IMG/VR virus record: IMGVR_UViG_3300031649_000001
Span: 32,001-96,000 of that record
Reading direction: 5' to 3' (one strand)
DNA: 64,000 bases
Source: a virus
Position 1 is the first letter of the stretch, and each line of letters begins with the position of its first letter. The notes beneath the pieces are model-generated. The model was not told the origin of the DNA and searched no databases. It saw only the letters and a program-made list of their open reading frames with translations. The position numbers and the translations under genes were made by a program. Shown in pieces: positions 1 to 64,000 of this stretch.

Positions 1-300
1 GCGGAGCCGATCGCCCAGCAGTGGATCGAGGACTGGATCCGCACCACGGCGTACCTGCCGGAGATGGAGGAGGAGTGGGCGACCTGGCAGCCGGACCACA
101 CCGACTCCCCGGGCCGCATCGACGCCTCCACCTACCTGGCGTACGGGCTGCTCAAGGTGCCCGGCGCCAGCCAGCACATCGGCAACGCGAGCCAGGTCAG
201 CATCGCCCAGGCCGCGCAGCAGGCCGGACAGGGCGGCGGGTTCGGGTCGATTCCGCTGGGACGGTCGGGGCCGGGGCTCCCGCCGGGGGGCGGCCGGTGA
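1..300 (+). CDS. Terminase large subunit, C-terminal nuclease end (partial, runs off window)
   Basis: Frame 1 open from base 1: ...AEPIAQQW..LPEMEEEWATWQP..DSPGRIDASTYL, matching the 'E..W.P...SPDR.DA' tail of TerL; lies upstream of DUF1360 and portal. Confidence 0.8.
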   Translation, partial: AEPIAQQWIEDWIRTTAYLPEMEEEWATWQPDHTDSPGRIDASTYLAYGLLKVPGASQHIGNASQVSIAQAAQQAGQGGGFGSIPLGRSGPGLPPGGGR

Positions 301-873
301 ACTTACGGCAATGGGTAATCACACGCCGTGCACGTGTGCTAACTTCGTGTCTGCGGTGCACGGGACGGGCACGCTACCTCCCCAAGGACAGCCGACCCCC
401 GCCCCGCGCACCGGCTCCGCCTTCCCTTTCTTCGACGAGCGGGGGACAGGCGGGGCGCGCGGTTCCCCTGCTGTCCCGACGGCCAGAGCGGGTGGGGTAC
501 GGCGTCGGAGTTGGTGTCGATCAGGTGAGACGGGCCGCCCCCTCGCGGGGGTGGCCCCACCGCCCCCCTCCGGATTCAGGCCGGGGAGGGGCGGCGGTCA
601 GCACCCTGGCCCGCGCTGGGCGATCAGCCGAGCGTCCGCAACGCGCACGCCAGGATGGGCGCCCTAGGCGTCAGGACCCGCCCCGCCACGTGCCGGGCGG
701 GTCCGCCCCTTTCCGGGTGCGTTGATCCGCGCAGATGGACACGCGTGAGCGGCCGGAAGCGGAGCGTGATCATCCAATGCCGGTGGCACGTGCACGCTTC
801 ACGCAGGAAACCCACACAGGTGATTGCGACAAACGGGTGCGCTCCGTGTGCAGTCGGTAGCTAATGTGACTGG

Positions 874-1116
874 ATGGACAGCGACTTCTTGCCAACGTTG
901 ACCCCTGTTCAAGCGCGCGAATCCCTGCTCTGCCGGGAGGCTGAGCTGCGCACCCTCGCCAAGGATCTCCATCCCGGCGGCCACTTCGAGGCGCGGTGCC
1001 TCGTCCGGGAAGCGGCGGACAAGCTCCTGGAGGCCGGACGGACTCTGGCCGCTGAACCGGCCGCCCGCCCGGCCGCCCGGCCAGCCTCCCCGCCTGCACT
1101 GCGCATCGCGAACTAG
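874..1116 (+). CDS. Hypothetical protein
   Basis: 80-aa ORF with plausible codon usage; C-terminus encoded by a GC tract. Confidence 0.45.
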   Translation: MDSDFLPTLTPVQARESLLCREAELRTLAKDLHPGGHFEARCLVREAADKLLEAGRTLAAEPAARPAARPASPPALRIAN

Positions 1117-1126
1117 CCTCACGCGC

Positions 1127-1381
1127 ATGACCCAACCCCCCACCCCGGGGGCCGCCGCCAGCCGGGCGGCGGAACCCGACCGCTACCTCTGTCCCGAGCG
1201 GGCATGCAAGAGGTGGCCCGCCGAGCACATGCGTACCGGCCTGCTCGCCCGCCACCGGGCGCCCGGCGGCGATGCGTTCACGCTGTGCCCCGGCTCGCTC
1301 CACCCCGTCAAGGGACTCCAGAGACAGGCCGCCCGCCCCGCCGTCACCAGCCCGTACACCCAGCCCACGCTGTTCGGTTAA
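1127..1381 (+). CDS. Small Zn-finger-like protein (CPxxxC...HR...CPGS) ending in QPTLF
   Basis: CPERAC...LARHR...CPGS motif typical of small actinophage Zn-binding proteins. Confidence 0.6.
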   Translation: MTQPPTPGAAASRAAEPDRYLCPERACKRWPAEHMRTGLLARHRAPGGDAFTLCPGSLHPVKGLQRQAARPAVTSPYTQPTLFG

Positions 1382-1422
1382 GGGCTCAACTCTCCATCCA
1401 GAAGCGCAGGTACGCTCCGCAT

Positions 1423-2088
1423 ATGACCGAGCCAACGACACCCACCGACACCCCGGTCCAGGTCTCCATCAGCGACGAGGTGATGCGTCAGATCCGGCAC
1501 ATGCCGGAGTCCGCTATCGACGGTCTGGCCTCTGCGATCGGCCAGCTCCTCGAAGACCCCACCGGCCCCGGCACGCTGCCCCTGGTCCCGGTCCCCGTGG
1601 ATCACACCCACGGCCGCACCCGGACCTACGTCCCCGCCACCCGCGCCGCCAGCTACCTGCGGGCCGCCGTGGCGGAGATCAGTCCGGAGACCGTGACGCA
1701 CTTCGACGCCGAGCTCCAGCAGATGACCCGCTTCACCGAGGAGCACGGCCGCGACGGGCAGATCCGGGGCCTGCGCATGTTCACCACCCGCTGGGTGGAG
1801 TACATCGCCATCCAGGGCAACCACGCCCTGGCCCGCCACATCAACTCCTCCACCAGCGGCGAGGAGCTGGCGGAGCGCTTCGGCCTGGCGATGGCCGAGG
1901 CGCACGCCGTGCACTTCCCCGACGCCGGGCGTGAGCCGGGCACCGAGCTGGGCGTGCAGACGCACGAGCGGCCGGGCCGGGGGTACATGGCGGTCTGCCC
2001 CGTGACCATGCTCAGGGCCGAGGGCCGCACCGAGGAGGAAGCCCAGGCGCGCCTGCGCGGGCAGCTCCTGGAGTGGATCACCGGCTAG
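1423..2088 (+). CDS. Hypothetical protein with C-terminal HicB-like segment (possible RelE-like N-terminus and DUF6247-like middle)
   Basis: C-term GYMAVCP..LRAEGRTEEEAQARL resembles the HicB N-domain; ATG at 1423 in frame of ORF 1204..2088. Confidence 0.55.
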   Translation: MTEPTTPTDTPVQVSISDEVMRQIRHMPESAIDGLASAIGQLLEDPTGPGTLPLVPVPVDHTHGRTRTYVPATRAASYLRAAVAEISPETVTHFDAELQQMTRFTEEHGRDGQIRGLRMFTTRWVEYIAIQGNHALARHINSSTSGEELAERFGLAMAEAHAVHFPDAGREPGTELGVQTHERPGRGYMAVCPVTMLRAEGRTEEEAQARLRGQLLEWITG

Positions 2089-2309
2089 CAACCTGTCCGG
2101 GCCGCCGCGTCTCCTCGCGCCTTCTTGCCAGCCTGACCGGCCCGCCCGCTCCGCCCCGTCCCCGTGGCTGCCCCCGACCCCACCGGCCGCCAGCCCCGCC
2201 GGACGGCGCTCCACCGCTACGGTGCTGTGATGGAGACCAAGCCACTCATGACCTCCCATACAGAACGATCCACGCAGATCAGCCCGTGTCGGCCGGGGAG
2301 GTGTCTCCG

Positions 2310-2948
2310 GTGACCCTCATCCACGCGGATCAGGACGACGACATCGACATCGTCCACCGCCAGATGCCCGTGAACGCCGACGGCCAGGCCACCGGCGCCA
2401 CCATCGTCACCCACGCCTCCGGCCTCCACGAACTCTGGGCGTACTACGCTTCCTGCTGCTGCTGCACCACCCGCGAGCCCTTCTTCAGCCCCGCCGACCG
2501 GGACGCCTGGGCCGAGGTGCACCGCGCCGACCATCCCACCCACGCCATGCAGCTGACGACCGAGCCCTGGGACTTCCGCACGCCGCCCTGGGTCGCCGCC
2601 GACGGACTGCCCCTGACCCCGCCCCGGAGCCTGATCACCATGACCTCAGCCCCCCCGCCGGACCCCTTCAAGGACTTCCCGCCCGGCTTCCCCCGCCCCG
2701 ACTGGGACGACGACACCCTGCTGAGGGTGATGGAGCGCCGCACCCAGCTCCGGGACGGCTGCCCCAAGCACTACGGCAACGCCAACACCCAGCTCACCTT
2801 CTACAAGGAGCTGTTCGTCAACGACCCGGACACCGGCACCCACGCGCCGACCATGGCCGTCTACGCGGACGGCTGCATGGTCAACTGGCGGATCGACGTG
2901 AAGGACGAGGAGCCCCGCTACGAGCAGGCCCCCCAGGGCTCCTACTGA
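2310..2948 (+). CDS. Hypothetical protein
   Basis: GTG after GGGGAGG RBS; strong GC3 bias. Confidence 0.6.
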   Translation: MTLIHADQDDDIDIVHRQMPVNADGQATGATIVTHASGLHELWAYYASCCCCTTREPFFSPADRDAWAEVHRADHPTHAMQLTTEPWDFRTPPWVAADGLPLTPPRSLITMTSAPPPDPFKDFPPGFPRPDWDDDTLLRVMERRTQLRDGCPKHYGNANTQLTFYKELFVNDPDTGTHAPTMAVYADGCMVNWRIDVKDEEPRYEQAPQGSY

Positions 2949-3188
2949 CGAGGGCGGCCCGCCCCGGTGTGAGCGCCAGCAGCATGGATGACGTTGGCCG
3001 GGGCGGGCCGACACCGGACACGATAAACGCCCCCACCGACACCGTCCGCTAGCCTGGCCGGGCGGGATCAATCCTGGCGGTGCAGTTCCCGCCGTCAGCG
3101 GGTCGCGTTGTGCGGTCCCCCCTGACGGCCGGTTCATCACCGCAGGGGGGCCGGAACACTGCCCGGTGTCCTGCCCCAGGGCTGAGGC

Positions 3189-3662
3189 CTACACGGTTCC
3201 CTGGAGGCGCCACACGGCCATGCCCTGGGGCTCGCGCCCGGCGGGGGTGGCGTGCCGGAAGTAGACCCAGGCCCGCGCCCCCGAGTGCGCGTGGACGGTC
3301 AGCCCGTGGAGGATGCCGTGGCGGCCGGGCGGCCGGTTCTGGAACAGCCTCACCGACTCGATCCACGGGGACTGGTGGCCGGTGAGGCACCAGCCCAGCC
3401 ACCGCTCCACGGCCGCCAGTTCCGTCGGCCCCTGTGCGGGCAGCTCCACCGGCGCCATGGGGGGTACGGCCGGGCCGTCGGGCGGCCGGTGGGCGGCGGA
3501 GGGGTCCGTCACCGTCTGGAGGTAGATGCGCGCGCCGGTGGGCAGCGTCAGCTCCACCCCGGCGGGCAGCGGGTAGCCGCTCTCGGCGAAGGTCCGCGCG
3601 CGGCCCTGGCCGTACACGCGGATCACCCGCAGCAGCTCATCGGCCCACTCGGTGGCGATCAC
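3189..3662 (-). CDS. Hypothetical protein
   Basis: 157-aa ORF with non-shadow composition. Confidence 0.55.
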   Translation of the reverse strand: MIATEWADELLRVIRVYGQGRARTFAESGYPLPAGVELTLPTGARIYLQTVTDPSAAHRPPDGPAVPPMAPVELPAQGPTELAAVERWLGWCLTGHQSPWIESVRLFQNRPPGRHGILHGLTVHAHSGARAWVYFRHATPAGREPQGMAVWRLQGTV

Positions 3663-3806
3663 TTACGGAAAGTTACGACCCGCCACTGACAGGCCGCCCG
3701 CCCGGCCGGGCGGCCGGATGTTGTCTGCGCAGGTCAGTGCACCCATTCCGGAGGGCGATCACCCGCTTACGCGACAGTCCGTGAGCGCATCGTTACTCTG
3801 TGGAGC

Positions 3807-4310
3807 GTGGTATGGCTCTCCGTGTTCATCTCCTTCCTCACGCTCCTCGCTACATGCCGGGTCACCCGGCTCGTCACCGAGGACACCATCAGCAAGCCGT
3901 TCAGGGACTGGCTCCATATGAAGGCGCAACCCCGACATGCCCGCCCGCCCGGCCGGGCGGGCGGCCGGGCGGCCGGTAAGCGCATGTACGGCTACCAGCC
4001 CCCCGACCCCGACGCCCCCCAGCCCCTGCGCCCGGCCCCCCGCCTGTGGCGCTACGCCTCAAAGCTCGTCACCTGCCCGTGGTGCGCCGGGTTCTGGGTC
4101 AGCCTCGCCCTCACCACCGCCTACTTCCGCCTCTGGCTCGGCCTCTGGCCCTCCACCGCCCCCCACGCCTTCGCCTTCTTCGTCTCCGTGTTCGCCCTCT
4201 CCTGGGTGTCCGCCCTCCTCGCCGACTGGCTCGACGCCCCCGCCCCGCCCAAGGAACAGGTCCACTCCGGCCACGTGCACGTGAACGTCACGCAGTCGCC
4301 CACCCCCTGA
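3807..4310 (+). CDS. DUF1360-like membrane protein
   Basis: RVTRLVTEDTI..P.R and LVTCPWCAGFW motifs, hydrophobic helices; typical position before portal. Confidence 0.75.
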   Translation: MVWLSVFISFLTLLATCRVTRLVTEDTISKPFRDWLHMKAQPRHARPPGRAGGRAAGKRMYGYQPPDPDAPQPLRPAPRLWRYASKLVTCPWCAGFWVSLALTTAYFRLWLGLWPSTAPHAFAFFVSVFALSWVSALLADWLDAPAPPKEQVHSGHVHVNVTQSPTP

Positions 4311-4332
4311 CCGAAGAGGAGGACCGCCGCCC

Positions 4333-6450
4333 ATGCCGCTCTGGAGCATCCACCGCCGCCCCAAGCACCTCATCCGCCGCAACCGCGCGGGCAAGGTCAC
4401 CGACTACCAGGTGGTCGGCTCCACCGTCATGGCGTCGGCCGCTCTCGTCAGCAAGGCCCAGGTCCGTACCGTCGTCGGCCGCAAGCAGGACTGGCAGCGC
4501 GACGCCTGGGACCTCTACGACACCGTCACCGAGCTGCGCTTCGGCGTCTCGTGGATCGCCAACGCCTGTAGCCGGGCGCGCCTGTACGTCGGGCAGATCG
4601 ACCCGGACGGCTCCAGCGAACCCGTCCCCCTGGACCTCGCCGAGGACGAGGAGACCGGCGCCGTAGACCTGGACGCCCAGCAGGCGGTCGCCGTCCTGGA
4701 TGAGCTGGGCGGCGGCCAGCTCGGGCAGGCGGAGATGCTGCGGCGCCTGTCCATCCACCTCAACGTCCCCGGCGAGAGCTACCTGATCGGCTTCGACGAC
4801 CCCGAGGACGAGGGCGCCGGGTTCGGGCAGGACGTCACCAACGTCGTGGTCGGCGACGACGGCGACCAGGGCCGCCGGTGGCTGGTGTGCTCGGCGGACG
4901 AGATCCAGTCCACCGGCTCCGGCATCAAGATCGTCAGCCCGGACATGCCCAACGAGTTCATCGAGGTGGACCCCGAGCAGTCCACCATCCTCCGCATCTG
5001 GCGCCCGCACCCCCGCCTCGGCTACAACGCCGACTCCCCCCTCCTCGCCCTGCGCCAGCCGCTCCGCGAACTCGTGGACCTGTCCGCCCACATCACCGCC
5101 AGCGCGGAGTCCCGCCTGGCGGGCGCCGGTGTCCTGTTCGTGCCGGACGAGCTGACGACCCCCAGCCCGGAGCAGTCCGAGGGCGCCAACCCGCTGCACC
5201 CGGATCCCTTCACGGCCTCCCTGATCGAGGCCATGGCCGCGCCGCTGAAGAACCGCGACAGTGCCAGCGCGGTGGTGCCGCTGGTGGTGCGGGGCCCGGC
5301 CGACAAGGGCAAGGAGCTCAAGCACCTCAGCTTCAGCACCAAGCTGGACGAGAACGTCCAGACCCTCCGTGACTCCGCCATCCGCCGCGTCGCTACTGGC
5401 ATGGACATGCCACCGGAGGTTTTGACCGGTCTGGGCGATACGAACCATTGGTCGGCCTGGCAAGTGGAGGAATCGGCCATCAAGCTACATATCGAGCCAT
5501 TGCTCGGCTTGATCTGCGACTCCCTCACCACCAACCTCCTGCGCCCGGCGCTCAAGGCGCTGGGGATCAAGGGCTGGCAGAAGTACGCCATCTGGTACGA
5601 CACCAGCGACCTCACCATGCGCCCCAACCGGGCACCCGAGGCCGACACCGCGTTCGCCAACCAGGTCATCTCCGACGCCGCCTACCTGCGGGAGCTGGGC
5701 TTCTCCGAGGAGGACGCCCCCGACGACGACGAGCGCGCCCGCCGCCTGATGGAACGCGTCTGCCTCACCAACGCCAACCTCGCCCCCTACCTGCTGCCGC
5801 GCCTGGGCATCCCGCTGCCGCCGGAGGCCATCGCCGCCGCCACCCCCCAAGGGACATCGGCGCCGCTCGGCAACCCGACCAACGTGAGCCGGATCGGCGG
5901 CTACCCGGGCACCCCCGGCCCGACCCCGGCCGGTGCGCCCGGCCGCCCGGCCGCCCGCCCGGCCGGGCTCCCGTCGGCCGGGGGACGCAACGGCCCGCCC
6001 CAGGCAGGCGCCTCCCGCCAGGGAGCCGTGACCCGCGACAGCCTGGAACGCGCCATGACCGCCAGCGCCCGGCCGCGCCTGGCCCTGGACAAGGCAGGCG
6101 ACTGGCGTACCCGCTGCCTGGACATGGCCGTCCGCCGCGCCCTGTCCCGGGCCGGACAGTTCCTCATCCGCGCCACCCCCCGCAACCAGCGCACATCCCT
6201 CCAGCAGCTCCCCCCCGAGGCCGTCCACCTCACCCTCCACGCCGACCCGGGCCAGCTCGACCAGATGCTCCAGAACGCCTACGTCGAGTTCCACGAGTCC
6301 ACCCCCGACGAGGCCTGCCTGCACCAGGCGGTCGACCACTACGTCCGCGCCCTCATCCTCGCCCGCGAGGAACACCAGACCGACTACCTGGACCGGGCCA
6401 TCGCCCAGTTCCAGTGCGACGGAGAGGGGGCCGTCCTTGCCCACGCCTGA
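4333..6450 (+). CDS. Portal protein
   Basis: WQRDAWDLYD..ELRF, GESYL, IWRPHP, SRLAGAG.LF.P.E, PPEVLTG.GD.NHWSAW motifs of cluster B-like actinophage portals; RBS GAGGAGG. Confidence 0.9.
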   Translation: MPLWSIHRRPKHLIRRNRAGKVTDYQVVGSTVMASAALVSKAQVRTVVGRKQDWQRDAWDLYDTVTELRFGVSWIANACSRARLYVGQIDPDGSSEPVPLDLAEDEETGAVDLDAQQAVAVLDELGGGQLGQAEMLRRLSIHLNVPGESYLIGFDDPEDEGAGFGQDVTNVVVGDDGDQGRRWLVCSADEIQSTGSGIKIVSPDMPNEFIEVDPEQSTILRIWRPHPRLGYNADSPLLALRQPLRELVDLSAHITASAESRLAGAGVLFVPDELTTPSPEQSEGANPLHPDPFTASLIEAMAAPLKNRDSASAVVPLVVRGPADKGKELKHLSFSTKLDENVQTLRDSAIRRVATGMDMPPEVLTGLGDTNHWSAWQVEESAIKLHIEPLLGLICDSLTTNLLRPALKALGIKGWQKYAIWYDTSDLTMRPNRAPEADTAFANQVISDAAYLRELGFSEEDAPDDDERARRLMERVCLTNANLAPYLLPRLGIPLPPEAIAAATPQGTSAPLGNPTNVSRIGGYPGTPGPTPAGAPGRPAARPAGLPSAGGRNGPPQAGASRQGAVTRDSLERAMTASARPRLALDKAGDWRTRCLDMAVRRALSRAGQFLIRATPRNQRTSLQQLPPEAVHLTLHADPGQLDQMLQNAYVEFHESTPDEACLHQAVDHYVRALILAREEHQTDYLDRAIAQFQCDGEGAVLAHA

Positions 6451-9400
6451 CCCGTGGCTCTCGGAACGCATGCGGGAGTACACGCACATCCGCCGGGCCG
6501 AAGCCACCCTGTACCCGGCCATCCGCGACGCCGTGGAGGCGTTCCTCACCGAGGCCCGCCAGGGTCCGCTGGCTGCGCTGACGGCCGCCGCCGGAGACGA
6601 CGACACCAACCCGGCAGGCATCCCCTCCGAGGCCACCTGGCGGCGCATCCTGGACCGCTTCGTCCTGGGGCCCACCCGCTCCCTGTGGCGCGGCTCCTTC
6701 GGCCGCGTCACCAACCGCGCAGATGACACGCCCGACGACGACGACGGCCACGGCGCCGGACTCGGCGACCGCCTCGCCGGGTTCCGGCGCGTCTTCGCCG
6801 ACCGGCTGCTCCGCGCCCTCCTGCACCGGCCGCGCGGCGAAACCCCCCAGCAGCTCCAGGCCCGCCTGGCCGCCCTGATGACGCTGGAGGAGTGGGACGG
6901 CCAGGTCATGACCATGACCCGCACCGAGACCATGACCGCCCTCAACGCCGGAGCGGCACACGGCGCGCTCGCCGAACAGGAGCGCACCGGCCAGCCGTGG
7001 GAGAAGCGCTGGCAGTCCACCCCCGACCAGCGCGTACGCGAGACCCACCGCCACGCCGACGGCCAGATCCGCCCGCTGGCGGACCCGTTCGAGATCGGCG
7101 GCCACCGCCTCCAGTTCCCCGGCGACCCGCTCGGCCCCGCAGGCGAGGTCATCAACTGCCGCTGTAGCGCCCGCTACGGGCCCGCCGGAGAACCCGCCCT
7201 CACCGCCGCCTCAGCACCACTGGAGGAGCCCATGACCACGCCCACCGTCACCGAGACAGGACCCGTGACCGTGGAGCCCAGCGGCCGGTGGCGCGGCGTG
7301 CTCGGCTTCATGGACGAGTGGTCCGCGGACCAGCGAATGCTGGCCACCCCCGAGGAAGGCGTACGCGCCCGCCCGCTCCCGCTGCCGCTCCTGGTCCAGG
7401 GCACCCTGGCCAAGGGCCACGACGGCTCCGAACTCGGCGTCGGCGTCGTCGACCGCATCTGGACCGAGGGCACCGCCGTATGGGGCGAAGGCCGCTTCGA
7501 CATGGAGGACCCCATCGGCCGGGCACTGGCCCGCAAGGTCGGCCTCGGGTTCATCCGCTTCGTGTCGCTGGACGTGGACGACGCCACCGCCCACCAGGTC
7601 CTCCTCAAGGAGGACGGCACGATCGTGCAGGACGGCAACCCCAACGACCCCACCCTCATGATCGGCGACGTGTACGACGGCTGGCGCGTCATGGGCGCCA
7701 CCCTCCTCGCTCACCCCGCGTTCCCCAACGCCGCCATCGCCCTCGCTGACGAGAACGGCCAGGCCCTCACCGCCTCCGCGCTCGGCGCGGAGTTCGAGGA
7801 GATCGTGGGCTACAACCCCGAGTGGGGGTGTGTGAAGCAGGACGAGACCGGCGCCTGGACGGAGGCCGACTGCCAGGACCCGGACGCCGTCCCCGCCAAC
7901 CCCACCGGCGACGGCCCGTTCGACCCCGAGCAGGGCCAGGGCGAGATCCCGGCCGCCCCGGAAGAGGTGGCCGTCGCCACTGACGACTCCCAGGAGCCCA
8001 CTGAGGACGACGCCACCGACCCGGCGGACGATGTCCCCGAGGACATCGCGGCGGACGACGAGCAGGCCGCTGAGGAGCTTGACCCCGACGCCGACGCCCC
8101 GGCCGGAGAAGTCCCCGACGAGGGCGCCCCCCTGGACGAGGTCCCGTGCGTGGTGCCGACCGAAGACGGCACGGGGTGGGTGGCCGCGCCGTGTGACGCC
8201 CCCGGCGCCGTACCCGCCAACGCCACCGGCGACGGCCCCGCCGAACAGGGCGACGGCCTGGAGCTGGCCGTCACCCTCGCCGAAGAAGACGCCGCCAGCC
8301 CGGCAGCCCAGTCGGGCCCCACGCACGCCGGGCTGGCGGTCACCGCGCAGGACACCGGCCGGGTGCTGCTGCTCCAGCGCGCCCTGTCCGACGAGGACCC
8401 CGCCGCCGGGATGTGGGAGTTCCCCGGCGGCGGCATTGAGGAGGGCGAGACCCCCGAGGACGCCGCGTACCGGGAGTTCGCCGAGGAGACCGGCTTCGAT
8501 CTGCGCGGATCGGGCGAGGTGGTCGACTCGTGGACGTCGGAGAACGGCGTCTACCAGTGCTTCGTGATCCTGGTGCCCACCGAGGCCGAGGTCGGCATCA
8601 ACATGGACGCCGAAGACCGCCACGTTCTCAACCCCGACGACCCCGACAGCGACAGCATCGAGGTCGTGGCGTGGTGGACGCCGGAGAACCTGGCCGACAT
8701 GGGCGCCCTGCGCGAGGAGGTCAAGGAGACCCCCTGGGAGAAGATCACCGGCGCCCGTCAGGCCCCCGCCGCCGCCCCGGAAGAGGTGGCCGCCGCCGTG
8801 GTGGAAGCGGCCGAGGCCATCGCCCAGGAGGCCAGTGAGCCCCCGGCCGGGTGCGAGCCGTGCCAGGCCGTCGCCATCACCGCCTCCGCCACGGACACCT
8901 TCGCCCCCGGCTGGATGCCGCCCGCCGAATGGTTCGAGCCCCCCCAGGGGGGCGGCGGCGCCTGGTCCGTCCGCGTGGATGTGGAGACCGGCCAGGTGGC
9001 GGGCTACCTGGCCCCGTGGGGCGGCTGCCACGTCGGCTTCAAGGACCGCTGCGTGCCGCCGCCCCGCTCCGCCTCCGGCTACGGCTACTACAACATCCGC
9101 CCCGTCCGCACCAGCGGCGGCACCGTGTACTGCGGCCTGATCACCATGAACACCGGGCACGCCAAGCCGCACGACACCGCGACCACCGCCATGGCCCACT
9201 ACGACCACACCGGCACCCAGGCCGCCGTGATCCGCGTCGGCGAAGACGCCCACGGCATCTGGGTGGCCGGGGCGGTCCTGCCCTTCGTCAGCCAGGAAGA
9301 CCGCCTCCGCCTCTCCCTGTCCTCCCTCTCCGGCGACTGGCGCGAGGTACGCGGCGGCGCCGAGCTGATCGCCGCGCTCGCCGTCAACTCGCCGGGCTTC

Positions 9401-10072
9401 CCCCTCGCCGTCAAGAAGACCGGCACCGACGGCCAGTTCTACTCGCTGACGGCCGCCGGGTTCTTCCCCGAGGAGAAGGAGCCGGAGCTGACCGTGGCCG
9501 CCACGGACGACAGCGCGTTCGTGGCGTCCGGCAGCGCGCAGTCCTTCGAGCTGCGCACGGCGGAGCCTCTCGACCTGGCCTCCGCCGTCGCCGACGAGCT
9601 GGAAGGCCGCGCCGCCCGCCGCCAGCGCGCCGCCTCCCTGGGCGACCGCATGACCGCCTTCCGCGAGACCGCCAGCCAGCGCCGCGCGGTCGAGCTGGCC
9701 CGCCGCACCGAGCTGGCCAAGGGGAAGATCCGGGGCCTCAAGCCCCAGCCCAAGACCGAAGTCCCCATGCCCCTGGCCGGGTTCGGCGGGCTCCCGGTCC
9801 CCTCCAACCAGGACATCGCCCTCGCGAAGAACTGGGTCGACGAACAGGGCGGCCTCCCGTCCTACATCAAGCGCATCACCGACCACCTCACCGCCAAGGG
9901 CATGGACACCAGCCGGGCCATCGCCACGGCGGTGAACGCCGCGAAGAAGATGTGCGCCTCCGGCGATCTCAACTGGCCCGGCATCCAGTCCGTGAACCCC
10001 GGCAGCAAGGCCGAGGCGTGCGCGGCGGTCCAGAAGTGGGAGGCCATGAAGGCCGCCGCGAGGGCCAGCTGA
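6437..10072 (+). CDS. Head morphogenesis polyprotein: MuF domain + capsid maturation protease-like domain + Nudix hydrolase + C-terminal domains
   Basis: MuF: KRWQSTPDQRVRETH..ADGQ...FPGDP..PAGEVINCRC; Nudix box GGIEEGETPEDAAYREFAEETG; GVVDRIW..G..VWGEG.F protease-like segment; lies between portal and capsid. Confidence 0.85.
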   Translation: MPTPDPWLSERMREYTHIRRAEATLYPAIRDAVEAFLTEARQGPLAALTAAAGDDDTNPAGIPSEATWRRILDRFVLGPTRSLWRGSFGRVTNRADDTPDDDDGHGAGLGDRLAGFRRVFADRLLRALLHRPRGETPQQLQARLAALMTLEEWDGQVMTMTRTETMTALNAGAAHGALAEQERTGQPWEKRWQSTPDQRVRETHRHADGQIRPLADPFEIGGHRLQFPGDPLGPAGEVINCRCSARYGPAGEPALTAASAPLEEPMTTPTVTETGPVTVEPSGRWRGVLGFMDEWSADQRMLATPEEGVRARPLPLPLLVQGTLAKGHDGSELGVGVVDRIWTEGTAVWGEGRFDMEDPIGRALARKVGLGFIRFVSLDVDDATAHQVLLKEDGTIVQDGNPNDPTLMIGDVYDGWRVMGATLLAHPAFPNAAIALADENGQALTASALGAEFEEIVGYNPEWGCVKQDETGAWTEADCQDPDAVPANPTGDGPFDPEQGQGEIPAAPEEVAVATDDSQEPTEDDATDPADDVPEDIAADDEQAAEELDPDADAPAGEVPDEGAPLDEVPCVVPTEDGTGWVAAPCDAPGAVPANATGDGPAEQGDGLELAVTLAEEDAASPAAQSGPTHAGLAVTAQDTGRVLLLQRALSDEDPAAGMWEFPGGGIEEGETPEDAAYREFAEETGFDLRGSGEVVDSWTSENGVYQCFVILVPTEAEVGINMDAEDRHVLNPDDPDSDSIEVVAWWTPENLADMGALREEVKETPWEKITGARQAPAAAPEEVAAAVVEAAEAIAQEASEPPAGCEPCQAVAITASATDTFAPGWMPPAEWFEPPQGGGGAWSVRVDVETGQVAGYLAPWGGCHVGFKDRCVPPPRSASGYGYYNIRPVRTSGGTVYCGLITMNTGHAKPHDTATTAMAHYDHTGTQAAVIRVGEDAHGIWVAGAVLPFVSQEDRLRLSLSSLSGDWREVRGGAELIAALAVNSPGFPLAVKKTGTDGQFYSLTAAGFFPEEKEPELTVAATDDSAFVASGSAQSFELRTAEPLDLASAVADELEGRAARRQRAASLGDRMTAFRETASQRRAVELARRTELAKGKIRGLKPQPKTEVPMPLAGFGGLPVPSNQDIALAKNWVDEQGGLPSYIKRITDHLTAKGMDTSRAIATAVNAAKKMCASGDLNWPGIQSVNPGSKAEACAAVQKWEAMKAAARAS

Positions 10073-10278
10073 TGGCCATGAGCAAGAAGGACTACTGGGC
10101 CATCGCCAACGCGGTGGCCGACACGAAGCGCTGGCTGGGTGACGACGACGAAGCCGGGCACGCCGCCCTGTCGTCCGTCACCCGGCAGCTCGCGAGCGCC
10201 TGCGCCCGCCAGTACCGGGGCGGCTACGGCTTCAACCGCTCCTTGTTCCTTGAGGCCTGCGGATACCCGCAGGACTGA
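10072..10278 (+). CDS. Small hypothetical phage protein
   Basis: MSKKDY.AIA.A...F...FL.ACG pattern; ATG overlaps upstream stop. Confidence 0.65.
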   Translation: MAMSKKDYWAIANAVADTKRWLGDDDEAGHAALSSVTRQLASACARQYRGGYGFNRSLFLEACGYPQD

Positions 10279-10301
10279 CCGCACCACCGTGGGAGAGACG
10301 A

Positions 10302-10799
10302 ATGCCGACCAGCACCGACGATGAGGTCATCCCCGCAGAGCTCAACAAGGGGCACCTCATCCCCGCCACGTACGAGGGCACCCTGCGTACGTTCCTCATG
10401 CTCAACCGCGACCAGGTCCCCGTCGCCTCCGGCGCCATGTTCACCGACGGCCGCATCGTCGTCATGTCGCAGACCGGCCGCACCTGCCACCGGTACGCCA
10501 ACACCGGCGCCCTGATGGAGGACTGGTGGGGCAAGGGGATGCTGCTGTGGTGTCTGGAGCGCGGCGGCCTCGACTACGACGTGGCGCCGCGCCGGTTCAT
10601 CTACGAGCGGACCGAGGACGAGACCGGCACCAGCGGTGAGGGCATCGCCGTGGAGGGCGTGGTCTTCCCCCACGGGGGCGTGGTGCTCATGTGGCTGGGC
10701 GAGGTCCGCTCGATCGTGGAGTGGTCGTCGATCGAAGAGGCCCTGGGCATCAGCGGCCACGAGGGGCGGACCCGGGTGAAGTGGCTCGACCCTGCCTGA
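10302..10799 (+). CDS. Hypothetical phage protein (two similar G..F.DG.V halves)
   Basis: RBS GGGAGAG; VASGAMFTDGRIV and VEGVVFPHGGVV internal repeat. Confidence 0.65.
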   Translation: MPTSTDDEVIPAELNKGHLIPATYEGTLRTFLMLNRDQVPVASGAMFTDGRIVVMSQTGRTCHRYANTGALMEDWWGKGMLLWCLERGGLDYDVAPRRFIYERTEDETGTSGEGIAVEGVVFPHGGVVLMWLGEVRSIVEWSSIEEALGISGHEGRTRVKWLDPA

Positions 10800-10967
10800 T
10801 CCACGCGGATCAGACGGCCCCCCAGCCTCCCAACAGGTTGTGACTCCGATACGACGCCGGGGGGCCACCCGACAGACCCGCACACAGGGCGCCTTCTTGC
10901 CGTCCCGCTCTGTGCCCGGTTGCACACCGAACGTTAGCGGCCCGGCGCGGCCGGTGAAGGAGGAACC

Positions 10968-11171
10968 ATGGGTTGCAATTGCGGAGGCCGCCGGGGAGCG
11001 GTCGCCTCCACGGTGATGGCCGGAGGCACGGCGAAGGTGTTCCGGCTGACCCACCCCAACGGGGCCACGGTCGACTACTGGACCGAGCTCGCCGCCGAGA
11101 AGGCACAGGAGGCCACCCCCGGCTCCTCCTACCAGGCCGTCGACCACCGCACCGGGCAGCCGATCACGTGA
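10968..11171 (+). CDS. Small 'MGCNCG' actinophage protein
   Basis: Strong RBS AAGGAGG; N-terminal MGCNCGG motif common near actinophage head genes. Confidence 0.7.
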   Translation: MGCNCGGRRGAVASTVMAGGTAKVFRLTHPNGATVDYWTELAAEKAQEATPGSSYQAVDHRTGQPIT

Positions 11172-11374
11172 TGAACCTGTTCTGGTTCTGGTTCTGCGGC
11201 GCCGTGGCGATGGCGGCGCTCGGGCCGTCGCCCGCGTGGCTGGCCTCCGGCTTCCAGGAGACCGGCGGCAAGGACCTGCCCCCGGCCAAGCGCTGGACAC
11301 TGTGGGGAGTCATGGTCGTGGGCTGGCCCGCAGCCCTGGTGTGGTTTGCCCGCGACGCCATGTACGGCCGCTAG
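11171..11374 (+). CDS. Small membrane protein
   Basis: ATG overlaps upstream TGA; two hydrophobic segments. Confidence 0.55.
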   Translation: MNLFWFWFCGAVAMAALGPSPAWLASGFQETGGKDLPPAKRWTLWGVMVVGWPAALVWFARDAMYGR

Positions 11375-12018
11375 ACTGGCGGCGCGTACTCCGGTCGTGC
11401 GGACGACGCTCCACCGGCCGCCCCCGGCCCACCGCCGGGGGCGTTCGCACGTCCCCGCAGCGTCGGGTGCTCCTGCCACTCGCCGATCAGCCCCTCGAAC
11501 TCCGGATGACCCGCGCCCCACTTCGCGCGCATCGAATCACCCAGGCTTCCATCCGCGCGGATCGGCCGGAACCACACCTCGCCCAGGCTCACCCGCGTCA
11601 CCTGGCACAGCATCGGCTCCCCGTCCCAGCCCGTCAGCCGCGCATGCCGGAACCGCGCCCGCACATACGGCACCGCCGACACCCCGTTACGGTCCGTGGG
11701 CCGCTCCAGCGCACGCCACTCCCGCTCCTTCACCGGCTCCGGCGCAGGCTCCGCCTCCTCGGCAATGTCCTCCGGCGCGGCCAGCGGCCACAGCCCCAGC
11801 GCCCGGTTCAGCGACCCGCCCGGCAGCGGACGCCCGGCCTGAGCCGTGACGCGCTGCGTCCCGTACCGCCAGCCGTACGCGGACGGCCGCGCCCGACGGT
11901 GTCCCCGCCGGGCGCGCTCCACCTGGGAGGCCGCCCCCTGAGCGCTGGCGTACGGACCCAGCAGCAGCACCGGCCCCCCGCCGGGCGGCTCCCCGACCAC
12001 GTAGTGCCCCTCGCTCAC
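11371..12018 (-). CDS. Hypothetical protein
   Basis: Start overlaps stop of upstream minus-strand gene. Confidence 0.55.
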   Translation of the reverse strand: MSEGHYVVGEPPGGGPVLLLGPYASAQGAASQVERARRGHRRARPSAYGWRYGTQRVTAQAGRPLPGGSLNRALGLWPLAAPEDIAEEAEPAPEPVKEREWRALERPTDRNGVSAVPYVRARFRHARLTGWDGEPMLCQVTRVSLGEVWFRPIRADGSLGDSMRAKWGAGHPEFEGLIGEWQEHPTLRGRANAPGGGPGAAGGASSARPEYAPPV

Positions 12019-13223
12019 CAGTCCATCGTCTCCTCACGTACCCGCTGCGCCTCGCGCTCGCGGATCTCCTTCTCCTTCGCCCGGCCCAGGTTCGCGAGCT
12101 TCACGTCCCGGTGGCCGGACGGGTCGCTCCGCTGCGGGTTCACGGGGATGATGCCGGTGCCCGGCTCCTGGCCCTCCTCCAGCAGCTCCCGCTTCGTCCA
12201 GTACGGGTCAATCCAACGGACCGACCGCAGCGACCGCTTGGGCCCGTGGGGAACGCTCTTGTAGTGACCGGCGCGGTGCTGCGGCCCGTACTCCACACCG
12301 GTCGGCTCGGACACCCCGCCCCGGTCCCGCGTCTGCTCCTGCTGCGCGCGCATCCGGTTGGCGTGCAGCGCCGGACCCACATGCCAGCCCACGCGGACAT
12401 AGAACGGGTCACGCGGCGGCGCCTGCGGCTTCCGGCCCTTGGGCGTCGGCGGCGGCGCGGGCTCCTCCATGTCCCGGTTGTCACAGCACAGGTACGTCAT
12501 GATCGACATGAACCCCGGCAGGATCTGCCGGACCATCTTCATCTCGTCGCCGTCGCTGTGCGTGTTGTGCCAGGTGTTCGTGTGGTCGATGACGTCGTCC
12601 ATGGTGAACGGGTCGTCGGTGGACGGCAGCACGAACAGCGGGGTGGCTACGTCCTCGTACCACTCCGGGCCCCGGGAGTCCTCCCACTCCACCCACGGCA
12701 TGACCGACAGCCCCTCCGACCGCCGGTCCGTGGTCGGGCAGAACGCCTCCCGCCCCACCCGGCCGGTGAGGAAGTACGCCCGGATCAGGCCGGTGGTCCC
12801 GTTGTTGGAGCGGAACGGCCACGGCCGGGGCAGCGGCACCATCGGGCTGATGTGGGGCAACCGGGAGAACAGCCCGCCGGGCAGCTTGCCCTTCAGGTCG
12901 GCCCGGTAGAGCTGGGCCGCCATCTCCGGGTTGATGTCGTAGGCGATCCGCCCCTGCTGCCGCCAGATGTCCACGATGGCGTTCCGCGAGACGTGGTCAT
13001 TGACCGCGATCACGTCTTCCACGCCGATCTTCTCGATGAGCGACCGGCCCCACTGTGCCGGTTCGCCCCGGCGCAGCCTGCGTACGTTCTCGCTGGCCTG
13101 CGGGATGCCCCCCAGGTCGGACGACAGCCGGTTCGTGGACGCGAGGATGCGCTCCACCGCGTCGTTGGTCTCCGCCGCCCGGCGCATCCGCACCGACGCC
13201 CTACCCGCGCTCTTCTTCCCCAT
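12015..13223 (-). CDS. AcrVA2-like family protein
   Basis: Ordered motifs WRQQGRIAYDINPEMAAQL, LPGGLFSRLP, TYLCC, VGWHVGPAL, PQHRAGHYK, RWIDPYW match the AcrVA2-family pattern as recalled. Confidence 0.6.
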   Translation of the reverse strand: MGKKSAGRASVRMRRAAETNDAVERILASTNRLSSDLGGIPQASENVRRLRRGEPAQWGRSLIEKIGVEDVIAVNDHVSRNAIVDIWRQQGRIAYDINPEMAAQLYRADLKGKLPGGLFSRLPHISPMVPLPRPWPFRSNNGTTGLIRAYFLTGRVGREAFCPTTDRRSEGLSVMPWVEWEDSRGPEWYEDVATPLFVLPSTDDPFTMDDVIDHTNTWHNTHSDGDEMKMVRQILPGFMSIMTYLCCDNRDMEEPAPPPTPKGRKPQAPPRDPFYVRVGWHVGPALHANRMRAQQEQTRDRGGVSEPTGVEYGPQHRAGHYKSVPHGPKRSLRSVRWIDPYWTKRELLEEGQEPGTGIIPVNPQRSDPSGHRDVKLANLGRAKEKEIREREAQRVREETMDW

Positions 13224-13644
13224 GACCCCCCTCTTCCATCTGCGCGGATCGGGCCGCGTCCTCCCGTTCCCAGCGCTCCACCTCGGACGGGAGCGCGTAC
13301 AGGATGTCGGCCATCCGGGTCGGGCGCTCCCGGCCGACGGCCGCCCACTCCGTACGCGGGCGCCCCACCACGGAGCCGTCCGCCACCATCTCCGCCAGCA
13401 GCTCCCGCAGCCGGTTGCGCTTGAGCGCCCGGCCCACGTGCCCCAGCGGCAGCGACAGCCCACGCAACTCGGCGATGCGTTCGGCGACTTCGAAGTCCGT
13501 CCACGGCGTCTCGTTCACGCCGAACGGGTCCGGGTTGTCCGGAGGAGCGTACGGGTTGGGCGGCTGGGGGCCGACGGCCGCCAGCACATCCTCCCGGGTG
13601 GCCTCGTACCGCTGGTCGGAATGCTCACTACGCGGCACCGGCAC
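13201..13644 (-). CDS. Hypothetical protein (possible winged-helix)
   Basis: Part of overlapping minus-strand operon; RBS GGAGG. Confidence 0.55.
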   Translation of the reverse strand: MPVPRSEHSDQRYEATREDVLAAVGPQPPNPYAPPDNPDPFGVNETPWTDFEVAERIAELRGLSLPLGHVGRALKRNRLRELLAEMVADGSVVGRPRTEWAAVGRERPTRMADILYALPSEVERWEREDAARSAQMEEGGHGEEERG

Positions 13645-13843
13645 TCACCTCCGCCGCGTGCTGCTCCACCAGGTCGCGCGCCATGGTCTCGCTCCAGCCC
13701 TCCCACCCGGCCACCAGCGACACCAGCGCGTCGGCCGCCGACCGGGCCTCCCCGCAGTAACGGCACCGCGTGGGGTTGGCCGGGGCGTACGCGTGCCACG
13801 GGCTGTGCGCACACATCCATCCCTCGGGCTTGCCGATCGCCAT
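13628..13843 (-). CDS. Small Cys/His protein
   Basis: MAIGKPEGWMCAH..WH...CRYCG; coupled to neighbours. Confidence 0.5.
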   Translation of the reverse strand: MAIGKPEGWMCAHSPWHAYAPANPTRCRYCGEARSAADALVSLVAGWEGWSETMARDLVEQHAAEVSAGAA

Positions 13844-14544
13844 CAGTGCGTCGCCTCGTCTGCGGCCTGCGGCGCCGGGGCGGCCTCCCTGGCCTGCTGC
13901 GGGCTCTCGCTGTCCGTCTTGATCTCCTTCCACTCCCCGCCGTCCAGCGGGCGCGCCAGCAGGTCATACAGCCACCACTGCCACGTCGGGGAGGTGTGGG
14001 GGTCGTAGTCCGGGTTGCGGCGCCCGCGCTGGATCTTCCAGTGCCGTCCGTGGCCCCGAGCGTTCCACTTGCCGTCACCGTGATGCACCCAGATCATCTC
14101 CGGTGCTTCCTCGGCGAGCAGCGCGCGCCCCTCCGCCGTGCCCACGCCCTCGGCGAGCAGGGCCCCGTCGGCGCGGTAGACGTCCCACGCGCGCAGGTTG
14201 CCGCCCGGCCGCGCGTCCATGTGCCCGCCCGCCAGGGTGAGCCGCGAGTCGTTGTGGGCGTAGGTCTCCGCGCCCGTGTCACCGAGCGGCTTCATCTCCA
14301 CCACCGCGACGACATCGTCCGGGCCGTAGGAGTGCTTTACCTTCGCGTACCGCCCGTTCTTCTCGTTCCATTCACGCGTGGTGATCGTGACCCAGCCGTC
14401 GGCGTCGAACGTGACGGCCTCGGCCTTGAGGAAGCTGGCGCCGCTCGGCGTGCTGTCGTCCGGCCAGTACCGGCGCACCAGGTGCGCGCCCTCGGTGATG
14501 CGGTCACGCAGGCGGGTGACGGTGTCCTCGGTGAAGTGCGGCAT
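13843..14544 (-). CDS. Hypothetical protein
   Basis: RBS AGGAGA; 233 aa. Confidence 0.65.
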   Translation of the reverse strand: MPHFTEDTVTRLRDRITEGAHLVRRYWPDDSTPSGASFLKAEAVTFDADGWVTITTREWNEKNGRYAKVKHSYGPDDVVAVVEMKPLGDTGAETYAHNDSRLTLAGGHMDARPGGNLRAWDVYRADGALLAEGVGTAEGRALLAEEAPEMIWVHHGDGKWNARGHGRHWKIQRGRRNPDYDPHTSPTWQWWLYDLLARPLDGGEWKEIKTDSESPQQAREAAPAPQAADEATH

Positions 14545-14613
14545 GGCGGGTCTCCTGTGTTCTATCTGCGGGGATGGGGGAGGGGCGGCCGGTCGGCCGC
14601 CCCTGGGAGTGGA

Positions 14614-15018
14614 TCAGACGTAGTACTCGTGGCCGCCCGTGCCGTAGTCGTAGCCACCGAAGGCGGCGGCGCGGCGCTCATCCTCGTCGACCTCCCAGCG
14701 GTACTGGTCGTTGGTCTCAAGGTGGCGCTCGTACGCCGTCTCGGCGTCGTACTCGGCCTGGTAGGCGGCGCGCTCCTCTGCGGCTTCGCGCTGGGCGTAC
14801 TGGTCCTTGTAGTCGGCCCAGTCGGCGTTCCAGTCGCGCTCCGGCTCGGGGGCGAACAGGTCGGCTCCGGCCTGACGGCGGGCGCGCATCTCGCGGGCCG
14901 CCTTGTGGGTGCGCTCCACGTGGATCTTGACCTCGTAGCCCGACTCGTAGCACGGCTCGTTCGGCGCGGACTGGCAGGTGGGGCAGTAGAACAGCATCGC
15001 GGCGACGACGGCGGCCAT
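14614..15018 (-). CDS. Zn-finger protein (CPxC.A.P.EPC...H..R)
   Basis: CPTCQSAPNEPC...IHVER; RBS GAGGAG; downstream of IR-promoter. Confidence 0.7.
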   Translation of the reverse strand: MAAVVAAMLFYCPTCQSAPNEPCYESGYEVKIHVERTHKAAREMRARRQAGADLFAPEPERDWNADWADYKDQYAQREAAEERAAYQAEYDAETAYERHLETNDQYRWEVDEDERRAAAFGGYDYGTGGHEYYV

Positions 15019-15063
15019 CTTGGGGCTCCTCGGCTCGGTGGTGGTGGGGGCGTCTGCCCCCTT

Positions 15064-15114
15064 GCGAGACACGAAGTTATCACGACGGGGTGGCGCGCGC
15101 AAACTCTGTGTCAC
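15064..15114 (-). promoter_or_regulatory. Inverted-repeat-embedded sigma70-like promoter
   Basis: Minus strand GTGACACAGAGT-TTGCGC-N17-TAACTT-CGTGTCTCGC. Confidence 0.75.
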
Positions 15115-15192
15115 ATCTGGCACCTGATCCACGCGGATAAGAGCCCGCTTGAGCACGAAGCGTGAGCGGTCGGCTACTCTACGTAGAACGCT

Positions 15193-15210
15193 CTGCTGGT
15201 TGATGGGCCG
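15193..15210 (+). promoter_or_regulatory. 18-bp leader motif CTGCTGGTTGATGGGCCG upstream of major capsid gene
   Basis: Exact copy at 40023..40040 upstream of tape measure gene. Confidence 0.6.
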
Positions 15211-15246
15211 AGGGCACGGTAACGAGATCCCGAGAGGGCCCATGCC

Positions 15247-17094
15247 GTGAGCTTCATCAATGATCTTCTCAACCGGCTCGCAGATGTCCCGGCAGAGGAC
15301 CAGCCCGCAGTCATCCAGCAGCACCTCACGGAGCACCCCGAGGTCACGGCCGCAGAACTCAGCCAGGCCGTACTGGAGCTGTACGACGAGCTGTCCCCCG
15401 AGGACGCCGGACCCGCCAGCGAAGACGTCCTGGCCAAGCTGGAGACCCTGGCCCGGGTCGCCGACGGCATCGGGGTCGTCACCCAGCAGCAGGACGAGCG
15501 CTCCGCGCGCGCCGCCGAGATCGGCGAACGCCTGCGCGGCCTGCGCGAGCCCACCGCCGACACCACCGAAGACGGTGAAGGCGACGCCGACCCGGCTCCC
15601 GAAGCGGAGCTGACCCCCGAAGACGCAACCGCCGAGGACACCCCCGAGGAGCAGCCGGGGGACACCCCGGACGAGACCGAGGAGGGAGCCGGAGCCCAGG
15701 CACGAGAACTGGTGGCAGCCAACGTGAAGAACACCGCCCGCGTCCCGCTCGGCACCCGCCGGGGCGCCGTCCCCGCCACGCAGGAGGGCGACGGCCCGTC
15801 CCCCTTCGCGACGTACAACCTCATCGCCGCCGCCGACGTCCCCGAGTTCGCCACCGGCCAGGAGATGGAACACGGTCTGTCCGACGTGGCCCGCGCCTGG
15901 GAGAACCGGATGGGCCCGATGATCACGGGCAACGTCAACTCCGGCCGTGACGGCGAGCGCACCCGCGTGGGCCTGGCCCGGATCAAGCGCAAGGTGGACG
16001 ACGCCTTCGTCATCCGGGAGGACGGCCGCCAGGCCGAGGAGGTCATCGCCCACGCCACCGACGAGTCCCGCCTGCCCGGCGGCTCCCTCGTGGCGGCGGC
16101 CGGATGGTGCGCCCCCAGCGAGCAGCTGTACGACCTCTGCCCCATCCGCATGACCGAAGAGGGCATGATCGACCTCCCGGCCGTGACGGCCAGGCGTGGG
16201 GGTATCCGCTACCCGGCCGACTTCGACTGGTCCGCGATCTGGGGCTCCACCGGCTTCTACCTCACCGAGGCCGAGGCCATCGCCGGGGTCGAGAAGTCCT
16301 GCGTCGAGGTCCCGTGCCCGCCGGAGTTCGAAGAGTGCCGCATGGACGTGAGCGGGCTCTGCATCCGGACGCCGATCCTGATGGAGCGCGGCTGGCCGGA
16401 GCGCGTGGAGCAGTTCATCCAGGGCTCGCTCCTGATCCACGCCCACAAGATGAACGCCCGCAAGCTGGCCAAGATGGAGGCCATGAGCACGGCGGTCACC
16501 TTCCCGGCCGTCGCCGACCCGGACCCCGCCGCCGCCATCGTCGACCCTCACGGCCCCGGTGCGGTGGAGTCGCTGCTGTCCATCCTGGAACTCCAGGTCC
16601 AGTACCAGCGCTACCACTGGCGCCTGTCGCAGAACGCCACGCTGGAGATGGTGGCGCCGTACTGGATGCGCGGCATCCTCAAGTCCGACCTGCGCAAGAA
16701 GCTCGGGATCGACAACCGGTGGAACGTCTCCGACTCCATGGTGGACGGCTACCTGCGCGCGGTCGGCGTCTCCCCCCAGTACGTCTACGACTGGCAGGAC
16801 GCCCTCAGCTCCGGCACGGCGAGCGACTTCGGCGGTGACGTGCCCACCGAGTGGCCCGACAGCGTCAAGTTCCTCCTGTACCCGGCGGGCACGTTCTTCC
16901 AGCTCCAGGCGGACGTCATCAACCTGGACGGCGTCTACGACCACGCCTCGCTGATCGAGAACATCTACACCGCCATCTTCACCGAGGAGGGCTGGCAGGT
17001 GTGCTCCCGCTGCCTCCAGTCGTACGTCGTCACGGTGCCGCTGTGCGCCAACGGCATCTCCGGCAGCCAGCAGCTCACCACCTGCTCGGCCTAG
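15247..17094 (+). CDS. Major capsid (hexamer-type) protein with acidic N-terminal scaffold region
   Basis: SLVAAAGWCAPSE..YD, LP.V...RGGI, K.C..VPCP.F.E.R, L..RGWPE, YPAGTF, FTEEG motifs of cluster B-like capsids. Confidence 0.9.
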   Translation: MSFINDLLNRLADVPAEDQPAVIQQHLTEHPEVTAAELSQAVLELYDELSPEDAGPASEDVLAKLETLARVADGIGVVTQQQDERSARAAEIGERLRGLREPTADTTEDGEGDADPAPEAELTPEDATAEDTPEEQPGDTPDETEEGAGAQARELVAANVKNTARVPLGTRRGAVPATQEGDGPSPFATYNLIAAADVPEFATGQEMEHGLSDVARAWENRMGPMITGNVNSGRDGERTRVGLARIKRKVDDAFVIREDGRQAEEVIAHATDESRLPGGSLVAAAGWCAPSEQLYDLCPIRMTEEGMIDLPAVTARRGGIRYPADFDWSAIWGSTGFYLTEAEAIAGVEKSCVEVPCPPEFEECRMDVSGLCIRTPILMERGWPERVEQFIQGSLLIHAHKMNARKLAKMEAMSTAVTFPAVADPDPAAAIVDPHGPGAVESLLSILELQVQYQRYHWRLSQNATLEMVAPYWMRGILKSDLRKKLGIDNRWNVSDSMVDGYLRAVGVSPQYVYDWQDALSSGTASDFGGDVPTEWPDSVKFLLYPAGTFFQLQADVINLDGVYDHASLIENIYTAIFTEEGWQVCSRCLQSYVVTVPLCANGISGSQQLTTCSA

Positions 17095-17215
17095 CAGCAG
17101 ACCCGGCCGCCCGCCCGCCCGGCCGGGCGGCCGACTGGTGTGGCCGGGGTCCCCAGTCCCCGTTCTGGAGGCCCCGGCCGCTTCGCTCGCAGGCCCCTGA
17201 CGCAACGGAGACCCC

Positions 17216-18064
17216 GTGTCTACACCCACACCAGGCAAGACCTGGGTGGACTCGCCCCCACCCCTGGAGCCGTACCGATTCGGGCTGTTCTCCGTCGCGA
17301 GCATCACCGACGGCGAGGGGCCGTGGCAGCGCGCCGGAGTCGAGTACTTCACCGACCACTGCGCCCAGGGCGGCTACATCCTCGGGATGTGTCCGGCCCC
17401 GCTGGACCCCGGCCCCGGCACCACCCACGACAAGACCGTCTTCAGCGGCCCCGAACTCACCGAGGGCTCCAGCCCGTTCACCATCTACAGCCGTGCCGAG
17501 TGCAACGCCGTCGGGTTCGAGGACCCGCGCGGCATGGCCCTCACCCGGCTGGGCCTCATCGAGGAGCGCGAGGCGGAGAAGGCTTTCGCGGCGCTCCTGC
17601 TCGGCCTGGAGGACCCGCGCTACCCGCTGGGTGAGGCGGCCGAGGCCGTGGACCTCAAGGCCGCCCTGGGAGCGCTGGAGAAGGACGCCGCGCTCTTCTA
17701 CACCGGCGCGCCCACCCTCCACGCACCCCGCTGGACGCAGCCCTACTGGGACAGCCTCAACCTGCTCCAGCCCAACAGCGACACCGGCACCGTCCGCCGC
17801 ACCCACCTGGACTCCCGGGTCGCGTTCGGCGGCGGCTACCCGGACAACCCCTTCGACCCCGACGACCCCCCGGCCGCCGACACCTTCTGGCTCGTCGCGA
17901 CGGGCACGGTGCGCGGCTTCCGTGGCGCGGCCTTCGCGAACGAGACCTTCACGCAGACCGACAACACACGGATGGCCCTGGCCGAGCGCACGTACGCGAT
18001 GGACGCGGACTGCTACCGGGCGGCGGCGCTGGTGACCGTGGGAACCGTGGGAGGTGGGGCCTGA
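17216..18064 (+). CDS. Minor capsid (pentamer-type) protein
   Basis: PYRFGLFSVA, PFTIY...C, EEREAE, FGGGYP, ALAERTY; directly follows major capsid. Confidence 0.7.
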   Translation: MSTPTPGKTWVDSPPPLEPYRFGLFSVASITDGEGPWQRAGVEYFTDHCAQGGYILGMCPAPLDPGPGTTHDKTVFSGPELTEGSSPFTIYSRAECNAVGFEDPRGMALTRLGLIEEREAEKAFAALLLGLEDPRYPLGEAAEAVDLKAALGALEKDAALFYTGAPTLHAPRWTQPYWDSLNLLQPNSDTGTVRRTHLDSRVAFGGGYPDNPFDPDDPPAADTFWLVATGTVRGFRGAAFANETFTQTDNTRMALAERTYAMDADCYRAAALVTVGTVGGGA

Positions 18065-18513
18065 TGGCCACCGGCGACTACACGCTGATCTACCCCACCC
18101 CGAAGGTGGGGCTGCCCCGGCTCACCCGCGCCGCGCTGGCGCTGGCCGGTTCGGCGTACGTGAGCGTCGTGTCCGGCGCGGGAAGCCAGGCGCTCCGGGT
18201 CCCCGCAGACCGGGCCGAGGCCATCTACGACCACGCCGGACTGACCGCCGACGGCGAGGACATCCACGACCCGCCGACCGATGCCGAGGTGGCCGCCCGG
18301 CCGCCGGAGAAGACCCCCGATCCCGCGTCGGGCCCGGTCGCGGAGAGCACCGGCCCCGACGCGCCCAAGCTGACCGCCGCCCCCACGCCCAAGGCAGCCC
18401 CGCCCGCCGCTACACCCGGCCGCCCGGCCGGGCGGGCGGGCGGCCGGACGGCCCGCAAGGCGGCCAAGAAGACCACCCCGCGCTCCACCGGCGCGCCCAA
18501 GAAGGAGGGATGA
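18064..18513 (+). CDS. Hypothetical virion-associated protein with Pro/Lys-rich tail
   Basis: Coupled start; position between capsid and tail tube. Confidence 0.6.
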   Translation: MATGDYTLIYPTPKVGLPRLTRAALALAGSAYVSVVSGAGSQALRVPADRAEAIYDHAGLTADGEDIHDPPTDAEVAARPPEKTPDPASGPVAESTGPDAPKLTAAPTPKAAPPAATPGRPAGRAGGRTARKAAKKTTPRSTGAPKKEG

Positions 18514-18516
18514 CCA

Positions 18517-19983
18517 GTGGCGACAAGCTGCCCGAGCTTCCTGCGCGGCACGGCGATGCGCGTGACGCGGCTGGATGCCTGCGGCCGACCCGTCTACGGG
18601 GACGGGAACATGGTGGTCAGTGACGGGTTCGTCACGGCCACCCTGTCGGCCGAGGTGCAGGAGGGTGACGCCATCACCGTCACCAAGGCCAACGGCCAGA
18701 CCTGCATCAACGAGCCCGGCGAAGACCAGCTCCAGTGGTACACGACGGAGATCGAGTTCTGCCAGGTCGACCCCGACCTGATCCAGATCATGAACCAGTC
18801 GTGGGACAAGGTCCTGGACGCCCAGGGCAACGTGATCGGCTACAACGCCAACGGCACCCTCTCCGGCGACGGCTTCGCGCTGGAGATCTGGATGGACACC
18901 TACGGCACCGGCGACGCCTGCTCCGGCGACACCGCCCAGGGCTCGTGGGGCTACATCCTGCTGCCGTGGGTCAAGGGCGGCGCGCCCGGTGATATCGAGA
19001 TCGGCAACGACGCGATCTCCTTCACCTTCAACGGCAAGACCAAGGTCGGCTCCGCCTGGCGGCGCGGCCCCTACGCCGTGCAGCTCCAGGCCAACGGCGC
19101 ACCCGGCCCGCTCCTCCAGCCCATCGGCGACAACACCCACTACCGGCTCTTCGAGACCACGCTCCGCCCGCCGGAGCCGGAGTGCGGAGCTCAGCCGGTG
19201 GACCGCCCGACTCCGGAGGTGGCCGAGCTGACCATCACCGGCGTGGCCGGGGAGAGCCCCCGCCGTACCGTCCGCCTGCGCGCGGACAACCACGGCTTCG
19301 GCCCGGTGACCATCGACTGGGGCGACGCCTCCACGGACACCATCGCCAGCGACGGCGCCTGGGTGACGCACACCTACGCCGCCGACGGCGAGTACACCAT
19401 CACCGTCCGGGACCAGCAGACCCCGGCCGTCACGGTGACCAAGGACATCACCGTCCCGCTCCCCGCCGACGACCCGATCCTCACGCTGACCGCCGACGAC
19501 CCCGAGGACCGGTACACCGTGACCGCCACGGTGACGCTGCCGGAGCAGTCCTCCGGCGTGGCGAACATCGACTGGGGCGACGGCACCGACCCCGAAGAGG
19601 TCACCGTCGGCGTGGACGGCACCGTCGACGTCACCCACACCTACACGGCGGCCGGGGTCTACACGGTCACCGTGCGCCGGGCGGACGTGGAGACCTACCG
19701 CGCCCGCGAAGCCGTCGCGGTCCCGGTCCAGGACGACCCGACCGTGACCTTCGCCGAGGACACCGCCGACGCCACCGCCCACACGGTCGAGCTGACCTGG
19801 GACAACGCCCCCAACGGCCCCGTGAGCATCAACTGGGGCGACGGCACGGTGGTGGACCAGACCGAGGACGGCACCGACGTGACGCACCTGTACGCCACCA
19901 ACGGCAGCAAGACGGTGACCGTGACCAGCAAGGCGAACGCTGCGGCGTCCACCAGCGTCACCTTCACCATCCCGTTCCCGTAG
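18517..19983 (+). CDS. Major tail protein with three C-terminal PKD/Ig-like domains
   Basis: RG.AMRVTRLDACG.P, FCQVDPD, GFALE.W, GY.LLPWV.GG; three 'IDWGDG...THTY...G.YT.TV' repeats. Confidence 0.88.
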   Translation: MATSCPSFLRGTAMRVTRLDACGRPVYGDGNMVVSDGFVTATLSAEVQEGDAITVTKANGQTCINEPGEDQLQWYTTEIEFCQVDPDLIQIMNQSWDKVLDAQGNVIGYNANGTLSGDGFALEIWMDTYGTGDACSGDTAQGSWGYILLPWVKGGAPGDIEIGNDAISFTFNGKTKVGSAWRRGPYAVQLQANGAPGPLLQPIGDNTHYRLFETTLRPPEPECGAQPVDRPTPEVAELTITGVAGESPRRTVRLRADNHGFGPVTIDWGDASTDTIASDGAWVTHTYAADGEYTITVRDQQTPAVTVTKDITVPLPADDPILTLTADDPEDRYTVTATVTLPEQSSGVANIDWGDGTDPEEVTVGVDGTVDVTHTYTAAGVYTVTVRRADVETYRAREAVAVPVQDDPTVTFAEDTADATAHTVELTWDNAPNGPVSINWGDGTVVDQTEDGTDVTHLYATNGSKTVTVTSKANAAASTSVTFTIPFP

Positions 19984-20113
19984 GCCCACCAGCCCCCGCC
20001 CGGCCGCCCGGCCGGGCGGGCGGCCGACCCCCTGTCCGCCCACGACCCAGACCCCCGGCGCCGCCTTCTATCCCACGGGCGGCGGCGCCGGGCCCCACTC
20101 CCAGGAGGCAGCC

Positions 20114-20686
20114 ATGGCTGGCGTCAAGATCATCGCCACTCAGGAGACCATGCAGCAGATCGCCCAGCAGCTCGTCTGCTGGGACAACGGCACCGGCTCC
20201 AAGCAGAACATCATCTACCGCACCGACGGCAACCTGCCGTACTTCGAGATCCCGGCGGGAGTCTGCGACGGCGCGCCCGCGCTCACGCTGACCCCCGGCG
20301 GCGCGACCATCACCTGCCCGGACGAGGGCGCGACCACCATCGTGCAGCCGACGGACGCCGAGGTGAGCGGCGTGAACCCCAACAGCTGCACGCTCATCGG
20401 GCCCCCGACCACCCTCGCGGTGGAGGGCACCCCCACCACCACCGCCATCACCGTGGACTGGGTCGCCCCGGCCGGTGCGGCACCCACCGGCTACCGGCTG
20501 GCCTACCGCGCCGACGGCTCCAGCGGCGCGTGGACCTACATCACGGTGGGGGCGGGGGTCCTCACGGCCACCGCGACCGGCCTGACCATCGACACGGACT
20601 ACGACTTCAAGGTGCAGGCCCTCCACGGCACCTACAGCTCCGCGTTCACCTCGCCCGACGTCACCATCTCCACCGCCGCCGCCTGA
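20114..20686 (+). CDS. Fibronectin type III domain virion protein
   Basis: ITVDWVAP...TGYRLAYR...W...TGL...TDYDFKVQA. Confidence 0.8.
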   Translation: MAGVKIIATQETMQQIAQQLVCWDNGTGSKQNIIYRTDGNLPYFEIPAGVCDGAPALTLTPGGATITCPDEGATTIVQPTDAEVSGVNPNSCTLIGPPTTLAVEGTPTTTAITVDWVAPAGAAPTGYRLAYRADGSSGAWTYITVGAGVLTATATGLTIDTDYDFKVQALHGTYSSAFTSPDVTISTAAA

Positions 20687-20761
20687 TCCCATCCACGCAG
20701 ATCGACCCTCCGGGCGGGCGGCTGACCGGCCGCCCGCCCGGCCGTACGTCCTGGAGGCGCC

Positions 20762-23700
20762 GTGGCTCTGGCCGAGTACGACGACGTGTACTGGTTTCCG
20801 GACGGGACGCTCGCCCGGAACATTCCCGCGCGCGTCTTCCCGGAGCACTCCAACGAGTTCGCGACCCTCTACACCGACGCCACCGGCGACACCGAACTCC
20901 CCAATCCCCTCAACACCGACAACGACGGCCGCCTCACCTTCTGGGCCGAAGCGGGGATCTACTGGATCCACATCGACAGCGAGTCCATCCGCGTCGGCGT
21001 CGGCACCAGCGAAGAGGGCGTGACCCCGGCGCAGGTCGCGGCGGCCATCGCCGCACACAACGCCGACCACACCGACGTCCACGGCATCGTGGAGACGGCG
21101 GACCTGGCCACGGATGCGGAGCTGGCCGCACACGCGGCCGACACCACGAGCGTGCACGGCATCGCCAACACGGCGCTGCTGGAGACGCAGGCCGGGGCAC
21201 AGGCGAAGGCGGACGCGGCTCAGGCGGCGGCCGAGGCGAACGCCAGCGCCGACGCCGCCGGGCAGATCTCCGAGGCGCGCGGCGAGCTGGAGGAGGACAT
21301 CGCCGCCGGGGACGCCGCGCAGGCTGCGGCGCTGGCCGCGCACGCCGCCGACACGACCAACGTCCACGGCATCCCCGACACGGCCAACATCCCCACGAAC
21401 GCCGAGTTCGAGCAGGTCCAGGCGGACCTCGCCGCGCACGAGGCCGACACCACGGCGGTGCACGGCATCGCGAACACGGCCGACCTGGCCACCGACGCGG
21501 ATGTGGCTGCGGTGGCGTCGGGCCTGGCCGATCACGTCGCCGACACGACCGGCGTCCACGGCATCGCCAACACCGCCGACCTGCTCACGACCGCGGACCT
21601 TGAGCAGTACGCCACCGACGCGGAGCTGGCCGCTCACGTCGCCGACACCACGGCGGTCCACGGCATCACGGACACGGCCGACCTGGTCACGAGCGCGGAT
21701 CTGGCCGGGCTGGCGACGGACGCCGAGGTGGCCGCCGTCCAGGGCAACCTGGACGCGCACGCCGCCGACACCACGGCGGTGCACGGCATCGCGAACACGG
21801 CCGACCTGGTGACGGATGCGGATCTGGCCGGGCTGGCGACTGAGGCCGCCCTGGAAGCCCACGCCAGCGCCACCACCGACGTCCACGGCATCACCGACAC
21901 CGGCGACCTGCTGACCCAGGCCGACCTGGACGAGTACGCCACGGACGCGGAGCTGGCCGCGCACGCGGCCGACACCACGGCGGTCCACGGCATCGCGAAC
22001 ACCGCCGACCTGGAGACGGCCACCGGCGCCCAGACCAAGGCCGACGCCGCCCGTGACGCGGCCATCGCCGACGCCGCCACCAAGTACCTCAACCGGCTCA
22101 CCGGCGGCACCGTGACCGGCGACGTGATCATTGAGGGGGCGAACCTCACCGTCCAGAAGCCGGACGACGCGGGCGGCTACCGGCTGCGCACCACCGGCTC
22201 CTCCAACGACCTGGACGTCTCCCTCGAAACGTTCGTGTCGTTCTTCGCGAACCCGGACTTCTCGGGGACGCAGACGCCGCTCATGCGGTGGGAGGCCGCC
22301 GGGCCTCACCTCATCGGGCACGTGCAGATCGGCTCCAACCCCTACGACTCCGTCTTCGACTTCGACGCTGCTGCCGCCGCCGCCACCTTCAACGGGGACC
22401 TCACCGTCACCGGCGCCCTGAACGCCAACGGGGTGACGGACTGGATCAACGCCAGGACCCACGGCGCCACCGGCGATGACGTCACCGACGACATCGACGC
22501 CCTGGAAGACGCCGTGCAGGCGTGCCCGCTGGGCGGTGTGGTCTACCTGCCCAACGGCCGCTACCGCACCTCGCGGACGCTGTACGTGCCGCCCGGGGTG
22601 ACGGTGATGATGCCCCACGCCAACCTGATGGCGGTGCCGGGCATCACCGACCCGCCGTGCTCCATCAAGCCGCTCGATGAGTTCACCGGCCCGGCCGCCA
22701 TCGGGTTCCTCAACCAGACGGCAGGCGGCTACCCGGCCATCCCCGCAGAACACCGCCTGGTCAACGTGATGATCGACGGCTCCGCCTACACGGCCGCCGC
22801 GCTCGACGGCATCCAGGCGAAGGGGAACATCCAGAACATCTGCATGTACGGCTGCACCATCCGCTACATGTCCGGCAATGGCATCTACACCGACATCGGC
22901 GCCGACAGCGTGTTCCCGTACTCGTGGCGCCTCTACAGGGTCATGATCGACAACTGCGACGGGCACGGCTTCGCGTTCAACGTGATGACCGACATCACCC
23001 TTTTCGACTGCCAGTCCATCGGCAACGGGGCGAACGGCTTCTACCTGCGCAACCTGGCCAACTCGCAGATGTCGCTGTGCCGGGCGGAGTGGAACGGCAA
23101 CCACGGCTACGCCTTCACCGGCGACTGGGGCGAAGGCGCCGGTGCGGGGGCGCTGGTGGCGTCGGGCTGTTCCACGGACCGCAACGGCTGGGACGGCATC
23201 CACGTGGATGCGACCGGCACCACACCCATCGTGTTCAACGGGCTCATGCTGAGGCGCGACGGCCGCAACAACGGCGCCGGGGGCGGCGGGTACGCGGCCC
23301 TGGCCACCTACGCGGCCACCATCCCCATCGTGGTGGACGGACTGACCGTCTACCCGGGCACCGACGACAACGGCACCGGCACCTCATCCCCGGAGATGGG
23401 CGTCAACCTCCAGGCCGTCACCGAGGCGTTCACCCTCGACAATGCATATATCCACGTAGCCACGACCCCGCTCAACGACGACGGCACCAACCTCCGCGTC
23501 CAGCTCGGCCCGAACATCATCCGCGCCACCGGCCCCACCACCGCCCCCGTAGTGGCGCCGGTGTCGGCGTGGAACTGGGCCGGGACGGCGACCGCCCAGC
23601 AGGAGGCCGCCGCCGACAACGTCCTGGAGACGCTGATCGCGGGCGAGGACTTCCCCCGCTCGGTCATCCGCGCGGATGGAATGGTGGTGTTCGGCGGCGG

Positions 23701-24100
23701 CACCGTCGCGCCGGACACACCGGGCTGGTACCGCGAGATCGGGGGCAACCTCAAGACCGACTCCTACGTGAACATGAACTCCGGCGGCCAGTCCGGCGGC
23801 CCCTTCACCTCCTGGGCGGCCGACCCCAAGGCGCTGCGGGCGGGCGCCGGAGGCGGCGGACTGTCCGTCGCCGAGGGCGCCAACGGCCGCCTGGGGGTTG
23901 CCACGCTGGTGGCCGGGACCGTGACCGTGGCCAACACCAGCATCACCGCCACCAGCCGGATCTTCATCACGCGGTCCGCCGCCGGGGGCACCCTCGGCCA
24001 CCTCACCGTCACCAAGAACGCGGGCGTGGGCTTCACCGTCACCAGCTCCAGCCCGACCGAGACATCCACCGTGGAGTGGTTCGCGGTGGAGCCGTCGTAG
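20762..24100 (+). CDS. Fibre/spike protein: His-repeat stalk + pectate-lyase-like beta-helix
   Basis: Nine H..DTT.VHGI..TADL repeats; HGATGDDVTDD..AL..A...GGVVYLP.GRY beta-helix start; N/G-rich parallel beta-helix strands. Confidence 0.8.
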   Translation: MALAEYDDVYWFPDGTLARNIPARVFPEHSNEFATLYTDATGDTELPNPLNTDNDGRLTFWAEAGIYWIHIDSESIRVGVGTSEEGVTPAQVAAAIAAHNADHTDVHGIVETADLATDAELAAHAADTTSVHGIANTALLETQAGAQAKADAAQAAAEANASADAAGQISEARGELEEDIAAGDAAQAAALAAHAADTTNVHGIPDTANIPTNAEFEQVQADLAAHEADTTAVHGIANTADLATDADVAAVASGLADHVADTTGVHGIANTADLLTTADLEQYATDAELAAHVADTTAVHGITDTADLVTSADLAGLATDAEVAAVQGNLDAHAADTTAVHGIANTADLVTDADLAGLATEAALEAHASATTDVHGITDTGDLLTQADLDEYATDAELAAHAADTTAVHGIANTADLETATGAQTKADAARDAAIADAATKYLNRLTGGTVTGDVIIEGANLTVQKPDDAGGYRLRTTGSSNDLDVSLETFVSFFANPDFSGTQTPLMRWEAAGPHLIGHVQIGSNPYDSVFDFDAAAAAATFNGDLTVTGALNANGVTDWINARTHGATGDDVTDDIDALEDAVQACPLGGVVYLPNGRYRTSRTLYVPPGVTVMMPHANLMAVPGITDPPCSIKPLDEFTGPAAIGFLNQTAGGYPAIPAEHRLVNVMIDGSAYTAAALDGIQAKGNIQNICMYGCTIRYMSGNGIYTDIGADSVFPYSWRLYRVMIDNCDGHGFAFNVMTDITLFDCQSIGNGANGFYLRNLANSQMSLCRAEWNGNHGYAFTGDWGEGAGAGALVASGCSTDRNGWDGIHVDATGTTPIVFNGLMLRRDGRNNGAGGGGYAALATYAATIPIVVDGLTVYPGTDDNGTGTSSPEMGVNLQAVTEAFTLDNAYIHVATTPLNDDGTNLRVQLGPNIIRATGPTTAPVVAPVSAWNWAGTATAQQEAAADNVLETLIAGEDFPRSVIRADGMVVFGGGTVAPDTPGWYREIGGNLKTDSYVNMNSGGQSGGPFTSWAADPKALRAGAGGGGLSVAEGANGRLGVATLVAGTVTVANTSITATSRIFITRSAAGGTLGHLTVTKNAGVGFTVTSSSPTETSTVEWFAVEPS
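21055..22015 (+). repeat. Nine in-frame repeats encoding HxADTTxVHGIxxTADL
   Basis: Recurrent gccgacaccacggcggt(g/c)cacggcatc-like units. Confidence 0.85.
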
Positions 24101-24141
24101 CCTGACCGGACCAACCTGAACCGCCGACCGGGGGAGGCCCA

Positions 24142-25020
24142 ATGCCCGTCATCAACCCCACCGTCCCCGGCCCCATCACACCGGACGGCTCGGGACCGTG
24201 CGCGTGGCCGCTGGACACCGCGTGCGCCCCGGAGTTCCCGCCGCTCGTGGCCGACTGGACCCCTCAGCACGTCCTTGCCGTGGAGATCGCCACGGAGCTG
24301 CTGTGGGCGCGTACCGCCGGGCGGTACGGGCTGTGCCCGGAGCTGATCCGGCCGTGCCGCCGGGCGTGCTCCCCCGACCGCCACGGGACCGGCTGGCTCT
24401 GGGACCCCCAGCAGACCGCCCCCCTCAACCCCTACCTGGACGAGCGCGGCAAGTGGTTCAACTTCGGGTGCGGGTGCTCCCGGGAGAACTGCGGCTGCAA
24501 GCCCCTGTGCACCATCCGCCTGCCCGGCCCGGTCAACGCGGTGGTGGAGGTCCGCGTGGACGGGGAGGTGCTCCCGCCCGACGAATACGTGCTCCACCGG
24601 CGCTCCGGCTACGGCGACCTGATCCGCAAGGGCGGCCTGGAGGGCGAGTGCTGGCCGACCTGTCAAGACCTGGAGAAGGACGTCACCGAACCCGGAACGT
24701 TCTCCGTGCTGTACCTGCGCGGGAAGGCCGTCCCCGCCGCCGGGATGCGCGCGCTCGGCTCCCTCGCCAACGAGATCTACAAGCAGTGCACCGGCGCCCG
24801 GGGCTGCCGCCTGCCGGAGCGGGTCCAGACCGTCACGAGGGAGGGCGTCACGTACGAGATGTTCGACCCCGGGGAGTGGCTGGACAAGGGCTACACCGGC
24901 CTGCGCGACGTGGACACGTGGATCGCCACGGTGAACCCCAACAGCCTGCGCCAGCCCAGCGCCGTGTTCAGCCTCGACCTTGACCCGGCGCCGTGGGCGC
25001 AGCGAGGAGACCAGCCGTGA
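24142..25020 (+). CDS. Head-to-tail adaptor protein
   Basis: CAWP, LWARTAGRYGLCP..IRPC, LPGPV..V.EV.VDG, WPTCQD, CRLP.RV..VTREGV, TGL..VD.W. Confidence 0.8.
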   Translation: MPVINPTVPGPITPDGSGPCAWPLDTACAPEFPPLVADWTPQHVLAVEIATELLWARTAGRYGLCPELIRPCRRACSPDRHGTGWLWDPQQTAPLNPYLDERGKWFNFGCGCSRENCGCKPLCTIRLPGPVNAVVEVRVDGEVLPPDEYVLHRRSGYGDLIRKGGLEGECWPTCQDLEKDVTEPGTFSVLYLRGKAVPAAGMRALGSLANEIYKQCTGARGCRLPERVQTVTREGVTYEMFDPGEWLDKGYTGLRDVDTWIATVNPNSLRQPSAVFSLDLDPAPWAQRGDQP

Positions 25021-25532
25021 CCACCCCCGTCCTCACCCCCGAGCAGGCCGACCCGGTCCTGGGCCCCAAGCTCCAGAGCTTTCTGGCGTGCGTGTGTGCG
25101 GAGCTGGCCGACGCCGGGCGGCCGGTGTGTCACTGCTGCCTGGTATGGGGAGCGACCCGGCCCCCGGCCGACTACTGCGACTGCGACTGTGCGGACGGCC
25201 ACGGCCAGGCGTACGTGCGGGTGGTCCGGCTGGACCCCCAGTCCACCGGCAACCGGACCACGATGATGAAGTGCCAGCCGGTACGGGTGCGCGCCTGGGT
25301 GGAGGCCGGTGTGTACCGGTGCGTGCCGACCGGCGACGGCGGCGAGCCCGTCACCTGCGACGAGCGGACCGAGTCCGCCTGGGGGTTCATCCGCGACGCC
25401 CGCGCCCTGCGGGCGGCGGTCGCCTGCTGCGACGCCCTCAAGAAGGACCGCATCGAGTTCATGTCCCAGGACCCCGCCGACGTCTCCGGCGGCTGTTCCG
25501 GCGTCTCCGTCCAGTTCACCCTGGATCTCTGA
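25017..25532 (+). CDS. Cys-rich head-tail connector / tail terminator-like protein
   Basis: GTG overlapping upstream stop; L.C.C..L, GQAYVRV, GVYRC.P, A..CC, GGC.G. Confidence 0.65.
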   Translation: MTTPVLTPEQADPVLGPKLQSFLACVCAELADAGRPVCHCCLVWGATRPPADYCDCDCADGHGQAYVRVVRLDPQSTGNRTTMMKCQPVRVRAWVEAGVYRCVPTGDGGEPVTCDERTESAWGFIRDARALRAAVACCDALKKDRIEFMSQDPADVSGGCSGVSVQFTLDL

Positions 25533-25582
25533 TGTACTGACCCCCGTGTCTGAGCCCTTGGCGGGTCCGGACCCTGTGCGTC

Positions 25583-25612
25583 GAGGCCCCGAGGGTGGTT
25601 CCCCGGGGCCTC
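25583..25612 (+). terminator. Stem-loop after connector gene
   Basis: GAGGCCCCG...CGGGGCCTC inverted repeat. Confidence 0.5.
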
Positions 25613-25656
25613 CGCCGTTCCCCCCTCCTCCGTGACCGCCCTCCTACGCACTGTGA

Positions 25657-25705
25657 TGAGACACGGGGTTTGCGCACGGGGATGCGGGCCTATAACGTTG
25701 CGCCC
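25657..25705 (+). promoter_or_regulatory. IR-promoter family member (degenerate right arm)
   Basis: GAGACACGGGGT-TTGCGC-N17-TAACGT. Confidence 0.65.
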
Positions 25706-25742
25706 CGTCACAACCTGCACACATCACCCTGGGGGGACCCAA

Positions 25743-26195
25743 ATGATTCACAACCGGCTCAAGCATGCCGCCGTCACCGCCGTCGCCGCCCTGGCGCTGG
25801 CCGCCTTCGCCACCGCCTGCGAGGACACCACCGCCGACACCGGCTCGTCCTCCAGCTCCGAGGCCAAGAAGGACACCGAGACCAAGGCACCGTCCAAGTC
25901 CGTCGCCGACCAGTTCGCCGCGTACGTCGCCAAGAGCGGCACCGCGAACGAGAAGGCCGCCGCCAAGCACGTCGTCAAGATCCAGGGCGGCGACGACAAC
26001 AACGACATCGCCGACACGGCCGACATCCACACGGACCTCAAGGGCGACCTGATGGACCAGGGCGTCACCGGCTCCGCCAAGCTGCTCTCCTCCGCCTTCG
26101 CCGACTTCCAGGAGAGCCGGGGCAAGGACAGCAAGAACGGCCTGGTCACGGTCTACAACGCGTCCGGCGACATCATCGGGAACGGACAGTACTGA
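25743..26195 (+). CDS. Lipoprotein (possible superinfection exclusion)
   Basis: Signal peptide with lipobox ATA-C, Ser/Lys-rich linker. Confidence 0.75.
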   Translation: MIHNRLKHAAVTAVAALALAAFATACEDTTADTGSSSSSEAKKDTETKAPSKSVADQFAAYVAKSGTANEKAAAKHVVKIQGGDDNNDIADTADIHTDLKGDLMDQGVTGSAKLLSSAFADFQESRGKDSKNGLVTVYNASGDIIGNGQY

Positions 26196-26197
26196 CC

Positions 26198-26776
26198 ATG
26201 ACGACACCGCCCGCAGCCTTCCCGCCGCCGCCCCCGATACCCCCGCACCAGCCCCAGGCTCAGCCGTCGCGTCGGCGCGTGCTGGTGGCCGTGGCCCTCG
26301 CCGGGGTGGTGCTGGTCGCGGCGACCGCCGGGATCACCACGGCCATCGTGTCCGGCTCCGAAGACCCGAAGCCGGGCGAGCCCCGCCCCGCCGCCACCGC
26401 CTCCACGGCTGCCGAACCGCTGCTCACGGAGGAGCCGGAGGAGGAGCCCCAGGCGGCGTACAACACGGAGCCCGACGCGAGCGACTTCACGCTGACGCTG
26501 AAGAAGAAGCGCCAGCAGTGCTTCGGGTCGGCCGGGTGCAACGTGACCGTGGAGCCCGACCTCTCGTACACGGCCGTGCTGCCGCTGGACCCCGAGGTCG
26601 CCTACTCCATCACCTATGAGATCAAGGGCGGCGACGACGGCCCGGTGATCGAGACGCTGGAGCTCACCGACGGCGACCAGCTCTCCTACTCGGAGGTCAG
26701 TGTGAGCACCCCGGGCAGCGGCACCAAGCTGACTGCGGAGGTGACGGACGTCGAGAGCGACGGGTCCGCGTACTGA
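26198..26776 (+). CDS. Single-pass membrane protein with Pro-rich N-terminus
   Basis: RRR + hydrophobic helix; DF.L.LK...QCFGSAGCNVT domain seen in actinophage membrane proteins. Confidence 0.7.
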   Translation: MTTPPAAFPPPPPIPPHQPQAQPSRRRVLVAVALAGVVLVAATAGITTAIVSGSEDPKPGEPRPAATASTAAEPLLTEEPEEEPQAAYNTEPDASDFTLTLKKKRQQCFGSAGCNVTVEPDLSYTAVLPLDPEVAYSITYEIKGGDDGPVIETLELTDGDQLSYSEVSVSTPGSGTKLTAEVTDVESDGSAY

Positions 26777-26787
26777 TCCACGCTGAT

Positions 26788-26816
26788 GAGGGCCGCCCGC
26801 TGCCGGGGCGGCCCTC
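26788..26816 (+). terminator. Stem-loop terminator
   Basis: GAGGGCCGCCC...GGGCGGCCCTC followed by TTC. Confidence 0.55.
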
Positions 26817-26830
26817 TTCGCGTCGACAGG

Positions 26831-26883
26831 GTGAGACATGAGGTTTGCGCGCACAGGACTGTGATGCTAACGTCGTGTCTCAC
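26831..26883 (+). promoter_or_regulatory. IR-embedded sigma70-like promoter
   Basis: GTGAGACATGAGGT-TTGCGC-N17-TAACGT-CGTGTCTCAC. Confidence 0.8.
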
Positions 26884-26929
26884 GACACCGGGGGCGCCGC
26901 CCCCACCACGACCAGCCGAGGAGCCCGCC

Positions 26930-28171
26930 ATGGCCGCCAAGACCACCGCCACCGTCGAGACCACCATCACCACCCTGACCGGCGAGGCCTTCGCGACCGT
27001 CGGCTGGTCCACCAGCCGCACCAAGGTAGACGAGGTCCGCGAGTACAAGTGGACCGCCCCCCACGCCCTCAAGGTGTGGCGCTTCGCCCGCATGGACGAC
27101 CAGTGGTTCGGCTTCTGCTGGAAGTGCGACGGCGCCGGGAACATCGGCTACGGCCCCGACAACGGCGTCTGCTGGGAGTGCTCCGGCCACGGCCTCCGCG
27201 ACTACTGGACGGTCGGCGAGGAGTTCGACACCAAGCTCCGCAACATCGAGCGCTCCGTGAAGGCCGAGTCCACCAAGCAGGCCAAGGCTATCGCCGCCCG
27301 CCACGCCGAGATCGCCGAGTGGCGCGCCGCCAACCCCGAGCTGATCACCTGGGCCGAGGCCAAGACCCCCACCGGCACCGAGCCCCACGAGGTCCTGACC
27401 GGAGAGACCCAGGACGTGTACGACGGCTACACCCCCAACGTCCAGTACGCCATCCGCTGCGTCCGCTACGGCACCGCCCTGGACCGCAAGCTCACCGGCC
27501 TGCTCCGCAAGGTGATCGCCGACGAGGCCAACGCCCCGGCCGTCAAGCCCAGCCGCCACGCCGGTGCGGAGGGCGACCGCCCGACCATCACCGGCAAGGT
27601 CGTCATGTGGCGCAACAACGAGGAGGACGGCTACCTCACCGTCAAGGTGGAGGGCGAGGGCGCCGACACCGGCATCACCTTCTTCACCAACACCAGTTCC
27701 GCCTCCGCCTACGAGCTGGAGGAGGGCGACCTGGTGATGGTCAAGGCGACCATTAAGCGCAACGAGGTGTACCGGGTGACCGGCCAGAAGTCGGACCGCG
27801 TCGGCCGCGCCGTCTTCACCAAGGTCGACGAGATCCCCGCCCCCGCCGCGCCGGTCGCCACGGTCGCTGAGACGGCCCCGCAGGCGCCGGTTGAGACCCC
27901 GGCCCCGGCCGCCCCCGCCAGCGAGCCCACGACCCCGCAGAGCGACGCCACGCCCGTCCGCAAGACCGGCCGCCGCGCAGCCCAGGGCGCGTCCTCCGTG
28001 GACGGCTGGGAGCTGCTCTACGACAAGCCCAAGGCGGGCGCCGAGGTGGTCCGCAAGGACGGCCGCTACGCCCTCGCCTGCAAGACCCACCGCACCCTCC
28101 ACCACCTGGACCGCCTCTCCGACGAGGGCAAGGTCCGCAAGGCGGGCGGCTGGTGCACCGAGTGCCACTGA
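26930..28171 (+). CDS. Multidomain protein: CxxCxGxG Zn finger, OB-fold-like domain, C-terminal 'WELLYDKPK' Zn domain
   Basis: CWKCDGAG/CWECSGHG; TITGKV...EGDLVMVKATIK; C-term paralogous to 61790..62665. Confidence 0.7.
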   Translation: MAAKTTATVETTITTLTGEAFATVGWSTSRTKVDEVREYKWTAPHALKVWRFARMDDQWFGFCWKCDGAGNIGYGPDNGVCWECSGHGLRDYWTVGEEFDTKLRNIERSVKAESTKQAKAIAARHAEIAEWRAANPELITWAEAKTPTGTEPHEVLTGETQDVYDGYTPNVQYAIRCVRYGTALDRKLTGLLRKVIADEANAPAVKPSRHAGAEGDRPTITGKVVMWRNNEEDGYLTVKVEGEGADTGITFFTNTSSASAYELEEGDLVMVKATIKRNEVYRVTGQKSDRVGRAVFTKVDEIPAPAAPVATVAETAPQAPVETPAPAAPASEPTTPQSDATPVRKTGRRAAQGASSVDGWELLYDKPKAGAEVVRKDGRYALACKTHRTLHHLDRLSDEGKVRKAGGWCTECH

Positions 28172-28227
28172 CCGCCCCGCCCCCCGGCCGCCCGGCCGGG
28201 GGGCCGATCCACGCAGATAGAGAGCGC

Positions 28228-28707
28228 ATGTTCACCAAGGAGTGGTACGCCGACCCCGCCGACCTGATGCGCGGCTGGGTGACGCTGACCGAGCACACCC
28301 AGTGGTCCCCGACCCGGGGCTGGGAGATCACCGGCTACACCGTCCACGCCACCCACTGGAGCCTGCCCGAGGGCGAGCCCGGGTTCCTCCCCCACAGCAC
28401 CGGCCAGCCCATCGCCGAGTGGGCCGACGCGCTGGCCGCGTACGTGGACCGGCTGTCGGAGCTGGACGCCGCCAACCGGCAGAAGCCCGCGCCGCTCCCG
28501 CCGCAGGTGCAGACCCTGACCGGGCTGGCCGACATCCGGTGGGTGCGCCTGTCGGAACTCAAGGACGGCGACCACATCAAGGACTCCCACGGCTGGCAGG
28601 TGATCCAGGACGTGGAGCACGCCGACGGCCGTACCCGCTGGAGCCTGGTCGGCGACGACCACCGCGCCGTGTGGCCTTCCAGCCAGGCCATCCAGCGCAC
28701 CACCTGA
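28228..28707 (+). CDS. Hypothetical protein
   Basis: Bounded on both sides by the 12-bp motif. Confidence 0.65.
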   Translation: MFTKEWYADPADLMRGWVTLTEHTQWSPTRGWEITGYTVHATHWSLPEGEPGFLPHSTGQPIAEWADALAAYVDRLSELDAANRQKPAPLPPQVQTLTGLADIRWVRLSELKDGDHIKDSHGWQVIQDVEHADGRTRWSLVGDDHRAVWPSSQAIQRTT

Positions 28708-28739
28708 TCCACGCAGACAGAGAGAGGACCAAGCCAGCC

Positions 28740-28985
28740 ATGATCCTGCGCCAGTACCGCCTGACCCTGACCCACTACCGCGACAGCAAGGTGATCGGGG
28801 AGCCGGTCATCGTGCCCGCCCCCCACCACGCCGGTGACCTCCTGGTCCACGACGGCGACGTGTGGGAGGTGATCCGCTGCGAGACCCAGCTCCCCGACCC
28901 GCGCGAGACGGCCGAGGAGGCCCGCGAGCCCATCGAGGTGAACGTCGTGGTCGGCGAGGTCGCGGACCACCTGACCGACCGCTGA
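28740..28985 (+). CDS. Hypothetical protein
   Basis: RBS GAGAGG; bounded by the 12-bp motif. Confidence 0.6.
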   Translation: MILRQYRLTLTHYRDSKVIGEPVIVPAPHHAGDLLVHDGDVWEVIRCETQLPDPRETAEEAREPIEVNVVVGEVADHLTDR

Positions 28986-29016
28986 TCCACGCAGACCGAG
29001 AAAGAGGACGCACCGC

Positions 29017-29628
29017 ATGACGCACACCTGGGGCCCGGACCACATCATCCACGTGGACCTGGAAGATGACCGCGACCGCGCCAGCGACGACTACAGCCGG
29101 TACGGCTCCTACGTCGGCGCCCGCGAACTCAGCTTCCAAGACACCTGGGCCAAGCCCGAGCTGAAGCCCGCTGAGCCCATCGCGTTCGCGGCGACCGCCT
29201 GGACGGTGGCCTGCCCGCCCATCATGTCGCCCGGCCTGGTGGACTGGCGCCCCGACATCCACAAGATCGAGATCGGCTACGACGAAGACGGCCACGACCT
29301 GATGGCCACCGTGGAACTCCCCCTTGAGCACCACCAGTTGGCCGCCAAGATCCCCTACCAGTACCAGGACTGGGCCCGGCACAACCACTGGCGCGGCGAC
29401 GACTACGTCTACCTGATGCACGGCGGCGTCCGCAGGGGCAAGCCCACCGTCACCGCCCTGGTCACCGTCCAGCACATCCTCACCTCGGTCACGCTGGTCA
29501 CCCCGCCCGCCCACCCCACCGGCCGCGCCCTGGTGGACGCGGCCCTCCAGTCCGTGGAACTGACGGCCGCCGCCCTCAACGCGGAGCTTCCGGAGATCAT
29601 CAACCGGGTGCAGGGGCGGGACCGATGA
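29017..29628 (+). CDS. Hypothetical protein
   Basis: RBS AAGAGG; 203 aa. Confidence 0.65.
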   Translation: MTHTWGPDHIIHVDLEDDRDRASDDYSRYGSYVGARELSFQDTWAKPELKPAEPIAFAATAWTVACPPIMSPGLVDWRPDIHKIEIGYDEDGHDLMATVELPLEHHQLAAKIPYQYQDWARHNHWRGDDYVYLMHGGVRRGKPTVTALVTVQHILTSVTLVTPPAHPTGRALVDAALQSVELTAAALNAELPEIINRVQGRDR

Positions 29629-30173
29629 GCCGCGCCCGCCGGTACCCGGTCGGCGGCGACCCCGGCCCCATCCCCGCAGATAAGCCGGTGCCGACCAAGA
29701 ACCAGATCCTGGTCATCGTGGACTCGGCCCGCGACCCCATGACCCGGCCCGCCATCCTGCTGGCGGCAGCCCGCCTGTTCGACGTGCAGCCGCCCGGCCA
29801 GCGCGCAGAAGAGGCCACCCGGTGGGCCCGCCGGGTGATGAACTACCCGGCCGCCGAACGCCTCCTGGACCGGATGGAGATCGACGAGCTGATCACCGGC
29901 TCGGAGGCGTGGGAGTGGGCCCAGGTGGGCCACCCCATCGGCGGCGCCCAGGCGCGGACCACATACTTCTTCACCGCCCGCCAGGCCCTCGCGCTCCGGG
30001 GGCGTAACGAACACCACCGGGACGACGTCCTATGGGGGCAGGCGGAGCGCGCCGCCGACTCGCTGATGAGGAAGCTCCACAGCGGCGAGTGGGAGCGCGC
30101 CAGGGACACGGCGTACGCCGCCCTCCTGAAAGGGCTGCCCGCTCCATACACAGACGCACAGGAGCCCTCATGA
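29625..30173 (+). CDS. Hypothetical protein
   Basis: ATGA overlap coupling. Confidence 0.6.
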   Translation: MSRARRYPVGGDPGPIPADKPVPTKNQILVIVDSARDPMTRPAILLAAARLFDVQPPGQRAEEATRWARRVMNYPAAERLLDRMEIDELITGSEAWEWAQVGHPIGGAQARTTYFFTARQALALRGRNEHHRDDVLWGQAERAADSLMRKLHSGEWERARDTAYAALLKGLPAPYTDAQEPS

Positions 30174-30661
30174 CCGAGCCCGCCACCCCGCCGGAGTTCC
30201 GGCGGCCCGAGCGCCTGACCCAGGTCCCCGAGTACCTGATCAAGCAGGCCGTCACCAACATCACCGCCCTGGTCGACCACGACACGGAGAAGTGCGACGA
30301 GGTAGTACGCCGGGTGCTGGCGGCGCTGCTTCTGGCCGCGCCGGACATGCCCGACGCGCTGACCTACCGCTACCCCGACGGCTACGCCACGGACGAACCG
30401 ATGCACACGGCGGCGGTCCACGTCTGCAAGTGGGGGATGCTCCGCCGCAACGGCGACGTGGTCATGTGCGCCCTGGACGAGCCCTACGAGGACGGCGACC
30501 CCGGCCCCGGCCACGACACCCCCGGCGAGCACGGCTGGCGCGACGCCGACGCCGACGACGACCACACGCCGTTCCGCGAGAGCGACCCGCGCGCCTTCCA
30601 CGCGCCCACCTGGGAGGGCGCCGTCCGCCCGCCCGTAGAGATCTCCACCCACCACCTGTAG
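30170..30661 (+). CDS. Hypothetical protein
   Basis: ATGA overlap; RBS AGGAG. Confidence 0.6.
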   Translation: MTEPATPPEFRRPERLTQVPEYLIKQAVTNITALVDHDTEKCDEVVRRVLAALLLAAPDMPDALTYRYPDGYATDEPMHTAAVHVCKWGMLRRNGDVVMCALDEPYEDGDPGPGHDTPGEHGWRDADADDDHTPFRESDPRAFHAPTWEGAVRPPVEISTHHL

Positions 30662-30672
30662 GGAGCCACCGC

Positions 30673-31197
30673 ATGCCCGAGCCCGCCCGGCCCGCCTGCC
30701 CGACCGGCGGCGAGCACCCGCCGCCGCCCCACCTGACCGCCACGTTCCCGCCGGTGGCCGACCGGCCCAACCTGGGCAAGGTGCTGACCGCCGCCTGGCA
30801 CGACTGCAAGCCGTGCATGGACCGGCACCGGGGCCTCGCCGTGGAGCACCCCGAACTCATCGAGGCCCTGTTCGGGATCTGGCTGATGTGGATGGCGATC
30901 ACCGCCGACGCCCTGGAGCGGCCGACCGTGGAGACGGCCGCCGAGCTGGCGGACAGCTTCCTGCCGCCCGGCTCGCCCCAGCCCACCGATGACACCCGCG
31001 CCATCCTCATCTCCACCACCCTGAAGGTGACGCCCGGCCCTCTGGGCAAGCCGGTCAACACCTGGGGCCACGCCGAGGTCACCAGCCTGATCGGCGCCAT
31101 GTTCCACGACGGGCGCTCGCTGGTCTGGACCGACTCGCTGTCCTTCCTCACGGGCGTCCTGCGGGGCGAGGCCCGTGCCATCGCCGAGAGCAACTAG
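30673..31197 (+). CDS. Hypothetical protein
   Basis: RBS GGGAG; CxxC. Confidence 0.6.
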   Translation: MPEPARPACPTGGEHPPPPHLTATFPPVADRPNLGKVLTAAWHDCKPCMDRHRGLAVEHPELIEALFGIWLMWMAITADALERPTVETAAELADSFLPPGSPQPTDDTRAILISTTLKVTPGPLGKPVNTWGHAEVTSLIGAMFHDGRSLVWTDSLSFLTGVLRGEARAIAESN

Positions 31198-31206
31198 GAG
31201 CAGAGC

Positions 31207-31740
31207 ATGACCATCTACGCCACTCACCGGCACAGCACCAACACCAAGACCACCGGCCCGCTGGAGGCGTTCCCGTCCGTGGAGCGGGCCAGCGTCGCGC
31301 TCCAGCTCCGCGCCCGCAAGCAGGAGTCCGGCACCTACTACCTGGACGAAGACACCGACGTCACGCCCCGGCCCCCGGTGCAGTTCCCGGAGGCCGACCT
31401 GACCGGCTACCTGCTGGTCTGGCGGCGCAAGGGCGGCGAGGCCCGGCCCGAGCCCGGCGAGGAGCCGGAGGAGCGGTGGCGCCTGACGGCGGGGGGCGCC
31501 GTCATCAAGGAGCCGTACGCCGACCGCGACCCGGCCTACGAGCTGCCCCAGCTCACCCCGAAGGAGCGCCGCACCAAGGCGCTCCACGCCCTTCGCGAGG
31601 TACCCCCGCTCACCGATGAGTTCCGCGCCGGACTGGACCCCATGTGGAAGCGGGTGCTGCGGGACCTGGTCCAGGACACCGAGGCCGAGGACGCCATCCT
31701 CCGCGTGATGCAGACCGCATGGAAGACCGACCAGAAGTGA
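31207..31740 (+). CDS. Hypothetical protein
   Basis: RBS AGGAG. Confidence 0.6.
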   Translation: MTIYATHRHSTNTKTTGPLEAFPSVERASVALQLRARKQESGTYYLDEDTDVTPRPPVQFPEADLTGYLLVWRRKGGEARPEPGEEPEERWRLTAGGAVIKEPYADRDPAYELPQLTPKERRTKALHALREVPPLTDEFRAGLDPMWKRVLRDLVQDTEAEDAILRVMQTAWKTDQK

Positions 31741-32579
31741 GCGAGCCCGAGCTGAAGCTGCTGGTGGTGGACTGGGACTTCTTCTTCCCCAACCCGGCCT
31801 GGTCGGCGGACCCGACGGAGGAGTCCCTGCTGTACCTGTGGGACCACAAGGAGGCCCCGTTCTACCTGGGCCCGGTGGTCTGGGGGGCGCGGGCGTCGTC
31901 GTTCATCCGCAACGGGATGGAGCTGCCCCAGGTGGCGGGCTGGGAGGGGTTCTGGAACCGCTTCAAGTTCAACGAGGACGGCGTCTCGGTGATCTACGGG
32001 GACAGCAACCTGCACGCCGGTCGCATCCTGCCCTCCTCGCTCGGCATGGATGAGGAGTACGGGGTCAACCACTGGCACACGGTGTCGCTGTGGGACGCCC
32101 ACCACGACGCGGGCTACAAGTCCACCGGCTCCTACGAGGAGTGGGACGCGACGGGCAAGGTGTCGTGCGAGGACTGGATGCTGGTCCACCACGGCCACGG
32201 CTCCCGCCTCCAGGTGACCTACCCGGCCTGGCGCCGCAAGGTGGGCCACGTGGAGCCCGAGCCGCTGGTCCCCGTGGAACGGCGGGTGGACGACGGCACC
32301 GACCCCGACGACTGGTACGACGCGGTGTACGTGTGCCGCTCCGGCGCGTGGGTGCCGCCGTGGTGCGACGACCAGTTCACCGAGTTCCTGGCCCAGGGCC
32401 CGGACTCGTACCCGACCCTGATGGACCCGGAGACCTGGGTCCATCCCCGGCCCGACGGCCTGGACCTGGCCGACAAGGAGGTGTCCGCCCGCGAGCTGAT
32501 GGACCAGATCGCGGCGGGCGGCGGCGCCATCAACGCGGAGGCGCTGGAGCGCTGGCGCGCCGGACGGGAGGCGTCGTGA
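31737..32579 (+). CDS. Arginase/deacetylase-fold (UPF0489-like) metallohydrolase
   Basis: VDWDFF, WDAHHD, CEDW, VCRSGAWVPP motifs. Confidence 0.65.
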   Translation: MSEPELKLLVVDWDFFFPNPAWSADPTEESLLYLWDHKEAPFYLGPVVWGARASSFIRNGMELPQVAGWEGFWNRFKFNEDGVSVIYGDSNLHAGRILPSSLGMDEEYGVNHWHTVSLWDAHHDAGYKSTGSYEEWDATGKVSCEDWMLVHHGHGSRLQVTYPAWRRKVGHVEPEPLVPVERRVDDGTDPDDWYDAVYVCRSGAWVPPWCDDQFTEFLAQGPDSYPTLMDPETWVHPRPDGLDLADKEVSARELMDQIAAGGGAINAEALERWRAGREAS

Positions 32580-32875
32580 AGAGGCGCGCCGTCTTCATCT
32601 ACGGATGCTGCGCTCTCATGTGGGCACAGCTAATGGGCCCGGATTCCCCCTACTGGAGCATCACCGTCACTGGGCTCCAGGTGATTTGGGTCGGAGCAGG
32701 CGCCTACCAGTTCGTCCAGGGAATGAAGGCAAATCGAGCGGAGCTGGAGAGCCAGCGCAATCGAGAGATCCGCAGTCAGCGGATCCGGGAGCTGGAGAAG
32801 GAACTGGGCTACGAGCCGCTGGAGTTGGCGGTCGACGATGCTCCGGAGATCTGGCCGAAGGGCGGTCGCGAGTGA
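32576..32875 (+). CDS. Small membrane protein with coiled coil
   Basis: GTGA overlap; two hydrophobic segments. Confidence 0.5.
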   Translation: MKRRAVFIYGCCALMWAQLMGPDSPYWSITVTGLQVIWVGAGAYQFVQGMKANRAELESQRNREIRSQRIRELEKELGYEPLELAVDDAPEIWPKGGRE

Positions 32876-33057
32876 GCGCGCCGGAGCACAGGCACAAGTG
32901 GGCCACGCTGGCGTCGTGGCCGTCGGGCCCGGACGGCGAGACCGACCGGCTGGTGCAGTGCACCGTGCCCGACTGCGGGGAGGTCGTCACCCGCGCCCAC
33001 GACGAGGACGACGACGGCCTGATCGAGATCAAGAGGAGGGCGGCCGATGGGGGCTGA
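32872..33057 (+). CDS. Small His/Cys protein
   Basis: HRHKW...CTVPDCG; GTGA overlap. Confidence 0.5.
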   Translation: MSAPEHRHKWATLASWPSGPDGETDRLVQCTVPDCGEVVTRAHDEDDDGLIEIKRRAADGG

Positions 33058-33388
33058 CGACCTGGCCGTGAACGCGGACGGCCAACACCCGGAGTACGGG
33101 CACCTGATGCTCGTGTTCTTCGACACCACCGGCCGGATGCAGTGGCAGGAGAAGCCCAGCCGCTGTTCCAGTCCGGAGGCCCACGTCGGCGAGATCACCG
33201 TGAAGGCGGTGTTCGTGGAGGACGTGGACCGGCCGGACGCGCCGCCGGGCTCATCCGCGTGGATGGTCCACGCCGGTGCACCGGATGCAGAGACGGCGCA
33301 GAAGACGGCGCGAACAGTCGCGAAGGCACTCGGTGCCGACCTGAACCCCGTACTGTCAACTGTCGTGGAAGGCAGGGGAGTTAAGTGA
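33047..33388 (+). CDS. Hypothetical protein
   Basis: RBS GGAGG; operonic. Confidence 0.55.
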   Translation: MGADDLAVNADGQHPEYGHLMLVFFDTTGRMQWQEKPSRCSSPEAHVGEITVKAVFVEDVDRPDAPPGSSAWMVHAGAPDAETAQKTARTVAKALGADLNPVLSTVVEGRGVK

Positions 33389-33684
33389 CTGCGGAGGACC
33401 CTTACCCCGCGTGGAGAGCGACGCTGGCCGCCGTACTGGAGCACTGGGACGGCGTCCAGGCGATCGAGGAGGGGTGGACCGTGGAGTACGACGCCGGGGA
33501 CGGCGCGTACCGGGCCACCTTCACGCTCCGGCCGAACGTCTTCCCCGGCACCAAGAGGCGCCGCTACAGCTTCACCGAGGCGGAGTTCTGTCAGTACGTG
33601 CTGGGGGTGGCCGACCTGGCGCCGGAGAAGGCTGGCCCGGCGGCGCTCCGGCTGGCTGAGGAGTCGCGGGAAGAGGCGCCGTGA
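33385..33684 (+). CDS. Hypothetical protein
   Basis: Overlap coupling. Confidence 0.55.
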   Translation: MTAEDPYPAWRATLAAVLEHWDGVQAIEEGWTVEYDAGDGAYRATFTLRPNVFPGTKRRRYSFTEAEFCQYVLGVADLAPEKAGPAALRLAEESREEAP

Positions 33685-33923
33685 ACGGCCAGCGCATGGT
33701 GCCGGAGATGACCGGCGAGGAGTGGACGGCGTGGATCGGGGCTCCGGACGGCTCTGTGCCGTGCCCGGCGGGCGGCTGCGGCCTGGTGTCGGCGGCGCGC
33801 TGGGACGGCGTGAACGAGACGCTGGAGTGGCCGGGGTGCGGGCACCGGGCGTTCTTCCCGGAGGTCCCGCCGGTGTGGCCCCCGCCGGAGTCCCACCGTT
33901 CAACTGCCGGGGAGGGTCAGTGA
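33681..33923 (+). CDS. Small Cys-containing protein
   Basis: CPAGGC...CGH; overlap coupling. Confidence 0.5.
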   Translation: MNGQRMVPEMTGEEWTAWIGAPDGSVPCPAGGCGLVSAARWDGVNETLEWPGCGHRAFFPEVPPVWPPPESHRSTAGEGQ

Positions 33924-34270
33924 GTTGGGCGAGCGAGGCCGTAGAGGCTATCCGCGCGGATGAGCCGGGCCTGAAGCTGTACGTGGAGTGGCGGGCGCGT
34001 TCGCTGACGGCGGCGATCACGATGCTGGCCGTGCCGGAGGACCGGCGCGGCCAGGGCGTGGCCCGGCGGGCGGTGGAGACGCTGGTGGTCGCGGCCGACC
34101 TGGCCGGAGCGCAGTTGGCGGTGACGCCGACGGACGAGTTCGGGGCGGACCTGGCGCGGCTGCGCCGGTTCTACGAGGGCTTCGGGTTCGTGCGGAACAC
34201 CGGGGCGGCGCGGGACTGGGACCACAAGGAGGACTACATCCGGCCGCGCTGGGGGGTCGAGTCGGCTTGA
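33920..34270 (+). CDS. GNAT-family acetyltransferase
   Basis: LAVPEDRRGQGVA acetyl-CoA motif A; RLRRFYEGFGF. Confidence 0.85.
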   Translation: MSWASEAVEAIRADEPGLKLYVEWRARSLTAAITMLAVPEDRRGQGVARRAVETLVVAADLAGAQLAVTPTDEFGADLARLRRFYEGFGFVRNTGAARDWDHKEDYIRPRWGVESA

Positions 34271-34363
34271 GGGGGCAACGGCGTCGGGATGCCATGATCC
34301 GCCATATCAAAGCCGGTCAAATGGGGCTCGATATAGGCCAGACTTAGGGGTCCTGACCTGGGG

Positions 34364-34392
34364 ACGGAGGAAACGTATTAAGTTTCCTCCGT
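34364..34392. other. Candidate tyrosine-recombinase core site (11-7-11 inverted repeat)
   Basis: ACGGAGGAAAC-GTATTAA-GTTTCCTCCGT in AT-richer intergenic DNA ~0.85 kb upstream of the recombinase. Confidence 0.55.
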
Positions 34393-34434
34393 GATTTCCC
34401 GACAGCTCCCCGCGACGAATGCAAGGAATGCGAC

Positions 34435-34923
34435 ATGAGTGACGAAAGTCCCCTCTATCTGGTGTCCAGGGTGACCATGGTCAAGGGCGGCGGTGGCGTG
34501 TTCATACCTCACGAAGGAGAACACGCCCTGGACGTGCGCCTGATGGCCGCCACCGATGCGCTCGACGCCGAGTACGGCGACACGTTCGCCGTCTGGAGGG
34601 TGACGGATTCCGTCACCGCCGACCAGGCACAGAGCCTCATCCGGGCGAACACTCCCGAGTCGCTGGCGACCGTCGTCCGCGACGGCGCCCTGCTGGAACT
34701 CGGCCAGCCCCCCTTCAAGTCCCAGTACGCCCTCCACGCCAAGAAGCCTCTCGACCCGGCCAAGTTCACCCAGATCCGCTGCGGACAGGGTGGCTGTACG
34801 GCGGCGCAGGCGGTGTCGCGCGCCATGGAGCCGGAGCGCGTGCAGGCCGCGATGGAGGAAGGCGGCTGGAGCCTGGTCCAGGGGAAGGGCTGGTTCTGCC
34901 CGGCGCACGGCGGCGGCGCCTGA
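34435..34923 (+). CDS. Hypothetical protein with C-terminal Zn motif (CxxxxC...GW...WFCPxH)
   Basis: RBS AAGGA. Confidence 0.6.
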   Translation: MSDESPLYLVSRVTMVKGGGGVFIPHEGEHALDVRLMAATDALDAEYGDTFAVWRVTDSVTADQAQSLIRANTPESLATVVRDGALLELGQPPFKSQYALHAKKPLDPAKFTQIRCGQGGCTAAQAVSRAMEPERVQAAMEEGGWSLVQGKGWFCPAHGGGA

Positions 34924-35232
34924 TGGCGGTTTCCTCCGAGTTCCCTGAGAGCGATTCTGAGAGCGACGCCGATTTCGCCGACCTGAAGGCGTACCTCTCC
35001 CCGGCCCCGCCCGGCGGCCCATCCGCGTGGATGGAGTCGGCCCGGCGACTGGACGCGCGCGCCGTCGCGGCAGGGCAGATGAGCCCCGGCGAATTCATTG
35101 ATGCATGGGCATGCGACCCGGCCGAAATTCATCCGTACGGCGACAGCCACTACTCCGTCGGCTCCCTCTACGGTGGTGAAATCGGTACCCGTTCCGAATA
35201 CGGGCGTTACAAGTCTGGACCAAGCGCACCGA

Positions 35233-36237
35233 ATGCAGAGCCAATCCGCGTGGATCAGAAAAAGGGGGTACGGGGAAGTGCCCAACACCATTGCTGAACC
35301 GCTGGCGCGGGCGATCGACGAATACCTGGACTGGGCGATAGTGCACGCCTTCAAGCCGGGCTCGGGATCACCGCGCACCTACCGCATCAAGCTCAACATG
35401 TACGCCCGCCACTTCGGGCATACCCGGCCGGTGAGGGAGATCACCGGCCAGGACTGGATGAAGACCTGCGGCATGTACTGGAGCACCGCCGCCGCCGAGA
35501 CCTACAACTCCGGCCGCCGCGCCGCCATCAGCTTCCTCAAGTACTGCCGCGACAACGAGCCGCCCCTGACCAGGGCCGAGCCGCCCAAGCTGTGGACCCC
35601 CCGCCCGGTGACCAAGCAGCGCGACAAGGCGCTGCCCCAGGGCACCATGACCAGCCTGCTCAACCCGGACCGCTACCCGCTGAGGGAGCGGTCGCTGTGG
35701 TCCACGCTCTACGACAGCTCGGAGCGCCTGTCGGGCGTCCTGAGCCTGGACATCCCGAACATCACCTGGGAGCAGAACTTCGGGACGGTGCGGATCAAGG
35801 GCGGCGACACCCGCTACATCGCGTGGACGCCGTACACCGGGCGCCTGCTCCGCGATTACGTGGGCGATCGGACCTGGGGGCCGGTATGGCTGGGGGAGCT
35901 GCCGCCGTGGAACTGGCGGGAGCGCCCCGACACCGACAAGGGGCCGCCCGGCGGCAACCCGGCCGCCGGGCCCGACGACCCCGGCCACGGCCACCTGTAC
36001 CGGCTCACCGCCCACCGGGCACGGGTGATCTACACGGAGCTGACCGGCCTGAAGAAGCCCCACCGCATCCGGCACACCCGGCTCAAGGCGCTGGGCTCCC
36101 GTGACGGCACGCCGTCCCCGATGCTCCACGCCATCAGCGGCCACATCACGGAGGAGATGCTGCGGCACTACAGCGAGCCGTCACCCGAACAGGTGTCAGC
36201 GTTCATCGCGCAGGTCGGCAGCCTGATGGACGGCTAG
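35233..36237 (+). CDS. Tyrosine recombinase (XerC/integrase family); start uncertain
   Basis: Catalytic set R(SERLS), K(IKGG), HRIRH, GH, and Y(RHY); N-terminal SAM-like core-binding region. Confidence 0.85.
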   Translation: MQSQSAWIRKRGYGEVPNTIAEPLARAIDEYLDWAIVHAFKPGSGSPRTYRIKLNMYARHFGHTRPVREITGQDWMKTCGMYWSTAAAETYNSGRRAAISFLKYCRDNEPPLTRAEPPKLWTPRPVTKQRDKALPQGTMTSLLNPDRYPLRERSLWSTLYDSSERLSGVLSLDIPNITWEQNFGTVRIKGGDTRYIAWTPYTGRLLRDYVGDRTWGPVWLGELPPWNWRERPDTDKGPPGGNPAAGPDDPGHGHLYRLTAHRARVIYTELTGLKKPHRIRHTRLKALGSRDGTPSPMLHAISGHITEEMLRHYSEPSPEQVSAFIAQVGSLMDG

Positions 36238-36289
36238 ACTCGCCGCCGTCTGACGCGTTGCCACGTACCAGACGACTCCATACCGGCGC

Positions 36290-36317
36290 CGCCCCCCGTC
36301 TCCTCACACGGGGGGCG
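36290..36317 (+). terminator. Stem-loop terminator after recombinase
   Basis: CGCCCCCCGT-N8-ACGGGGGGCG followed by TTGT. Confidence 0.6.
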
Positions 36318-36347
36318 TTGTCGTACCCGGGCCGTACCCTGCCGCTC

Positions 36348-36608
36348 ATGGCGAACGAGTGGCGGCGCGCCCGGCGCGAGGCACAGAAGGCGGCGCTGCG
36401 GGCGGTGGCGGAGGCCCTGGGGGGCGACGACGAGGCGTACACCATCGCCGGGTTCCTGGCCCGCCACAACCGGCACACCGGCGGCGCCATCACCAAGCCG
36501 GAGCAGCTCCTGGGGCTGGAGGTGCCGGAGGATGTGATCGGGATCGGGGAGACGCGCGCCCGGCGGATCTACGACTGGCAGGAACGCCAACGCGATCCAC
36601 GGGGATAG
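36348..36608 (+). CDS. Hypothetical protein (HhH-like GIG..RA)
   Basis: VIGIGETRARRI. Confidence 0.5.
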   Translation: MANEWRRARREAQKAALRAVAEALGGDDEAYTIAGFLARHNRHTGGAITKPEQLLGLEVPEDVIGIGETRARRIYDWQERQRDPRG

Positions 36609-36615
36609 AGCAGGT

Positions 36616-37077
36616 ATGGGCGTACGCATCGAGTTCACCTGGAACGAGCCGGAGATCGAGCGCATGCTGCGGTCGCCGGACGGCGACGTGGCCACCTACG
36701 TGCGCCGGGTGGCGGAGGCTACGCGCTCGCTGGCGGTCGCCGGGGCGCCGGTGGACGACGGCCCCCTCCGGGCCTCCCTGCGCGTCCAGATGGAGTACAC
36801 AGGGGCCCACGTGAAGGCGTGGGTCTACAGCAACCTGGAGTACGCCCTGTACGTCCACGAGGGCACCGGCATCTACGGCCCGAAGGGCACGCCGATCCGC
36901 CCGAAGCGGGCGAAGGTGCTGGTCTTCGAGGCCCGCAACGCCCGCACCACCGCACGCGGCCGGGGCAACCTCGTGTTCGCCCGTCAGGTGAAGGGCGCCC
37001 GCCCGAACCGGTTCCTGCTCCGGGCGCTCCAGCAGGCCAGCCCCTGGCCGGTGGACTCCACCGTGATCTACGCCTGA
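36616..37077 (+). CDS. HK97 gp10-like tail completion/neck protein
   Basis: APVDDGPLRAS, YALYVHEGT, IRPKRAKVL.F, PNRFLLRAL. Confidence 0.85.
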   Translation: MGVRIEFTWNEPEIERMLRSPDGDVATYVRRVAEATRSLAVAGAPVDDGPLRASLRVQMEYTGAHVKAWVYSNLEYALYVHEGTGIYGPKGTPIRPKRAKVLVFEARNARTTARGRGNLVFARQVKGARPNRFLLRALQQASPWPVDSTVIYA

Positions 37078-37290
37078 CGCCTTCGATCCGTTGGCGTGGG
37101 CCCGCTGGCCGTCCTTCGCATCCCAGGCGCGACGGAGGGCCTGCCTTCGCTCGGACGCCAATCCTGCTCCGTACGCCACGGGGGGGAGCGTAGGGAGCGT
37201 GAGCGAGGCAGGCCCTCGGCCTTGGTGCGGTTGGAGCCAGCAGCGCAGGGACCTGTCCAGTTCCGGTCTGCCACCAGCAGGATAGCAGTC

Positions 37291-37330
37291 CGTATGCGCA
37301 CCGCAACACCGTGCGATAGTCTCGTGTCTC
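37291..37330 (+). promoter_or_regulatory. IR-promoter family member (right arm conserved)
   Basis: TATGCGC...GATAGT-CTCGTGTCTC upstream of RBS GAGGAG. Confidence 0.55.
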
Positions 37331-37350
37331 CCGATAGAGGAGAGGCAGCG

Positions 37351-37947
37351 ATGGCAGTAACGAACCGCCCGCGCCACGAGGCCGCCCCGGCGCTCCAGGC
37401 GATGATGATCGACTACATGCGCCGTACGCCGTGGGACGACGGGGGCGGCACCGACACGCACCGGCCGCAGGTGCTGTTCGTCTACACCAACAAGATCAGC
37501 AAGGTGACGGTGCCGCCGCGCGCCTACGACGACCACCCGCGCATCATGGTCAAGAGGATGGCGGACATCTTCACGGCCGCCCGCGCCAGCGGTGAACTGA
37601 CCGCGAAGCCTGCCGACATGGTGGGGGCGGGGATGCTGATCGAGTTCTGGCAGATCGCGTTCGCGGACCAGGCGGAGCGCGACCACTGGCGGACCCGGGA
37701 CTTCTCGGAGCACCCGCGCGCCGTGGAGGCGCGGATGCTGATCGTCCACCAGGTGGGGCATCCGCCGGTGGCGGCGATGCACAACCGGGACCGGCGGCGG
37801 ACCGGGGAGGTGCTGACGTTCCCGAAGCCCACCATGAGCGACGAACCGCTTCTGCCGGGAGGTGCGGCGCCGCCGCTGCTGATCCATCTGGAGCGGCTGT
37901 GCCGGGCGCTACTGTCGCCTCCGGCCACGTTCCTGTCCGGGCGGTAG
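37351..37947 (+). CDS. Hypothetical protein
   Basis: RBS GAGGAGAGG. Confidence 0.65.
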   Translation: MAVTNRPRHEAAPALQAMMIDYMRRTPWDDGGGTDTHRPQVLFVYTNKISKVTVPPRAYDDHPRIMVKRMADIFTAARASGELTAKPADMVGAGMLIEFWQIAFADQAERDHWRTRDFSEHPRAVEARMLIVHQVGHPPVAAMHNRDRRRTGEVLTFPKPTMSDEPLLPGGAAPPLLIHLERLCRALLSPPATFLSGR

Positions 37948-38038
37948 TCCGCCCCCTCACCGCCCGGCCGCCCGCCCGCCCGGCCGGGCGGTAGCTACGC
38001 TGTGTGCATCCGCCGCTACACACCGTGGGAGATGCACC

Positions 38039-38539
38039 GTGGCCGAAGCCCCCGACGCTCTGACGTTCTACATCGACGCGGATGACGCGTACACCCCGGC
38101 AGAGATGCCCCAGGGCGTGGTGAAGATGGGCGGCGTGGAGTACAGCGTCCGCTGCCCCAAAGACTCCCTTCCCATGCTGCTGGGCCGGATCGAGGCGCAG
38201 GCGGCCGAGCTGAAGACGGCCGCCGCGTACGAGGACGTGGTCCGCCAGCTCGCGGCGGCCGTGTTCGAGCCGGACGACGTGGAGGCCATCCTGGAGCGGG
38301 TGGTCGACCAGAACGAGCGCACGCTCTCCGTCGCCTTCCTGATGGACACCGTGCGCCGGGTGTACGAGGCGTACGGCCCGCATCTGGACAAGGCGTACGA
38401 GGAGCTGGGGCTGGAGAACCCGGTGAAGAAGACCGGCCCCAAGACCCCCCAGGACCGTAAGCCCAGCAGCCGCAAGCCCCCGGCGAAGAAGGCCGCCAAG
38501 AAGGCCCCCGCCAAGAAGACGGCGGCGCGGGCACGATGA
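38039..38539 (+). CDS. Tail assembly chaperone (Lys-rich PAKK tail)
   Basis: Position before tape measure; RCPK motif; histone-like C-terminus. Confidence 0.6.
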   Translation: MAEAPDALTFYIDADDAYTPAEMPQGVVKMGGVEYSVRCPKDSLPMLLGRIEAQAAELKTAAAYEDVVRQLAAAVFEPDDVEAILERVVDQNERTLSVAFLMDTVRRVYEAYGPHLDKAYEELGLENPVKKTGPKTPQDRKPSSRKPPAKKAAKKAPAKKTAARAR

Positions 38540-39102
38540 CCCGCCTGGGCCCGGCGCGGCCGGGGCCGCTGACCTTCACCCTGGACGGCGAGCCCTACAC
38601 CCTGTCCATCCCCGTGGATGGGCTGGAGGCGTGCGGGTGGGTCGCCGAGGGCAACTGGTACGCGCTGGTGCCGGGCTGCCTCAAGGGCGACTCAGAAGAC
38701 CGCTTCCTCGCCCTCCTGGGCGACCCGTACGGGCCGGTGGGCCTGCGGGTGTGCACGCGCCTGGCGTACGGCCTGGCGAAGCCCGTGTACGGCTTTGAGT
38801 GGCATGTGGCGCAGCGCCTGGCCGTGACCGCCCGCGAGCACTGGGACCTGTTCTCGGGGTGGACGGTGACCGTCGGGTTCGAGCCCGAGGGTGCCAGCGC
38901 GCACCGGGTGTGCAGCGCGGTGTACTCGTGGCTGCGGTCGGGGTGCCAGGAGGAGAAGGACGTCCGCAGGCTGGAGACCCAGCTCAACGCGCCGCCCCGG
39001 CAGACCCTGGGGCGTGGCCGCCGGGCCATCATGCCGGGGTTCGACAAGCAGGCGCAGGCGGCCGACTGGAAGAAGGCGTTCGCGGAGCTGGGCAGCGGGT
39101 GA
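38536..39102 (+). CDS. Second tail assembly chaperone-like protein
   Basis: ATGA overlap; W..F.GW pattern; precedes TMP. Confidence 0.55.
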   Translation: MTRLGPARPGPLTFTLDGEPYTLSIPVDGLEACGWVAEGNWYALVPGCLKGDSEDRFLALLGDPYGPVGLRVCTRLAYGLAKPVYGFEWHVAQRLAVTAREHWDLFSGWTVTVGFEPEGASAHRVCSAVYSWLRSGCQEEKDVRRLETQLNAPPRQTLGRGRRAIMPGFDKQAQAADWKKAFAELGSG

Positions 39103-39120
39103 TCGGTCAGTCGGCGTCGC

Positions 39121-39888
39121 TCACCCGGTCACGCTATCGGCCCGCGCACCGATCTTGCCCCGCCAGCGGTCGGTCGCCCGGCGGAACAGCTCGTCGGCGC
39201 GGCGGCGGTCGTAGACGCGCTGGGGAGGGATGTCGGCACGCAGGGCGGCCCGGCGCAGCGTCATGCCCTCCTGGACGCCCGCGCGCAGGGCCTCCCACTG
39301 CTCCTCGCTGATCTCCGTGGGGTCGGGCGCCCGGCGTGCCCTGGCCCTGGCGCGGGCGGCGTCCATCGCGTCGCGGAACACGGAGTCGCGGCGGCGGCGC
39401 TGGTAGATCACCGCGTTGGTGATCCCGGCTTCCTCGGCGGCCAGGTTGATGATCATGCCGTCCTCGACGGCCTTGAGGAACAGCCGGACCCGGTGGGGGG
39501 TGAAGCGGTGTTCGCGGCGCTGGCGCAGGGCGGGCGGGTTCATGCGGCGGGCGGCTTCGGCCGCCTCCGCGAAGGCGGGGCTGTTCTGGCGCCAGCCCTT
39601 CACGCGCTCATCCCCGTGGAACAGGATGCGGGCGGCCTGGGTGGGGGTGAAGCCCAGCGCCAGGAGCCCGACGTACTGGGCCTGCTGGAGGATCTTGTCG
39701 GCGTCGTAGGCGTAGGGGTCGTGCCCGGCCAGCGCGAGCTGGACGTCGGTGTCGGTGCGGGCGGCGGCGTACACGGCTGCGGGCTTCACGTTGATCATCT
39801 CGGCGGCGTCGGTGGCGGTGTTCCCCACCCGCAGCATCTTGATCACCATGTCGGCCTGGTCGTTGGTCAGGGGCGTGGCTCGGTCCAT
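39121..39888 (-). CDS. Multi-HTH (four repeats) DNA-binding protein
   Basis: Four 'G.T...AA...G/I....VY..R..D..F' units. Confidence 0.7.
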   Translation of the reverse strand: MDRATPLTNDQADMVIKMLRVGNTATDAAEMINVKPAAVYAAARTDTDVQLALAGHDPYAYDADKILQQAQYVGLLALGFTPTQAARILFHGDERVKGWRQNSPAFAEAAEAARRMNPPALRQRREHRFTPHRVRLFLKAVEDGMIINLAAEEAGITNAVIYQRRRRDSVFRDAMDAARARARARRAPDPTEISEEQWEALRAGVQEGMTLRRAALRADIPPQRVYDRRRADELFRRATDRWRGKIGARADSVTG

Positions 39889-40022
39889 GCGGGCGGAGTG
39901 TACGGACGGCCACTGACAAGAGGTCGTGAGCTGCGTGGATGGGCCTGCGGACCCGGCCGCCCGCCCGGCCGCCCGGCCGGATGTGGACACGGACGGTAGC
40001 CTGGTGTCGCATTGAGTGATCG

Positions 40023-40076
40023 CTGCTGGTTGATGGGCCGGGCGACGAACGCAGTTCGTCATGTCCGGAGGCAGCG
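40023..40076 (+). promoter_or_regulatory. Structured leader of tape measure gene with 18-bp shared motif
   Basis: CTGCTGGTTGATGGGCCG then GACGAAC-GCA-GTTCGTC hairpin. Confidence 0.55.
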
Positions 40077-43000
40077 GTGGCAGGTGAGGTCGGACGCGCG
40101 TCAGTCGTCATCACCGCCGACATCGGAACCTTCAACGCCGAGCTGAGGCGCGAGTTCCGCGACGCGGGCCGCGACGCCGGACAGGCCCTGGACGATGCCC
40201 TCCAGCGGGCCATCCGCAACTCCGGCCGCAACGCGGCCCGCACCATCGCCCGCGACCTGCGCTCCAATCTGCGCGGACTGAAGGCGTCCGTGGAGGTGGA
40301 GCCGGACACCAGCCGGTTCCGCACCCAGCTCCAGCGTGATCTGCGTGGACTGGCCGCCGCGTCCGTACGGGTCGCGCCGGACTCCGACACCTTCCGTACC
40401 GAGCTGAACCGGCAGCTGACCGGGCTGGGCTCGGTGGGCATCCCGGCCCAGCCGGACACCACACGCTTCGCCGCGCTGCTCCGGCGCCAGCTACGCGGCA
40501 CCACCGTGGACGTCGGCGTCACGCCGGACGCGGCCCGCTTCCAGGCGGCCATCCAGGCGGCGGCCCGTGCCGTCAGCGCCGACGTACGCCTCAGTCCGGA
40601 CGTAGCGGCCTTCCGGGCGCAGGTGACGGCCGCGCTGCGCGGGGTCACCGCGCAGGTCCGTGTAGAGCCGGAGATGAGCCGGTTCGAGGCTGCGCTGCGG
40701 CGCGGGCTGCGGGCGCTGCGGGTCGACGTCGGCGTGGACCCGAACACGACCGGGTTCCTGGCCCGGCTCCAGCGCGACGTACGCGGGTTCGCGGTCAACG
40801 TCCGGGTCAACGCGGACGTCTCCCGCTTCCAGCGCCAGCTCAACCGGGATCTGCGCGGACTGGGCAACATCACGGTCCGGGTGCAGGGGGACGCCGCCCG
40901 GTTCCGGCGGGATCTTGAGCGGGCGATGCGCGGGCTGGAGCCCATCCGTATCCGCGTGGAGCCGGACCTGGACCGGCTGAACGACGCGCTGCGCCGTCAC
41001 AACGCGCCCGACGTCACGGTCAACGTCAACCCCGACGCCAACCGCTTCCAGCGGGCGCTGGGCACCATCGCCGGGATGGCCGGGCGGGCGGGCGCGGCCT
41101 TCGCCGGGCTGCTGCGTATCGGCGCCCTGGCGGGGGCGTTCCTGTCGGCGGCAGCGGCCATCGCCTCCTTCGCGGCGTCGCTGGCCCCGGCGCTCGGCAT
41201 CATCGCCGCCGGTCCGGCGGTCATCACCGGGATGATCGTCGCCACGTCGGCGCTGAAGATCGCCCTGTCGGGGGTGGGGGAAGCCTTCGGGGCGGCCCTG
41301 GGCGACGACGCGGAGGCGTTCAACAAGGCTCTGGAGAAGCTGTCGCCGGAGGCCCAGGCGGCGGCCAAGGAACTCCGCGCGCTCAAGCCTGCGTTCGACC
41401 AGCTCAAGACCACCGTCCAGGACGCGTTCTTCAAGCCCCTTGAGGGGCAGATCACCGGCGTCGCCAAGGCGCTCGGCGGCCCCCTGAAGCAGGGCCTGGC
41501 CGACGTCGCCGGGAACTTCGGGCTGGCCGGGCAGCGGATCGCCAACTTCCTGCGCTCCGCGCTGGGGGTCCAGGCCGTCACCAACATCCTCGACGGCACC
41601 ACCAAGGCGACGTCCGGGCTGGCCGCCGCCATCGGGCCGGTGGTCGCCGGGTTCACGCGGGTGGCCGGGGCCGTCTCCAAGGCGTTCGGCGACCAGCTCG
41701 GCGACGCCATCGCCAGCCTCGGGGCCCGGTTCGGGTCCTTCCTCGGGGAGGCCGCCGCCTCCGGCCAGGCAGTCGCCTGGGTCCAGGGGGCGCTGGTCAC
41801 CTTCCGGCAGCTCGGTGACCTCGTCGGCTCGCTGGTCGGCCTCTTCGGGGACCTGTTCGGGGCGCTGGCCGCCGGGGGCGGCGGGTCGCTGGGGGCCCTG
41901 ACGCAGATCATCGACGCGGTACGGACGGCGATCCAGCCGCTCCTGCCGCTGGTCACCCAGCTCGCGCAGCTCTTCTCTACCGTCCTGTCCACGGCGCTGT
42001 CCACGATGATGGCCGTGCTGGGGCCGGTGATCACGGCCATCTCGTCGGTACTGACGCCGCTCATCCCGGTCCTGACCCAGGCCTTCCAGCAGTTCGGTGC
42101 GGCGCTGGCCCCCGTCGCGGCCCAGCTCGGCGCCGGGCTGGCCTCGGTGATCACCGGGCTCGCCCCCGTCTTCGCTCAACTGGCCCCGCTCGTAGCCCAG
42201 TTGGGGCAGGCGTTCGGGGCGATCCTGGGGGCCGCCCTTCAGATCGTCCTGCCGTTGCTCGGGCCGATCATCGACTTCATCGGCCAGCTCCTGCCGATCT
42301 TCACCCCCCTGATCGGGGTCGTCACCGAGGTCGCGACCGCGCTCGGCGGTGCGCTCGGGGAGGCGGCCCAGGCCCTGGCCCCGCTGCTGGTGGAGGTGGG
42401 GGCCGCCCTCACCGAGGTCGCTGCCGCCGTGGTGCCGCTGGTGGGGCAGCTCATCGGCGCCCTGCTGCCCGTCCTGCCGCCCATCGTCGACGCCTTCTCC
42501 GCCCTGGTCAGCGCGCTGCTCCCGCTGATCCCGCCGATCGCCGACCTGCTCGTGTCGCTGGCGCCGCTCATCTCGATGCTGATCGGCCTGCTGGCGCCGG
42601 TGCTCCAGGTGGAGGCCGCGTTCGCGGCCTGGGTCGCGATCAACATCATCGTCCCGATCATCCAGAAGGTCGTCGCGATCCTGGTCGGCCTGATCCAGGG
42701 CGTCACAGCGGTGATCACCTTCATCACCGGGCTGCCCGGGGCGGTGGTCGGGGCGCTGTCGTCGTTCGCGTCGATGCTCGTCGGCTTCTTCACGTCCGCC
42801 TGGGCGGCCGTCACCACCGCCGTATCCACGGGGATCGATGCCGTGGTGGGGTTCTTCACCGCGCTGCCCGGCCGGATCCTCGCGTTCCTCCAGGCGCTGC
42901 CCGGCATGCTGATCGACCTGTTCACGTCGGCCGTCGCCGGGCTCGCCATCGCGATCCTGACCGGGATCGCCGCCGTGGTGTTCATCTTCACCGAGCTGCC

Positions 43001-43757
43001 CGGCCGCATCCTCTCCGCCCTCCAGTCGCTGGGCTCGCGGCTGGTGGGGCTGTTCACGTCGGCGGCCAGCGCCACGGCGGGGGCGGTGCGGTCGGGCTTC
43101 ACCGCCGTCACCTCGTTCTTCTCCGCCCTCCCCGGGCGGATCATGGCCTTCATCACTTCGCTGCCCGGCCGGATCAGCTCCATCTTCCGGTCGGCCGCCT
43201 CGTCCGCGTCCAGCGCGGTCCGCTCCGGCTTCAGCTCCGTCATCTCGTTCTTCAGCGCGCTGCCCGGCCGGATCGCGTCCGCCATCTCCGGCATCGGCTC
43301 CCGCATCGCCGGAGTGTTCCGGTCGGCGGCCAGCTCCGCCCGCTCCGCCGTCTCGGGTCTCATCTCCGGCGTGGTGTCGCTGTTCTCCGGCCTCGCCGGG
43401 AAGATCGTCGGGGCGATCGGCGACATCGGCGGCCAGATCATGGCGAAGATCAAGGGCGGTATCCCCAGCTCGGTGCGGAAGTACCTGCCCTTCGCCGACG
43501 GCGGCATCGTCACCATGCCCACCCGCGCCCTCATCGGCGAGGCCGGTAAGGAAGTCGTCGTCCCGATGACCCGCCCGGCCCGCGCCATCCAGCTCGCCCA
43601 GCAGTCCGGCCTGGTCGACCTGCTGAAGAAGTCCGGCGCCCTCAAGGGCCACGCCGAGACGCCCAGCCACACGTGGAACATCACCACGCCCGGCAGCGAC
43701 GCGTATGTCATCGCCCAGAACCTGTACGGCCACATCGCCCGCGCCAGCGGCATCTAG
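40077..43757 (+). CDS. Tape measure protein
   Basis: 1226 aa Ala/Gly/Leu-rich; VGRASVVI.AD N-terminus; ALPGRI repeats; FADGGIV...ALIGEAG.E.V.P. Confidence 0.92.
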   Translation: MAGEVGRASVVITADIGTFNAELRREFRDAGRDAGQALDDALQRAIRNSGRNAARTIARDLRSNLRGLKASVEVEPDTSRFRTQLQRDLRGLAAASVRVAPDSDTFRTELNRQLTGLGSVGIPAQPDTTRFAALLRRQLRGTTVDVGVTPDAARFQAAIQAAARAVSADVRLSPDVAAFRAQVTAALRGVTAQVRVEPEMSRFEAALRRGLRALRVDVGVDPNTTGFLARLQRDVRGFAVNVRVNADVSRFQRQLNRDLRGLGNITVRVQGDAARFRRDLERAMRGLEPIRIRVEPDLDRLNDALRRHNAPDVTVNVNPDANRFQRALGTIAGMAGRAGAAFAGLLRIGALAGAFLSAAAAIASFAASLAPALGIIAAGPAVITGMIVATSALKIALSGVGEAFGAALGDDAEAFNKALEKLSPEAQAAAKELRALKPAFDQLKTTVQDAFFKPLEGQITGVAKALGGPLKQGLADVAGNFGLAGQRIANFLRSALGVQAVTNILDGTTKATSGLAAAIGPVVAGFTRVAGAVSKAFGDQLGDAIASLGARFGSFLGEAAASGQAVAWVQGALVTFRQLGDLVGSLVGLFGDLFGALAAGGGGSLGALTQIIDAVRTAIQPLLPLVTQLAQLFSTVLSTALSTMMAVLGPVITAISSVLTPLIPVLTQAFQQFGAALAPVAAQLGAGLASVITGLAPVFAQLAPLVAQLGQAFGAILGAALQIVLPLLGPIIDFIGQLLPIFTPLIGVVTEVATALGGALGEAAQALAPLLVEVGAALTEVAAAVVPLVGQLIGALLPVLPPIVDAFSALVSALLPLIPPIADLLVSLAPLISMLIGLLAPVLQVEAAFAAWVAINIIVPIIQKVVAILVGLIQGVTAVITFITGLPGAVVGALSSFASMLVGFFTSAWAAVTTAVSTGIDAVVGFFTALPGRILAFLQALPGMLIDLFTSAVAGLAIAILTGIAAVVFIFTELPGRILSALQSLGSRLVGLFTSAASATAGAVRSGFTAVTSFFSALPGRIMAFITSLPGRISSIFRSAASSASSAVRSGFSSVISFFSALPGRIASAISGIGSRIAGVFRSAASSARSAVSGLISGVVSLFSGLAGKIVGAIGDIGGQIMAKIKGGIPSSVRKYLPFADGGIVTMPTRALIGEAGKEVVVPMTRPARAIQLAQQSGLVDLLKKSGALKGHAETPSHTWNITTPGSDAYVIAQNLYGHIARASGI

Positions 43758-43760
43758 GGG

Positions 43761-44567
43761 GTGAGCTGCATGTTTATGGAAACCGACGCGCTATATTTCG
43801 GCGGCATGGTCACCAATAACCACTGCTCCGTAGGCGGCTGCACCAAGCACCGCCAGACGCACGGCAAGTGCCTCACCCACGCGCGCCAGGACCCCACCCT
43901 TCCCCGCTGCACGTATCCCGCGTGCGGCGACGTGGAGCGCGCCAAGGGCCACTGCGACCGGCACTACATCCAGCAGCGACAGGGCATTGAGCTCAAGCCG
44001 TTCGTCCAGTGGAACCTGCTGGACTGCCGAGGCCCGCTCTGCACCCGCAGCGCGAAGTACCGGGACGGCTACTGCAAGCCCCACCATGAGCAGCGCCAGA
44101 AGCACGGCGAGGTGTGGGTGATCGGGACCCGGAAGCACCCCGGCCGCGCGCCGGTGACCAAGTGCATCGAGCCCGGCTGCCCATCCACGCAGATCGCCGT
44201 CCTGTCGCGGTGCCTGGAGCACGCGCGCCAGGCGCACGGCGAGTGCTGGCTGCCGTGGTGCACCGACCCGGGCCACCACGTGACGGGGCTGTGCGACAAG
44301 CACCGCCGCCACCAGCGGGCCATGATGCACAGCTACGGCATCGGCTGGCAGCGCCGTTTGGAGATGGCGGAGGAGCAGGGCCACCAGTGCCCCCTCTGTG
44401 GCGCCCCCGATGACCTGGCGAACGGCGAGGGCCTGCACATCGATCACGACCACACCACGGGCCGGGTTCGCGGCTTGCTCTGCGGCCTCTGCAACCGGGG
44501 AATCGGCCTGCTCGGTCATGACCTCACCCGCCTGCGCAAGGCGATCACCTACCTGGAGGTCACGTGA
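43761..44567 (+). CDS. Endonuclease VII-family (homing-type) nuclease with five N-terminal Cx4C..Cx2H repeats
   Basis: QGHQCPLCG...LHIDHDHTTGRVRGLLCGLCNRGIG; start uncertain. Confidence 0.85.
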   Translation: MSCMFMETDALYFGGMVTNNHCSVGGCTKHRQTHGKCLTHARQDPTLPRCTYPACGDVERAKGHCDRHYIQQRQGIELKPFVQWNLLDCRGPLCTRSAKYRDGYCKPHHEQRQKHGEVWVIGTRKHPGRAPVTKCIEPGCPSTQIAVLSRCLEHARQAHGECWLPWCTDPGHHVTGLCDKHRRHQRAMMHSYGIGWQRRLEMAEEQGHQCPLCGAPDDLANGEGLHIDHDHTTGRVRGLLCGLCNRGIGLLGHDLTRLRKAITYLEVT

Positions 44568-44579
44568 TCACCGAAGGGG

Positions 44580-45872
44580 GTGGCCATCATCTGGGACGGC
44601 TATTTGCAGTTGGCCGGTAACGAGATCGTCAACAGCGCCAGGGCGGTGGCGTATGCGCGGGCGGCCGGGCTGCCGATGGAGTGCGACCCGTGCGACGCCG
44701 TGGCGGAGGCGATGGGTGATGCCCCGTACTTCAGCCTGGAGGACGGCACGGCTCCCTGGTACGACCCGGGCGTCCCGGCCAGCCGTGGCTTCCACGGCGT
44801 GTTCGGCATGGACGTGGCGGGGTTCTCCGGCTCCACCATCACCCGCTCCCCAACCGCGCTGATCGGTGACGGGTCGGCGCTCGGTCCGGCCCGCCGCAAC
44901 CACCGCGAGATCGCCTGGACCGTCGCTCTGATCACCGAGGGCGAGGCCGAACTCTCGTACGCGATGGAGTGGCTGTCGACCACGCTCCTCGGCTCGCAGT
45001 GCGAGGGCCGCACCTGCGACGGGGATGAGATCTGCGTGTTCTCCGCGTGCCCCGGCACGACCCCGCTGGCCGTCGGCGACACCAGCGTCCTGGGCGACCA
45101 GGAGATCCGCCACCTGTACGACGCGGGCATCCTGTCCGGCCCGGTCGTCACGGGCCGTCAGTGGATGGGCGGGGGCCGGTTCCTGTGGGCCACGGTCACC
45201 TTCACCCTCGCGGCGGCCAAGCCGTGGATCTACCACGACCCGCTGGCCGCGAACGTGGACTGGGTCGCGCTGGGGAGCGGGGAGCTGGTCAGCAACATCG
45301 ACCCCGACCAGGTGTACCAGCAGTGCCTCCAGCCCAGCCCCTGCGCCACCGACCCGCTCTGCCCCACCCCGCCGCTGCCGCCCAAGGCGCCCTCCCCGCT
45401 GAGCCCGTGCTATCCGACCGGCCTGGCCAGCTTCCGCCGCTCCCGCATCCAGGTCTCCCCGCTGGACGAATCCGCGTGGCTGGAGACGGTTCCGGTGCTG
45501 GAGGTGCGTACCGGCTCCACGGCCATGCGCCGGGTGCTGGTGCGGTTCTGGGCGAACCCCCAGAACAACCCCTGCAACTCCGCTCTGGACCCGTGCAACG
45601 CCTGCGCTGACATCAACGTCGGCTACATCCCGGCGGGGTCCACGCTGCGCGTGGACGGCCGTGTGCAGCGGAGCGTGGTGGAGTGCCCGCAGCTCCCCAT
45701 CGGCATCGCCACCAGTACCCCCACCATCTACGGCGCCGAAGGAGCGAACTTCACGTGGCCCACCTTCCCCTGCCCCACCGGCCTCTGCATCGAGGTGTGG
45801 TCCCGTTCCGACACCACAGCGGCCAACGCCACGGCGCGGGTGCTGCTGGTGCCCCGTGCGGACGCCGGGTGA
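44580..45872 (+). CDS. Distal tail (Dit-like) minor tail protein
   Basis: YL.LAGNEIVN.AR..AY, APWYDP..P.S..F.G, TFTL.AA.PW.Y; follows TMP. Confidence 0.8.
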   Translation: MAIIWDGYLQLAGNEIVNSARAVAYARAAGLPMECDPCDAVAEAMGDAPYFSLEDGTAPWYDPGVPASRGFHGVFGMDVAGFSGSTITRSPTALIGDGSALGPARRNHREIAWTVALITEGEAELSYAMEWLSTTLLGSQCEGRTCDGDEICVFSACPGTTPLAVGDTSVLGDQEIRHLYDAGILSGPVVTGRQWMGGGRFLWATVTFTLAAAKPWIYHDPLAANVDWVALGSGELVSNIDPDQVYQQCLQPSPCATDPLCPTPPLPPKAPSPLSPCYPTGLASFRRSRIQVSPLDESAWLETVPVLEVRTGSTAMRRVLVRFWANPQNNPCNSALDPCNACADINVGYIPAGSTLRVDGRVQRSVVECPQLPIGIATSTPTIYGAEGANFTWPTFPCPTGLCIEVWSRSDTTAANATARVLLVPRADAG

Positions 45873-45878
45873 TGCGCC

Positions 45879-48293
45879 ATGGCTGACGTCCTGTTCAACC
45901 TGCGCGCGGGCGCGAGCGCGGTGTTCCCCTCGCCGCCCACGCTCACCATGACCCGCGTCCACCAGCAGGCCTTCTACGAGCCCACCACCCAGCTCATCTA
46001 CATCACGCAGGTGGTCGGGAACGGGGTGACGCTGCCGGGCGAGTCCGGGCCGCCCGCGACGGGTGTGCGCGACAGCCGGGGCGACATCGCCATCAACCGC
46101 GTCACGCTGGACGGCACGGTCACGGGGGTCATGTACTGCCGCCGCTTCGACCACGGCTCCGGCATCGGCGTGGAGTACGACGCCGTCACCGGCAAGACGT
46201 GGCTGTGGCTGCCGTTCGACGCGGTGGAGCAGCCGATCGGCACGAACGCGCACGGCCGCCGGATCTGCCGGATCGAGTTCGTGAACAACGCGGTCATCGA
46301 CCCCGAGGACGTTCCCCCGGCCCAGGCGTACGAGCCGTTCACCGGGCTCACGTCCATCACCCCGGCCCTGGACCTGGTCAACGGGCGGATGACCGTCGCC
46401 TACAACGCGGGCGGCACCACCCAGTACGCGGTGTTCACGCTGGCCGACTTCAAGGCGAAGATCTTCACCGCGCCGCTCTACCAGTTCCCCCGCCCCTCCT
46501 ACCCGGACTTCCAGTCGTGGACGGCGTTCGGCGAGTACGTCTACCAGCAGCACGGCAGCGCCTACAGCGAGGACGACACCAACCCGCCGCCGCCGGACGG
46601 CAACGGCAACGCGTGGTGGACCGTGGTCGATATGCGGTCCGGCAACGTGGTGGACCGGGTGCAGAACACGGTCGGGCTGACGCTGGACTACCGCGAGCCG
46701 GAGGCCGTGGCGGTCTTCGACATGCCGTCCGGCCCGCAGTTCACGTTCGGGTTCGCCGTCGGCGACTCGCCCCGGCGGGTCGCCCTGTACGGGATCACGG
46801 CCCAGGTCGACACCTCCCAGCCGATCCGCGCGGAGGTGGTGGTCGCCCCGGAGGAAGGCGTCCAGCTCACCGTCAGCGTGGAGGACACCGAGTCGATCCA
46901 GTCGTGGGAGATCATCCGCGATGTCGACGGCACCCGGCAGACGCTGTTCTCCGGGACCGGCGCGGGCTCCCTCCCCGCCGTATCCACGTGGTTCGACTCG
47001 GCGCCGCCGGGCTGCATCTCCATCACCTACCACCTGGTGATCCAGCGCACCGACGGCACCCTCACCGAGGACGTCTCCAACGCGGTCACCTATGTGCCGG
47101 ACGGCGGCTGCAACCAGGGCGGCCCGGCCGTGGGCGGGGAGGACAACACCCTGGGGTGCGCCTCCACCTACACCGCACAGATCCACTGGCGCGGCGGCGC
47201 CCAGCCGTACGCCGTGGCGGCGATGGACCGGCTGACGGAGGTGACCTGGAACCGGACCATCAACGACATCTCCGAGGCGTCCGTCACGATCCTGAAGGGC
47301 AACATCAGCACGGAGTGCTGCGAGGCCCTGAAGGAGATGCATCCGTGGGTGCACGAGCTGACGCTGTACCGGGACGGCGAGCTGGTGTGGCAGGGCCCGG
47401 TCACCAAGACCACCGGCCGCCGCGACTCCATCACCATCCAGGCGCAGGACGTCACCGCCTGGTTCGATCACCTGGTCAACACCTGGCGGATCACCTACAC
47501 CGCGAGTACCGCGGACGCTCAGGGGCGCAAGGCCGGACCCATCACGGCCATCGCCTACAACCACATCCGCCTCAACATGACGGCGTCGTCGCTGGCCAAC
47601 CCCGACTACGCGGGGATCATGGACTACATGGTCGTGCGGTCCGCCGGGCTCCCGACCGTCAAGGTGGAGAAGGACGGCAGCTCGAACACGAGCATCTGGA
47701 CCACGTACCTGGGTGACCTGATGCGGGAGTGGGCCAAGCGCGGGCTCACCTGGACCACCATCGGCCGGACCGTCCTGCTGCGGGCCCGGCCCACCTCCAC
47801 CACCCGCGCCCAGGCGCGCCTGACGATGGAGGACTTCACCGGCGAGATCGAGGTCATCAAGGACGGCACCCAGGGCGGCACCTACGGCTTCGCCACCACC
47901 CAGGACCAGCAGGACATCAGCGACGGCAAGACCCTGGGGTACGGCAAGACGAAGACCGCGTACGGGCGGCTGGATGTGCTGGTGTCGCTGGACGAGGAGA
48001 AGGTGACCGACGCCGATCTGCGTGAAGCGGCCAAGGACGCCATCGCCGGGCGCTACCCCATCCCCATCACCATCAGCGTTCCCGACGGTTCCTCGCTGGC
48101 TTCCACCGCGCCGGTCAAGCTCCATCAGCTCGTGCCCGGCGAGCGGTTCGACGTCCTCGCCGAGAGCTTCTGCACGCCGGTGCTCCAGGGCTTCGCGCTC
48201 ACGGATGTGGAGGGGTCCTGGCAGAACGGCCAGGAGAAGATCGGCGTCACCCTCACGCCGCTCGCGGATCTTGAAGAGGAGCTGACCACATGA
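45879..48293 (+). CDS. Minor tail protein: TagC/P68-RBP-like beta-propeller fused to baseplate hub-like domain
   Basis: QQAFYE...IYITQ, DHGSGIGVE, YREPEAV; C-half W.R..NDISEA.V, PW.HEL.LYRDG..VWQGP, LVPG. Confidence 0.7.
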   Translation: MADVLFNLRAGASAVFPSPPTLTMTRVHQQAFYEPTTQLIYITQVVGNGVTLPGESGPPATGVRDSRGDIAINRVTLDGTVTGVMYCRRFDHGSGIGVEYDAVTGKTWLWLPFDAVEQPIGTNAHGRRICRIEFVNNAVIDPEDVPPAQAYEPFTGLTSITPALDLVNGRMTVAYNAGGTTQYAVFTLADFKAKIFTAPLYQFPRPSYPDFQSWTAFGEYVYQQHGSAYSEDDTNPPPPDGNGNAWWTVVDMRSGNVVDRVQNTVGLTLDYREPEAVAVFDMPSGPQFTFGFAVGDSPRRVALYGITAQVDTSQPIRAEVVVAPEEGVQLTVSVEDTESIQSWEIIRDVDGTRQTLFSGTGAGSLPAVSTWFDSAPPGCISITYHLVIQRTDGTLTEDVSNAVTYVPDGGCNQGGPAVGGEDNTLGCASTYTAQIHWRGGAQPYAVAAMDRLTEVTWNRTINDISEASVTILKGNISTECCEALKEMHPWVHELTLYRDGELVWQGPVTKTTGRRDSITIQAQDVTAWFDHLVNTWRITYTASTADAQGRKAGPITAIAYNHIRLNMTASSLANPDYAGIMDYMVVRSAGLPTVKVEKDGSSNTSIWTTYLGDLMREWAKRGLTWTTIGRTVLLRARPTSTTRAQARLTMEDFTGEIEVIKDGTQGGTYGFATTQDQQDISDGKTLGYGKTKTAYGRLDVLVSLDEEKVTDADLREAAKDAIAGRYPIPITISVPDGSSLASTAPVKLHQLVPGERFDVLAESFCTPVLQGFALTDVEGSWQNGQEKIGVTLTPLADLEEELTT

Positions 48294-48499
48294 GCCCGTT
48301 GCCCGGCCAGCGGGCGGGCCAGCGCCCGATCCGCGCGGCTGTCGCCTCGCAGAGGGCGATCGGCCGTCAGCTCACCGCCGTCCACGCCATGTCCGACACC
48401 CTCGTGCTCTTCACCGACGAGGGCTGGCAGAAGGTCGCGTGTGAGCCCGACGGCCGCGACCACCTCATCCCCTACGACTTCGGTAACCAGGAGGGCTAG
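48290..48499 (+). CDS. Small tail-region protein
   Basis: ATGA overlap. Confidence 0.55.
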   Translation: MSPLPGQRAGQRPIRAAVASQRAIGRQLTAVHAMSDTLVLFTDEGWQKVACEPDGRDHLIPYDFGNQEG

Positions 48500-48501
48500 C
48501 C

Positions 48502-50382
48502 ATGGCCAGGTGCGGATGCAGCGGGACTTGCTCGTGCGTGATTCAGGGCTCTTCGCCCATCTCCGTGACCGGGAACGGCTCGGTGCAGGCGCCGTTCGTG
48601 GTCAGTCTGTCGGCGGGCGGCCAGACCGGGTGTGCCGCAATCGTGGCGTGCCTGGCTGGGAACCTGGGGCCGGGGCTCATCTACAACGAGGGCACCGGCG
48701 ACCTCCAGGTGCGGCTCTCGGACCAGGCCGGGAACGCGGCGGCCTTCAACACGGACGGCCTGTATGTGCCGTCGGGCGGCACCCCGCCCACCCCGGCCAC
48801 CTGCCTCCAGACCATCGCCGATCTCCCGGCCGCGCCCAACACGGTCGGTGCGGCGTACCTGGCGCAGCTCAGGGGCGCCTACTCCAGCCCGCATCAGGTG
48901 GACTGGTGCCTGGCTACCGGGTGCGACATCATCCAGTTCCGCTGCGCCACCTCCTCGGATGACGTGGGCGTGATCAGCGACCTGAGCACCCACGACCTGA
49001 CCGACACCCGGACGTCCATCTACATCAGCCAGGACATCCGGCAGCTCAGTGCGGCCCAGGCCAAGGCCGTCCTCAACTACGCCGGTGACGAGAACGACCC
49101 GCAGGGCTTCAACATCGCCTCCGGCGGCGACCGTACCGACCGGCGCGGCGGCTGGTACGGGTGGCTTCAGCCGACCTACTACACGCAGCTCCTGACGGAT
49201 TTCCTGACGCGGATCGACGGGAAGTCCGTGGCGCTGATCGAGTGCATCCCCGCCTCCACGTCGCCGTACCCGGAGTCGACGGCGATCGTCGGGGCGATCC
49301 GTGCGGTGCTCCAGTACTGCGCCCAGGCGTGGGCGTTCATCGGGGTGCGGACGGTCGCGAACGCCACGACGGTGAACAACGCGGGGATCACGCCGATCAT
49401 GATCCCGGCGACGCCGACCACCTACAACACCACGGCGCTGCCGTACACCACGGCGGAGCTGACGGCGGCGGGGATCACCTGGATCCTGCTGGACACCAAG
49501 TACGCCGACAGCGTGTTCACGACGTACAAGAACGCCGGGTTCCAGGTCCTCATGTACACCACGTCGCGGCATGTGGAGCGGACCCGGGTGATCACCCTGG
49601 GTATCCGGGGTGCGATGGCCGATGACCCGGTGTACTACCGGGGGGCGACCGGCGCGTCCGGGTGGGCGTACGGGTACCGGACGGAGACCGATCCGTGGGA
49701 GCACCGGATGATCGGCACCGGGCAGCTCAGCTTCCGTACGGATCAGCACTCGGTGGCGTCCAACGGGGGGTTCGTGCGCGGCCGGACGGAGGCTGCCGAG
49801 CAGGGCCTCATCCTCCCGGCCAGCTTCGGTGACAACCTGGGGCGTCCGTCGGTGCTGCTGGGGTGGCTGTGTCCCATCTTCGGGCTGGCCAACCCGCCCA
49901 ACTGGACGCTGGACTGGGACATGAAGTGGAACACCCTGGCTACGGTGTCCGCGACGCGGGCGAAGATGGGGCTGCTGTTCGGGGCGACCTCGGACCGGGA
50001 CACGTACGACTGGCCACAGGCCGACGCGGTCCAGAACCCGTCCGCCTACCCCGAGGGCCAGAAGACCTTGTACCGGGTGTTCCAGCGGCAGAACGGCGAG
50101 ATCGGGATCGCGAAGTGGGCCAGCCAGGCGTCGGCGATCAGCTACCTGGCCGTGGCGTCGACTCCGGCGGTGGCCGCTGACGTGTGGAACTCGTACCGGC
50201 TGACGGTCTCGCCGACGCAGATCACGTTCCGGCGGACGACGAGCGGCGGTACCCAGTACACGGTGACGACGGCCGACACGCAGTACCGGGGCGGGTGGGT
50301 GTGGCTGGAGAAGGAGGAGGGTTCCAACGGTGACACGGTCAATCCGTTCGAGGGCAAGTTCCGCAACTTCGCCCTGTCGTGA
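48502..50382 (+). CDS. Minor tail protein with GDPD-like TIM barrel and C-terminal lectin-like domain
   Basis: MARCGC N-terminus; TSSDDVGVI...HDLTDT, GFQVLMYT, LGIRGAMADDP; WNSYRLTV...YRGGWV. Confidence 0.6.
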   Translation: MARCGCSGTCSCVIQGSSPISVTGNGSVQAPFVVSLSAGGQTGCAAIVACLAGNLGPGLIYNEGTGDLQVRLSDQAGNAAAFNTDGLYVPSGGTPPTPATCLQTIADLPAAPNTVGAAYLAQLRGAYSSPHQVDWCLATGCDIIQFRCATSSDDVGVISDLSTHDLTDTRTSIYISQDIRQLSAAQAKAVLNYAGDENDPQGFNIASGGDRTDRRGGWYGWLQPTYYTQLLTDFLTRIDGKSVALIECIPASTSPYPESTAIVGAIRAVLQYCAQAWAFIGVRTVANATTVNNAGITPIMIPATPTTYNTTALPYTTAELTAAGITWILLDTKYADSVFTTYKNAGFQVLMYTTSRHVERTRVITLGIRGAMADDPVYYRGATGASGWAYGYRTETDPWEHRMIGTGQLSFRTDQHSVASNGGFVRGRTEAAEQGLILPASFGDNLGRPSVLLGWLCPIFGLANPPNWTLDWDMKWNTLATVSATRAKMGLLFGATSDRDTYDWPQADAVQNPSAYPEGQKTLYRVFQRQNGEIGIAKWASQASAISYLAVASTPAVAADVWNSYRLTVSPTQITFRRTTSGGTQYTVTTADTQYRGGWVWLEKEEGSNGDTVNPFEGKFRNFALS

Positions 50383-50506
50383 TTTGGTTACGGGGCGTGA
50401 GGGCTTCCAGCCGATCGTGTGAAGAGCGGGCGTGCGCCCCTGGGGCGCCGGGGTCGGCAGTACGCTGCCCGGACCCTGAAAGCGACGCCAGGAGCGGTGA
50501 GAGACG

Positions 50507-51091
50507 ATGTTGAAGGCATACCTGCGGCGGTACGACAACACCACGGTCCCGGTCACGGTCAGGCACACGGGCCAGCACCTCGGCGTCCACGAGGGCAAGG
50601 TGCGCGTGGCGCGCCTGTACTGGGACCGGGCCCAGCCGCTGGAGGACCCGGACGGGGAGTTCCAGCCGCTGGTGGAGTCGGTGCCGCTGCTGGACACGCT
50701 GATCCTGACGCGGGTGTCGCCGCGCAACGGGGAGCGGGCGGTGTTCCACGGGACGGTCACGGACCTGAGCGTGGACGGCGAGTCGGTGAGCCTGATCGCG
50801 GTGGACAGCCCCGGCACGGAGCGGCTGTACGACCAGCCGTGGTGGAACGACGCGCCGCTGTACCCGTCGGACCAGGCGGCCCCCGAGCACACCTCGCCGC
50901 TCATGTCGGTCGGGTCGCAGGCCCCGCCGCAGGGTGCGCCTCAGGGGGTGCAGACGCTGGCCGGTGCGCATCTGCGCGTGTCGGGCAACTTCCAGTCCGA
51001 CGGCCCGGCCGCCCGGCCGGGCGGGCACCCGGCCGCCCCCCCGGCCGGTCAGTGGCAGGCTGTTCCGCAGCCTGTCGCCCAGCAGGCGTAG
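50507..51091 (+). CDS. Hypothetical protein
   Basis: 194 aa, C-terminal low complexity from a GC tract. Confidence 0.6.
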   Translation: MLKAYLRRYDNTTVPVTVRHTGQHLGVHEGKVRVARLYWDRAQPLEDPDGEFQPLVESVPLLDTLILTRVSPRNGERAVFHGTVTDLSVDGESVSLIAVDSPGTERLYDQPWWNDAPLYPSDQAAPEHTSPLMSVGSQAPPQGAPQGVQTLAGAHLRVSGNFQSDGPAARPGGHPAAPPAGQWQAVPQPVAQQA

Positions 51092-51678
51092 CGCCGCCCC
51101 CCCTGCGCTGCGCCACGATGCCCCCCGGCTTCCCCCTGCCGGGGGGCATCGCTCTGCCAGTTGGCCCAACCGGCTACGCCGTTCGCCGTCTACGGGGATG
51201 CGCCGGGGCACGGTGGTGGGGAACGATCTGCGGATCGATCCTCCGCCCGGCGGCCCGTATCCGCCGGTCTGCCCGGCCGCCCGGCCGGGCGGCCGGTAAC
51301 GGGGAGCGGGGAGCCTGGGACTGCGGGACGGCGTCCCAGGGCAGCCGCCGACGCGGGCGGGGAGCTGGTGCCGACTGGGGAGAAGCACCGGCGAGCGGGG
51401 TGGCGGGGCACTGGGCTCGGGGAGCCGGTGCCCCGCCTCCACCCGGCAGGGGGCTGGCTTGGCCGTCCGCCTACTGTGACAGGGCGTGGGGCTTGAGTCA
51501 CTGGGGGTTGCCCGAACATACCCCGCACGACTGAACGAACCCCGGGGACTGGGGCGGAATCTGCCCCTCCGTCGGTGGCGTCTGCCATGCTGAGACCGCT
51601 TCGCCTGCACCGGCCCGACGTGCAGTCCGGCGGCCCCAGCTCCCACCGCGCTGGGGCCGTTTGCATGAGGAGGCCGTG

Positions 51679-52137
51679 ATGCCGGAGCCGGACGAGTTCG
51701 AGAGCGGGCCGCGCCGGATCATCCCGGCCCTGCCCATGGAGGACCCCGCGCTGGGGGAGATCCGGTGGGGCCGGTGGGAGCGGGCACTGCCTGCGTTCAT
51801 CTGCCTGGTGGGCGGCGGTCAGGCCGACACCGACTGCGAGACGTGCGCCTGGCCCACCCTGCGCAACGCCAGGGGCATGACGTTCTACACCCCCGAGCCC
51901 ACCTGGGAGCGCGTGGTCCGATCCACGCAGACCAAGGACGGCCGGTCCAAGTGGGTCAAGGTGCAGCGCAAGGCGTACTGGGCGTACACGCACTGGGCGC
52001 AGTACTGCCCGCGCTGCGACGAGATGTTCGCGTGGCGGCGGGTGAGCCCCGAGGACGAGGACGACTGGACGGAGATCTTCCATCACCCGCCGACCACGCA
52101 GCGGGCGGTGCCCCCGGCCGAGGGCACCCTGTTCTGA
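51679..52137 (+). CDS. Hypothetical Zn-ribbon protein (CxxC...CxxC) ending TLF
   Basis: RBS GAGGAGG; CETC and CPRC. Confidence 0.6.
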   Translation: MPEPDEFESGPRRIIPALPMEDPALGEIRWGRWERALPAFICLVGGGQADTDCETCAWPTLRNARGMTFYTPEPTWERVVRSTQTKDGRSKWVKVQRKAYWAYTHWAQYCPRCDEMFAWRRVSPEDEDDWTEIFHHPPTTQRAVPPAEGTLF

Positions 52138-52147
52138 TCCGCGCGGA

Positions 52148-52426
52148 TCACGGCTCCAGGGGCGGGATGTCGCTGAAGTAGTCGGTGCGGTTCAGGTGGG
52201 CGCCGAGGGTGCTCAGCGTCATGTAGGGGGACGCCGTGTCTCCCCAGTCGGCGGGGGTGGCGGCCTCCAGCCGGGCGAGGCGCAGGGTGGCCAGGGTGAG
52301 GAGCTTGATCACTTCGGCGTGGCGGGGGCTGGCCGGGTGGGCGCGCAGCAGGCGGGCCGCTTCGTCCAGGCGCTCCGGCACGCTGAGGTCTGTGCCGTCG
52401 GAGTCGAGGTCACGTGGCTTGGTCAT
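52148..52426 (-). CDS. Hypothetical protein
   Basis: Convergent with upstream gene at the 12-bp palindrome. Confidence 0.5.
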   Translation of the reverse strand: MTKPRDLDSDGTDLSVPERLDEAARLLRAHPASPRHAEVIKLLTLATLRLARLEAATPADWGDTASPYMTLSTLGAHLNRTDYFSDIPPLEP

Positions 52427-52592
52427 GGGCGCCAACGTACGGGTGCGGGTTGTGGGGTGCCAGGAGCGGGTCACTGGTCCACCACGAGCAGGACGGGCAG
52501 TACCGGTTCTCCACGTCCCCGGGATGCCAGGACGTCTTGAGACATTCGGGACATGTGATGTTCGGGCGCGGGTCCACGGCTGGCTGCTCCAT
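52410..52592 (-). CDS. Small Zn-finger protein (TCPxC...S.HP.D....YC..C)
   Basis: ITCPECLKTSWHPGDVENRYCPSC. Confidence 0.6.
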   Translation of the reverse strand: MEQPAVDPRPNITCPECLKTSWHPGDVENRYCPSCSWWTSDPLLAPHNPHPYVGAHDQAT

Positions 52593-53089
52593 CCGGCCTA
52601 TGGTGCCCGATATGGATGCCTCTGGAAGTCGTCGGTGTGGCCTGGCTGAAACGGGGCATGCGGGGGTTCAGGCTGCGGCGGGCGCGGCCGGGGGCGGCTC
52701 GTACGGGTGAGCGGTGTCCTGACCCGTAAGGGGGGCCGGTGTTCCGGCTCGCATGTGGGCCTCGTGTGTTCGACCCACCCGCACATAGGGGGGCGTCGCT
52801 GCACGTGGGTGTGTGTGGGGTGCGGTCGGCCGTGCCGGTGCCTGTGCCATGCGGGGCGCCGGTGGTGCCGTCACCCGGTGCGAGCGGTTCGCTACTTTCT
52901 TGGCCAGTTCCGATACAGGTTTCTGTCCGTGACGCTACGCTGACGGAGCGAAGTTACAGGTCCGCGCACAGTGCGCCCCTGTCGGGTTACATGCGGTGAC
53001 CGGCGGGGGCGTTTCTGTGCCCGCTGCCGTTCGAGAACTGTGACGCGCCCGGCCGCCCGGCCGCCCGCCCGGCCGGGTAGCTTTCAGTT

Positions 53090-53905
53090 ATGGCTCAACC
53101 ACTCTCCGCGACGGCCGCCCTCGATGCGCTCAAGCGCGAAGGGCTCAAGGTCGTCGAATACAAGTCAACCTGGAAGACCCACAACCGAGGCCAGCGCGGC
53201 GACGGCTGGGGCCCCATGCAGGGCGTCATGCTCCACCACACCGCCACCAGCGGCGCCACCGCCGCCCGCGTCAAGACGTCCGTAGAGCTCTGCTGGGACG
53301 GCTACACGGGGCTGCCCGGCCCCCTGTGCCACGGCGTCATCGCCCCCGACGGCACCGTCTACCTGGTCGGCTGGGGCCGCGCCAACCACGCCGGGCTCGG
53401 CGACGACGACGTCCTGCGCGCGGTCATCAACGAGACCCCCATCCCCGCAGACGACGAGGCCAACACCGACGGCAACGCGCGCTTCTACGGCTTCGAGGCC
53501 ATCAACCTCGGCGACAACACGGACGACTGGCCGCCCGCACAGGTGGAGGCGATGGTGCGGGCGTCGGCCGCGCTGCTGCGCGCCCACGACTGGAACAAGG
53601 ACGGCACCGGCTTCATCAGCGTCATCGGCCACAAGGAGTGGCAGCCGGGCAAGCCCGACCCGTCCGGCCCCGGCCTGCCGTCCATGAACACCATCCGCTC
53701 CCGCGTGGCCGAGCGTCTCAAGCACCCGGCGTCCTGGAGCCCCGGCGTCCCCGGCCAGGCCACCTACACCGTCCGCGACGGCGACACCCTGGGCGACATC
53801 GCCGACCGCTTCCACACCACGGTCGACAAGCTGGTGGCCCTCAACAAGAACCTGATCAAGGACCCCGACGAGATCGAGGTCGGCTGGAAGCTCAAGCTCA
53901 AGTAG
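53090..53905 (+). CDS. Endolysin: N-acetylmuramoyl-L-alanine amidase + LysM
   Basis: GVMLHHT, GRANHAG, FYGFE, VIGHKEW..GKPDP; YTVRDGDTL..IA LysM. Confidence 0.92.
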   Translation: MAQPLSATAALDALKREGLKVVEYKSTWKTHNRGQRGDGWGPMQGVMLHHTATSGATAARVKTSVELCWDGYTGLPGPLCHGVIAPDGTVYLVGWGRANHAGLGDDDVLRAVINETPIPADDEANTDGNARFYGFEAINLGDNTDDWPPAQVEAMVRASAALLRAHDWNKDGTGFISVIGHKEWQPGKPDPSGPGLPSMNTIRSRVAERLKHPASWSPGVPGQATYTVRDGDTLGDIADRFHTTVDKLVALNKNLIKDPDEIEVGWKLKLK

Positions 53906-53914
53906 GAGGGGCCC

Positions 53915-54169
53915 ATGCCCATACCCGCCGCTCTGGCTGCCCGCTTCAAGTGGGATGCCCTGGAGCGCATCGTGTGGTCCACCGTCGAGTTCACCGCCGG
54001 TGCCGTCATCGTCGCCGTCACCCCGCTGGATGTGTGGTGGGCGCTGCCCATCGCCATCGCCCTCGTCACCATCAAGACCTTCGCCGCCAAGCGCGTCGGC
54101 CAGCCCGGCACGGCCTCCACGCTGCCCGCCGCCGCCGACCCGGCAGCAGGCCCGGCCGCGCGCCCCTGA
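53915..54169 (+). CDS. Holin (r1t-like)
   Basis: DALER..WS, two TM segments, G.PGTAS.L; directly after endolysin. Confidence 0.8.
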   Translation: MPIPAALAARFKWDALERIVWSTVEFTAGAVIVAVTPLDVWWALPIAIALVTIKTFAAKRVGQPGTASTLPAAADPAAGPAARP

Positions 54170-54182
54170 CCCCGTACGCACA

Positions 54183-54212
54183 GCAGCCCCCGGCCGGGCG
54201 GCCGGGGGCTGC
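54183..54212. terminator. Bidirectional stem-loop between convergent operons
   Basis: GCAGCCCCCGGCCG-GG-CGGCCGGGGGCTGC. Confidence 0.65.
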
Positions 54213-54228
54213 GTTCCATCCGCGTGGA

Positions 54229-54867
54229 TCAGGTACGGGCGGTGCGGTCCTTCGCGATGGAGAACAGGATGCCCAGCAGCAGCTCCGGGATCTGCCCGCC
54301 CACCATCTTGCCGGGGGTCAGGTCGTCCACGAAGCCGTCCAGGACCATGGTGGGCCGGGGCTGTGAGGCGTGGTACATCCGGCCGTCCAGGTCGACGGCC
54401 CCCCCGGCGCGGATCTCCACCCGGTCCGGGAGATCCTTGTAGGCCGGTGTGCGCTCGCCGCGCTCGGACGCCTCGTACATCGCCCTCACCTTGTGGGCGG
54501 GCGGTGCCCAGCCCTCGGTGACCATATACATGCCGACCAGGGAGTCAGGGATGTGCGCGCGGATGGCGTCGGCGGCGGCCCGCTGGTGGGGGCCGCGCGG
54601 TGCCGTCAGGAACTCCCGGTAGCTGGCGAGGACGTTCTTCGGGTCGCCGTTGCCCGCGTTCCACATGCTGTCGGGGACCGGGATCGGGCGGCAGCGGAAC
54701 CGGCCGTTCTCTGCCCGGTAGATGTGGCCCCACTCCGGCGGCAGGTCCCAGCCGACGCGGCCGTTGAGCGCCCGCTTGATCGCGTTGAGGACCTGCGTGG
54801 GCTCGTCGCCGTTGAGGACCTTCACGACTCGGCGACCCCACTCGGGGTCGGTGATGGGTTCAGACAC
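54229..54867 (-). CDS. Hypothetical protein
   Basis: RBS GAGGAG. Confidence 0.65.
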   Translation of the reverse strand: MSEPITDPEWGRRVVKVLNGDEPTQVLNAIKRALNGRVGWDLPPEWGHIYRAENGRFRCRPIPVPDSMWNAGNGDPKNVLASYREFLTAPRGPHQRAAADAIRAHIPDSLVGMYMVTEGWAPPAHKVRAMYEASERGERTPAYKDLPDRVEIRAGGAVDLDGRMYHASQPRPTMVLDGFVDDLTPGKMVGGQIPELLLGILFSIAKDRTART

Positions 54868-54871
54868 GGTG

Positions 54872-55252
54872 TTACTCCTCGTTGATGAGCCGGTAGTAGG
54901 CGGCCAGGATGTCGCCCACGTGCTCGTTCTGCCGGTGGGTGAGCGCGATGGGGATCGTACGCACGCCGGGGTGGTCGGGGTCGGGCACGGCCGGGAGGTC
55001 TCCCCGGCGGCGCGGTGGCTGGGGGCAGGTGAGGGCGTGGCGGGCCGCCAGCAGCAGCCGGTAGCCTTCGCCGTCGTCCATGGCCTCGGACTCTGTGAAG
55101 CTCTTGGTCAGGCCGTCGTGGAGGTTGACCTTGATCACCAAGTTGGGGCCCAGGCGGAGCGGGATGGTCTCGCCGTAGAGCAGGCGTTCCTCCGGGGTGG
55201 GGCGGCGGCGCGCGCGGGCCAGTACGCGGCGGGCGGCCGTCCAGAGCGACAT
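54872..55252 (-). CDS. Hypothetical protein
   Basis: RBS AAGGAG. Confidence 0.6.
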   Translation of the reverse strand: MSLWTAARRVLARARRRPTPEERLLYGETIPLRLGPNLVIKVNLHDGLTKSFTESEAMDDGEGYRLLLAARHALTCPQPPRRRGDLPAVPDPDHPGVRTIPIALTHRQNEHVGDILAAYYRLINEE

Positions 55253-55360
55253 GGCGGGGCTCTCCTTCCGGCCGCCCGCCCGGCCGGTCGGGCGGCCGGG
55301 CGGGCGGGAGAGGTAGGGGGTGGGGTGCGGGAGGGTGTACGGCTGAGAGTACGGGCGGTG

Positions 55361-55648
55361 TCAGGGCTTGCGGACCTTCTCCGCCCGGGGCTTGCGCGCC
55401 ATGACGGCCGCCCGCCGGGCGTCCCAGCCGCGCAGCCACATGCGGAACTCGAATTCGCTCATGGCCTCGGGCATCCTCTGGTGGCAGGGCTGGAACAGGA
55501 TCGTCACGCACTGGTCGTCCACGCTCCAGGCGGTCTGCCAGCCGGGCATGATGTAGTCCTCGCCCTGCAACTGCGTCAGCCGCAGCTCGACGTTGCGGCG
55601 GCCCTCTTCGGCGGCGGCCTGCTCCCGCTCTGTGCTCACAGTGGTCAT
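55361..55648 (-). CDS. Hypothetical protein
   Basis: RBS AAGGAGG; downstream of IR-promoter. Confidence 0.6.
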   Translation of the reverse strand: MTTVSTEREQAAAEEGRRNVELRLTQLQGEDYIMPGWQTAWSVDDQCVTILFQPCHQRMPEAMSEFEFRMWLRGWDARRAAVMARKPRAEKVRKP

Positions 55649-55684
55649 CGGTCCTCCTTCGCTGATGGCCGGGCCCCCGCCCGG

Positions 55685-55734
55685 GTGACATGAGGTTATC
55701 CACCACGGACGGGGGGCGCATACGTTATGTCACA
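55685..55734 (-). promoter_or_regulatory. IR-embedded promoter
   Basis: Minus strand GTGACATAACGT-ATGCGC...GA-TAACCT-CATGTCAC. Confidence 0.65.
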
Positions 55735-55741
55735 CGTCCCT

Positions 55742-56176
55742 CTAAAGGGCGATGGCCTTCTCCTGGATGGCCTCCCAGTTCACGCGCTCCTGGTCCCAGG
55801 GCACGATCAGCCTGCCCGCGCCCCGGCCGTGCCGCAGGATCTCCAGGCCCTCGGGCCGGAGCACGTAGGTGTAGTCGATGCTGTCCACCTGGTCCTGGGT
55901 CCTGAGCCAGTGGTCCTGCTCGCCCTCGTGCATGTCGTGGCAGTAGCAGATGTCGTCGCCGATGGCCTCCGCCCCGAGGAGCTTCCACCCGGTGGGGTGC
56001 TGGTCGATGTAGTAGCGGGCCGCCTGGTCCAGGTCGCCCCTGAAGTGGGCGACCACCTGGCGCCACACGGCGCGGCCGGTGTGGGTGGGGTAGCCGTCGC
56101 CGCCCACGTACATCCCCGCGAACTTCGTGGGGTCGTCGGGGTCGGTGAGCCGGGCGATGATCGCCTGCGTAGCCAT
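55742..56176 (-). CDS. Hypothetical phage protein (T.A.I...Y...DGYP...G family)
   Basis: MATQAII...MYVGGDGYPTHTG...DYTYV. Confidence 0.65.
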   Translation of the reverse strand: MATQAIIARLTDPDDPTKFAGMYVGGDGYPTHTGRAVWRQVVAHFRGDLDQAARYYIDQHPTGWKLLGAEAIGDDICYCHDMHEGEQDHWLRTQDQVDSIDYTYVLRPEGLEILRHGRGAGRLIVPWDQERVNWEAIQEKAIAL

Positions 56177-56188
56177 GTGCGGGTCCTC

Positions 56189-56689
56189 TCAGGTGTCCAG
56201 GAGCGTGATGATGTGCACGTCGCCCTCGCCGTACTCCTTGGCCAGGGCGTCGTAGACGGCTCGCCCGGTGGGCGTCAGGTCGTCCGGGATGGCCTCGTAG
56301 TAGCCGCCGACGTGCCGGTTGCTCAGCGACGCGGAGGTGGCTCCCAGGAACCCCGCCCAGCGCAGCCCCAAGGACAGCTCGTCCTCGCCGCGCAGGTGCG
56401 TCAGGCTCCTCGCCAGGTCGCCCTCATCGGCCCGCTCCAGGGCGGCGCGGGCCGCGTGCAGCCGGGTGCGGGCGCGGTCGTGGTAGCCGCCCTCGTCCCA
56501 GATCTGCGGCTCGGCCATCCGGAACGGCACCCGGGCGTCCGGCTCGCTGAGGTAGGCGTAGACGTCCACGTTGCACGGGTCGTCGGGGCGCTCGGGCGCC
56601 AGCACCACCAGATAGGCGAACAGTCCGCCCTCGCCGGTGTCGTCGTACAGCACGCCGGGCGTCGGCCAGTTGATCATGTTCACGGGCAT
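56189..56689 (-). CDS. Hypothetical protein
   Basis: RBS AGGAG. Confidence 0.6.
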   Translation of the reverse strand: MPVNMINWPTPGVLYDDTGEGGLFAYLVVLAPERPDDPCNVDVYAYLSEPDARVPFRMAEPQIWDEGGYHDRARTRLHAARAALERADEGDLARSLTHLRGEDELSLGLRWAGFLGATSASLSNRHVGGYYEAIPDDLTPTGRAVYDALAKEYGEGDVHIITLLDT

Positions 56690-56700
56690 GGGTGGCGCTC

Positions 56701-57390
56701 CTATTCGACGGCGTCGCGCAGCGTACGGTGCGCGACGATGGGGCTGAGGGTGAGGCGGAGCCAGCCGGTGAGCTGGACGGAGGCCATGCGCTCCAGGTAG
56801 GCGTACGCCCCGTCCAGGGCGTCGGCGTGCTGGGTGGTGTCGGTGGTCAGCGTCTCCACCTCCCGCCGGTACACGTCCTCCGCCTGGCCGATCAGCCGCT
56901 CGGCCTCGGCCTGGGGGTCCTTCACGCCGCGCACGCAGATCAGGAGCTGCCGGGTGGTGTAGGCGGTGCGCACCTGAGTGCGGACGTGGTCCTTGCCCGG
57001 CATCCAGATCGGATCGAGGTGGTCGTCCTCGTCGAACCGGGACTCGGTGATCTTCGCGCCGTGATAGGCGCCCATGGAGACCATGTGGTCCGCGTGATCG
57101 AAGAGGGCGCGGGCGGCCTCCCGCATGTAGTGGCCGTGCCGCTCCTGCCAGCTCATCGGCTCCGGCTCGGTCATGGGCACGTTGGCGGCGCACGCCCGGC
57201 GGACGATCCGTGCGGGCTGGGTGATGCCGCCGGGGCGCTCGGCGTGGAACTTGGCGAGGGCTGCGTGGGCGGAGCCGACGGCCATGATGCGGGAGCGGCC
57301 GGGCCCCTCGCCGTCGGGACAGTCGCAGTCGGTGTAGTGGAGGGCGTAGCCGCCGGTGACGGGCACCAGGCGGACGGGGAATTCGGTCAT
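56701..57390 (-). CDS. Hypothetical protein
   Basis: Preceded by 12-bp motif + AGAGG RBS. Confidence 0.6.
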   Translation of the reverse strand: MTEFPVRLVPVTGGYALHYTDCDCPDGEGPGRSRIMAVGSAHAALAKFHAERPGGITQPARIVRRACAANVPMTEPEPMSWQERHGHYMREAARALFDHADHMVSMGAYHGAKITESRFDEDDHLDPIWMPGKDHVRTQVRTAYTTRQLLICVRGVKDPQAEAERLIGQAEDVYRREVETLTTDTTQHADALDGAYAYLERMASVQLTGWLRLTLSPIVAHRTLRDAVE

Positions 57391-57416
57391 GTGGCTTGGT
57401 CCTCTATCTGCGTGGA

Positions 57417-57782
57417 TCAGTCGTTGTCGGGGCTCGGGCGGCCGACGAGCATGGCTCTGGCCTCCAGTGCGCGGTGGAGCAGGGCGGGCTCGCCGGGGGC
57501 GACGTCGTGGGCCTCCACGGAGTCCTCCAGTTCGGGCAGCTCCAGCCGGAGGCTGTCCGGCTGGCTCTCCATCAGCTCCCGCAGGGCGCGGCCCCGGAGC
57601 GGCATGCGCACCCACACCGCCACGTCGGCCAGGCTGACGGTGACGTACAGCGCAGGCCCGAGGTCCACCTCCACGGAGGCGCCTTCGGCCAGCACGTCGC
57701 GGAGTTCTTCGGTGGTCAGCTCGCTGTAGTCCAGCCCCTCGGTGTCCGCCGCCGGTTCTGTCGGCTCCGGCGCGCCGGTCAC
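57417..57782 (-). CDS. Hypothetical protein
   Basis: Stop fused to 12-bp motif. Confidence 0.55.
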   Translation of the reverse strand: MTGAPEPTEPAADTEGLDYSELTTEELRDVLAEGASVEVDLGPALYVTVSLADVAVWVRMPLRGRALRELMESQPDSLRLELPELEDSVEAHDVAPGEPALLHRALEARAMLVGRPSPDND

Positions 57783-58645
57783 TGGCCCTCCGTCTGGGGC
57801 TCCTCAAGGACCACCCAGTCGCCCGGCTTGTCCAGGACCAGCCAGGTGCCCAGCTCGGTGCGGGGCACCGTGATGCCGTCGGGGTAGTCGGAGGCCTCGT
57901 CGCCGCGCACCACGAGATCGACGTTCGTGGTGGAGACGTCGGTGACGGTGACCGGGACGGCGCGGGTGGCGGTGACGTAGTACTGGCCGGGGGCGGCGAG
58001 GCGCGGCACGCGGCGGCTGGCCGGGCGGGCGTCGGTCTCCGCGTGGCCGGTCAGGGCGCCGGGCTCGCCGTCGTCCTCCCGGGCGAAGAAGCCGTCCTCG
58101 TGGAGCTGGCGGCGGGCGGCGGCCAGGTCGGGCGTGGTGTCGTCGGCCAGGTACCGGAGGTAGCTGCGGATCTTGCGGCCCTCGTCCAGGACGCCGGTGA
58201 CGCGGTAGTCGGCCACGTCGGGGTGTGTGTCCTGCCAGTGCTGGACGCGGCCCAGGACGGCCTCCAGGAGCCGGAGGTTGGTGCGGGCGAAGTCCTCCTC
58301 CATCCGCCGCTCGTCGTGACCGGCCGGGTGCTCGAAGAACGGCTCCCGCTCGCCGCCCGCGCCTTCCTCGGCGTTGCGCTGCTCCGCGAAGACGCCGTTC
58401 TCCACCAGGTGCAGGCCCAGGGTGATGGCGTCGGCGGAGTGCAGCCGGGTGACGATCTCCCGCCGGGGCGGGTTCTTCCCGCCCTTGCCGGGCTCGTCGA
58501 TGACCTGGGAGACGTAGACGTCGCGGGTGTAGCCGTGTTCGGTGTGGGCCGGGCCGCGATTCACGCTGACGGTCTCGTTCTCGTAGGCACGCGGCCGGGC
58601 AAGCCAGGCGTTCTTGCCGGGGCTGGGACTGCGGTTCTCGGTCAT
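57779..58645 (-). CDS. Hypothetical protein
   Basis: Preceded by 12-bp motif + AGGA. Confidence 0.6.
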   Translation of the reverse strand: MTENRSPSPGKNAWLARPRAYENETVSVNRGPAHTEHGYTRDVYVSQVIDEPGKGGKNPPRREIVTRLHSADAITLGLHLVENGVFAEQRNAEEGAGGEREPFFEHPAGHDERRMEEDFARTNLRLLEAVLGRVQHWQDTHPDVADYRVTGVLDEGRKIRSYLRYLADDTTPDLAAARRQLHEDGFFAREDDGEPGALTGHAETDARPASRRVPRLAAPGQYYVTATRAVPVTVTDVSTTNVDLVVRGDEASDYPDGITVPRTELGTWLVLDKPGDWVVLEEPQTEGQ

Positions 58646-58672
58646 GACGGGTCGGTGTCCTATCTGCGTGGA

Positions 58673-58984
58673 TCAGGCGGCGAGGCCGAAGGCCAGGGCC
58701 GTCCGCTTGTAGGCGAGGAGCGTACGAAGCAGGTCGAGCGCCTGGGTGGCCAGGTCGTAGGCGGCGGCGGGCCGCTGGCGGCCGTTGGCCAGGGTGTAGG
58801 TGCGGGCGGCCGGGGCGATGCCCAGACGCTTGGCGGTGCGGGTGATCTGGGAGGCGTACCGGGCGGCGAAGTCGTCGCCGAGGCCGAGCCGGTCCAGGAG
58901 GGTGCGGGCCGTGATCAGCGTGGGCTGGCGGCGGGCGCCCAGGACGGCGGCGCGGTGGTGGCGGCGGGTGCGCGTCCGGTACAT
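58673..58984 (-). CDS. Basic hypothetical protein
   Basis: RBS GAGGGAG; downstream of IR-promoter. Confidence 0.6.
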   Translation of the reverse strand: MYRTRTRRHHRAAVLGARRQPTLITARTLLDRLGLGDDFAARYASQITRTAKRLGIAPAARTYTLANGRQRPAAAYDLATQALDLLRTLLAYKRTALAFGLAA

Positions 58985-59011
58985 CGTGTCTCCCTCGGTC
59001 TCCTGCTTGCC

Positions 59012-59064
59012 GTGTGACACGAGATTAGCATCACGGGATACCGCGCGCAAATCTCGTGTCTCAT
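59012..59064 (-). promoter_or_regulatory. IR-embedded sigma70-like promoter
   Basis: Minus strand GAGACACGAGAT-TTGCGC-N17-TAATCT-CGTGTCACAC. Confidence 0.8.
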
Positions 59065-59153
59065 CACAGGGACGAGTCAGGGCCCCGCCACCCACCGTGT
59101 CTGAAGGGAGCGACGAGGCCCTACGGGCATCATGCCATGCGCTGAACGGGAAT

Positions 59154-59654
59154 TCAGACAGGACGCCCGGACCGGCCGGAGGAGATCGGCGCCGGGGTTA
59201 CCCCCCGCTCCAGGCACTCGGACACCAGGGCGCGGAAGTCCATCCGGCAGAAGTCCGCCCGCGCCATGCTGTCGGCGGTGAGCTGGAGCGCGGGCCATTC
59301 CTCCCGGTGGAACTGCTCCCGGCCCTGGCCGTACAGCACCTCGTCCAGCCAGAGCGCCACGATGTGCACCGCCTTGACGCCGCGTTCGCTCCTGAGGTCG
59401 GCCGGGGGGGCATCCGGCCGGTCGGCCGCCCGCCCGCCCGGCCGGACCCACTGATCGACGAGGTAGCCGATGTGGGCGAGTGCTACCGGAGTGTCGGACA
59501 GGTACGAGTCCAGCAGCGCCCGCGCCGCCCTGGCCCGGTCGGGCTCCCAGAACTCCGGCCGGTACCAGGCGTCCGGCCGCCAGTCCCCGTCGCCGGTCTG
59601 CGTGGCCCCCGCGTTCTGGTGGTGGGCCACCACCACGATCCTGCTCGGGCTCAC
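59154..59654 (-). CDS. Hypothetical protein
   Basis: GTG coupled to upstream small ORF. Confidence 0.5.
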   Translation of the reverse strand: MSPSRIVVVAHHQNAGATQTGDGDWRPDAWYRPEFWEPDRARAARALLDSYLSDTPVALAHIGYLVDQWVRPGGRAADRPDAPPADLRSERGVKAVHIVALWLDEVLYGQGREQFHREEWPALQLTADSMARADFCRMDFRALVSECLERGVTPAPISSGRSGRPV

Positions 59655-59790
59655 CACCGGCCGTTCACCGCCCTGCCGCACCGGCCGCTGGCCCAGTCCA
59701 TGGCCCGGTCCAGGCGTGCGCCCAGCCACTCCCAGACGGCCTCCCCAGGGCCGCGACGGCGCCGTCCGGGACGGCGCCGCCTGCCCAGGC

Positions 59791-60084
59791 TCATGCCGTC
59801 TTACCCGTCGCCACGACGTCCTTGAAGGTGGAGCCCACCTTGAAGGAAGCGCGGTAGCGGGCGGGGACGTCGATCTTCCCGCCGGTGGCCGGGTTCGTCG
59901 CGGTGCGGGCGCCGGAGAACTTGCGCTCCCAGGTGCCGAACCCGGGGATGACGACCTTCTCGTCCCCGGCGGCCACGGTGTCCTGCACGACGTCGACCAG
60001 GGCATCCAGGAACGCCTTCGTCTGGGTCTGGGTGGCGCCGTCCATGCGGTCGGCGATGGCGGCGGCGAGCTGGTTCTTGTTCAC
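59791..60084 (-). CDS. hup: HU family DNA-binding protein
   Basis: NKNQLAAAIA...VIPGFGTW...ARTATNPATG..IDVPA....FKVG..FKD. Confidence 0.92.
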   Translation of the reverse strand: MNKNQLAAAIADRMDGATQTQTKAFLDALVDVVQDTVAAGDEKVVIPGFGTWERKFSGARTATNPATGGKIDVPARYRASFKVGSTFKDVVATGKTA

Positions 60085-60374
60085 GTGATGTAGTCCTTCG
60101 TGCTGTCGATGAGTTCCTGGTGCGCGTCCGCTGCTGCGGAATCGCGAACCCGCTGCTCGGCGAGGGCGCCGAGTGCTCGGGCGTAGTTCAGGGCGGCGCC
60201 GATGCCGTGACAGACCGTGTCGCGGAACACGAACCGTGTGCCCGCGTCGGTGCCGGTGCCGCCGGGCGAGTAGGCGTACAGGTACGTCTGCTCGCCGGTG
60301 ACGTGGGTGTAGCGGGCGGCCTCCATCCGCATCTCGCGGTAGCGAGGCCTGTTGATCAGCAGGCTGTACGCCAT
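60081..60374 (-). CDS. Hypothetical protein
   Basis: RBS GGAGGAG; coupled to HU. Confidence 0.6.
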   Translation of the reverse strand: MAYSLLINRPRYREMRMEAARYTHVTGEQTYLYAYSPGGTGTDAGTRFVFRDTVCHGIGAALNYARALGALAEQRVRDSAAADAHQELIDSTKDYIT

Positions 60375-60383
60375 CGGCTCCTC

Positions 60384-60746
60384 CTAGAAGTCCTGCCGCC
60401 AGACCTGGCCGTCGTCGGCCCAGGTCCAGCGCTGCCAGACGTCCTCCGGGACGCTGGGCGCCTCGCCCTTCACGTCGGCACTGTTGACGATCCACACCTC
60501 CATGAACGCGGTGTCGTTGCCGTCGGGCCAGTGGGTGGGCTCGGGCGGCCCGAACTTCCCGGCCTGGCGGACCATGCCGCGCTGGGACCGGACACGCTGC
60601 CCGAACTCGTCCAGGGCGCGGCCGATCGACTGGAACTCCTCGATCGTCGGGTCGGTGGAGCCGCCGGGGCCGTGGTTGTTCGGGTGGTAGATGAGCCGGA
60701 GCCGCTGGCCGCGCTCCAGCTTCATGTCGCTGGGCTCTTCGCCCAT
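60384..60746 (-). CDS. Hypothetical protein
   Basis: RBS GAGAGG; downstream of IR-type promoter. Confidence 0.55.
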   Translation of the reverse strand: MGEEPSDMKLERGQRLRLIYHPNNHGPGGSTDPTIEEFQSIGRALDEFGQRVRSQRGMVRQAGKFGPPEPTHWPDGNDTAFMEVWIVNSADVKGEAPSVPEDVWQRWTWADDGQVWRQDF

Positions 60747-60770
60747 GGAGTGATCCTCTCTTCGGTGCCG

Positions 60771-60820
60771 TGTGTGATCACGCTATCCGACAGGGCGCGC
60801 GTGCACAAACCTTGTGTCAC
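60771..60820 (-). promoter_or_regulatory. IR-promoter family member (degenerate)
   Basis: Minus strand GTGACACAAGGT-TTGTGC...GA-TAGCGT-GATCACAC. Confidence 0.55.
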
Positions 60821-61266
60821 TCACCGTGCATGAAAGCAGGGCGTTCACCCGGCTCGTCCTGTTCCTTGGTGTAGGCGGACGGGGTGACCGTGTACGGCAC
60901 CGTCTCCTCCCGGCCGTCCGGGTGCAGCAGCGTGATCTCCCCCTGGGCCTTCGCGACGCGCAGGAACAGCGAGCGCGGCCCGGCCTCGGGGTGCTGTTCC
61001 TGGCCCCGGCAGATCGCCTGCGGCAGCTCACCCGGGTTGTAGCTGAGGGTGTCGTGGCAGGTGATGAAGCTCTCTTCGCGGGTCACGGACTCCGTCAGGT
61101 ACTTCAGGAGGCCAGGCTGTAGGTGCATCAGGTTGCCGGGGCGGAAGATGCACGTGTCGCACCGGCGGGCCATGAGCCGGACCAGGCCGCCGTCCGTCCA
61201 CACCTTCTGGGTCGGCTCGTCGTCCTCGTCGTCGTCCCAGACCTCGGTCTCGATGTCCTCATCCAC
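60817..61266 (-). CDS. Cys-rich hypothetical protein (C.TC.FRPGN...CH.T...C.G)
   Basis: RCDTCIFRPGNLM, TCHDT, ICRG. Confidence 0.65.
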   Translation of the reverse strand: MDEDIETEVWDDDEDDEPTQKVWTDGGLVRLMARRCDTCIFRPGNLMHLQPGLLKYLTESVTREESFITCHDTLSYNPGELPQAICRGQEQHPEAGPRSLFLRVAKAQGEITLLHPDGREETVPYTVTPSAYTKEQDEPGERPAFMHGE

Positions 61267-61341
61267 GCGGATAGCTCCAGGGGGTGGCCGCCCGGCCAGG
61301 TGGCCGGGCGGGCGGGCGGTCAGGTGAGCAGGCGGGGCAGG

Positions 61342-61608
61342 CTACTTCAGCCCGACCATGGCCTTCAGCTCGGCCTTGATCCGGCGGGCGTCCTCACCGC
61401 GCCAGGTGCCCGCGTTCACCAGGAACCGGCGGACGATGCCGTCGCCGGAGTCGTCGCCGAAGCTGTCCTCCACGCTGTCCAGCCCTTCCATGGCCTGGAT
61501 GTACGGCTCGGCGCCGAAGTAGATCTTCGGCCAGGTGGAGCGGATCTCGGCCGCGATGTCGCGGACCTTGCGCGGCTCGGGGGTGGTGTCGGTGGCGGTG
61601 TCCGCCAT
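61342..61608 (-). CDS. Conserved small phage protein (IA.EI...W....F.A.PY..AM...WRG..A..IKAEL)
   Basis: RBS GGAGG; recognisable phage hypothetical motif. Confidence 0.7.
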   Translation of the reverse strand: MADTATDTTPEPRKVRDIAAEIRSTWPKIYFGAEPYIQAMEGLDSVEDSFGDDSGDGIVRRFLVNAGTWRGEDARRIKAELKAMVGLK

Positions 61609-61650
61609 GGGGTCCTCCGGTGGCTTGGCCCCCGGCCCGGCGGCCGGGGG

Positions 61651-61701
61651 GTGTGACATCAAACTATCAACCCCTCGGACCGTGCGCAAATCCCGTGTCA
61701 C
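61651..61701 (-). promoter_or_regulatory. IR-embedded promoter
   Basis: Minus strand GTGACACGGGAT-TTGCGC...GA-TAGTTT-GATGTCAC. Confidence 0.7.
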
Positions 61702-61789
61702 GTACCTACGGTGACATCAGGGTTCACGCCTCTGTCCACGGGGCTGGCCGCCCGGCGGGGTGCCGGGCGGCCAGTGTGATCCGCGTGGA

Positions 61790-62665
61790 TCACTTGTCGG
61801 TGCAGCTCGGGCACCACACGGAGCGGCGGCCACCACGCAGGCCGCGCTCCTGGACCAGCCGCGTGAGCGGGTGGGCGTGCTTGTGGGTGGTGCAGATGAG
61901 GGCGTACTTGCCGTCCTTGCGGCCGACCTGGGCCTTCTGCTTGGGCTTGTCGTACAGCAGCTCCCAGCCCTCCACGGCCGCGTCGCCCTGGGCCTCGCGG
62001 CGGGTGCCGCCGCCGGTGCCGGTGCGGGGGGCCCGTGCGGGCTTGTCGCGCTCCACGGCCTTGGCCGCCTCGGCCGCCTTGGGGGCGTCGGCGCAGCCCT
62101 TGCCGTGCTCGCCGGTCTCGACGATCTTCTCCACGGAGCAGCCGCACGCGGCCTGGCCCCGGTGGGCGTCGGCGGCCGGGGCGGCGTCCTCGTCGCTGTT
62201 CTCGTCCTCCTGGTCGGGGGCGTTCTCCAGGGCGGCCGTGATGGCGGCGGCCTGGGCGACGGTGGCGGTGGCCTCGTCGATCACGGCGTTCAGGAGGGCG
62301 TCAAACTCCTCGCCGCTCTCGCCGTCCTCGTCGTCGGCTGCCCGCTCGGCGACGGCGTTCGCCTCGGCCACGGCCGCGTCCTCGGCGTCGCGCCCGGCCT
62401 GCTCGCTGGCCAGGGTCTCCGTCACGGCGGCGGCCGACAGCGTGGTCTCGTCGTCGGCGGCCGGGGCGGCGGGCTCCGGGGCGGTCGCGACCGGCGCGCC
62501 CTGGGCGGTGTAGGTGAGCTTGCTGGTGGCCTCGGTGCGGACCTCGACATCCACGCGGTCCAGCTTGGCGCGGGCGTCGGCCTCGGTCTTGGCGCTCTTG
62601 AGGTTCGAGATGCGCTTGGGCTCGGGGCTGGAGGGGGTGGCGGCGACGATGTAGGCGGTGGCCAT
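61790..62665 (-). CDS. Acidic/Ala-rich protein with C-terminal 'WELLYDKPK' Zn domain
   Basis: C-terminus paralogous to 26930..28171; RBS GAGGAG. Confidence 0.7.
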   Translation of the reverse strand: MATAYIVAATPSSPEPKRISNLKSAKTEADARAKLDRVDVEVRTEATSKLTYTAQGAPVATAPEPAAPAADDETTLSAAAVTETLASEQAGRDAEDAAVAEANAVAERAADDEDGESGEEFDALLNAVIDEATATVAQAAAITAALENAPDQEDENSDEDAAPAADAHRGQAACGCSVEKIVETGEHGKGCADAPKAAEAAKAVERDKPARAPRTGTGGGTRREAQGDAAVEGWELLYDKPKQKAQVGRKDGKYALICTTHKHAHPLTRLVQERGLRGGRRSVWCPSCTDK

Positions 62666-62714
62666 GACGGGCTCCTCGGCGAGTCGGGTGGTGCGTGGTG
62701 GGGCGGTTCCCCTT

Positions 62715-62768
62715 ACGAGACACGAAGTTAGCATACTCTGATCCGCGTGCGCAAATCTCATGTCACAC
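62715..62768 (-). promoter_or_regulatory. IR-embedded sigma70-like promoter
   Basis: Minus strand GTGTGACATGAGAT-TTGCGC-N18-TAACTT-CGTGTCTCG. Confidence 0.8.
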
Positions 62769-62820
62769 GGGCGGGCGGGCGGCCGGACCCTGGGGGAGCC
62801 CGGCCGCCCATCCACGCTGA

Positions 62821-63129
62821 TCAGTCCTCGGTGGCGGGCAGGTCCTCCAGCTCGGCCGCCGCCTGGGCGCCCTGGGCCGCCTCGGTGAGACGCGTGAGCA
62901 CCAGCGAGGCCGCCGCTTCACGCCCCATGGCGCGGCTCACCGGGTCGTCACCGGTCAGCCCGTAGGCCACCGGGAGAACTTCCTCCTCGTAGGTGGTGTG
63001 GACCAGGTGGACCAGCTCCTCCATGGCGCGGGTCCAGCCCGGGGCGTTCTCCTCGTCGGTGAGCTCGCCGTAGATGGTGCTCACGCCCATCTGGTAGTCG
63101 TCGGACGGGGTGGGTGCGGTGTCGTTCAA
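62821..63129 (-). CDS. Hypothetical acidic protein
   Basis: TTG after GAGGAG RBS. Confidence 0.55.
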   Translation of the reverse strand: MNDTAPTPSDDYQMGVSTIYGELTDEENAPGWTRAMEELVHLVHTTYEEEVLPVAYGLTGDDPVSRAMGREAAASLVLTRLTEAAQGAQAAAELEDLPATED

Positions 63130-63244
63130 GGTGTCTCCTCGTTCGGGCTGGGGGCTCTCCCCGGCAGGCGCCACGCCCCCTCCCCCCCGGGCGGGGGCGT
63201 GGCGCCAGCGAGGGGGGCGGCCGGGGGCCGCCCTCCCCGCCCGG

Positions 63245-63532
63245 TCAGCCGTCGCGGCGGATCTGGTCGGCGGTGTCCAGCTCCTCGTCGAGCGCGACGG
63301 TCACGCGGTCCAGGATCAGGGAGTGCAGGGCGCGTTCGGCCATGGGGGCGGAGGAGCCGGGGACCATGCGCATCACGTTCTGCATTCCGGCCGTGAACAC
63401 GGCGCGGATGGCCTCGTCCAGGATGTCGAGTTCTTCGCTCAGGCGGCTGACGTTGGGGTCGCCTGCCTCGATGCGGCGCTCGATGGCGCGGCGCATGGGG
63501 CTGGTGCCGTCGTTGGGGAGCTGGCTGATCAT
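63245..63532 (-). CDS. Hypothetical protein
   Basis: RBS AGGAGG; downstream of IR-promoter. Confidence 0.6.
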   Translation of the reverse strand: MISQLPNDGTSPMRRAIERRIEAGDPNVSRLSEELDILDEAIRAVFTAGMQNVMRMVPGSSAPMAERALHSLILDRVTVALDEELDTADQIRRDG

Positions 63533-63572
63533 GTGGCCTCCTGTGCCTGGTGGTGGGGGCGGCGCCCCCGGT

Positions 63573-63625
63573 GTGAGACATGACATTAGCGTCGGCCCAT
63601 ACTCAATGCAAATCTCATGTCACAC
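63573..63625 (-). promoter_or_regulatory. IR-embedded promoter (divergent pair, left)
   Basis: Minus strand GTGTGACATGAGAT-TTGCAT-N17-TAATGT-CATGTCTCAC. Confidence 0.8.
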
Positions 63626-63663
63626 GGCCGGGCGGTCGGGCGGGCGGCCGACCGGCCAGTCAT

Positions 63664-63717
63664 GCGAGACATGAGGTTTGCATACACCAGTAGGCGCCCG
63701 CTAATGTCGTGTCTCAC
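63664..63717 (+). promoter_or_regulatory. IR-embedded promoter (divergent pair, right)
   Basis: GCGAGACATGAGGT-TTGCAT-N18-TAATGT-CGTGTCTCAC. Confidence 0.8.
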
Positions 63718-63742
63718 ACGGCAACCGAAGGGATCACCAGCC

Positions 63743-64000
63743 ATGGCAGTCAGGTTCGGCAGACCGCCCCCGCAGACCGACTGGGCACTGGCGTGCTCCG
63801 TGCACGCTCAGGCGCTGCGGCTGAGCGCCGACGGAGCGAGCCCGCTCCAGGCGGAGCGGGCCGTCGTCGAGTACGGCGCGGCCGTCGCGCTGGAGAAAGC
63901 GGCCGACTACTGGCGCACCGGCGACCACGAGCTGGCCCGGATGTGGATGCGGGCGGCGGGCAGCCAGCTCGCCGCCGCGCTCATCGACGTGCCATGGCTG
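63743..64000 (+). CDS. Hypothetical protein (partial, runs off window)
   Basis: ATG after AAGGGA, downstream of promoter; open to window end. Confidence 0.6.
   Translation, partial: MAVRFGRPPPQTDWALACSVHAQALRLSADGASPLQAERAVVEYGAAVALEKAADYWRTGDHELARMWMRAAGSQLAAALIDVPWL

Follow-up and report, generated by a model that had tools for sequence, protein, structure and literature searches.

Repeated motif and features of the window

The window is the whole stretch of DNA analysed here (64,000 nucleotides). It belongs to a 111-kb Streptomyces phage-plasmid; relatives in Streptomyces form contigs or plasmids of their own, about 100 kb in size. The copies of a short motif and two genes discussed below are listed here. 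Coordinates are those of the window, copies without a strand sign are unstranded, and G001 is a related genome.

725-736, +, asymmetric copy ATCCGCGCAGAT; non-coding, sense orientation
2268-2279, +, asymmetric copy ATCCACGCAGAT; 6 nt upstream of the 2286 start; motif retained in G001
2319-2330, palindromic-type copy; within CDS 2286-2948; GAT to GAC in G001
8499-8510, -, asymmetric copy, antisense; deep in CDS 6437-10072; not retained in G001
10799-10810, palindromic-type copy; first A is the last base of the TGA of gene 10302-10799; 12/12 in G001
11551-11562, perfect palindrome ATCCGCGCGGAT; within - strand CDS 11371-12018
13238-13249, -, asymmetric copy, sense; within - strand CDS 12015-13463
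14564-14575, -, asymmetric copy ATCCCCGCAGAT; AGAACACAGGAG and the start of - gene 13843-14544 come next in sense
15127-15138, palindromic-type copy; non-coding, 13 bp past a dyad promoter module (15066-15113); retained in G001
20691-20702, +, asymmetric copy; 5 nt past the stop of 20114-20686, upstream of a 1112-aa tail-fibre/lyase gene; retained in G001
23198-23209, perfect palindrome ATCCACGTGGAT; deep in CDS 20762-24100
23386-23397, +, asymmetric copy ATCCCCGGAGAT, sense; within CDS 20762-24100
23666-23677, perfect palindrome ATCCGCGCGGAT; within CDS 20762-24100
26776-26787, one-mismatch copy ATCCACGCTGAT; welded to the TGA of gene 26198-26776
28207-28218, +, asymmetric copy; followed by AGAGAGCGC-ATG; 12/12 in G001
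28707-28718, +, one-mismatch copy ATCCACGCAGAC; welded to the TGA of 28153-28707, then AGAGAGAGGACCAAGCC
28985-28996, +, one-mismatch copy ATCCACGCAGAC; welded to the TGA of 28671-28985, then RBS and start 29017
29670-29681, +, asymmetric copy ATCCCCGCAGAT; shortly past junction 29625/29628
33253-33264, palindromic-type copy; intergenic
33950-33961, perfect palindrome; 30 nt into GNAT acetyltransferase CDS 33920-34270
35021-35032, palindromic-type copy; intergenic, with the recombinase gene 246 nt downstream
35244-35255, palindromic-type copy; 23 nt ahead of the recombinase start; G001 has the motif at the identical offset (-34)
35278-36237, +, tyrosine recombinase (Phage_integrase); rejected as user of the motif
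36595-36606, copy; overlaps the end of 36318-36608, then AGAGCAGGT-ATG (36616); 12/12 in G001
38608-38619, in-CDS copy; CDS 38536-39102; 12/12 in G001
39121-39990, -, 289-aa protein in which HTH units (terminase-small-subunit/invertase type) recur; lies in reverse orientation within the tail module; candidate binder
42824-42835, in-CDS copy; 1226-aa tape-measure-like gene; 12/12 in G001
44183-44194, +, asymmetric copy, sense; within CDS 43761-44567
52137-52148, 16-bp palindrome TGATCCGCGCGGATCA; common to the convergent TGA stops of 51661-52137 (+) and 52148-52474 (-); retained in G001
54218-54229, copy; welded to the TGA of - gene 54229-54867
57406-57417, -, asymmetric copy; welded to the TGA of - gene 57417-57782; AGAGGACCAAGCC..ATG of 56701-57390 comes next in sense
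58662-58673, -, asymmetric copy; welded to the TGA of - gene 58673-59020, then AGGACACC..ATG; 12/12 in G001
61261-61272, copy; at the start of - gene 60817-61266; motif retained in G001
61779-61790, 16-bp near-palindrome TGATCCGCGTGGATCA; welded to the TGA of - gene 61790-62665; retained in G001
62810-62821, one-mismatch copy ATCCACGCTGAT; welded to the TGA of - gene 62821-63174

Enrichment of the motif

The motif ATCYNCGNRGAT occupies 29 distinct sites in the window and 59 across the 111-kb element. A preliminary description had counted about 30 copies; the repetition on both strands holds, and the number of exact sites is corrected to 29. On single strands, ATCCNCGNRGAT has 46 matches in the window, with 17 sites matching both strands and 12 asymmetric. 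Dinucleotide shuffles give 0.31 matches (maximum 4), and the repetition first noticed in the preliminary description is real. The reversed pattern, used as a control over the whole element, has 0 matches against 59 motif sites. One-mismatch variants are enriched too (107 strand matches versus 2 in the control).

Roughly half of all copies are intragenic, and the deep in-gene copies are about 20-fold enriched. Synonymous-codon shuffling predicts 0.95 +/- 0.96 sites lying fully within coding sequences (maximum 5 in 300 shuffles), and 30 are present, in all three frames (16/9/5). This excess over a codon-aware null, spread over every frame, means that rare codons such as GAT are used for site building. 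The earlier proposal was that copies with rare codons inside ORFs suggest selection on the DNA itself. The enrichment is not explicable by composition or codon usage.

Position at gene junctions and promoters

Most copies are packed between the stop codon of one gene and the RBS of the next. All 11 of the 11 stop-codon cases listed in the preliminary description are borne out against a GC3-based gene map. The welded genes end at 10799, 26776, 28707, 28985, and 52137 on the + strand, and at 52148, 54229, 57417, 58673, 61790, and 62821 on the - strand; the sites at 26776, 28707, 28985, and 62810 are one-mismatch variants. Of the 101 genes in the whole genome that end in TGA, 13 have a copy welded to the stop. 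Among all TGA trinucleotides 4% are true stops, yet these account for 35% of the TGA+motif cases, which is the positional enrichment proposed as a check. The copies at 14564, 28207, 28707, 28985, 36595, 57406, and 58662 are directly followed by a purine-rich RBS and a start, as had been described, and the distance to the Shine-Dalgarno sequence is 0-3 nt. The welding arises because TGA suits the left flank of the site (C-T-G|ATCC) and the Shine-Dalgarno sequence suits the right one (GAT-N-R-R). An 18-bp site squeezed into a minimal intergenic space would thus appear welded to stops and RBSs.

At seven promoters, a copy lies at a fixed distance of 4 bp from the promoter left arm, and this arrangement is conserved in G001. 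None of the copies overlaps a -35 or -10 box; therefore, no sign of classical operator action at promoters is seen. The promoters are bracketed by another dyad of different sequence (GAGACAC...GTGTCAC). Some copies occupy DNA for which transcription is not required, an example being the one at genome position 106686, which sits between two divergent promoters.

Anatomy of the site

The 12-mer is the core of an 18-bp dyad, CYG-ATCCNCGNRGAT-NRR. The half-site is ATC(C/T)NC, and the two 6-bp half-sites abut directly. Junction and in-CDS copies alike have symmetric flanks, with YY at -3/-2 and RR at +2/+3, and T is about 3-fold enriched at position -2. Such flanks are what would be expected for a dimer contacting duplex DNA.

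About 90% of the copies read ATCCNCGNRGAT on the sense strand, as palindromes inevitably do. The asymmetric junction copies of three genomes are co-oriented with transcription in 31 of 35 cases. The deep in-CDS copies (n=22) show no orientation bias, with 13 palindromic, 4 sense, and 5 antisense. Sense orientation weakens the local mRNA structure in 33 of 34 asymmetric junction cases (-6.4 kcal/mol as found, versus -8.8 for the flipped copy and -9.9 once the palindrome is restored). For the bias of the asymmetric variant (G9 to A) towards the sense strand, the best explanation is selection against hairpin formation in the mRNA next to the RBS.

The same sense bias, and the position just before the Shine-Dalgarno sequence, often welded to a stop, could suggest an element acting in the RNA. 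AUCCNCGNRGAU, placed between stop and RBS of a polycistronic mRNA, would be recognised by the ribosome, a ribonuclease, or an RNA-binding protein. Processing, coupling, or re-initiation would be under its control, in the manner of the start-associated sequences (SAS) of Cluster K mycobacteriophages. Likewise, in W01, a distant phage-plasmid, an asymmetric word (GACCAAGGAA) recurs 35 times in the same stop-welded position upstream of the Shine-Dalgarno sequence. The SAS/ESAS are also short junction words, gene-oriented, sometimes holding the upstream stop, and missing from host genomes (PMC3203893). However, they are asymmetric, include the Shine-Dalgarno sequence 3-7 bp from the start, occur only in the non-structural genome half, and are not found in genes, whereas the motif here is a dyad upstream of the Shine-Dalgarno sequence, genome-wide and frequent in genes. 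The unbiased deep copies and the symmetric flanks argue against the RNA reading. The commonest junction variant breaks the sole plausible hairpin, and some copies are placed ahead of divergent promoters or between them. The motif matches the verified 16S 3' tail over an unremarkable 7 nt, a length equalled by 2.1% of random 18-mers, and the duplex energy falls within about 1 SD of random. We regard an RNA-level element as rather unlikely.

Conservation and absence from the host

In Streptomyces andamanensis, a related 106-kb contig has 36 sites, versus about 13 in the remaining 8.8 Mb. On the host chromosome the motif is at or below chance. The comparison with a host genome, suggested beforehand, shows that the motif is a property of the element and not of the host. 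Five distantly related Streptomyces phage-plasmids present 0-1 sites.

Of the 43 sites that can be aligned with G001, which shows about 80% nucleotide identity, 29 are retained, compared with 18% of background 12-mers, and the changes within sites fall at degenerate positions. Judged from these alignments, the motif is under purifying selection. The edge and junction sites are strongly conserved, being retained in 25 of 30 cases (83%) in G001 and 10 of 14 (71%) in a second relative, G006, where the background is about 27% and 15%, respectively. The deep in-CDS copies are weakly conserved in position (4/12 in G001, 5/11 in G006), which points to turnover.

Alternative explanations at the DNA level

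Dispersed sites could also serve partition or genome organisation. They would be centromere-like or loading sites for ParA and an RHH-like protein of the ParG/omega type, possibly also a global regulator like KorB-OB. The element encodes a ParA ATPase (PHROG E = 1e-30; Pfam CbiA/MipZ) and, after it, a 137-aa protein whose N-terminus is basic and whose C-terminus looks RHH-like, an assignment from sequence reading only. The plasmid-like state of the relatives fits this reading, as does the outcome that a repeat array, looked for beside parA, is not visible there. KorB of RK2 binds palindromic operators of similar size, which are dispersed close to promoters, far from them, and within genes, and it silences promoters as far as 1.5 kb away; ParA is present there too (PMC11790492). 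Nevertheless, KorB is a ParB-family CTPase clamp with an HTH, and the sole ParB-fold protein here is without such a domain and matches a dioxygenase activator. RK2 has 12 OB sites, and the number here is several-fold higher; about 60 sites is also far above that of known centromeres. The par locus lies in one of the longest stretches free of exact sites (genome 11.7-19.1 kb), and in none of the three genomes does a copy lie in the 250 bp preceding parA or the RHH gene. A partition role is, in our view, doubtful.

The 16-bp form of the motif, TGATCCACGTGGATCA, resembles the parS layout, TGTTNCACGTGNAACA, and the sites are dispersed like those of Noc (ParB family), which lie on the chromosome. 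However, the element has no ParB with a DNA-binding domain, the central positions conserved in parS are degenerate in the motif, and no clustering of sites is seen at the par locus. The parS reading was rejected, since the neighbouring ParB-like protein is without a DNA-binding domain and matches a published thymine dioxygenase activator.

The invariant thymines of the dyad (ATC/GAT, CTG flank) might instead be preferred substrates of the ParB-dependent thymine dioxygenase and the glycosyltransferase of the element, or be read differently once modified. The motif would then be an epigenetic-like punctuation at gene boundaries. A Tet_JBP oxygenase (E = 2.6e-18) and the ParB_N protein without a DNA-binding domain form one operon just upstream of the window. 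The element is without C5 or N4/N6 methyltransferase, as in the published ParB-dependent T-dioxygenase subclass (PMC13229309), and the T enrichment at flank position -2 is in line with this. But that subclass prefers the trinucleotides YTY and NTR (PMC13229309), not 12-18-bp sites. No link between enzyme and motif is seen, and a mere target would not require conservation at junctions. We consider this explanation improbable. The DNA of the element is itself probably thymine-modified, which could alter what any protein reads and is a point against the operator network discussed below.

The preliminary description also offered cassette boundaries, at which the resident tyrosine recombinase would swap single accessory genes. 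About 11 conserved copies lie at the very end of a BLAST HSP between G000 and G001. The two copies assigned to the 5' region of the recombinase (35021, 35244) do exist; they are upstream of the start, called here at 35278, and not inside the coding region. Homology breakpoints against G001 coincide with 8 of the 24 junctions that carry the motif and 35 of the 92 without it (Fisher p = 0.81); for G006 the figures are 11 of 23 and 36 of 79 (p = 1.0). This lack of enrichment leaves cassette swapping unsupported. Half of the copies are intragenic, and most junction copies lie between conserved syntenic genes. Core sites of tyrosine recombinases have a 6-8-bp crossover spacer, for which the abutting half-sites leave no room. 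Cassette exchange is very improbable.

Use of the sites by a host factor, for instance in titration as at DnaA boxes (ATCCAC being close to the DnaA box core), is hardly credible: the sole point in favour is the resemblance of the half-site to TTATCCACA, while the motif is not enriched on the host chromosome, the conserved A of that box corresponds to a degenerate N, and the site is a dyad.

A proposed dispersed operator network

The preferred explanation, to which we give about an even chance, is a dispersed operator network for a putative dimeric DNA-binding protein encoded by the element. The 18-bp dyad would be the DNA-level binding site of one sequence-specific, probably dimeric, protein. 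About 60 strong and 45 one-mismatch sites would then constitute a genome-wide network. Its conserved core would be the intra-operon gene junctions and the positions directly upstream of the seven cassette promoters; the in-gene copies may contribute density and turn over. By analogy with repressor-stoperator systems, we infer that the bound protein could obstruct or insulate transcription over gene boundaries. In the plasmid-prophage state, for example, it might hold lytic and accessory operons silent.

Actinophages, Streptomyces phages among them, have documented repressor-stoperator networks, and some Cluster A phages are also extrachromosomal with parABS (PMC6550527, PMC10276819). Cluster A mycobacteriophages (L5, Bxb1) and R4/phiJoe-type Streptomyces phages offer a parallel: there, too, the whole genome of a temperate actinophage is dotted with tens of short sites, most of them outside promoters. 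They occupy short intergenic spaces or stop/start overlaps, are mainly transcription-oriented and lineage-specific, and the host is without them. In contrast, a stoperator measures 13-14 bp, has no dyad symmetry, and binds the repressor as a monomer, and some copies within Pleft are true operators. The present motif forms an 18-bp dyad, perfect palindromes included, half of the copies are intragenic, none lies on a -35 or -10 box, and a second dyad brackets the promoters. The stoperator-like option of the preliminary description is thus favoured by an element-specific, conserved dyad with symmetric flanks and unbiased deep copies, but two defining features of stoperators fail, given the dyad symmetry and the lack of a core-promoter copy. 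Most likely, the motif set is a differently built relative of stoperator networks and not a new kind of system.

No L5/R4-type repressor was recognised in the element. Pfam and PHROGs scans of about 100 proteins gave as possible binders just a marginal HTH_3 ORF, the multi-HTH protein, and the RHH-like ParB analogue. The 289-aa multi-HTH gene (39121-39990) has no motif copy in its own upstream region. An XRE-like 92-aa ORF (genome 23607-23885) seems a weak front-runner. Its predicted recognition helix differs between G000 and G006 with the same motif core, which counts against it. Nevertheless, a motif-like element lies about 55 nt upstream of this gene in all three genomes, and the other candidates are without one.

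Abundance and specificity of the motif

The 12-bp motif is a real, conserved and element-specific feature. In the window, the pattern ATCCNCGNRGAT of the preliminary description gives 46 strand matches, corresponding to 29 distinct sites, against an expectation of 0.31. The whole 111-kb element has 59 distinct exact sites, present in all modules, and the reversed pattern used as a control gives 0. Inside genes, 30 sites are found where a synonymous-codon shuffle predicts 0.95, and all three frames are used. Variants with one mismatch are strongly enriched too.

The element was compared with two genomes: a syntenic, 80%-identical IMG/VR relative (G001) and the whole 106,095-bp contig of S. andamanensis PCU 347 (G006). 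In each of the three, an unbiased k-mer scan ranks the motif with the most over-represented 12-mers. The form found in the S. andamanensis element is ATCTGCGCAGAT, which makes the half-site ATC(C/T)NC. In the 8.9-Mb S. andamanensis genome, 36 sites lie on the phage-like contig versus about 13 everywhere else, a number at or below chance. Five distant Streptomyces phage-plasmids have 0-1 sites.

The preliminary description had also claimed that copies are welded to stop codons, with the first A of the motif as the last base of a TGA. This holds. A GC3-based gene map confirms all eleven stop codons that it named; in four cases the copy has one mismatch. Among the TGA-terminated genes, 13/101 carry a welded copy. 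True stops represent 4% of all TGA trinucleotides, yet 35% of the cases of TGA with the motif.

The element and its relatives

The source record of the window is a virus entry of IMG/VR with 111,261 bp and 71% G+C, of which the window covers bases 32001-96000. Portal, MuF/Nudix head, major tail, tail fibre and tape-measure-like proteins of the actinobacterial siphovirus type are encoded in the window. The head protein (window 6437-10072, 1211 aa) has a Mu-F-like domain fused to a Nudix hydrolase domain. Megablast of the element against GenBank phages gives no match, and no close relative is present there. Contigs of ~103-115 kb in Streptomyces assemblies carry full-length homologues of one element protein. 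The S. andamanensis contig is one of them, and contigs of S. longwoodensis and Streptomyces sp. NPDC059278 are among the 50-65% relatives. Across IMG/VR, GTDB genomes, JGI metagenomes and PLSDB, the only full-length family members are G001 and the S. andamanensis contig. Among sequencing runs, no RNA data set lists the element, and the only one with its full length is a root metagenome, probably its source. The distant relatives are complete Streptomyces plasmids of ~100 kb, circular or linear, with phage head genes. The element is best described as a Streptomyces phage-plasmid, because it encodes ParA, related contigs of ~100 kb occur in Streptomyces and its plasmid relatives bear phage head genes. 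The partition genes are:

L018:14869-15588, ParA ATPase, first gene of a type Ib-like partition pair
L018:15595-16008 (genome 15595-16008), RHH-like protein of 137 aa after ParA; its N-terminal peptide is basic and its C-terminus reads like ribbon-helix-helix

We searched for a centromere repeat array adjoining parA and found nothing convincing. A 126-bp exact direct repeat lies near both record ends (genome 1-126 and 110894-111019) and contains a motif copy. The repeat may reflect terminally redundant ends; alternatively, the genome may be circular or permuted and the repeat an overlap left by assembly.

Site anatomy and positional classes

An alignment of all copies of the three genomes extends the site beyond 12 bp, with pyrimidines at -3/-2 and purines at +2/+3. 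These flanks are symmetric and are the same in junction and in-gene copies. The full site is an 18-bp dyad, C-Y-G-ATCC-N-CG-N-RGAT-N-R-R, whose half-sites ATCYNC|GNRGAT abut at the central CG. Perfect palindromes are common. The welding follows from this anatomy, since a TGA is contained in C-T-G|ATCC and the purine pair after GAT can begin a Shine-Dalgarno sequence (AGGAC, AGAGAGG). Thus, ~25 nt suffice for a stop, the complete site and an RBS.

By position, three classes of copies are distinguished. The first consists of within-operon junction copies, often of the asymmetric form ATCC(A/G/C)CGCAGAT. Palindromic copies where convergent genes end form the second, and the copy at 52137-52148 is used by two stops. 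The third comprises seven copies, each separated by 4 bp from the left arm of a stereotyped promoter module, with the layout GAGACACG-N3-TTTGCA-N16-TATGCAAT-N4-GTGTCACAC. The positions are:

Genome 10.4 kb and 103-109 kb, outside the window, promoter-adjacent copies of the third class
Window 15066-15113, 25658-25705, 26874-26920, 59012-59100, 62717-62765 and 63708-63755, promoter modules
Genome 2.3, 10.4, 30.0 and 97-110 kb, promoter modules

In about 20 such modules, the inverted arms GAGACAC...GTGTCAC enclose a -35-like element (TTTGCA/TTAGCA) and an extended -10 (TGC-TAATCT or TGC-AATACT). A G+C-rich stem-loop often comes next. The arrangement looks like a second operator system, separate from the 12-mer. 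In these ~20 modules, no motif copy overlaps the -35 or the -10; the seven promoter-adjacent copies, only 7 of the 59 exact sites, lie ~15 bp upstream of the -35.

A paralogous family is encoded at genome 106.7-109.8 kb (L020:10733-13760), with further members. Its N-termini are variable and its Cys/His-rich C-terminal module (GWELLYDKP...YALIC...GWCPSC) is conserved. A separate promoter module, with a copy of the 12-mer upstream, serves each member.

Conservation of the sites

In G001, with ~80% nucleotide identity, 29 of the 43 alignable sites are still the motif, versus 18% for background 12-mers. The substitutions are at the degenerate positions 5, 8 and 9. At gene ends or close to them, 25/30 copies are retained in G001 and 10/14 in G006 (backgrounds ~27% and ~15%). 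This high retention indicates that junction copies are fixed in position. Copies lying 60 nt or more within a gene persist in only 4/12 and 5/11 cases, respectively, and GAT/GAC differences are frequent among these copies. In-gene copies are ~20-fold above expectation. Taken with their low retention, this means that their number is maintained and their place is not.

A probable dispersed operator network

The motif network most likely represents dispersed operators of a putative dimeric regulator. The closest known case is the one offered first in the preliminary description, a stoperator-like network of sites for one phage protein. Cluster A and R4-type stoperators are 20-30+ repressor sites across the phage genome, mostly outside promoters (PMC6550527, PMC10276819). 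They have 13-14 bp, lack dyad symmetry, are bound by a repressor monomer and show mostly one orientation relative to transcription. A stoperator also acts as an operator inside the early lytic promoter, the bound repressor blocks elongation, and the phage encodes the matching immunity repressor, of L5 gp71 or R4 type (PMC6550527, PMC10276819). The likeness stands for the dispersion, the mostly non-promoter location and the phage specificity, and stoperators are known in Streptomyces phages also. It stands as well for orientation: asymmetric junction copies run along transcription in 31/35 cases over the three genomes, although deep in-CDS copies are unbiased (4:5). It fails on geometry. Unlike stoperators, this site has 18 bp and a dyad symmetry that extends into the flanks, and no copy overlaps the -35 or -10 of the ~20 promoter modules.

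Two other systems share fewer features. The palindromic operators of KorB (OB, in RK2) are also dispersed on a partitioned replicon (PMC11790492). However, KorB belongs to the ParB family and has an N-terminal CTPase and an HTH DNA-binding domain (PMC11790492), whereas the ParB-like protein of this element has no HTH. Nor are the sites at the partition locus, in contrast to ParB-parS and KorB-OB. In the three genomes, the 250 bp upstream of parA and of the RHH gene contain no motif copy with up to one mismatch, and genome 11.7-19.1 kb has no exact copy. The Cluster K SAS is an asymmetric 13-mer with AGGAG, 3-7 bp from the start codon and only in the non-structural half (PMC3203893). The junction position is similar. 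Nevertheless, the motif here is a dyad without a Shine-Dalgarno sequence and ends 9-20 nt before the start. SAS are never inside genes, whereas copies here are in portal, head, tail-fibre and tape-measure genes, 22 of them deep in the CDS.

Dispersed operator networks are among the few known ways for phages to silence genomes beyond promoters, and only asymmetric, monomer-bound stoperators have been studied in depth. A dense, conserved dyad network, absent from the host and packed into stops and RBSs, would mean that this strategy arose at least twice, with different protein-DNA geometries. It would do so in a poorly known group, the ~100-kb Streptomyces phage-plasmids, here also with a thymine-hypermodification operon. 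The ~60 sites are a clean, testable set for finding a new regulator. An orthogonal operator-repressor pair could become a Streptomyces genetic tool.

Orientation and the RNA level

The co-orientation of the asymmetric junction copies could suggest an RNA-level element at junctions. The bias includes minus-strand copies in short minus-strand blocks, so it follows transcription and not replication. However, the 22 deep in-gene copies have no bias (13 palindromic, 4 sense, 5 antisense), the flanks are dyad-symmetric and some copies lie between divergent promoters.

The sense bias has a simple explanation compatible with a DNA-level role. On duplex DNA, the weaker half-site is equivalent in both orientations; in mRNA it is not. 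There, G9-to-A produces a C.A mismatch and breaks the AUCC/GGAU hairpin near the RBS. The opposite orientation produces a U.G wobble and leaves the hairpin intact. The predicted mRNA structure is weaker in the observed orientation at 33/34 sites (-6.4 vs -8.8 and -9.9 kcal/mol). An RNA hairpin as the function is rejected, as the commonest junction variant breaks it. Pairing of the mRNA to the 16S rRNA 3' tail, whose sequence was verified in the host genome, is also rejected: the 7-nt complementarity is equalled by 2.1% of random 18-mers.

Candidate binders

Among ~100 proteins, none matches a repressor family in Pfam or PHROGs, and many small ORFs have no family at all. Three candidates are considered for the operator network:

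Genome 23607-23885, XRE-like ORF of 92 aa (HTH_3, E = 4e-4), missed by the gene caller
Window 39121-39990, multi-HTH protein of 289 aa, reverse-oriented in the tail module, with repeated HTH units
Genome 15595-16008, RHH-like protein after ParA

Each occurs in the three genomes that bear the motif and in none of the motif-less relatives, and the same is true of every other non-structural gene. Phylogenetic profiling is therefore uninformative for binders, because the motif-less phage-plasmids share structural genes only. Only the XRE-like gene, among the candidates, has a motif-like element at a conserved upstream position (~-55). It is exact in G006, with one mismatch in this element and two in G001. 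This upstream sequence may weakly favour the XRE-like protein as the binder.

ParB-like protein and probable thymine modification

A ParB-like protein, a Tet_JBP oxygenase and an exonuclease are encoded in one operon, upstream of the terminase. The first two lie just before the window:

Genome 23984-24799 (L019:3984-4799), ParB_N-only protein of 271 aa (ParB_N E = 0.008, marginal; Noc N-domain E = 0.005)
Genome 27108-28049 (L019:7108-8049), Tet_JBP oxygenase (E = 2.6e-18)

A search for a DNA methyltransferase in the element found none. The ParB-like protein has SHNH in place of the GERR of ParB. Its AlphaFold (AF2) model shows the N-domain and low-confidence C-terminal helices, with no HTH domain. 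Most relatives of the N-domain are fused to methylases. In its 16-bp form, the motif resembles parS. The parS/ParB reading is nevertheless rejected: this protein lacks a DNA-binding domain and fits a published dioxygenase activator, so it is ruled out as the dyad's reader. A 2026 paper describes phage thymine dioxygenases that have short sequence preferences and are turned on by ParB-like activators lacking a DNA-binding domain (PMC13229309). The protein of this element fits the 5mYOX-associated ParB class of that paper.

The DNA of the element is probably thymine-modified (5hmU), since an operon of ParB_N and Tet_JBP without a methyltransferase fits the published ParB-dependent thymine dioxygenases. 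This is the basis for reading the dyad as modification-sensitive punctuation. The dioxygenase and a glycosyltransferase would turn thymines of the dyad or its immediate vicinity (ATC/GAT, CTG flank) into a base-J-like residue, and their state would gate a reader or RNA polymerase at the gene boundary. We regard this as very improbable. In kinetoplastids, base J is found at the boundaries of transcription units. If the reading were true, the punctuation dyad would be a bacterial-virus counterpart of it.

Cassette-boundary and host-factor readings

The other option of the preliminary description, gene-cassette boundaries used for recombination, is rejected. About 11 conserved copies are at the end of a BLAST HSP, which looks suggestive, but homology breaks at gene junctions in general. 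Versus G001, breakpoints fall on 8/24 junctions with the motif and 35/92 without it (Fisher p = 0.81). Versus G006, they occur at 11/23 and 36/79 (Fisher p = 1.0). A tyrosine-recombinase core site has two inverted binding arms with a 6-8-bp crossover region between them. The abutting half-sites of the motif leave no such spacer. A host factor or DnaA box is rejected as well, with the motif at or below chance in the host chromosome.

Other repeated words

The initiation context (A)GGACCAAGCC-ATG is conserved, with 6-10 copies per genome in the element, G001 and G006:

Window 28726-28740 and 57380-57395, (A)GGACCAAGCC-ATG
Genome 4864, 9196 and 98392, (A)GGACCAAGCC-ATG

Two distant phage-plasmids have words of their own. 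pSITFR-21c (NZ_CP134608.1) presents the clustered palindrome TGTCCGGACA at 12 sites. In pS1D4-14.2 (NZ_CP041606.1), the SAS-like GACCAAGGAA has 35 copies. All are in sense orientation and precede a second Shine-Dalgarno sequence, and they are often welded to TGA. So, lineage-specific repeated signals appear common in Streptomyces phage-plasmids. GACCAAG is common to GACCAAGGAA and the (A)GGACCAAGCC-ATG context.

Finally, the 16-mer GATCCACGCAGATAGG is present once in each of five otherwise unrelated short IMG/VR viral contigs (L003, L005, L008, L009 and L010). It is always on the minus strand, 53-77 nt from the contig end, and may be a terminal sequence conserved in another phage group.
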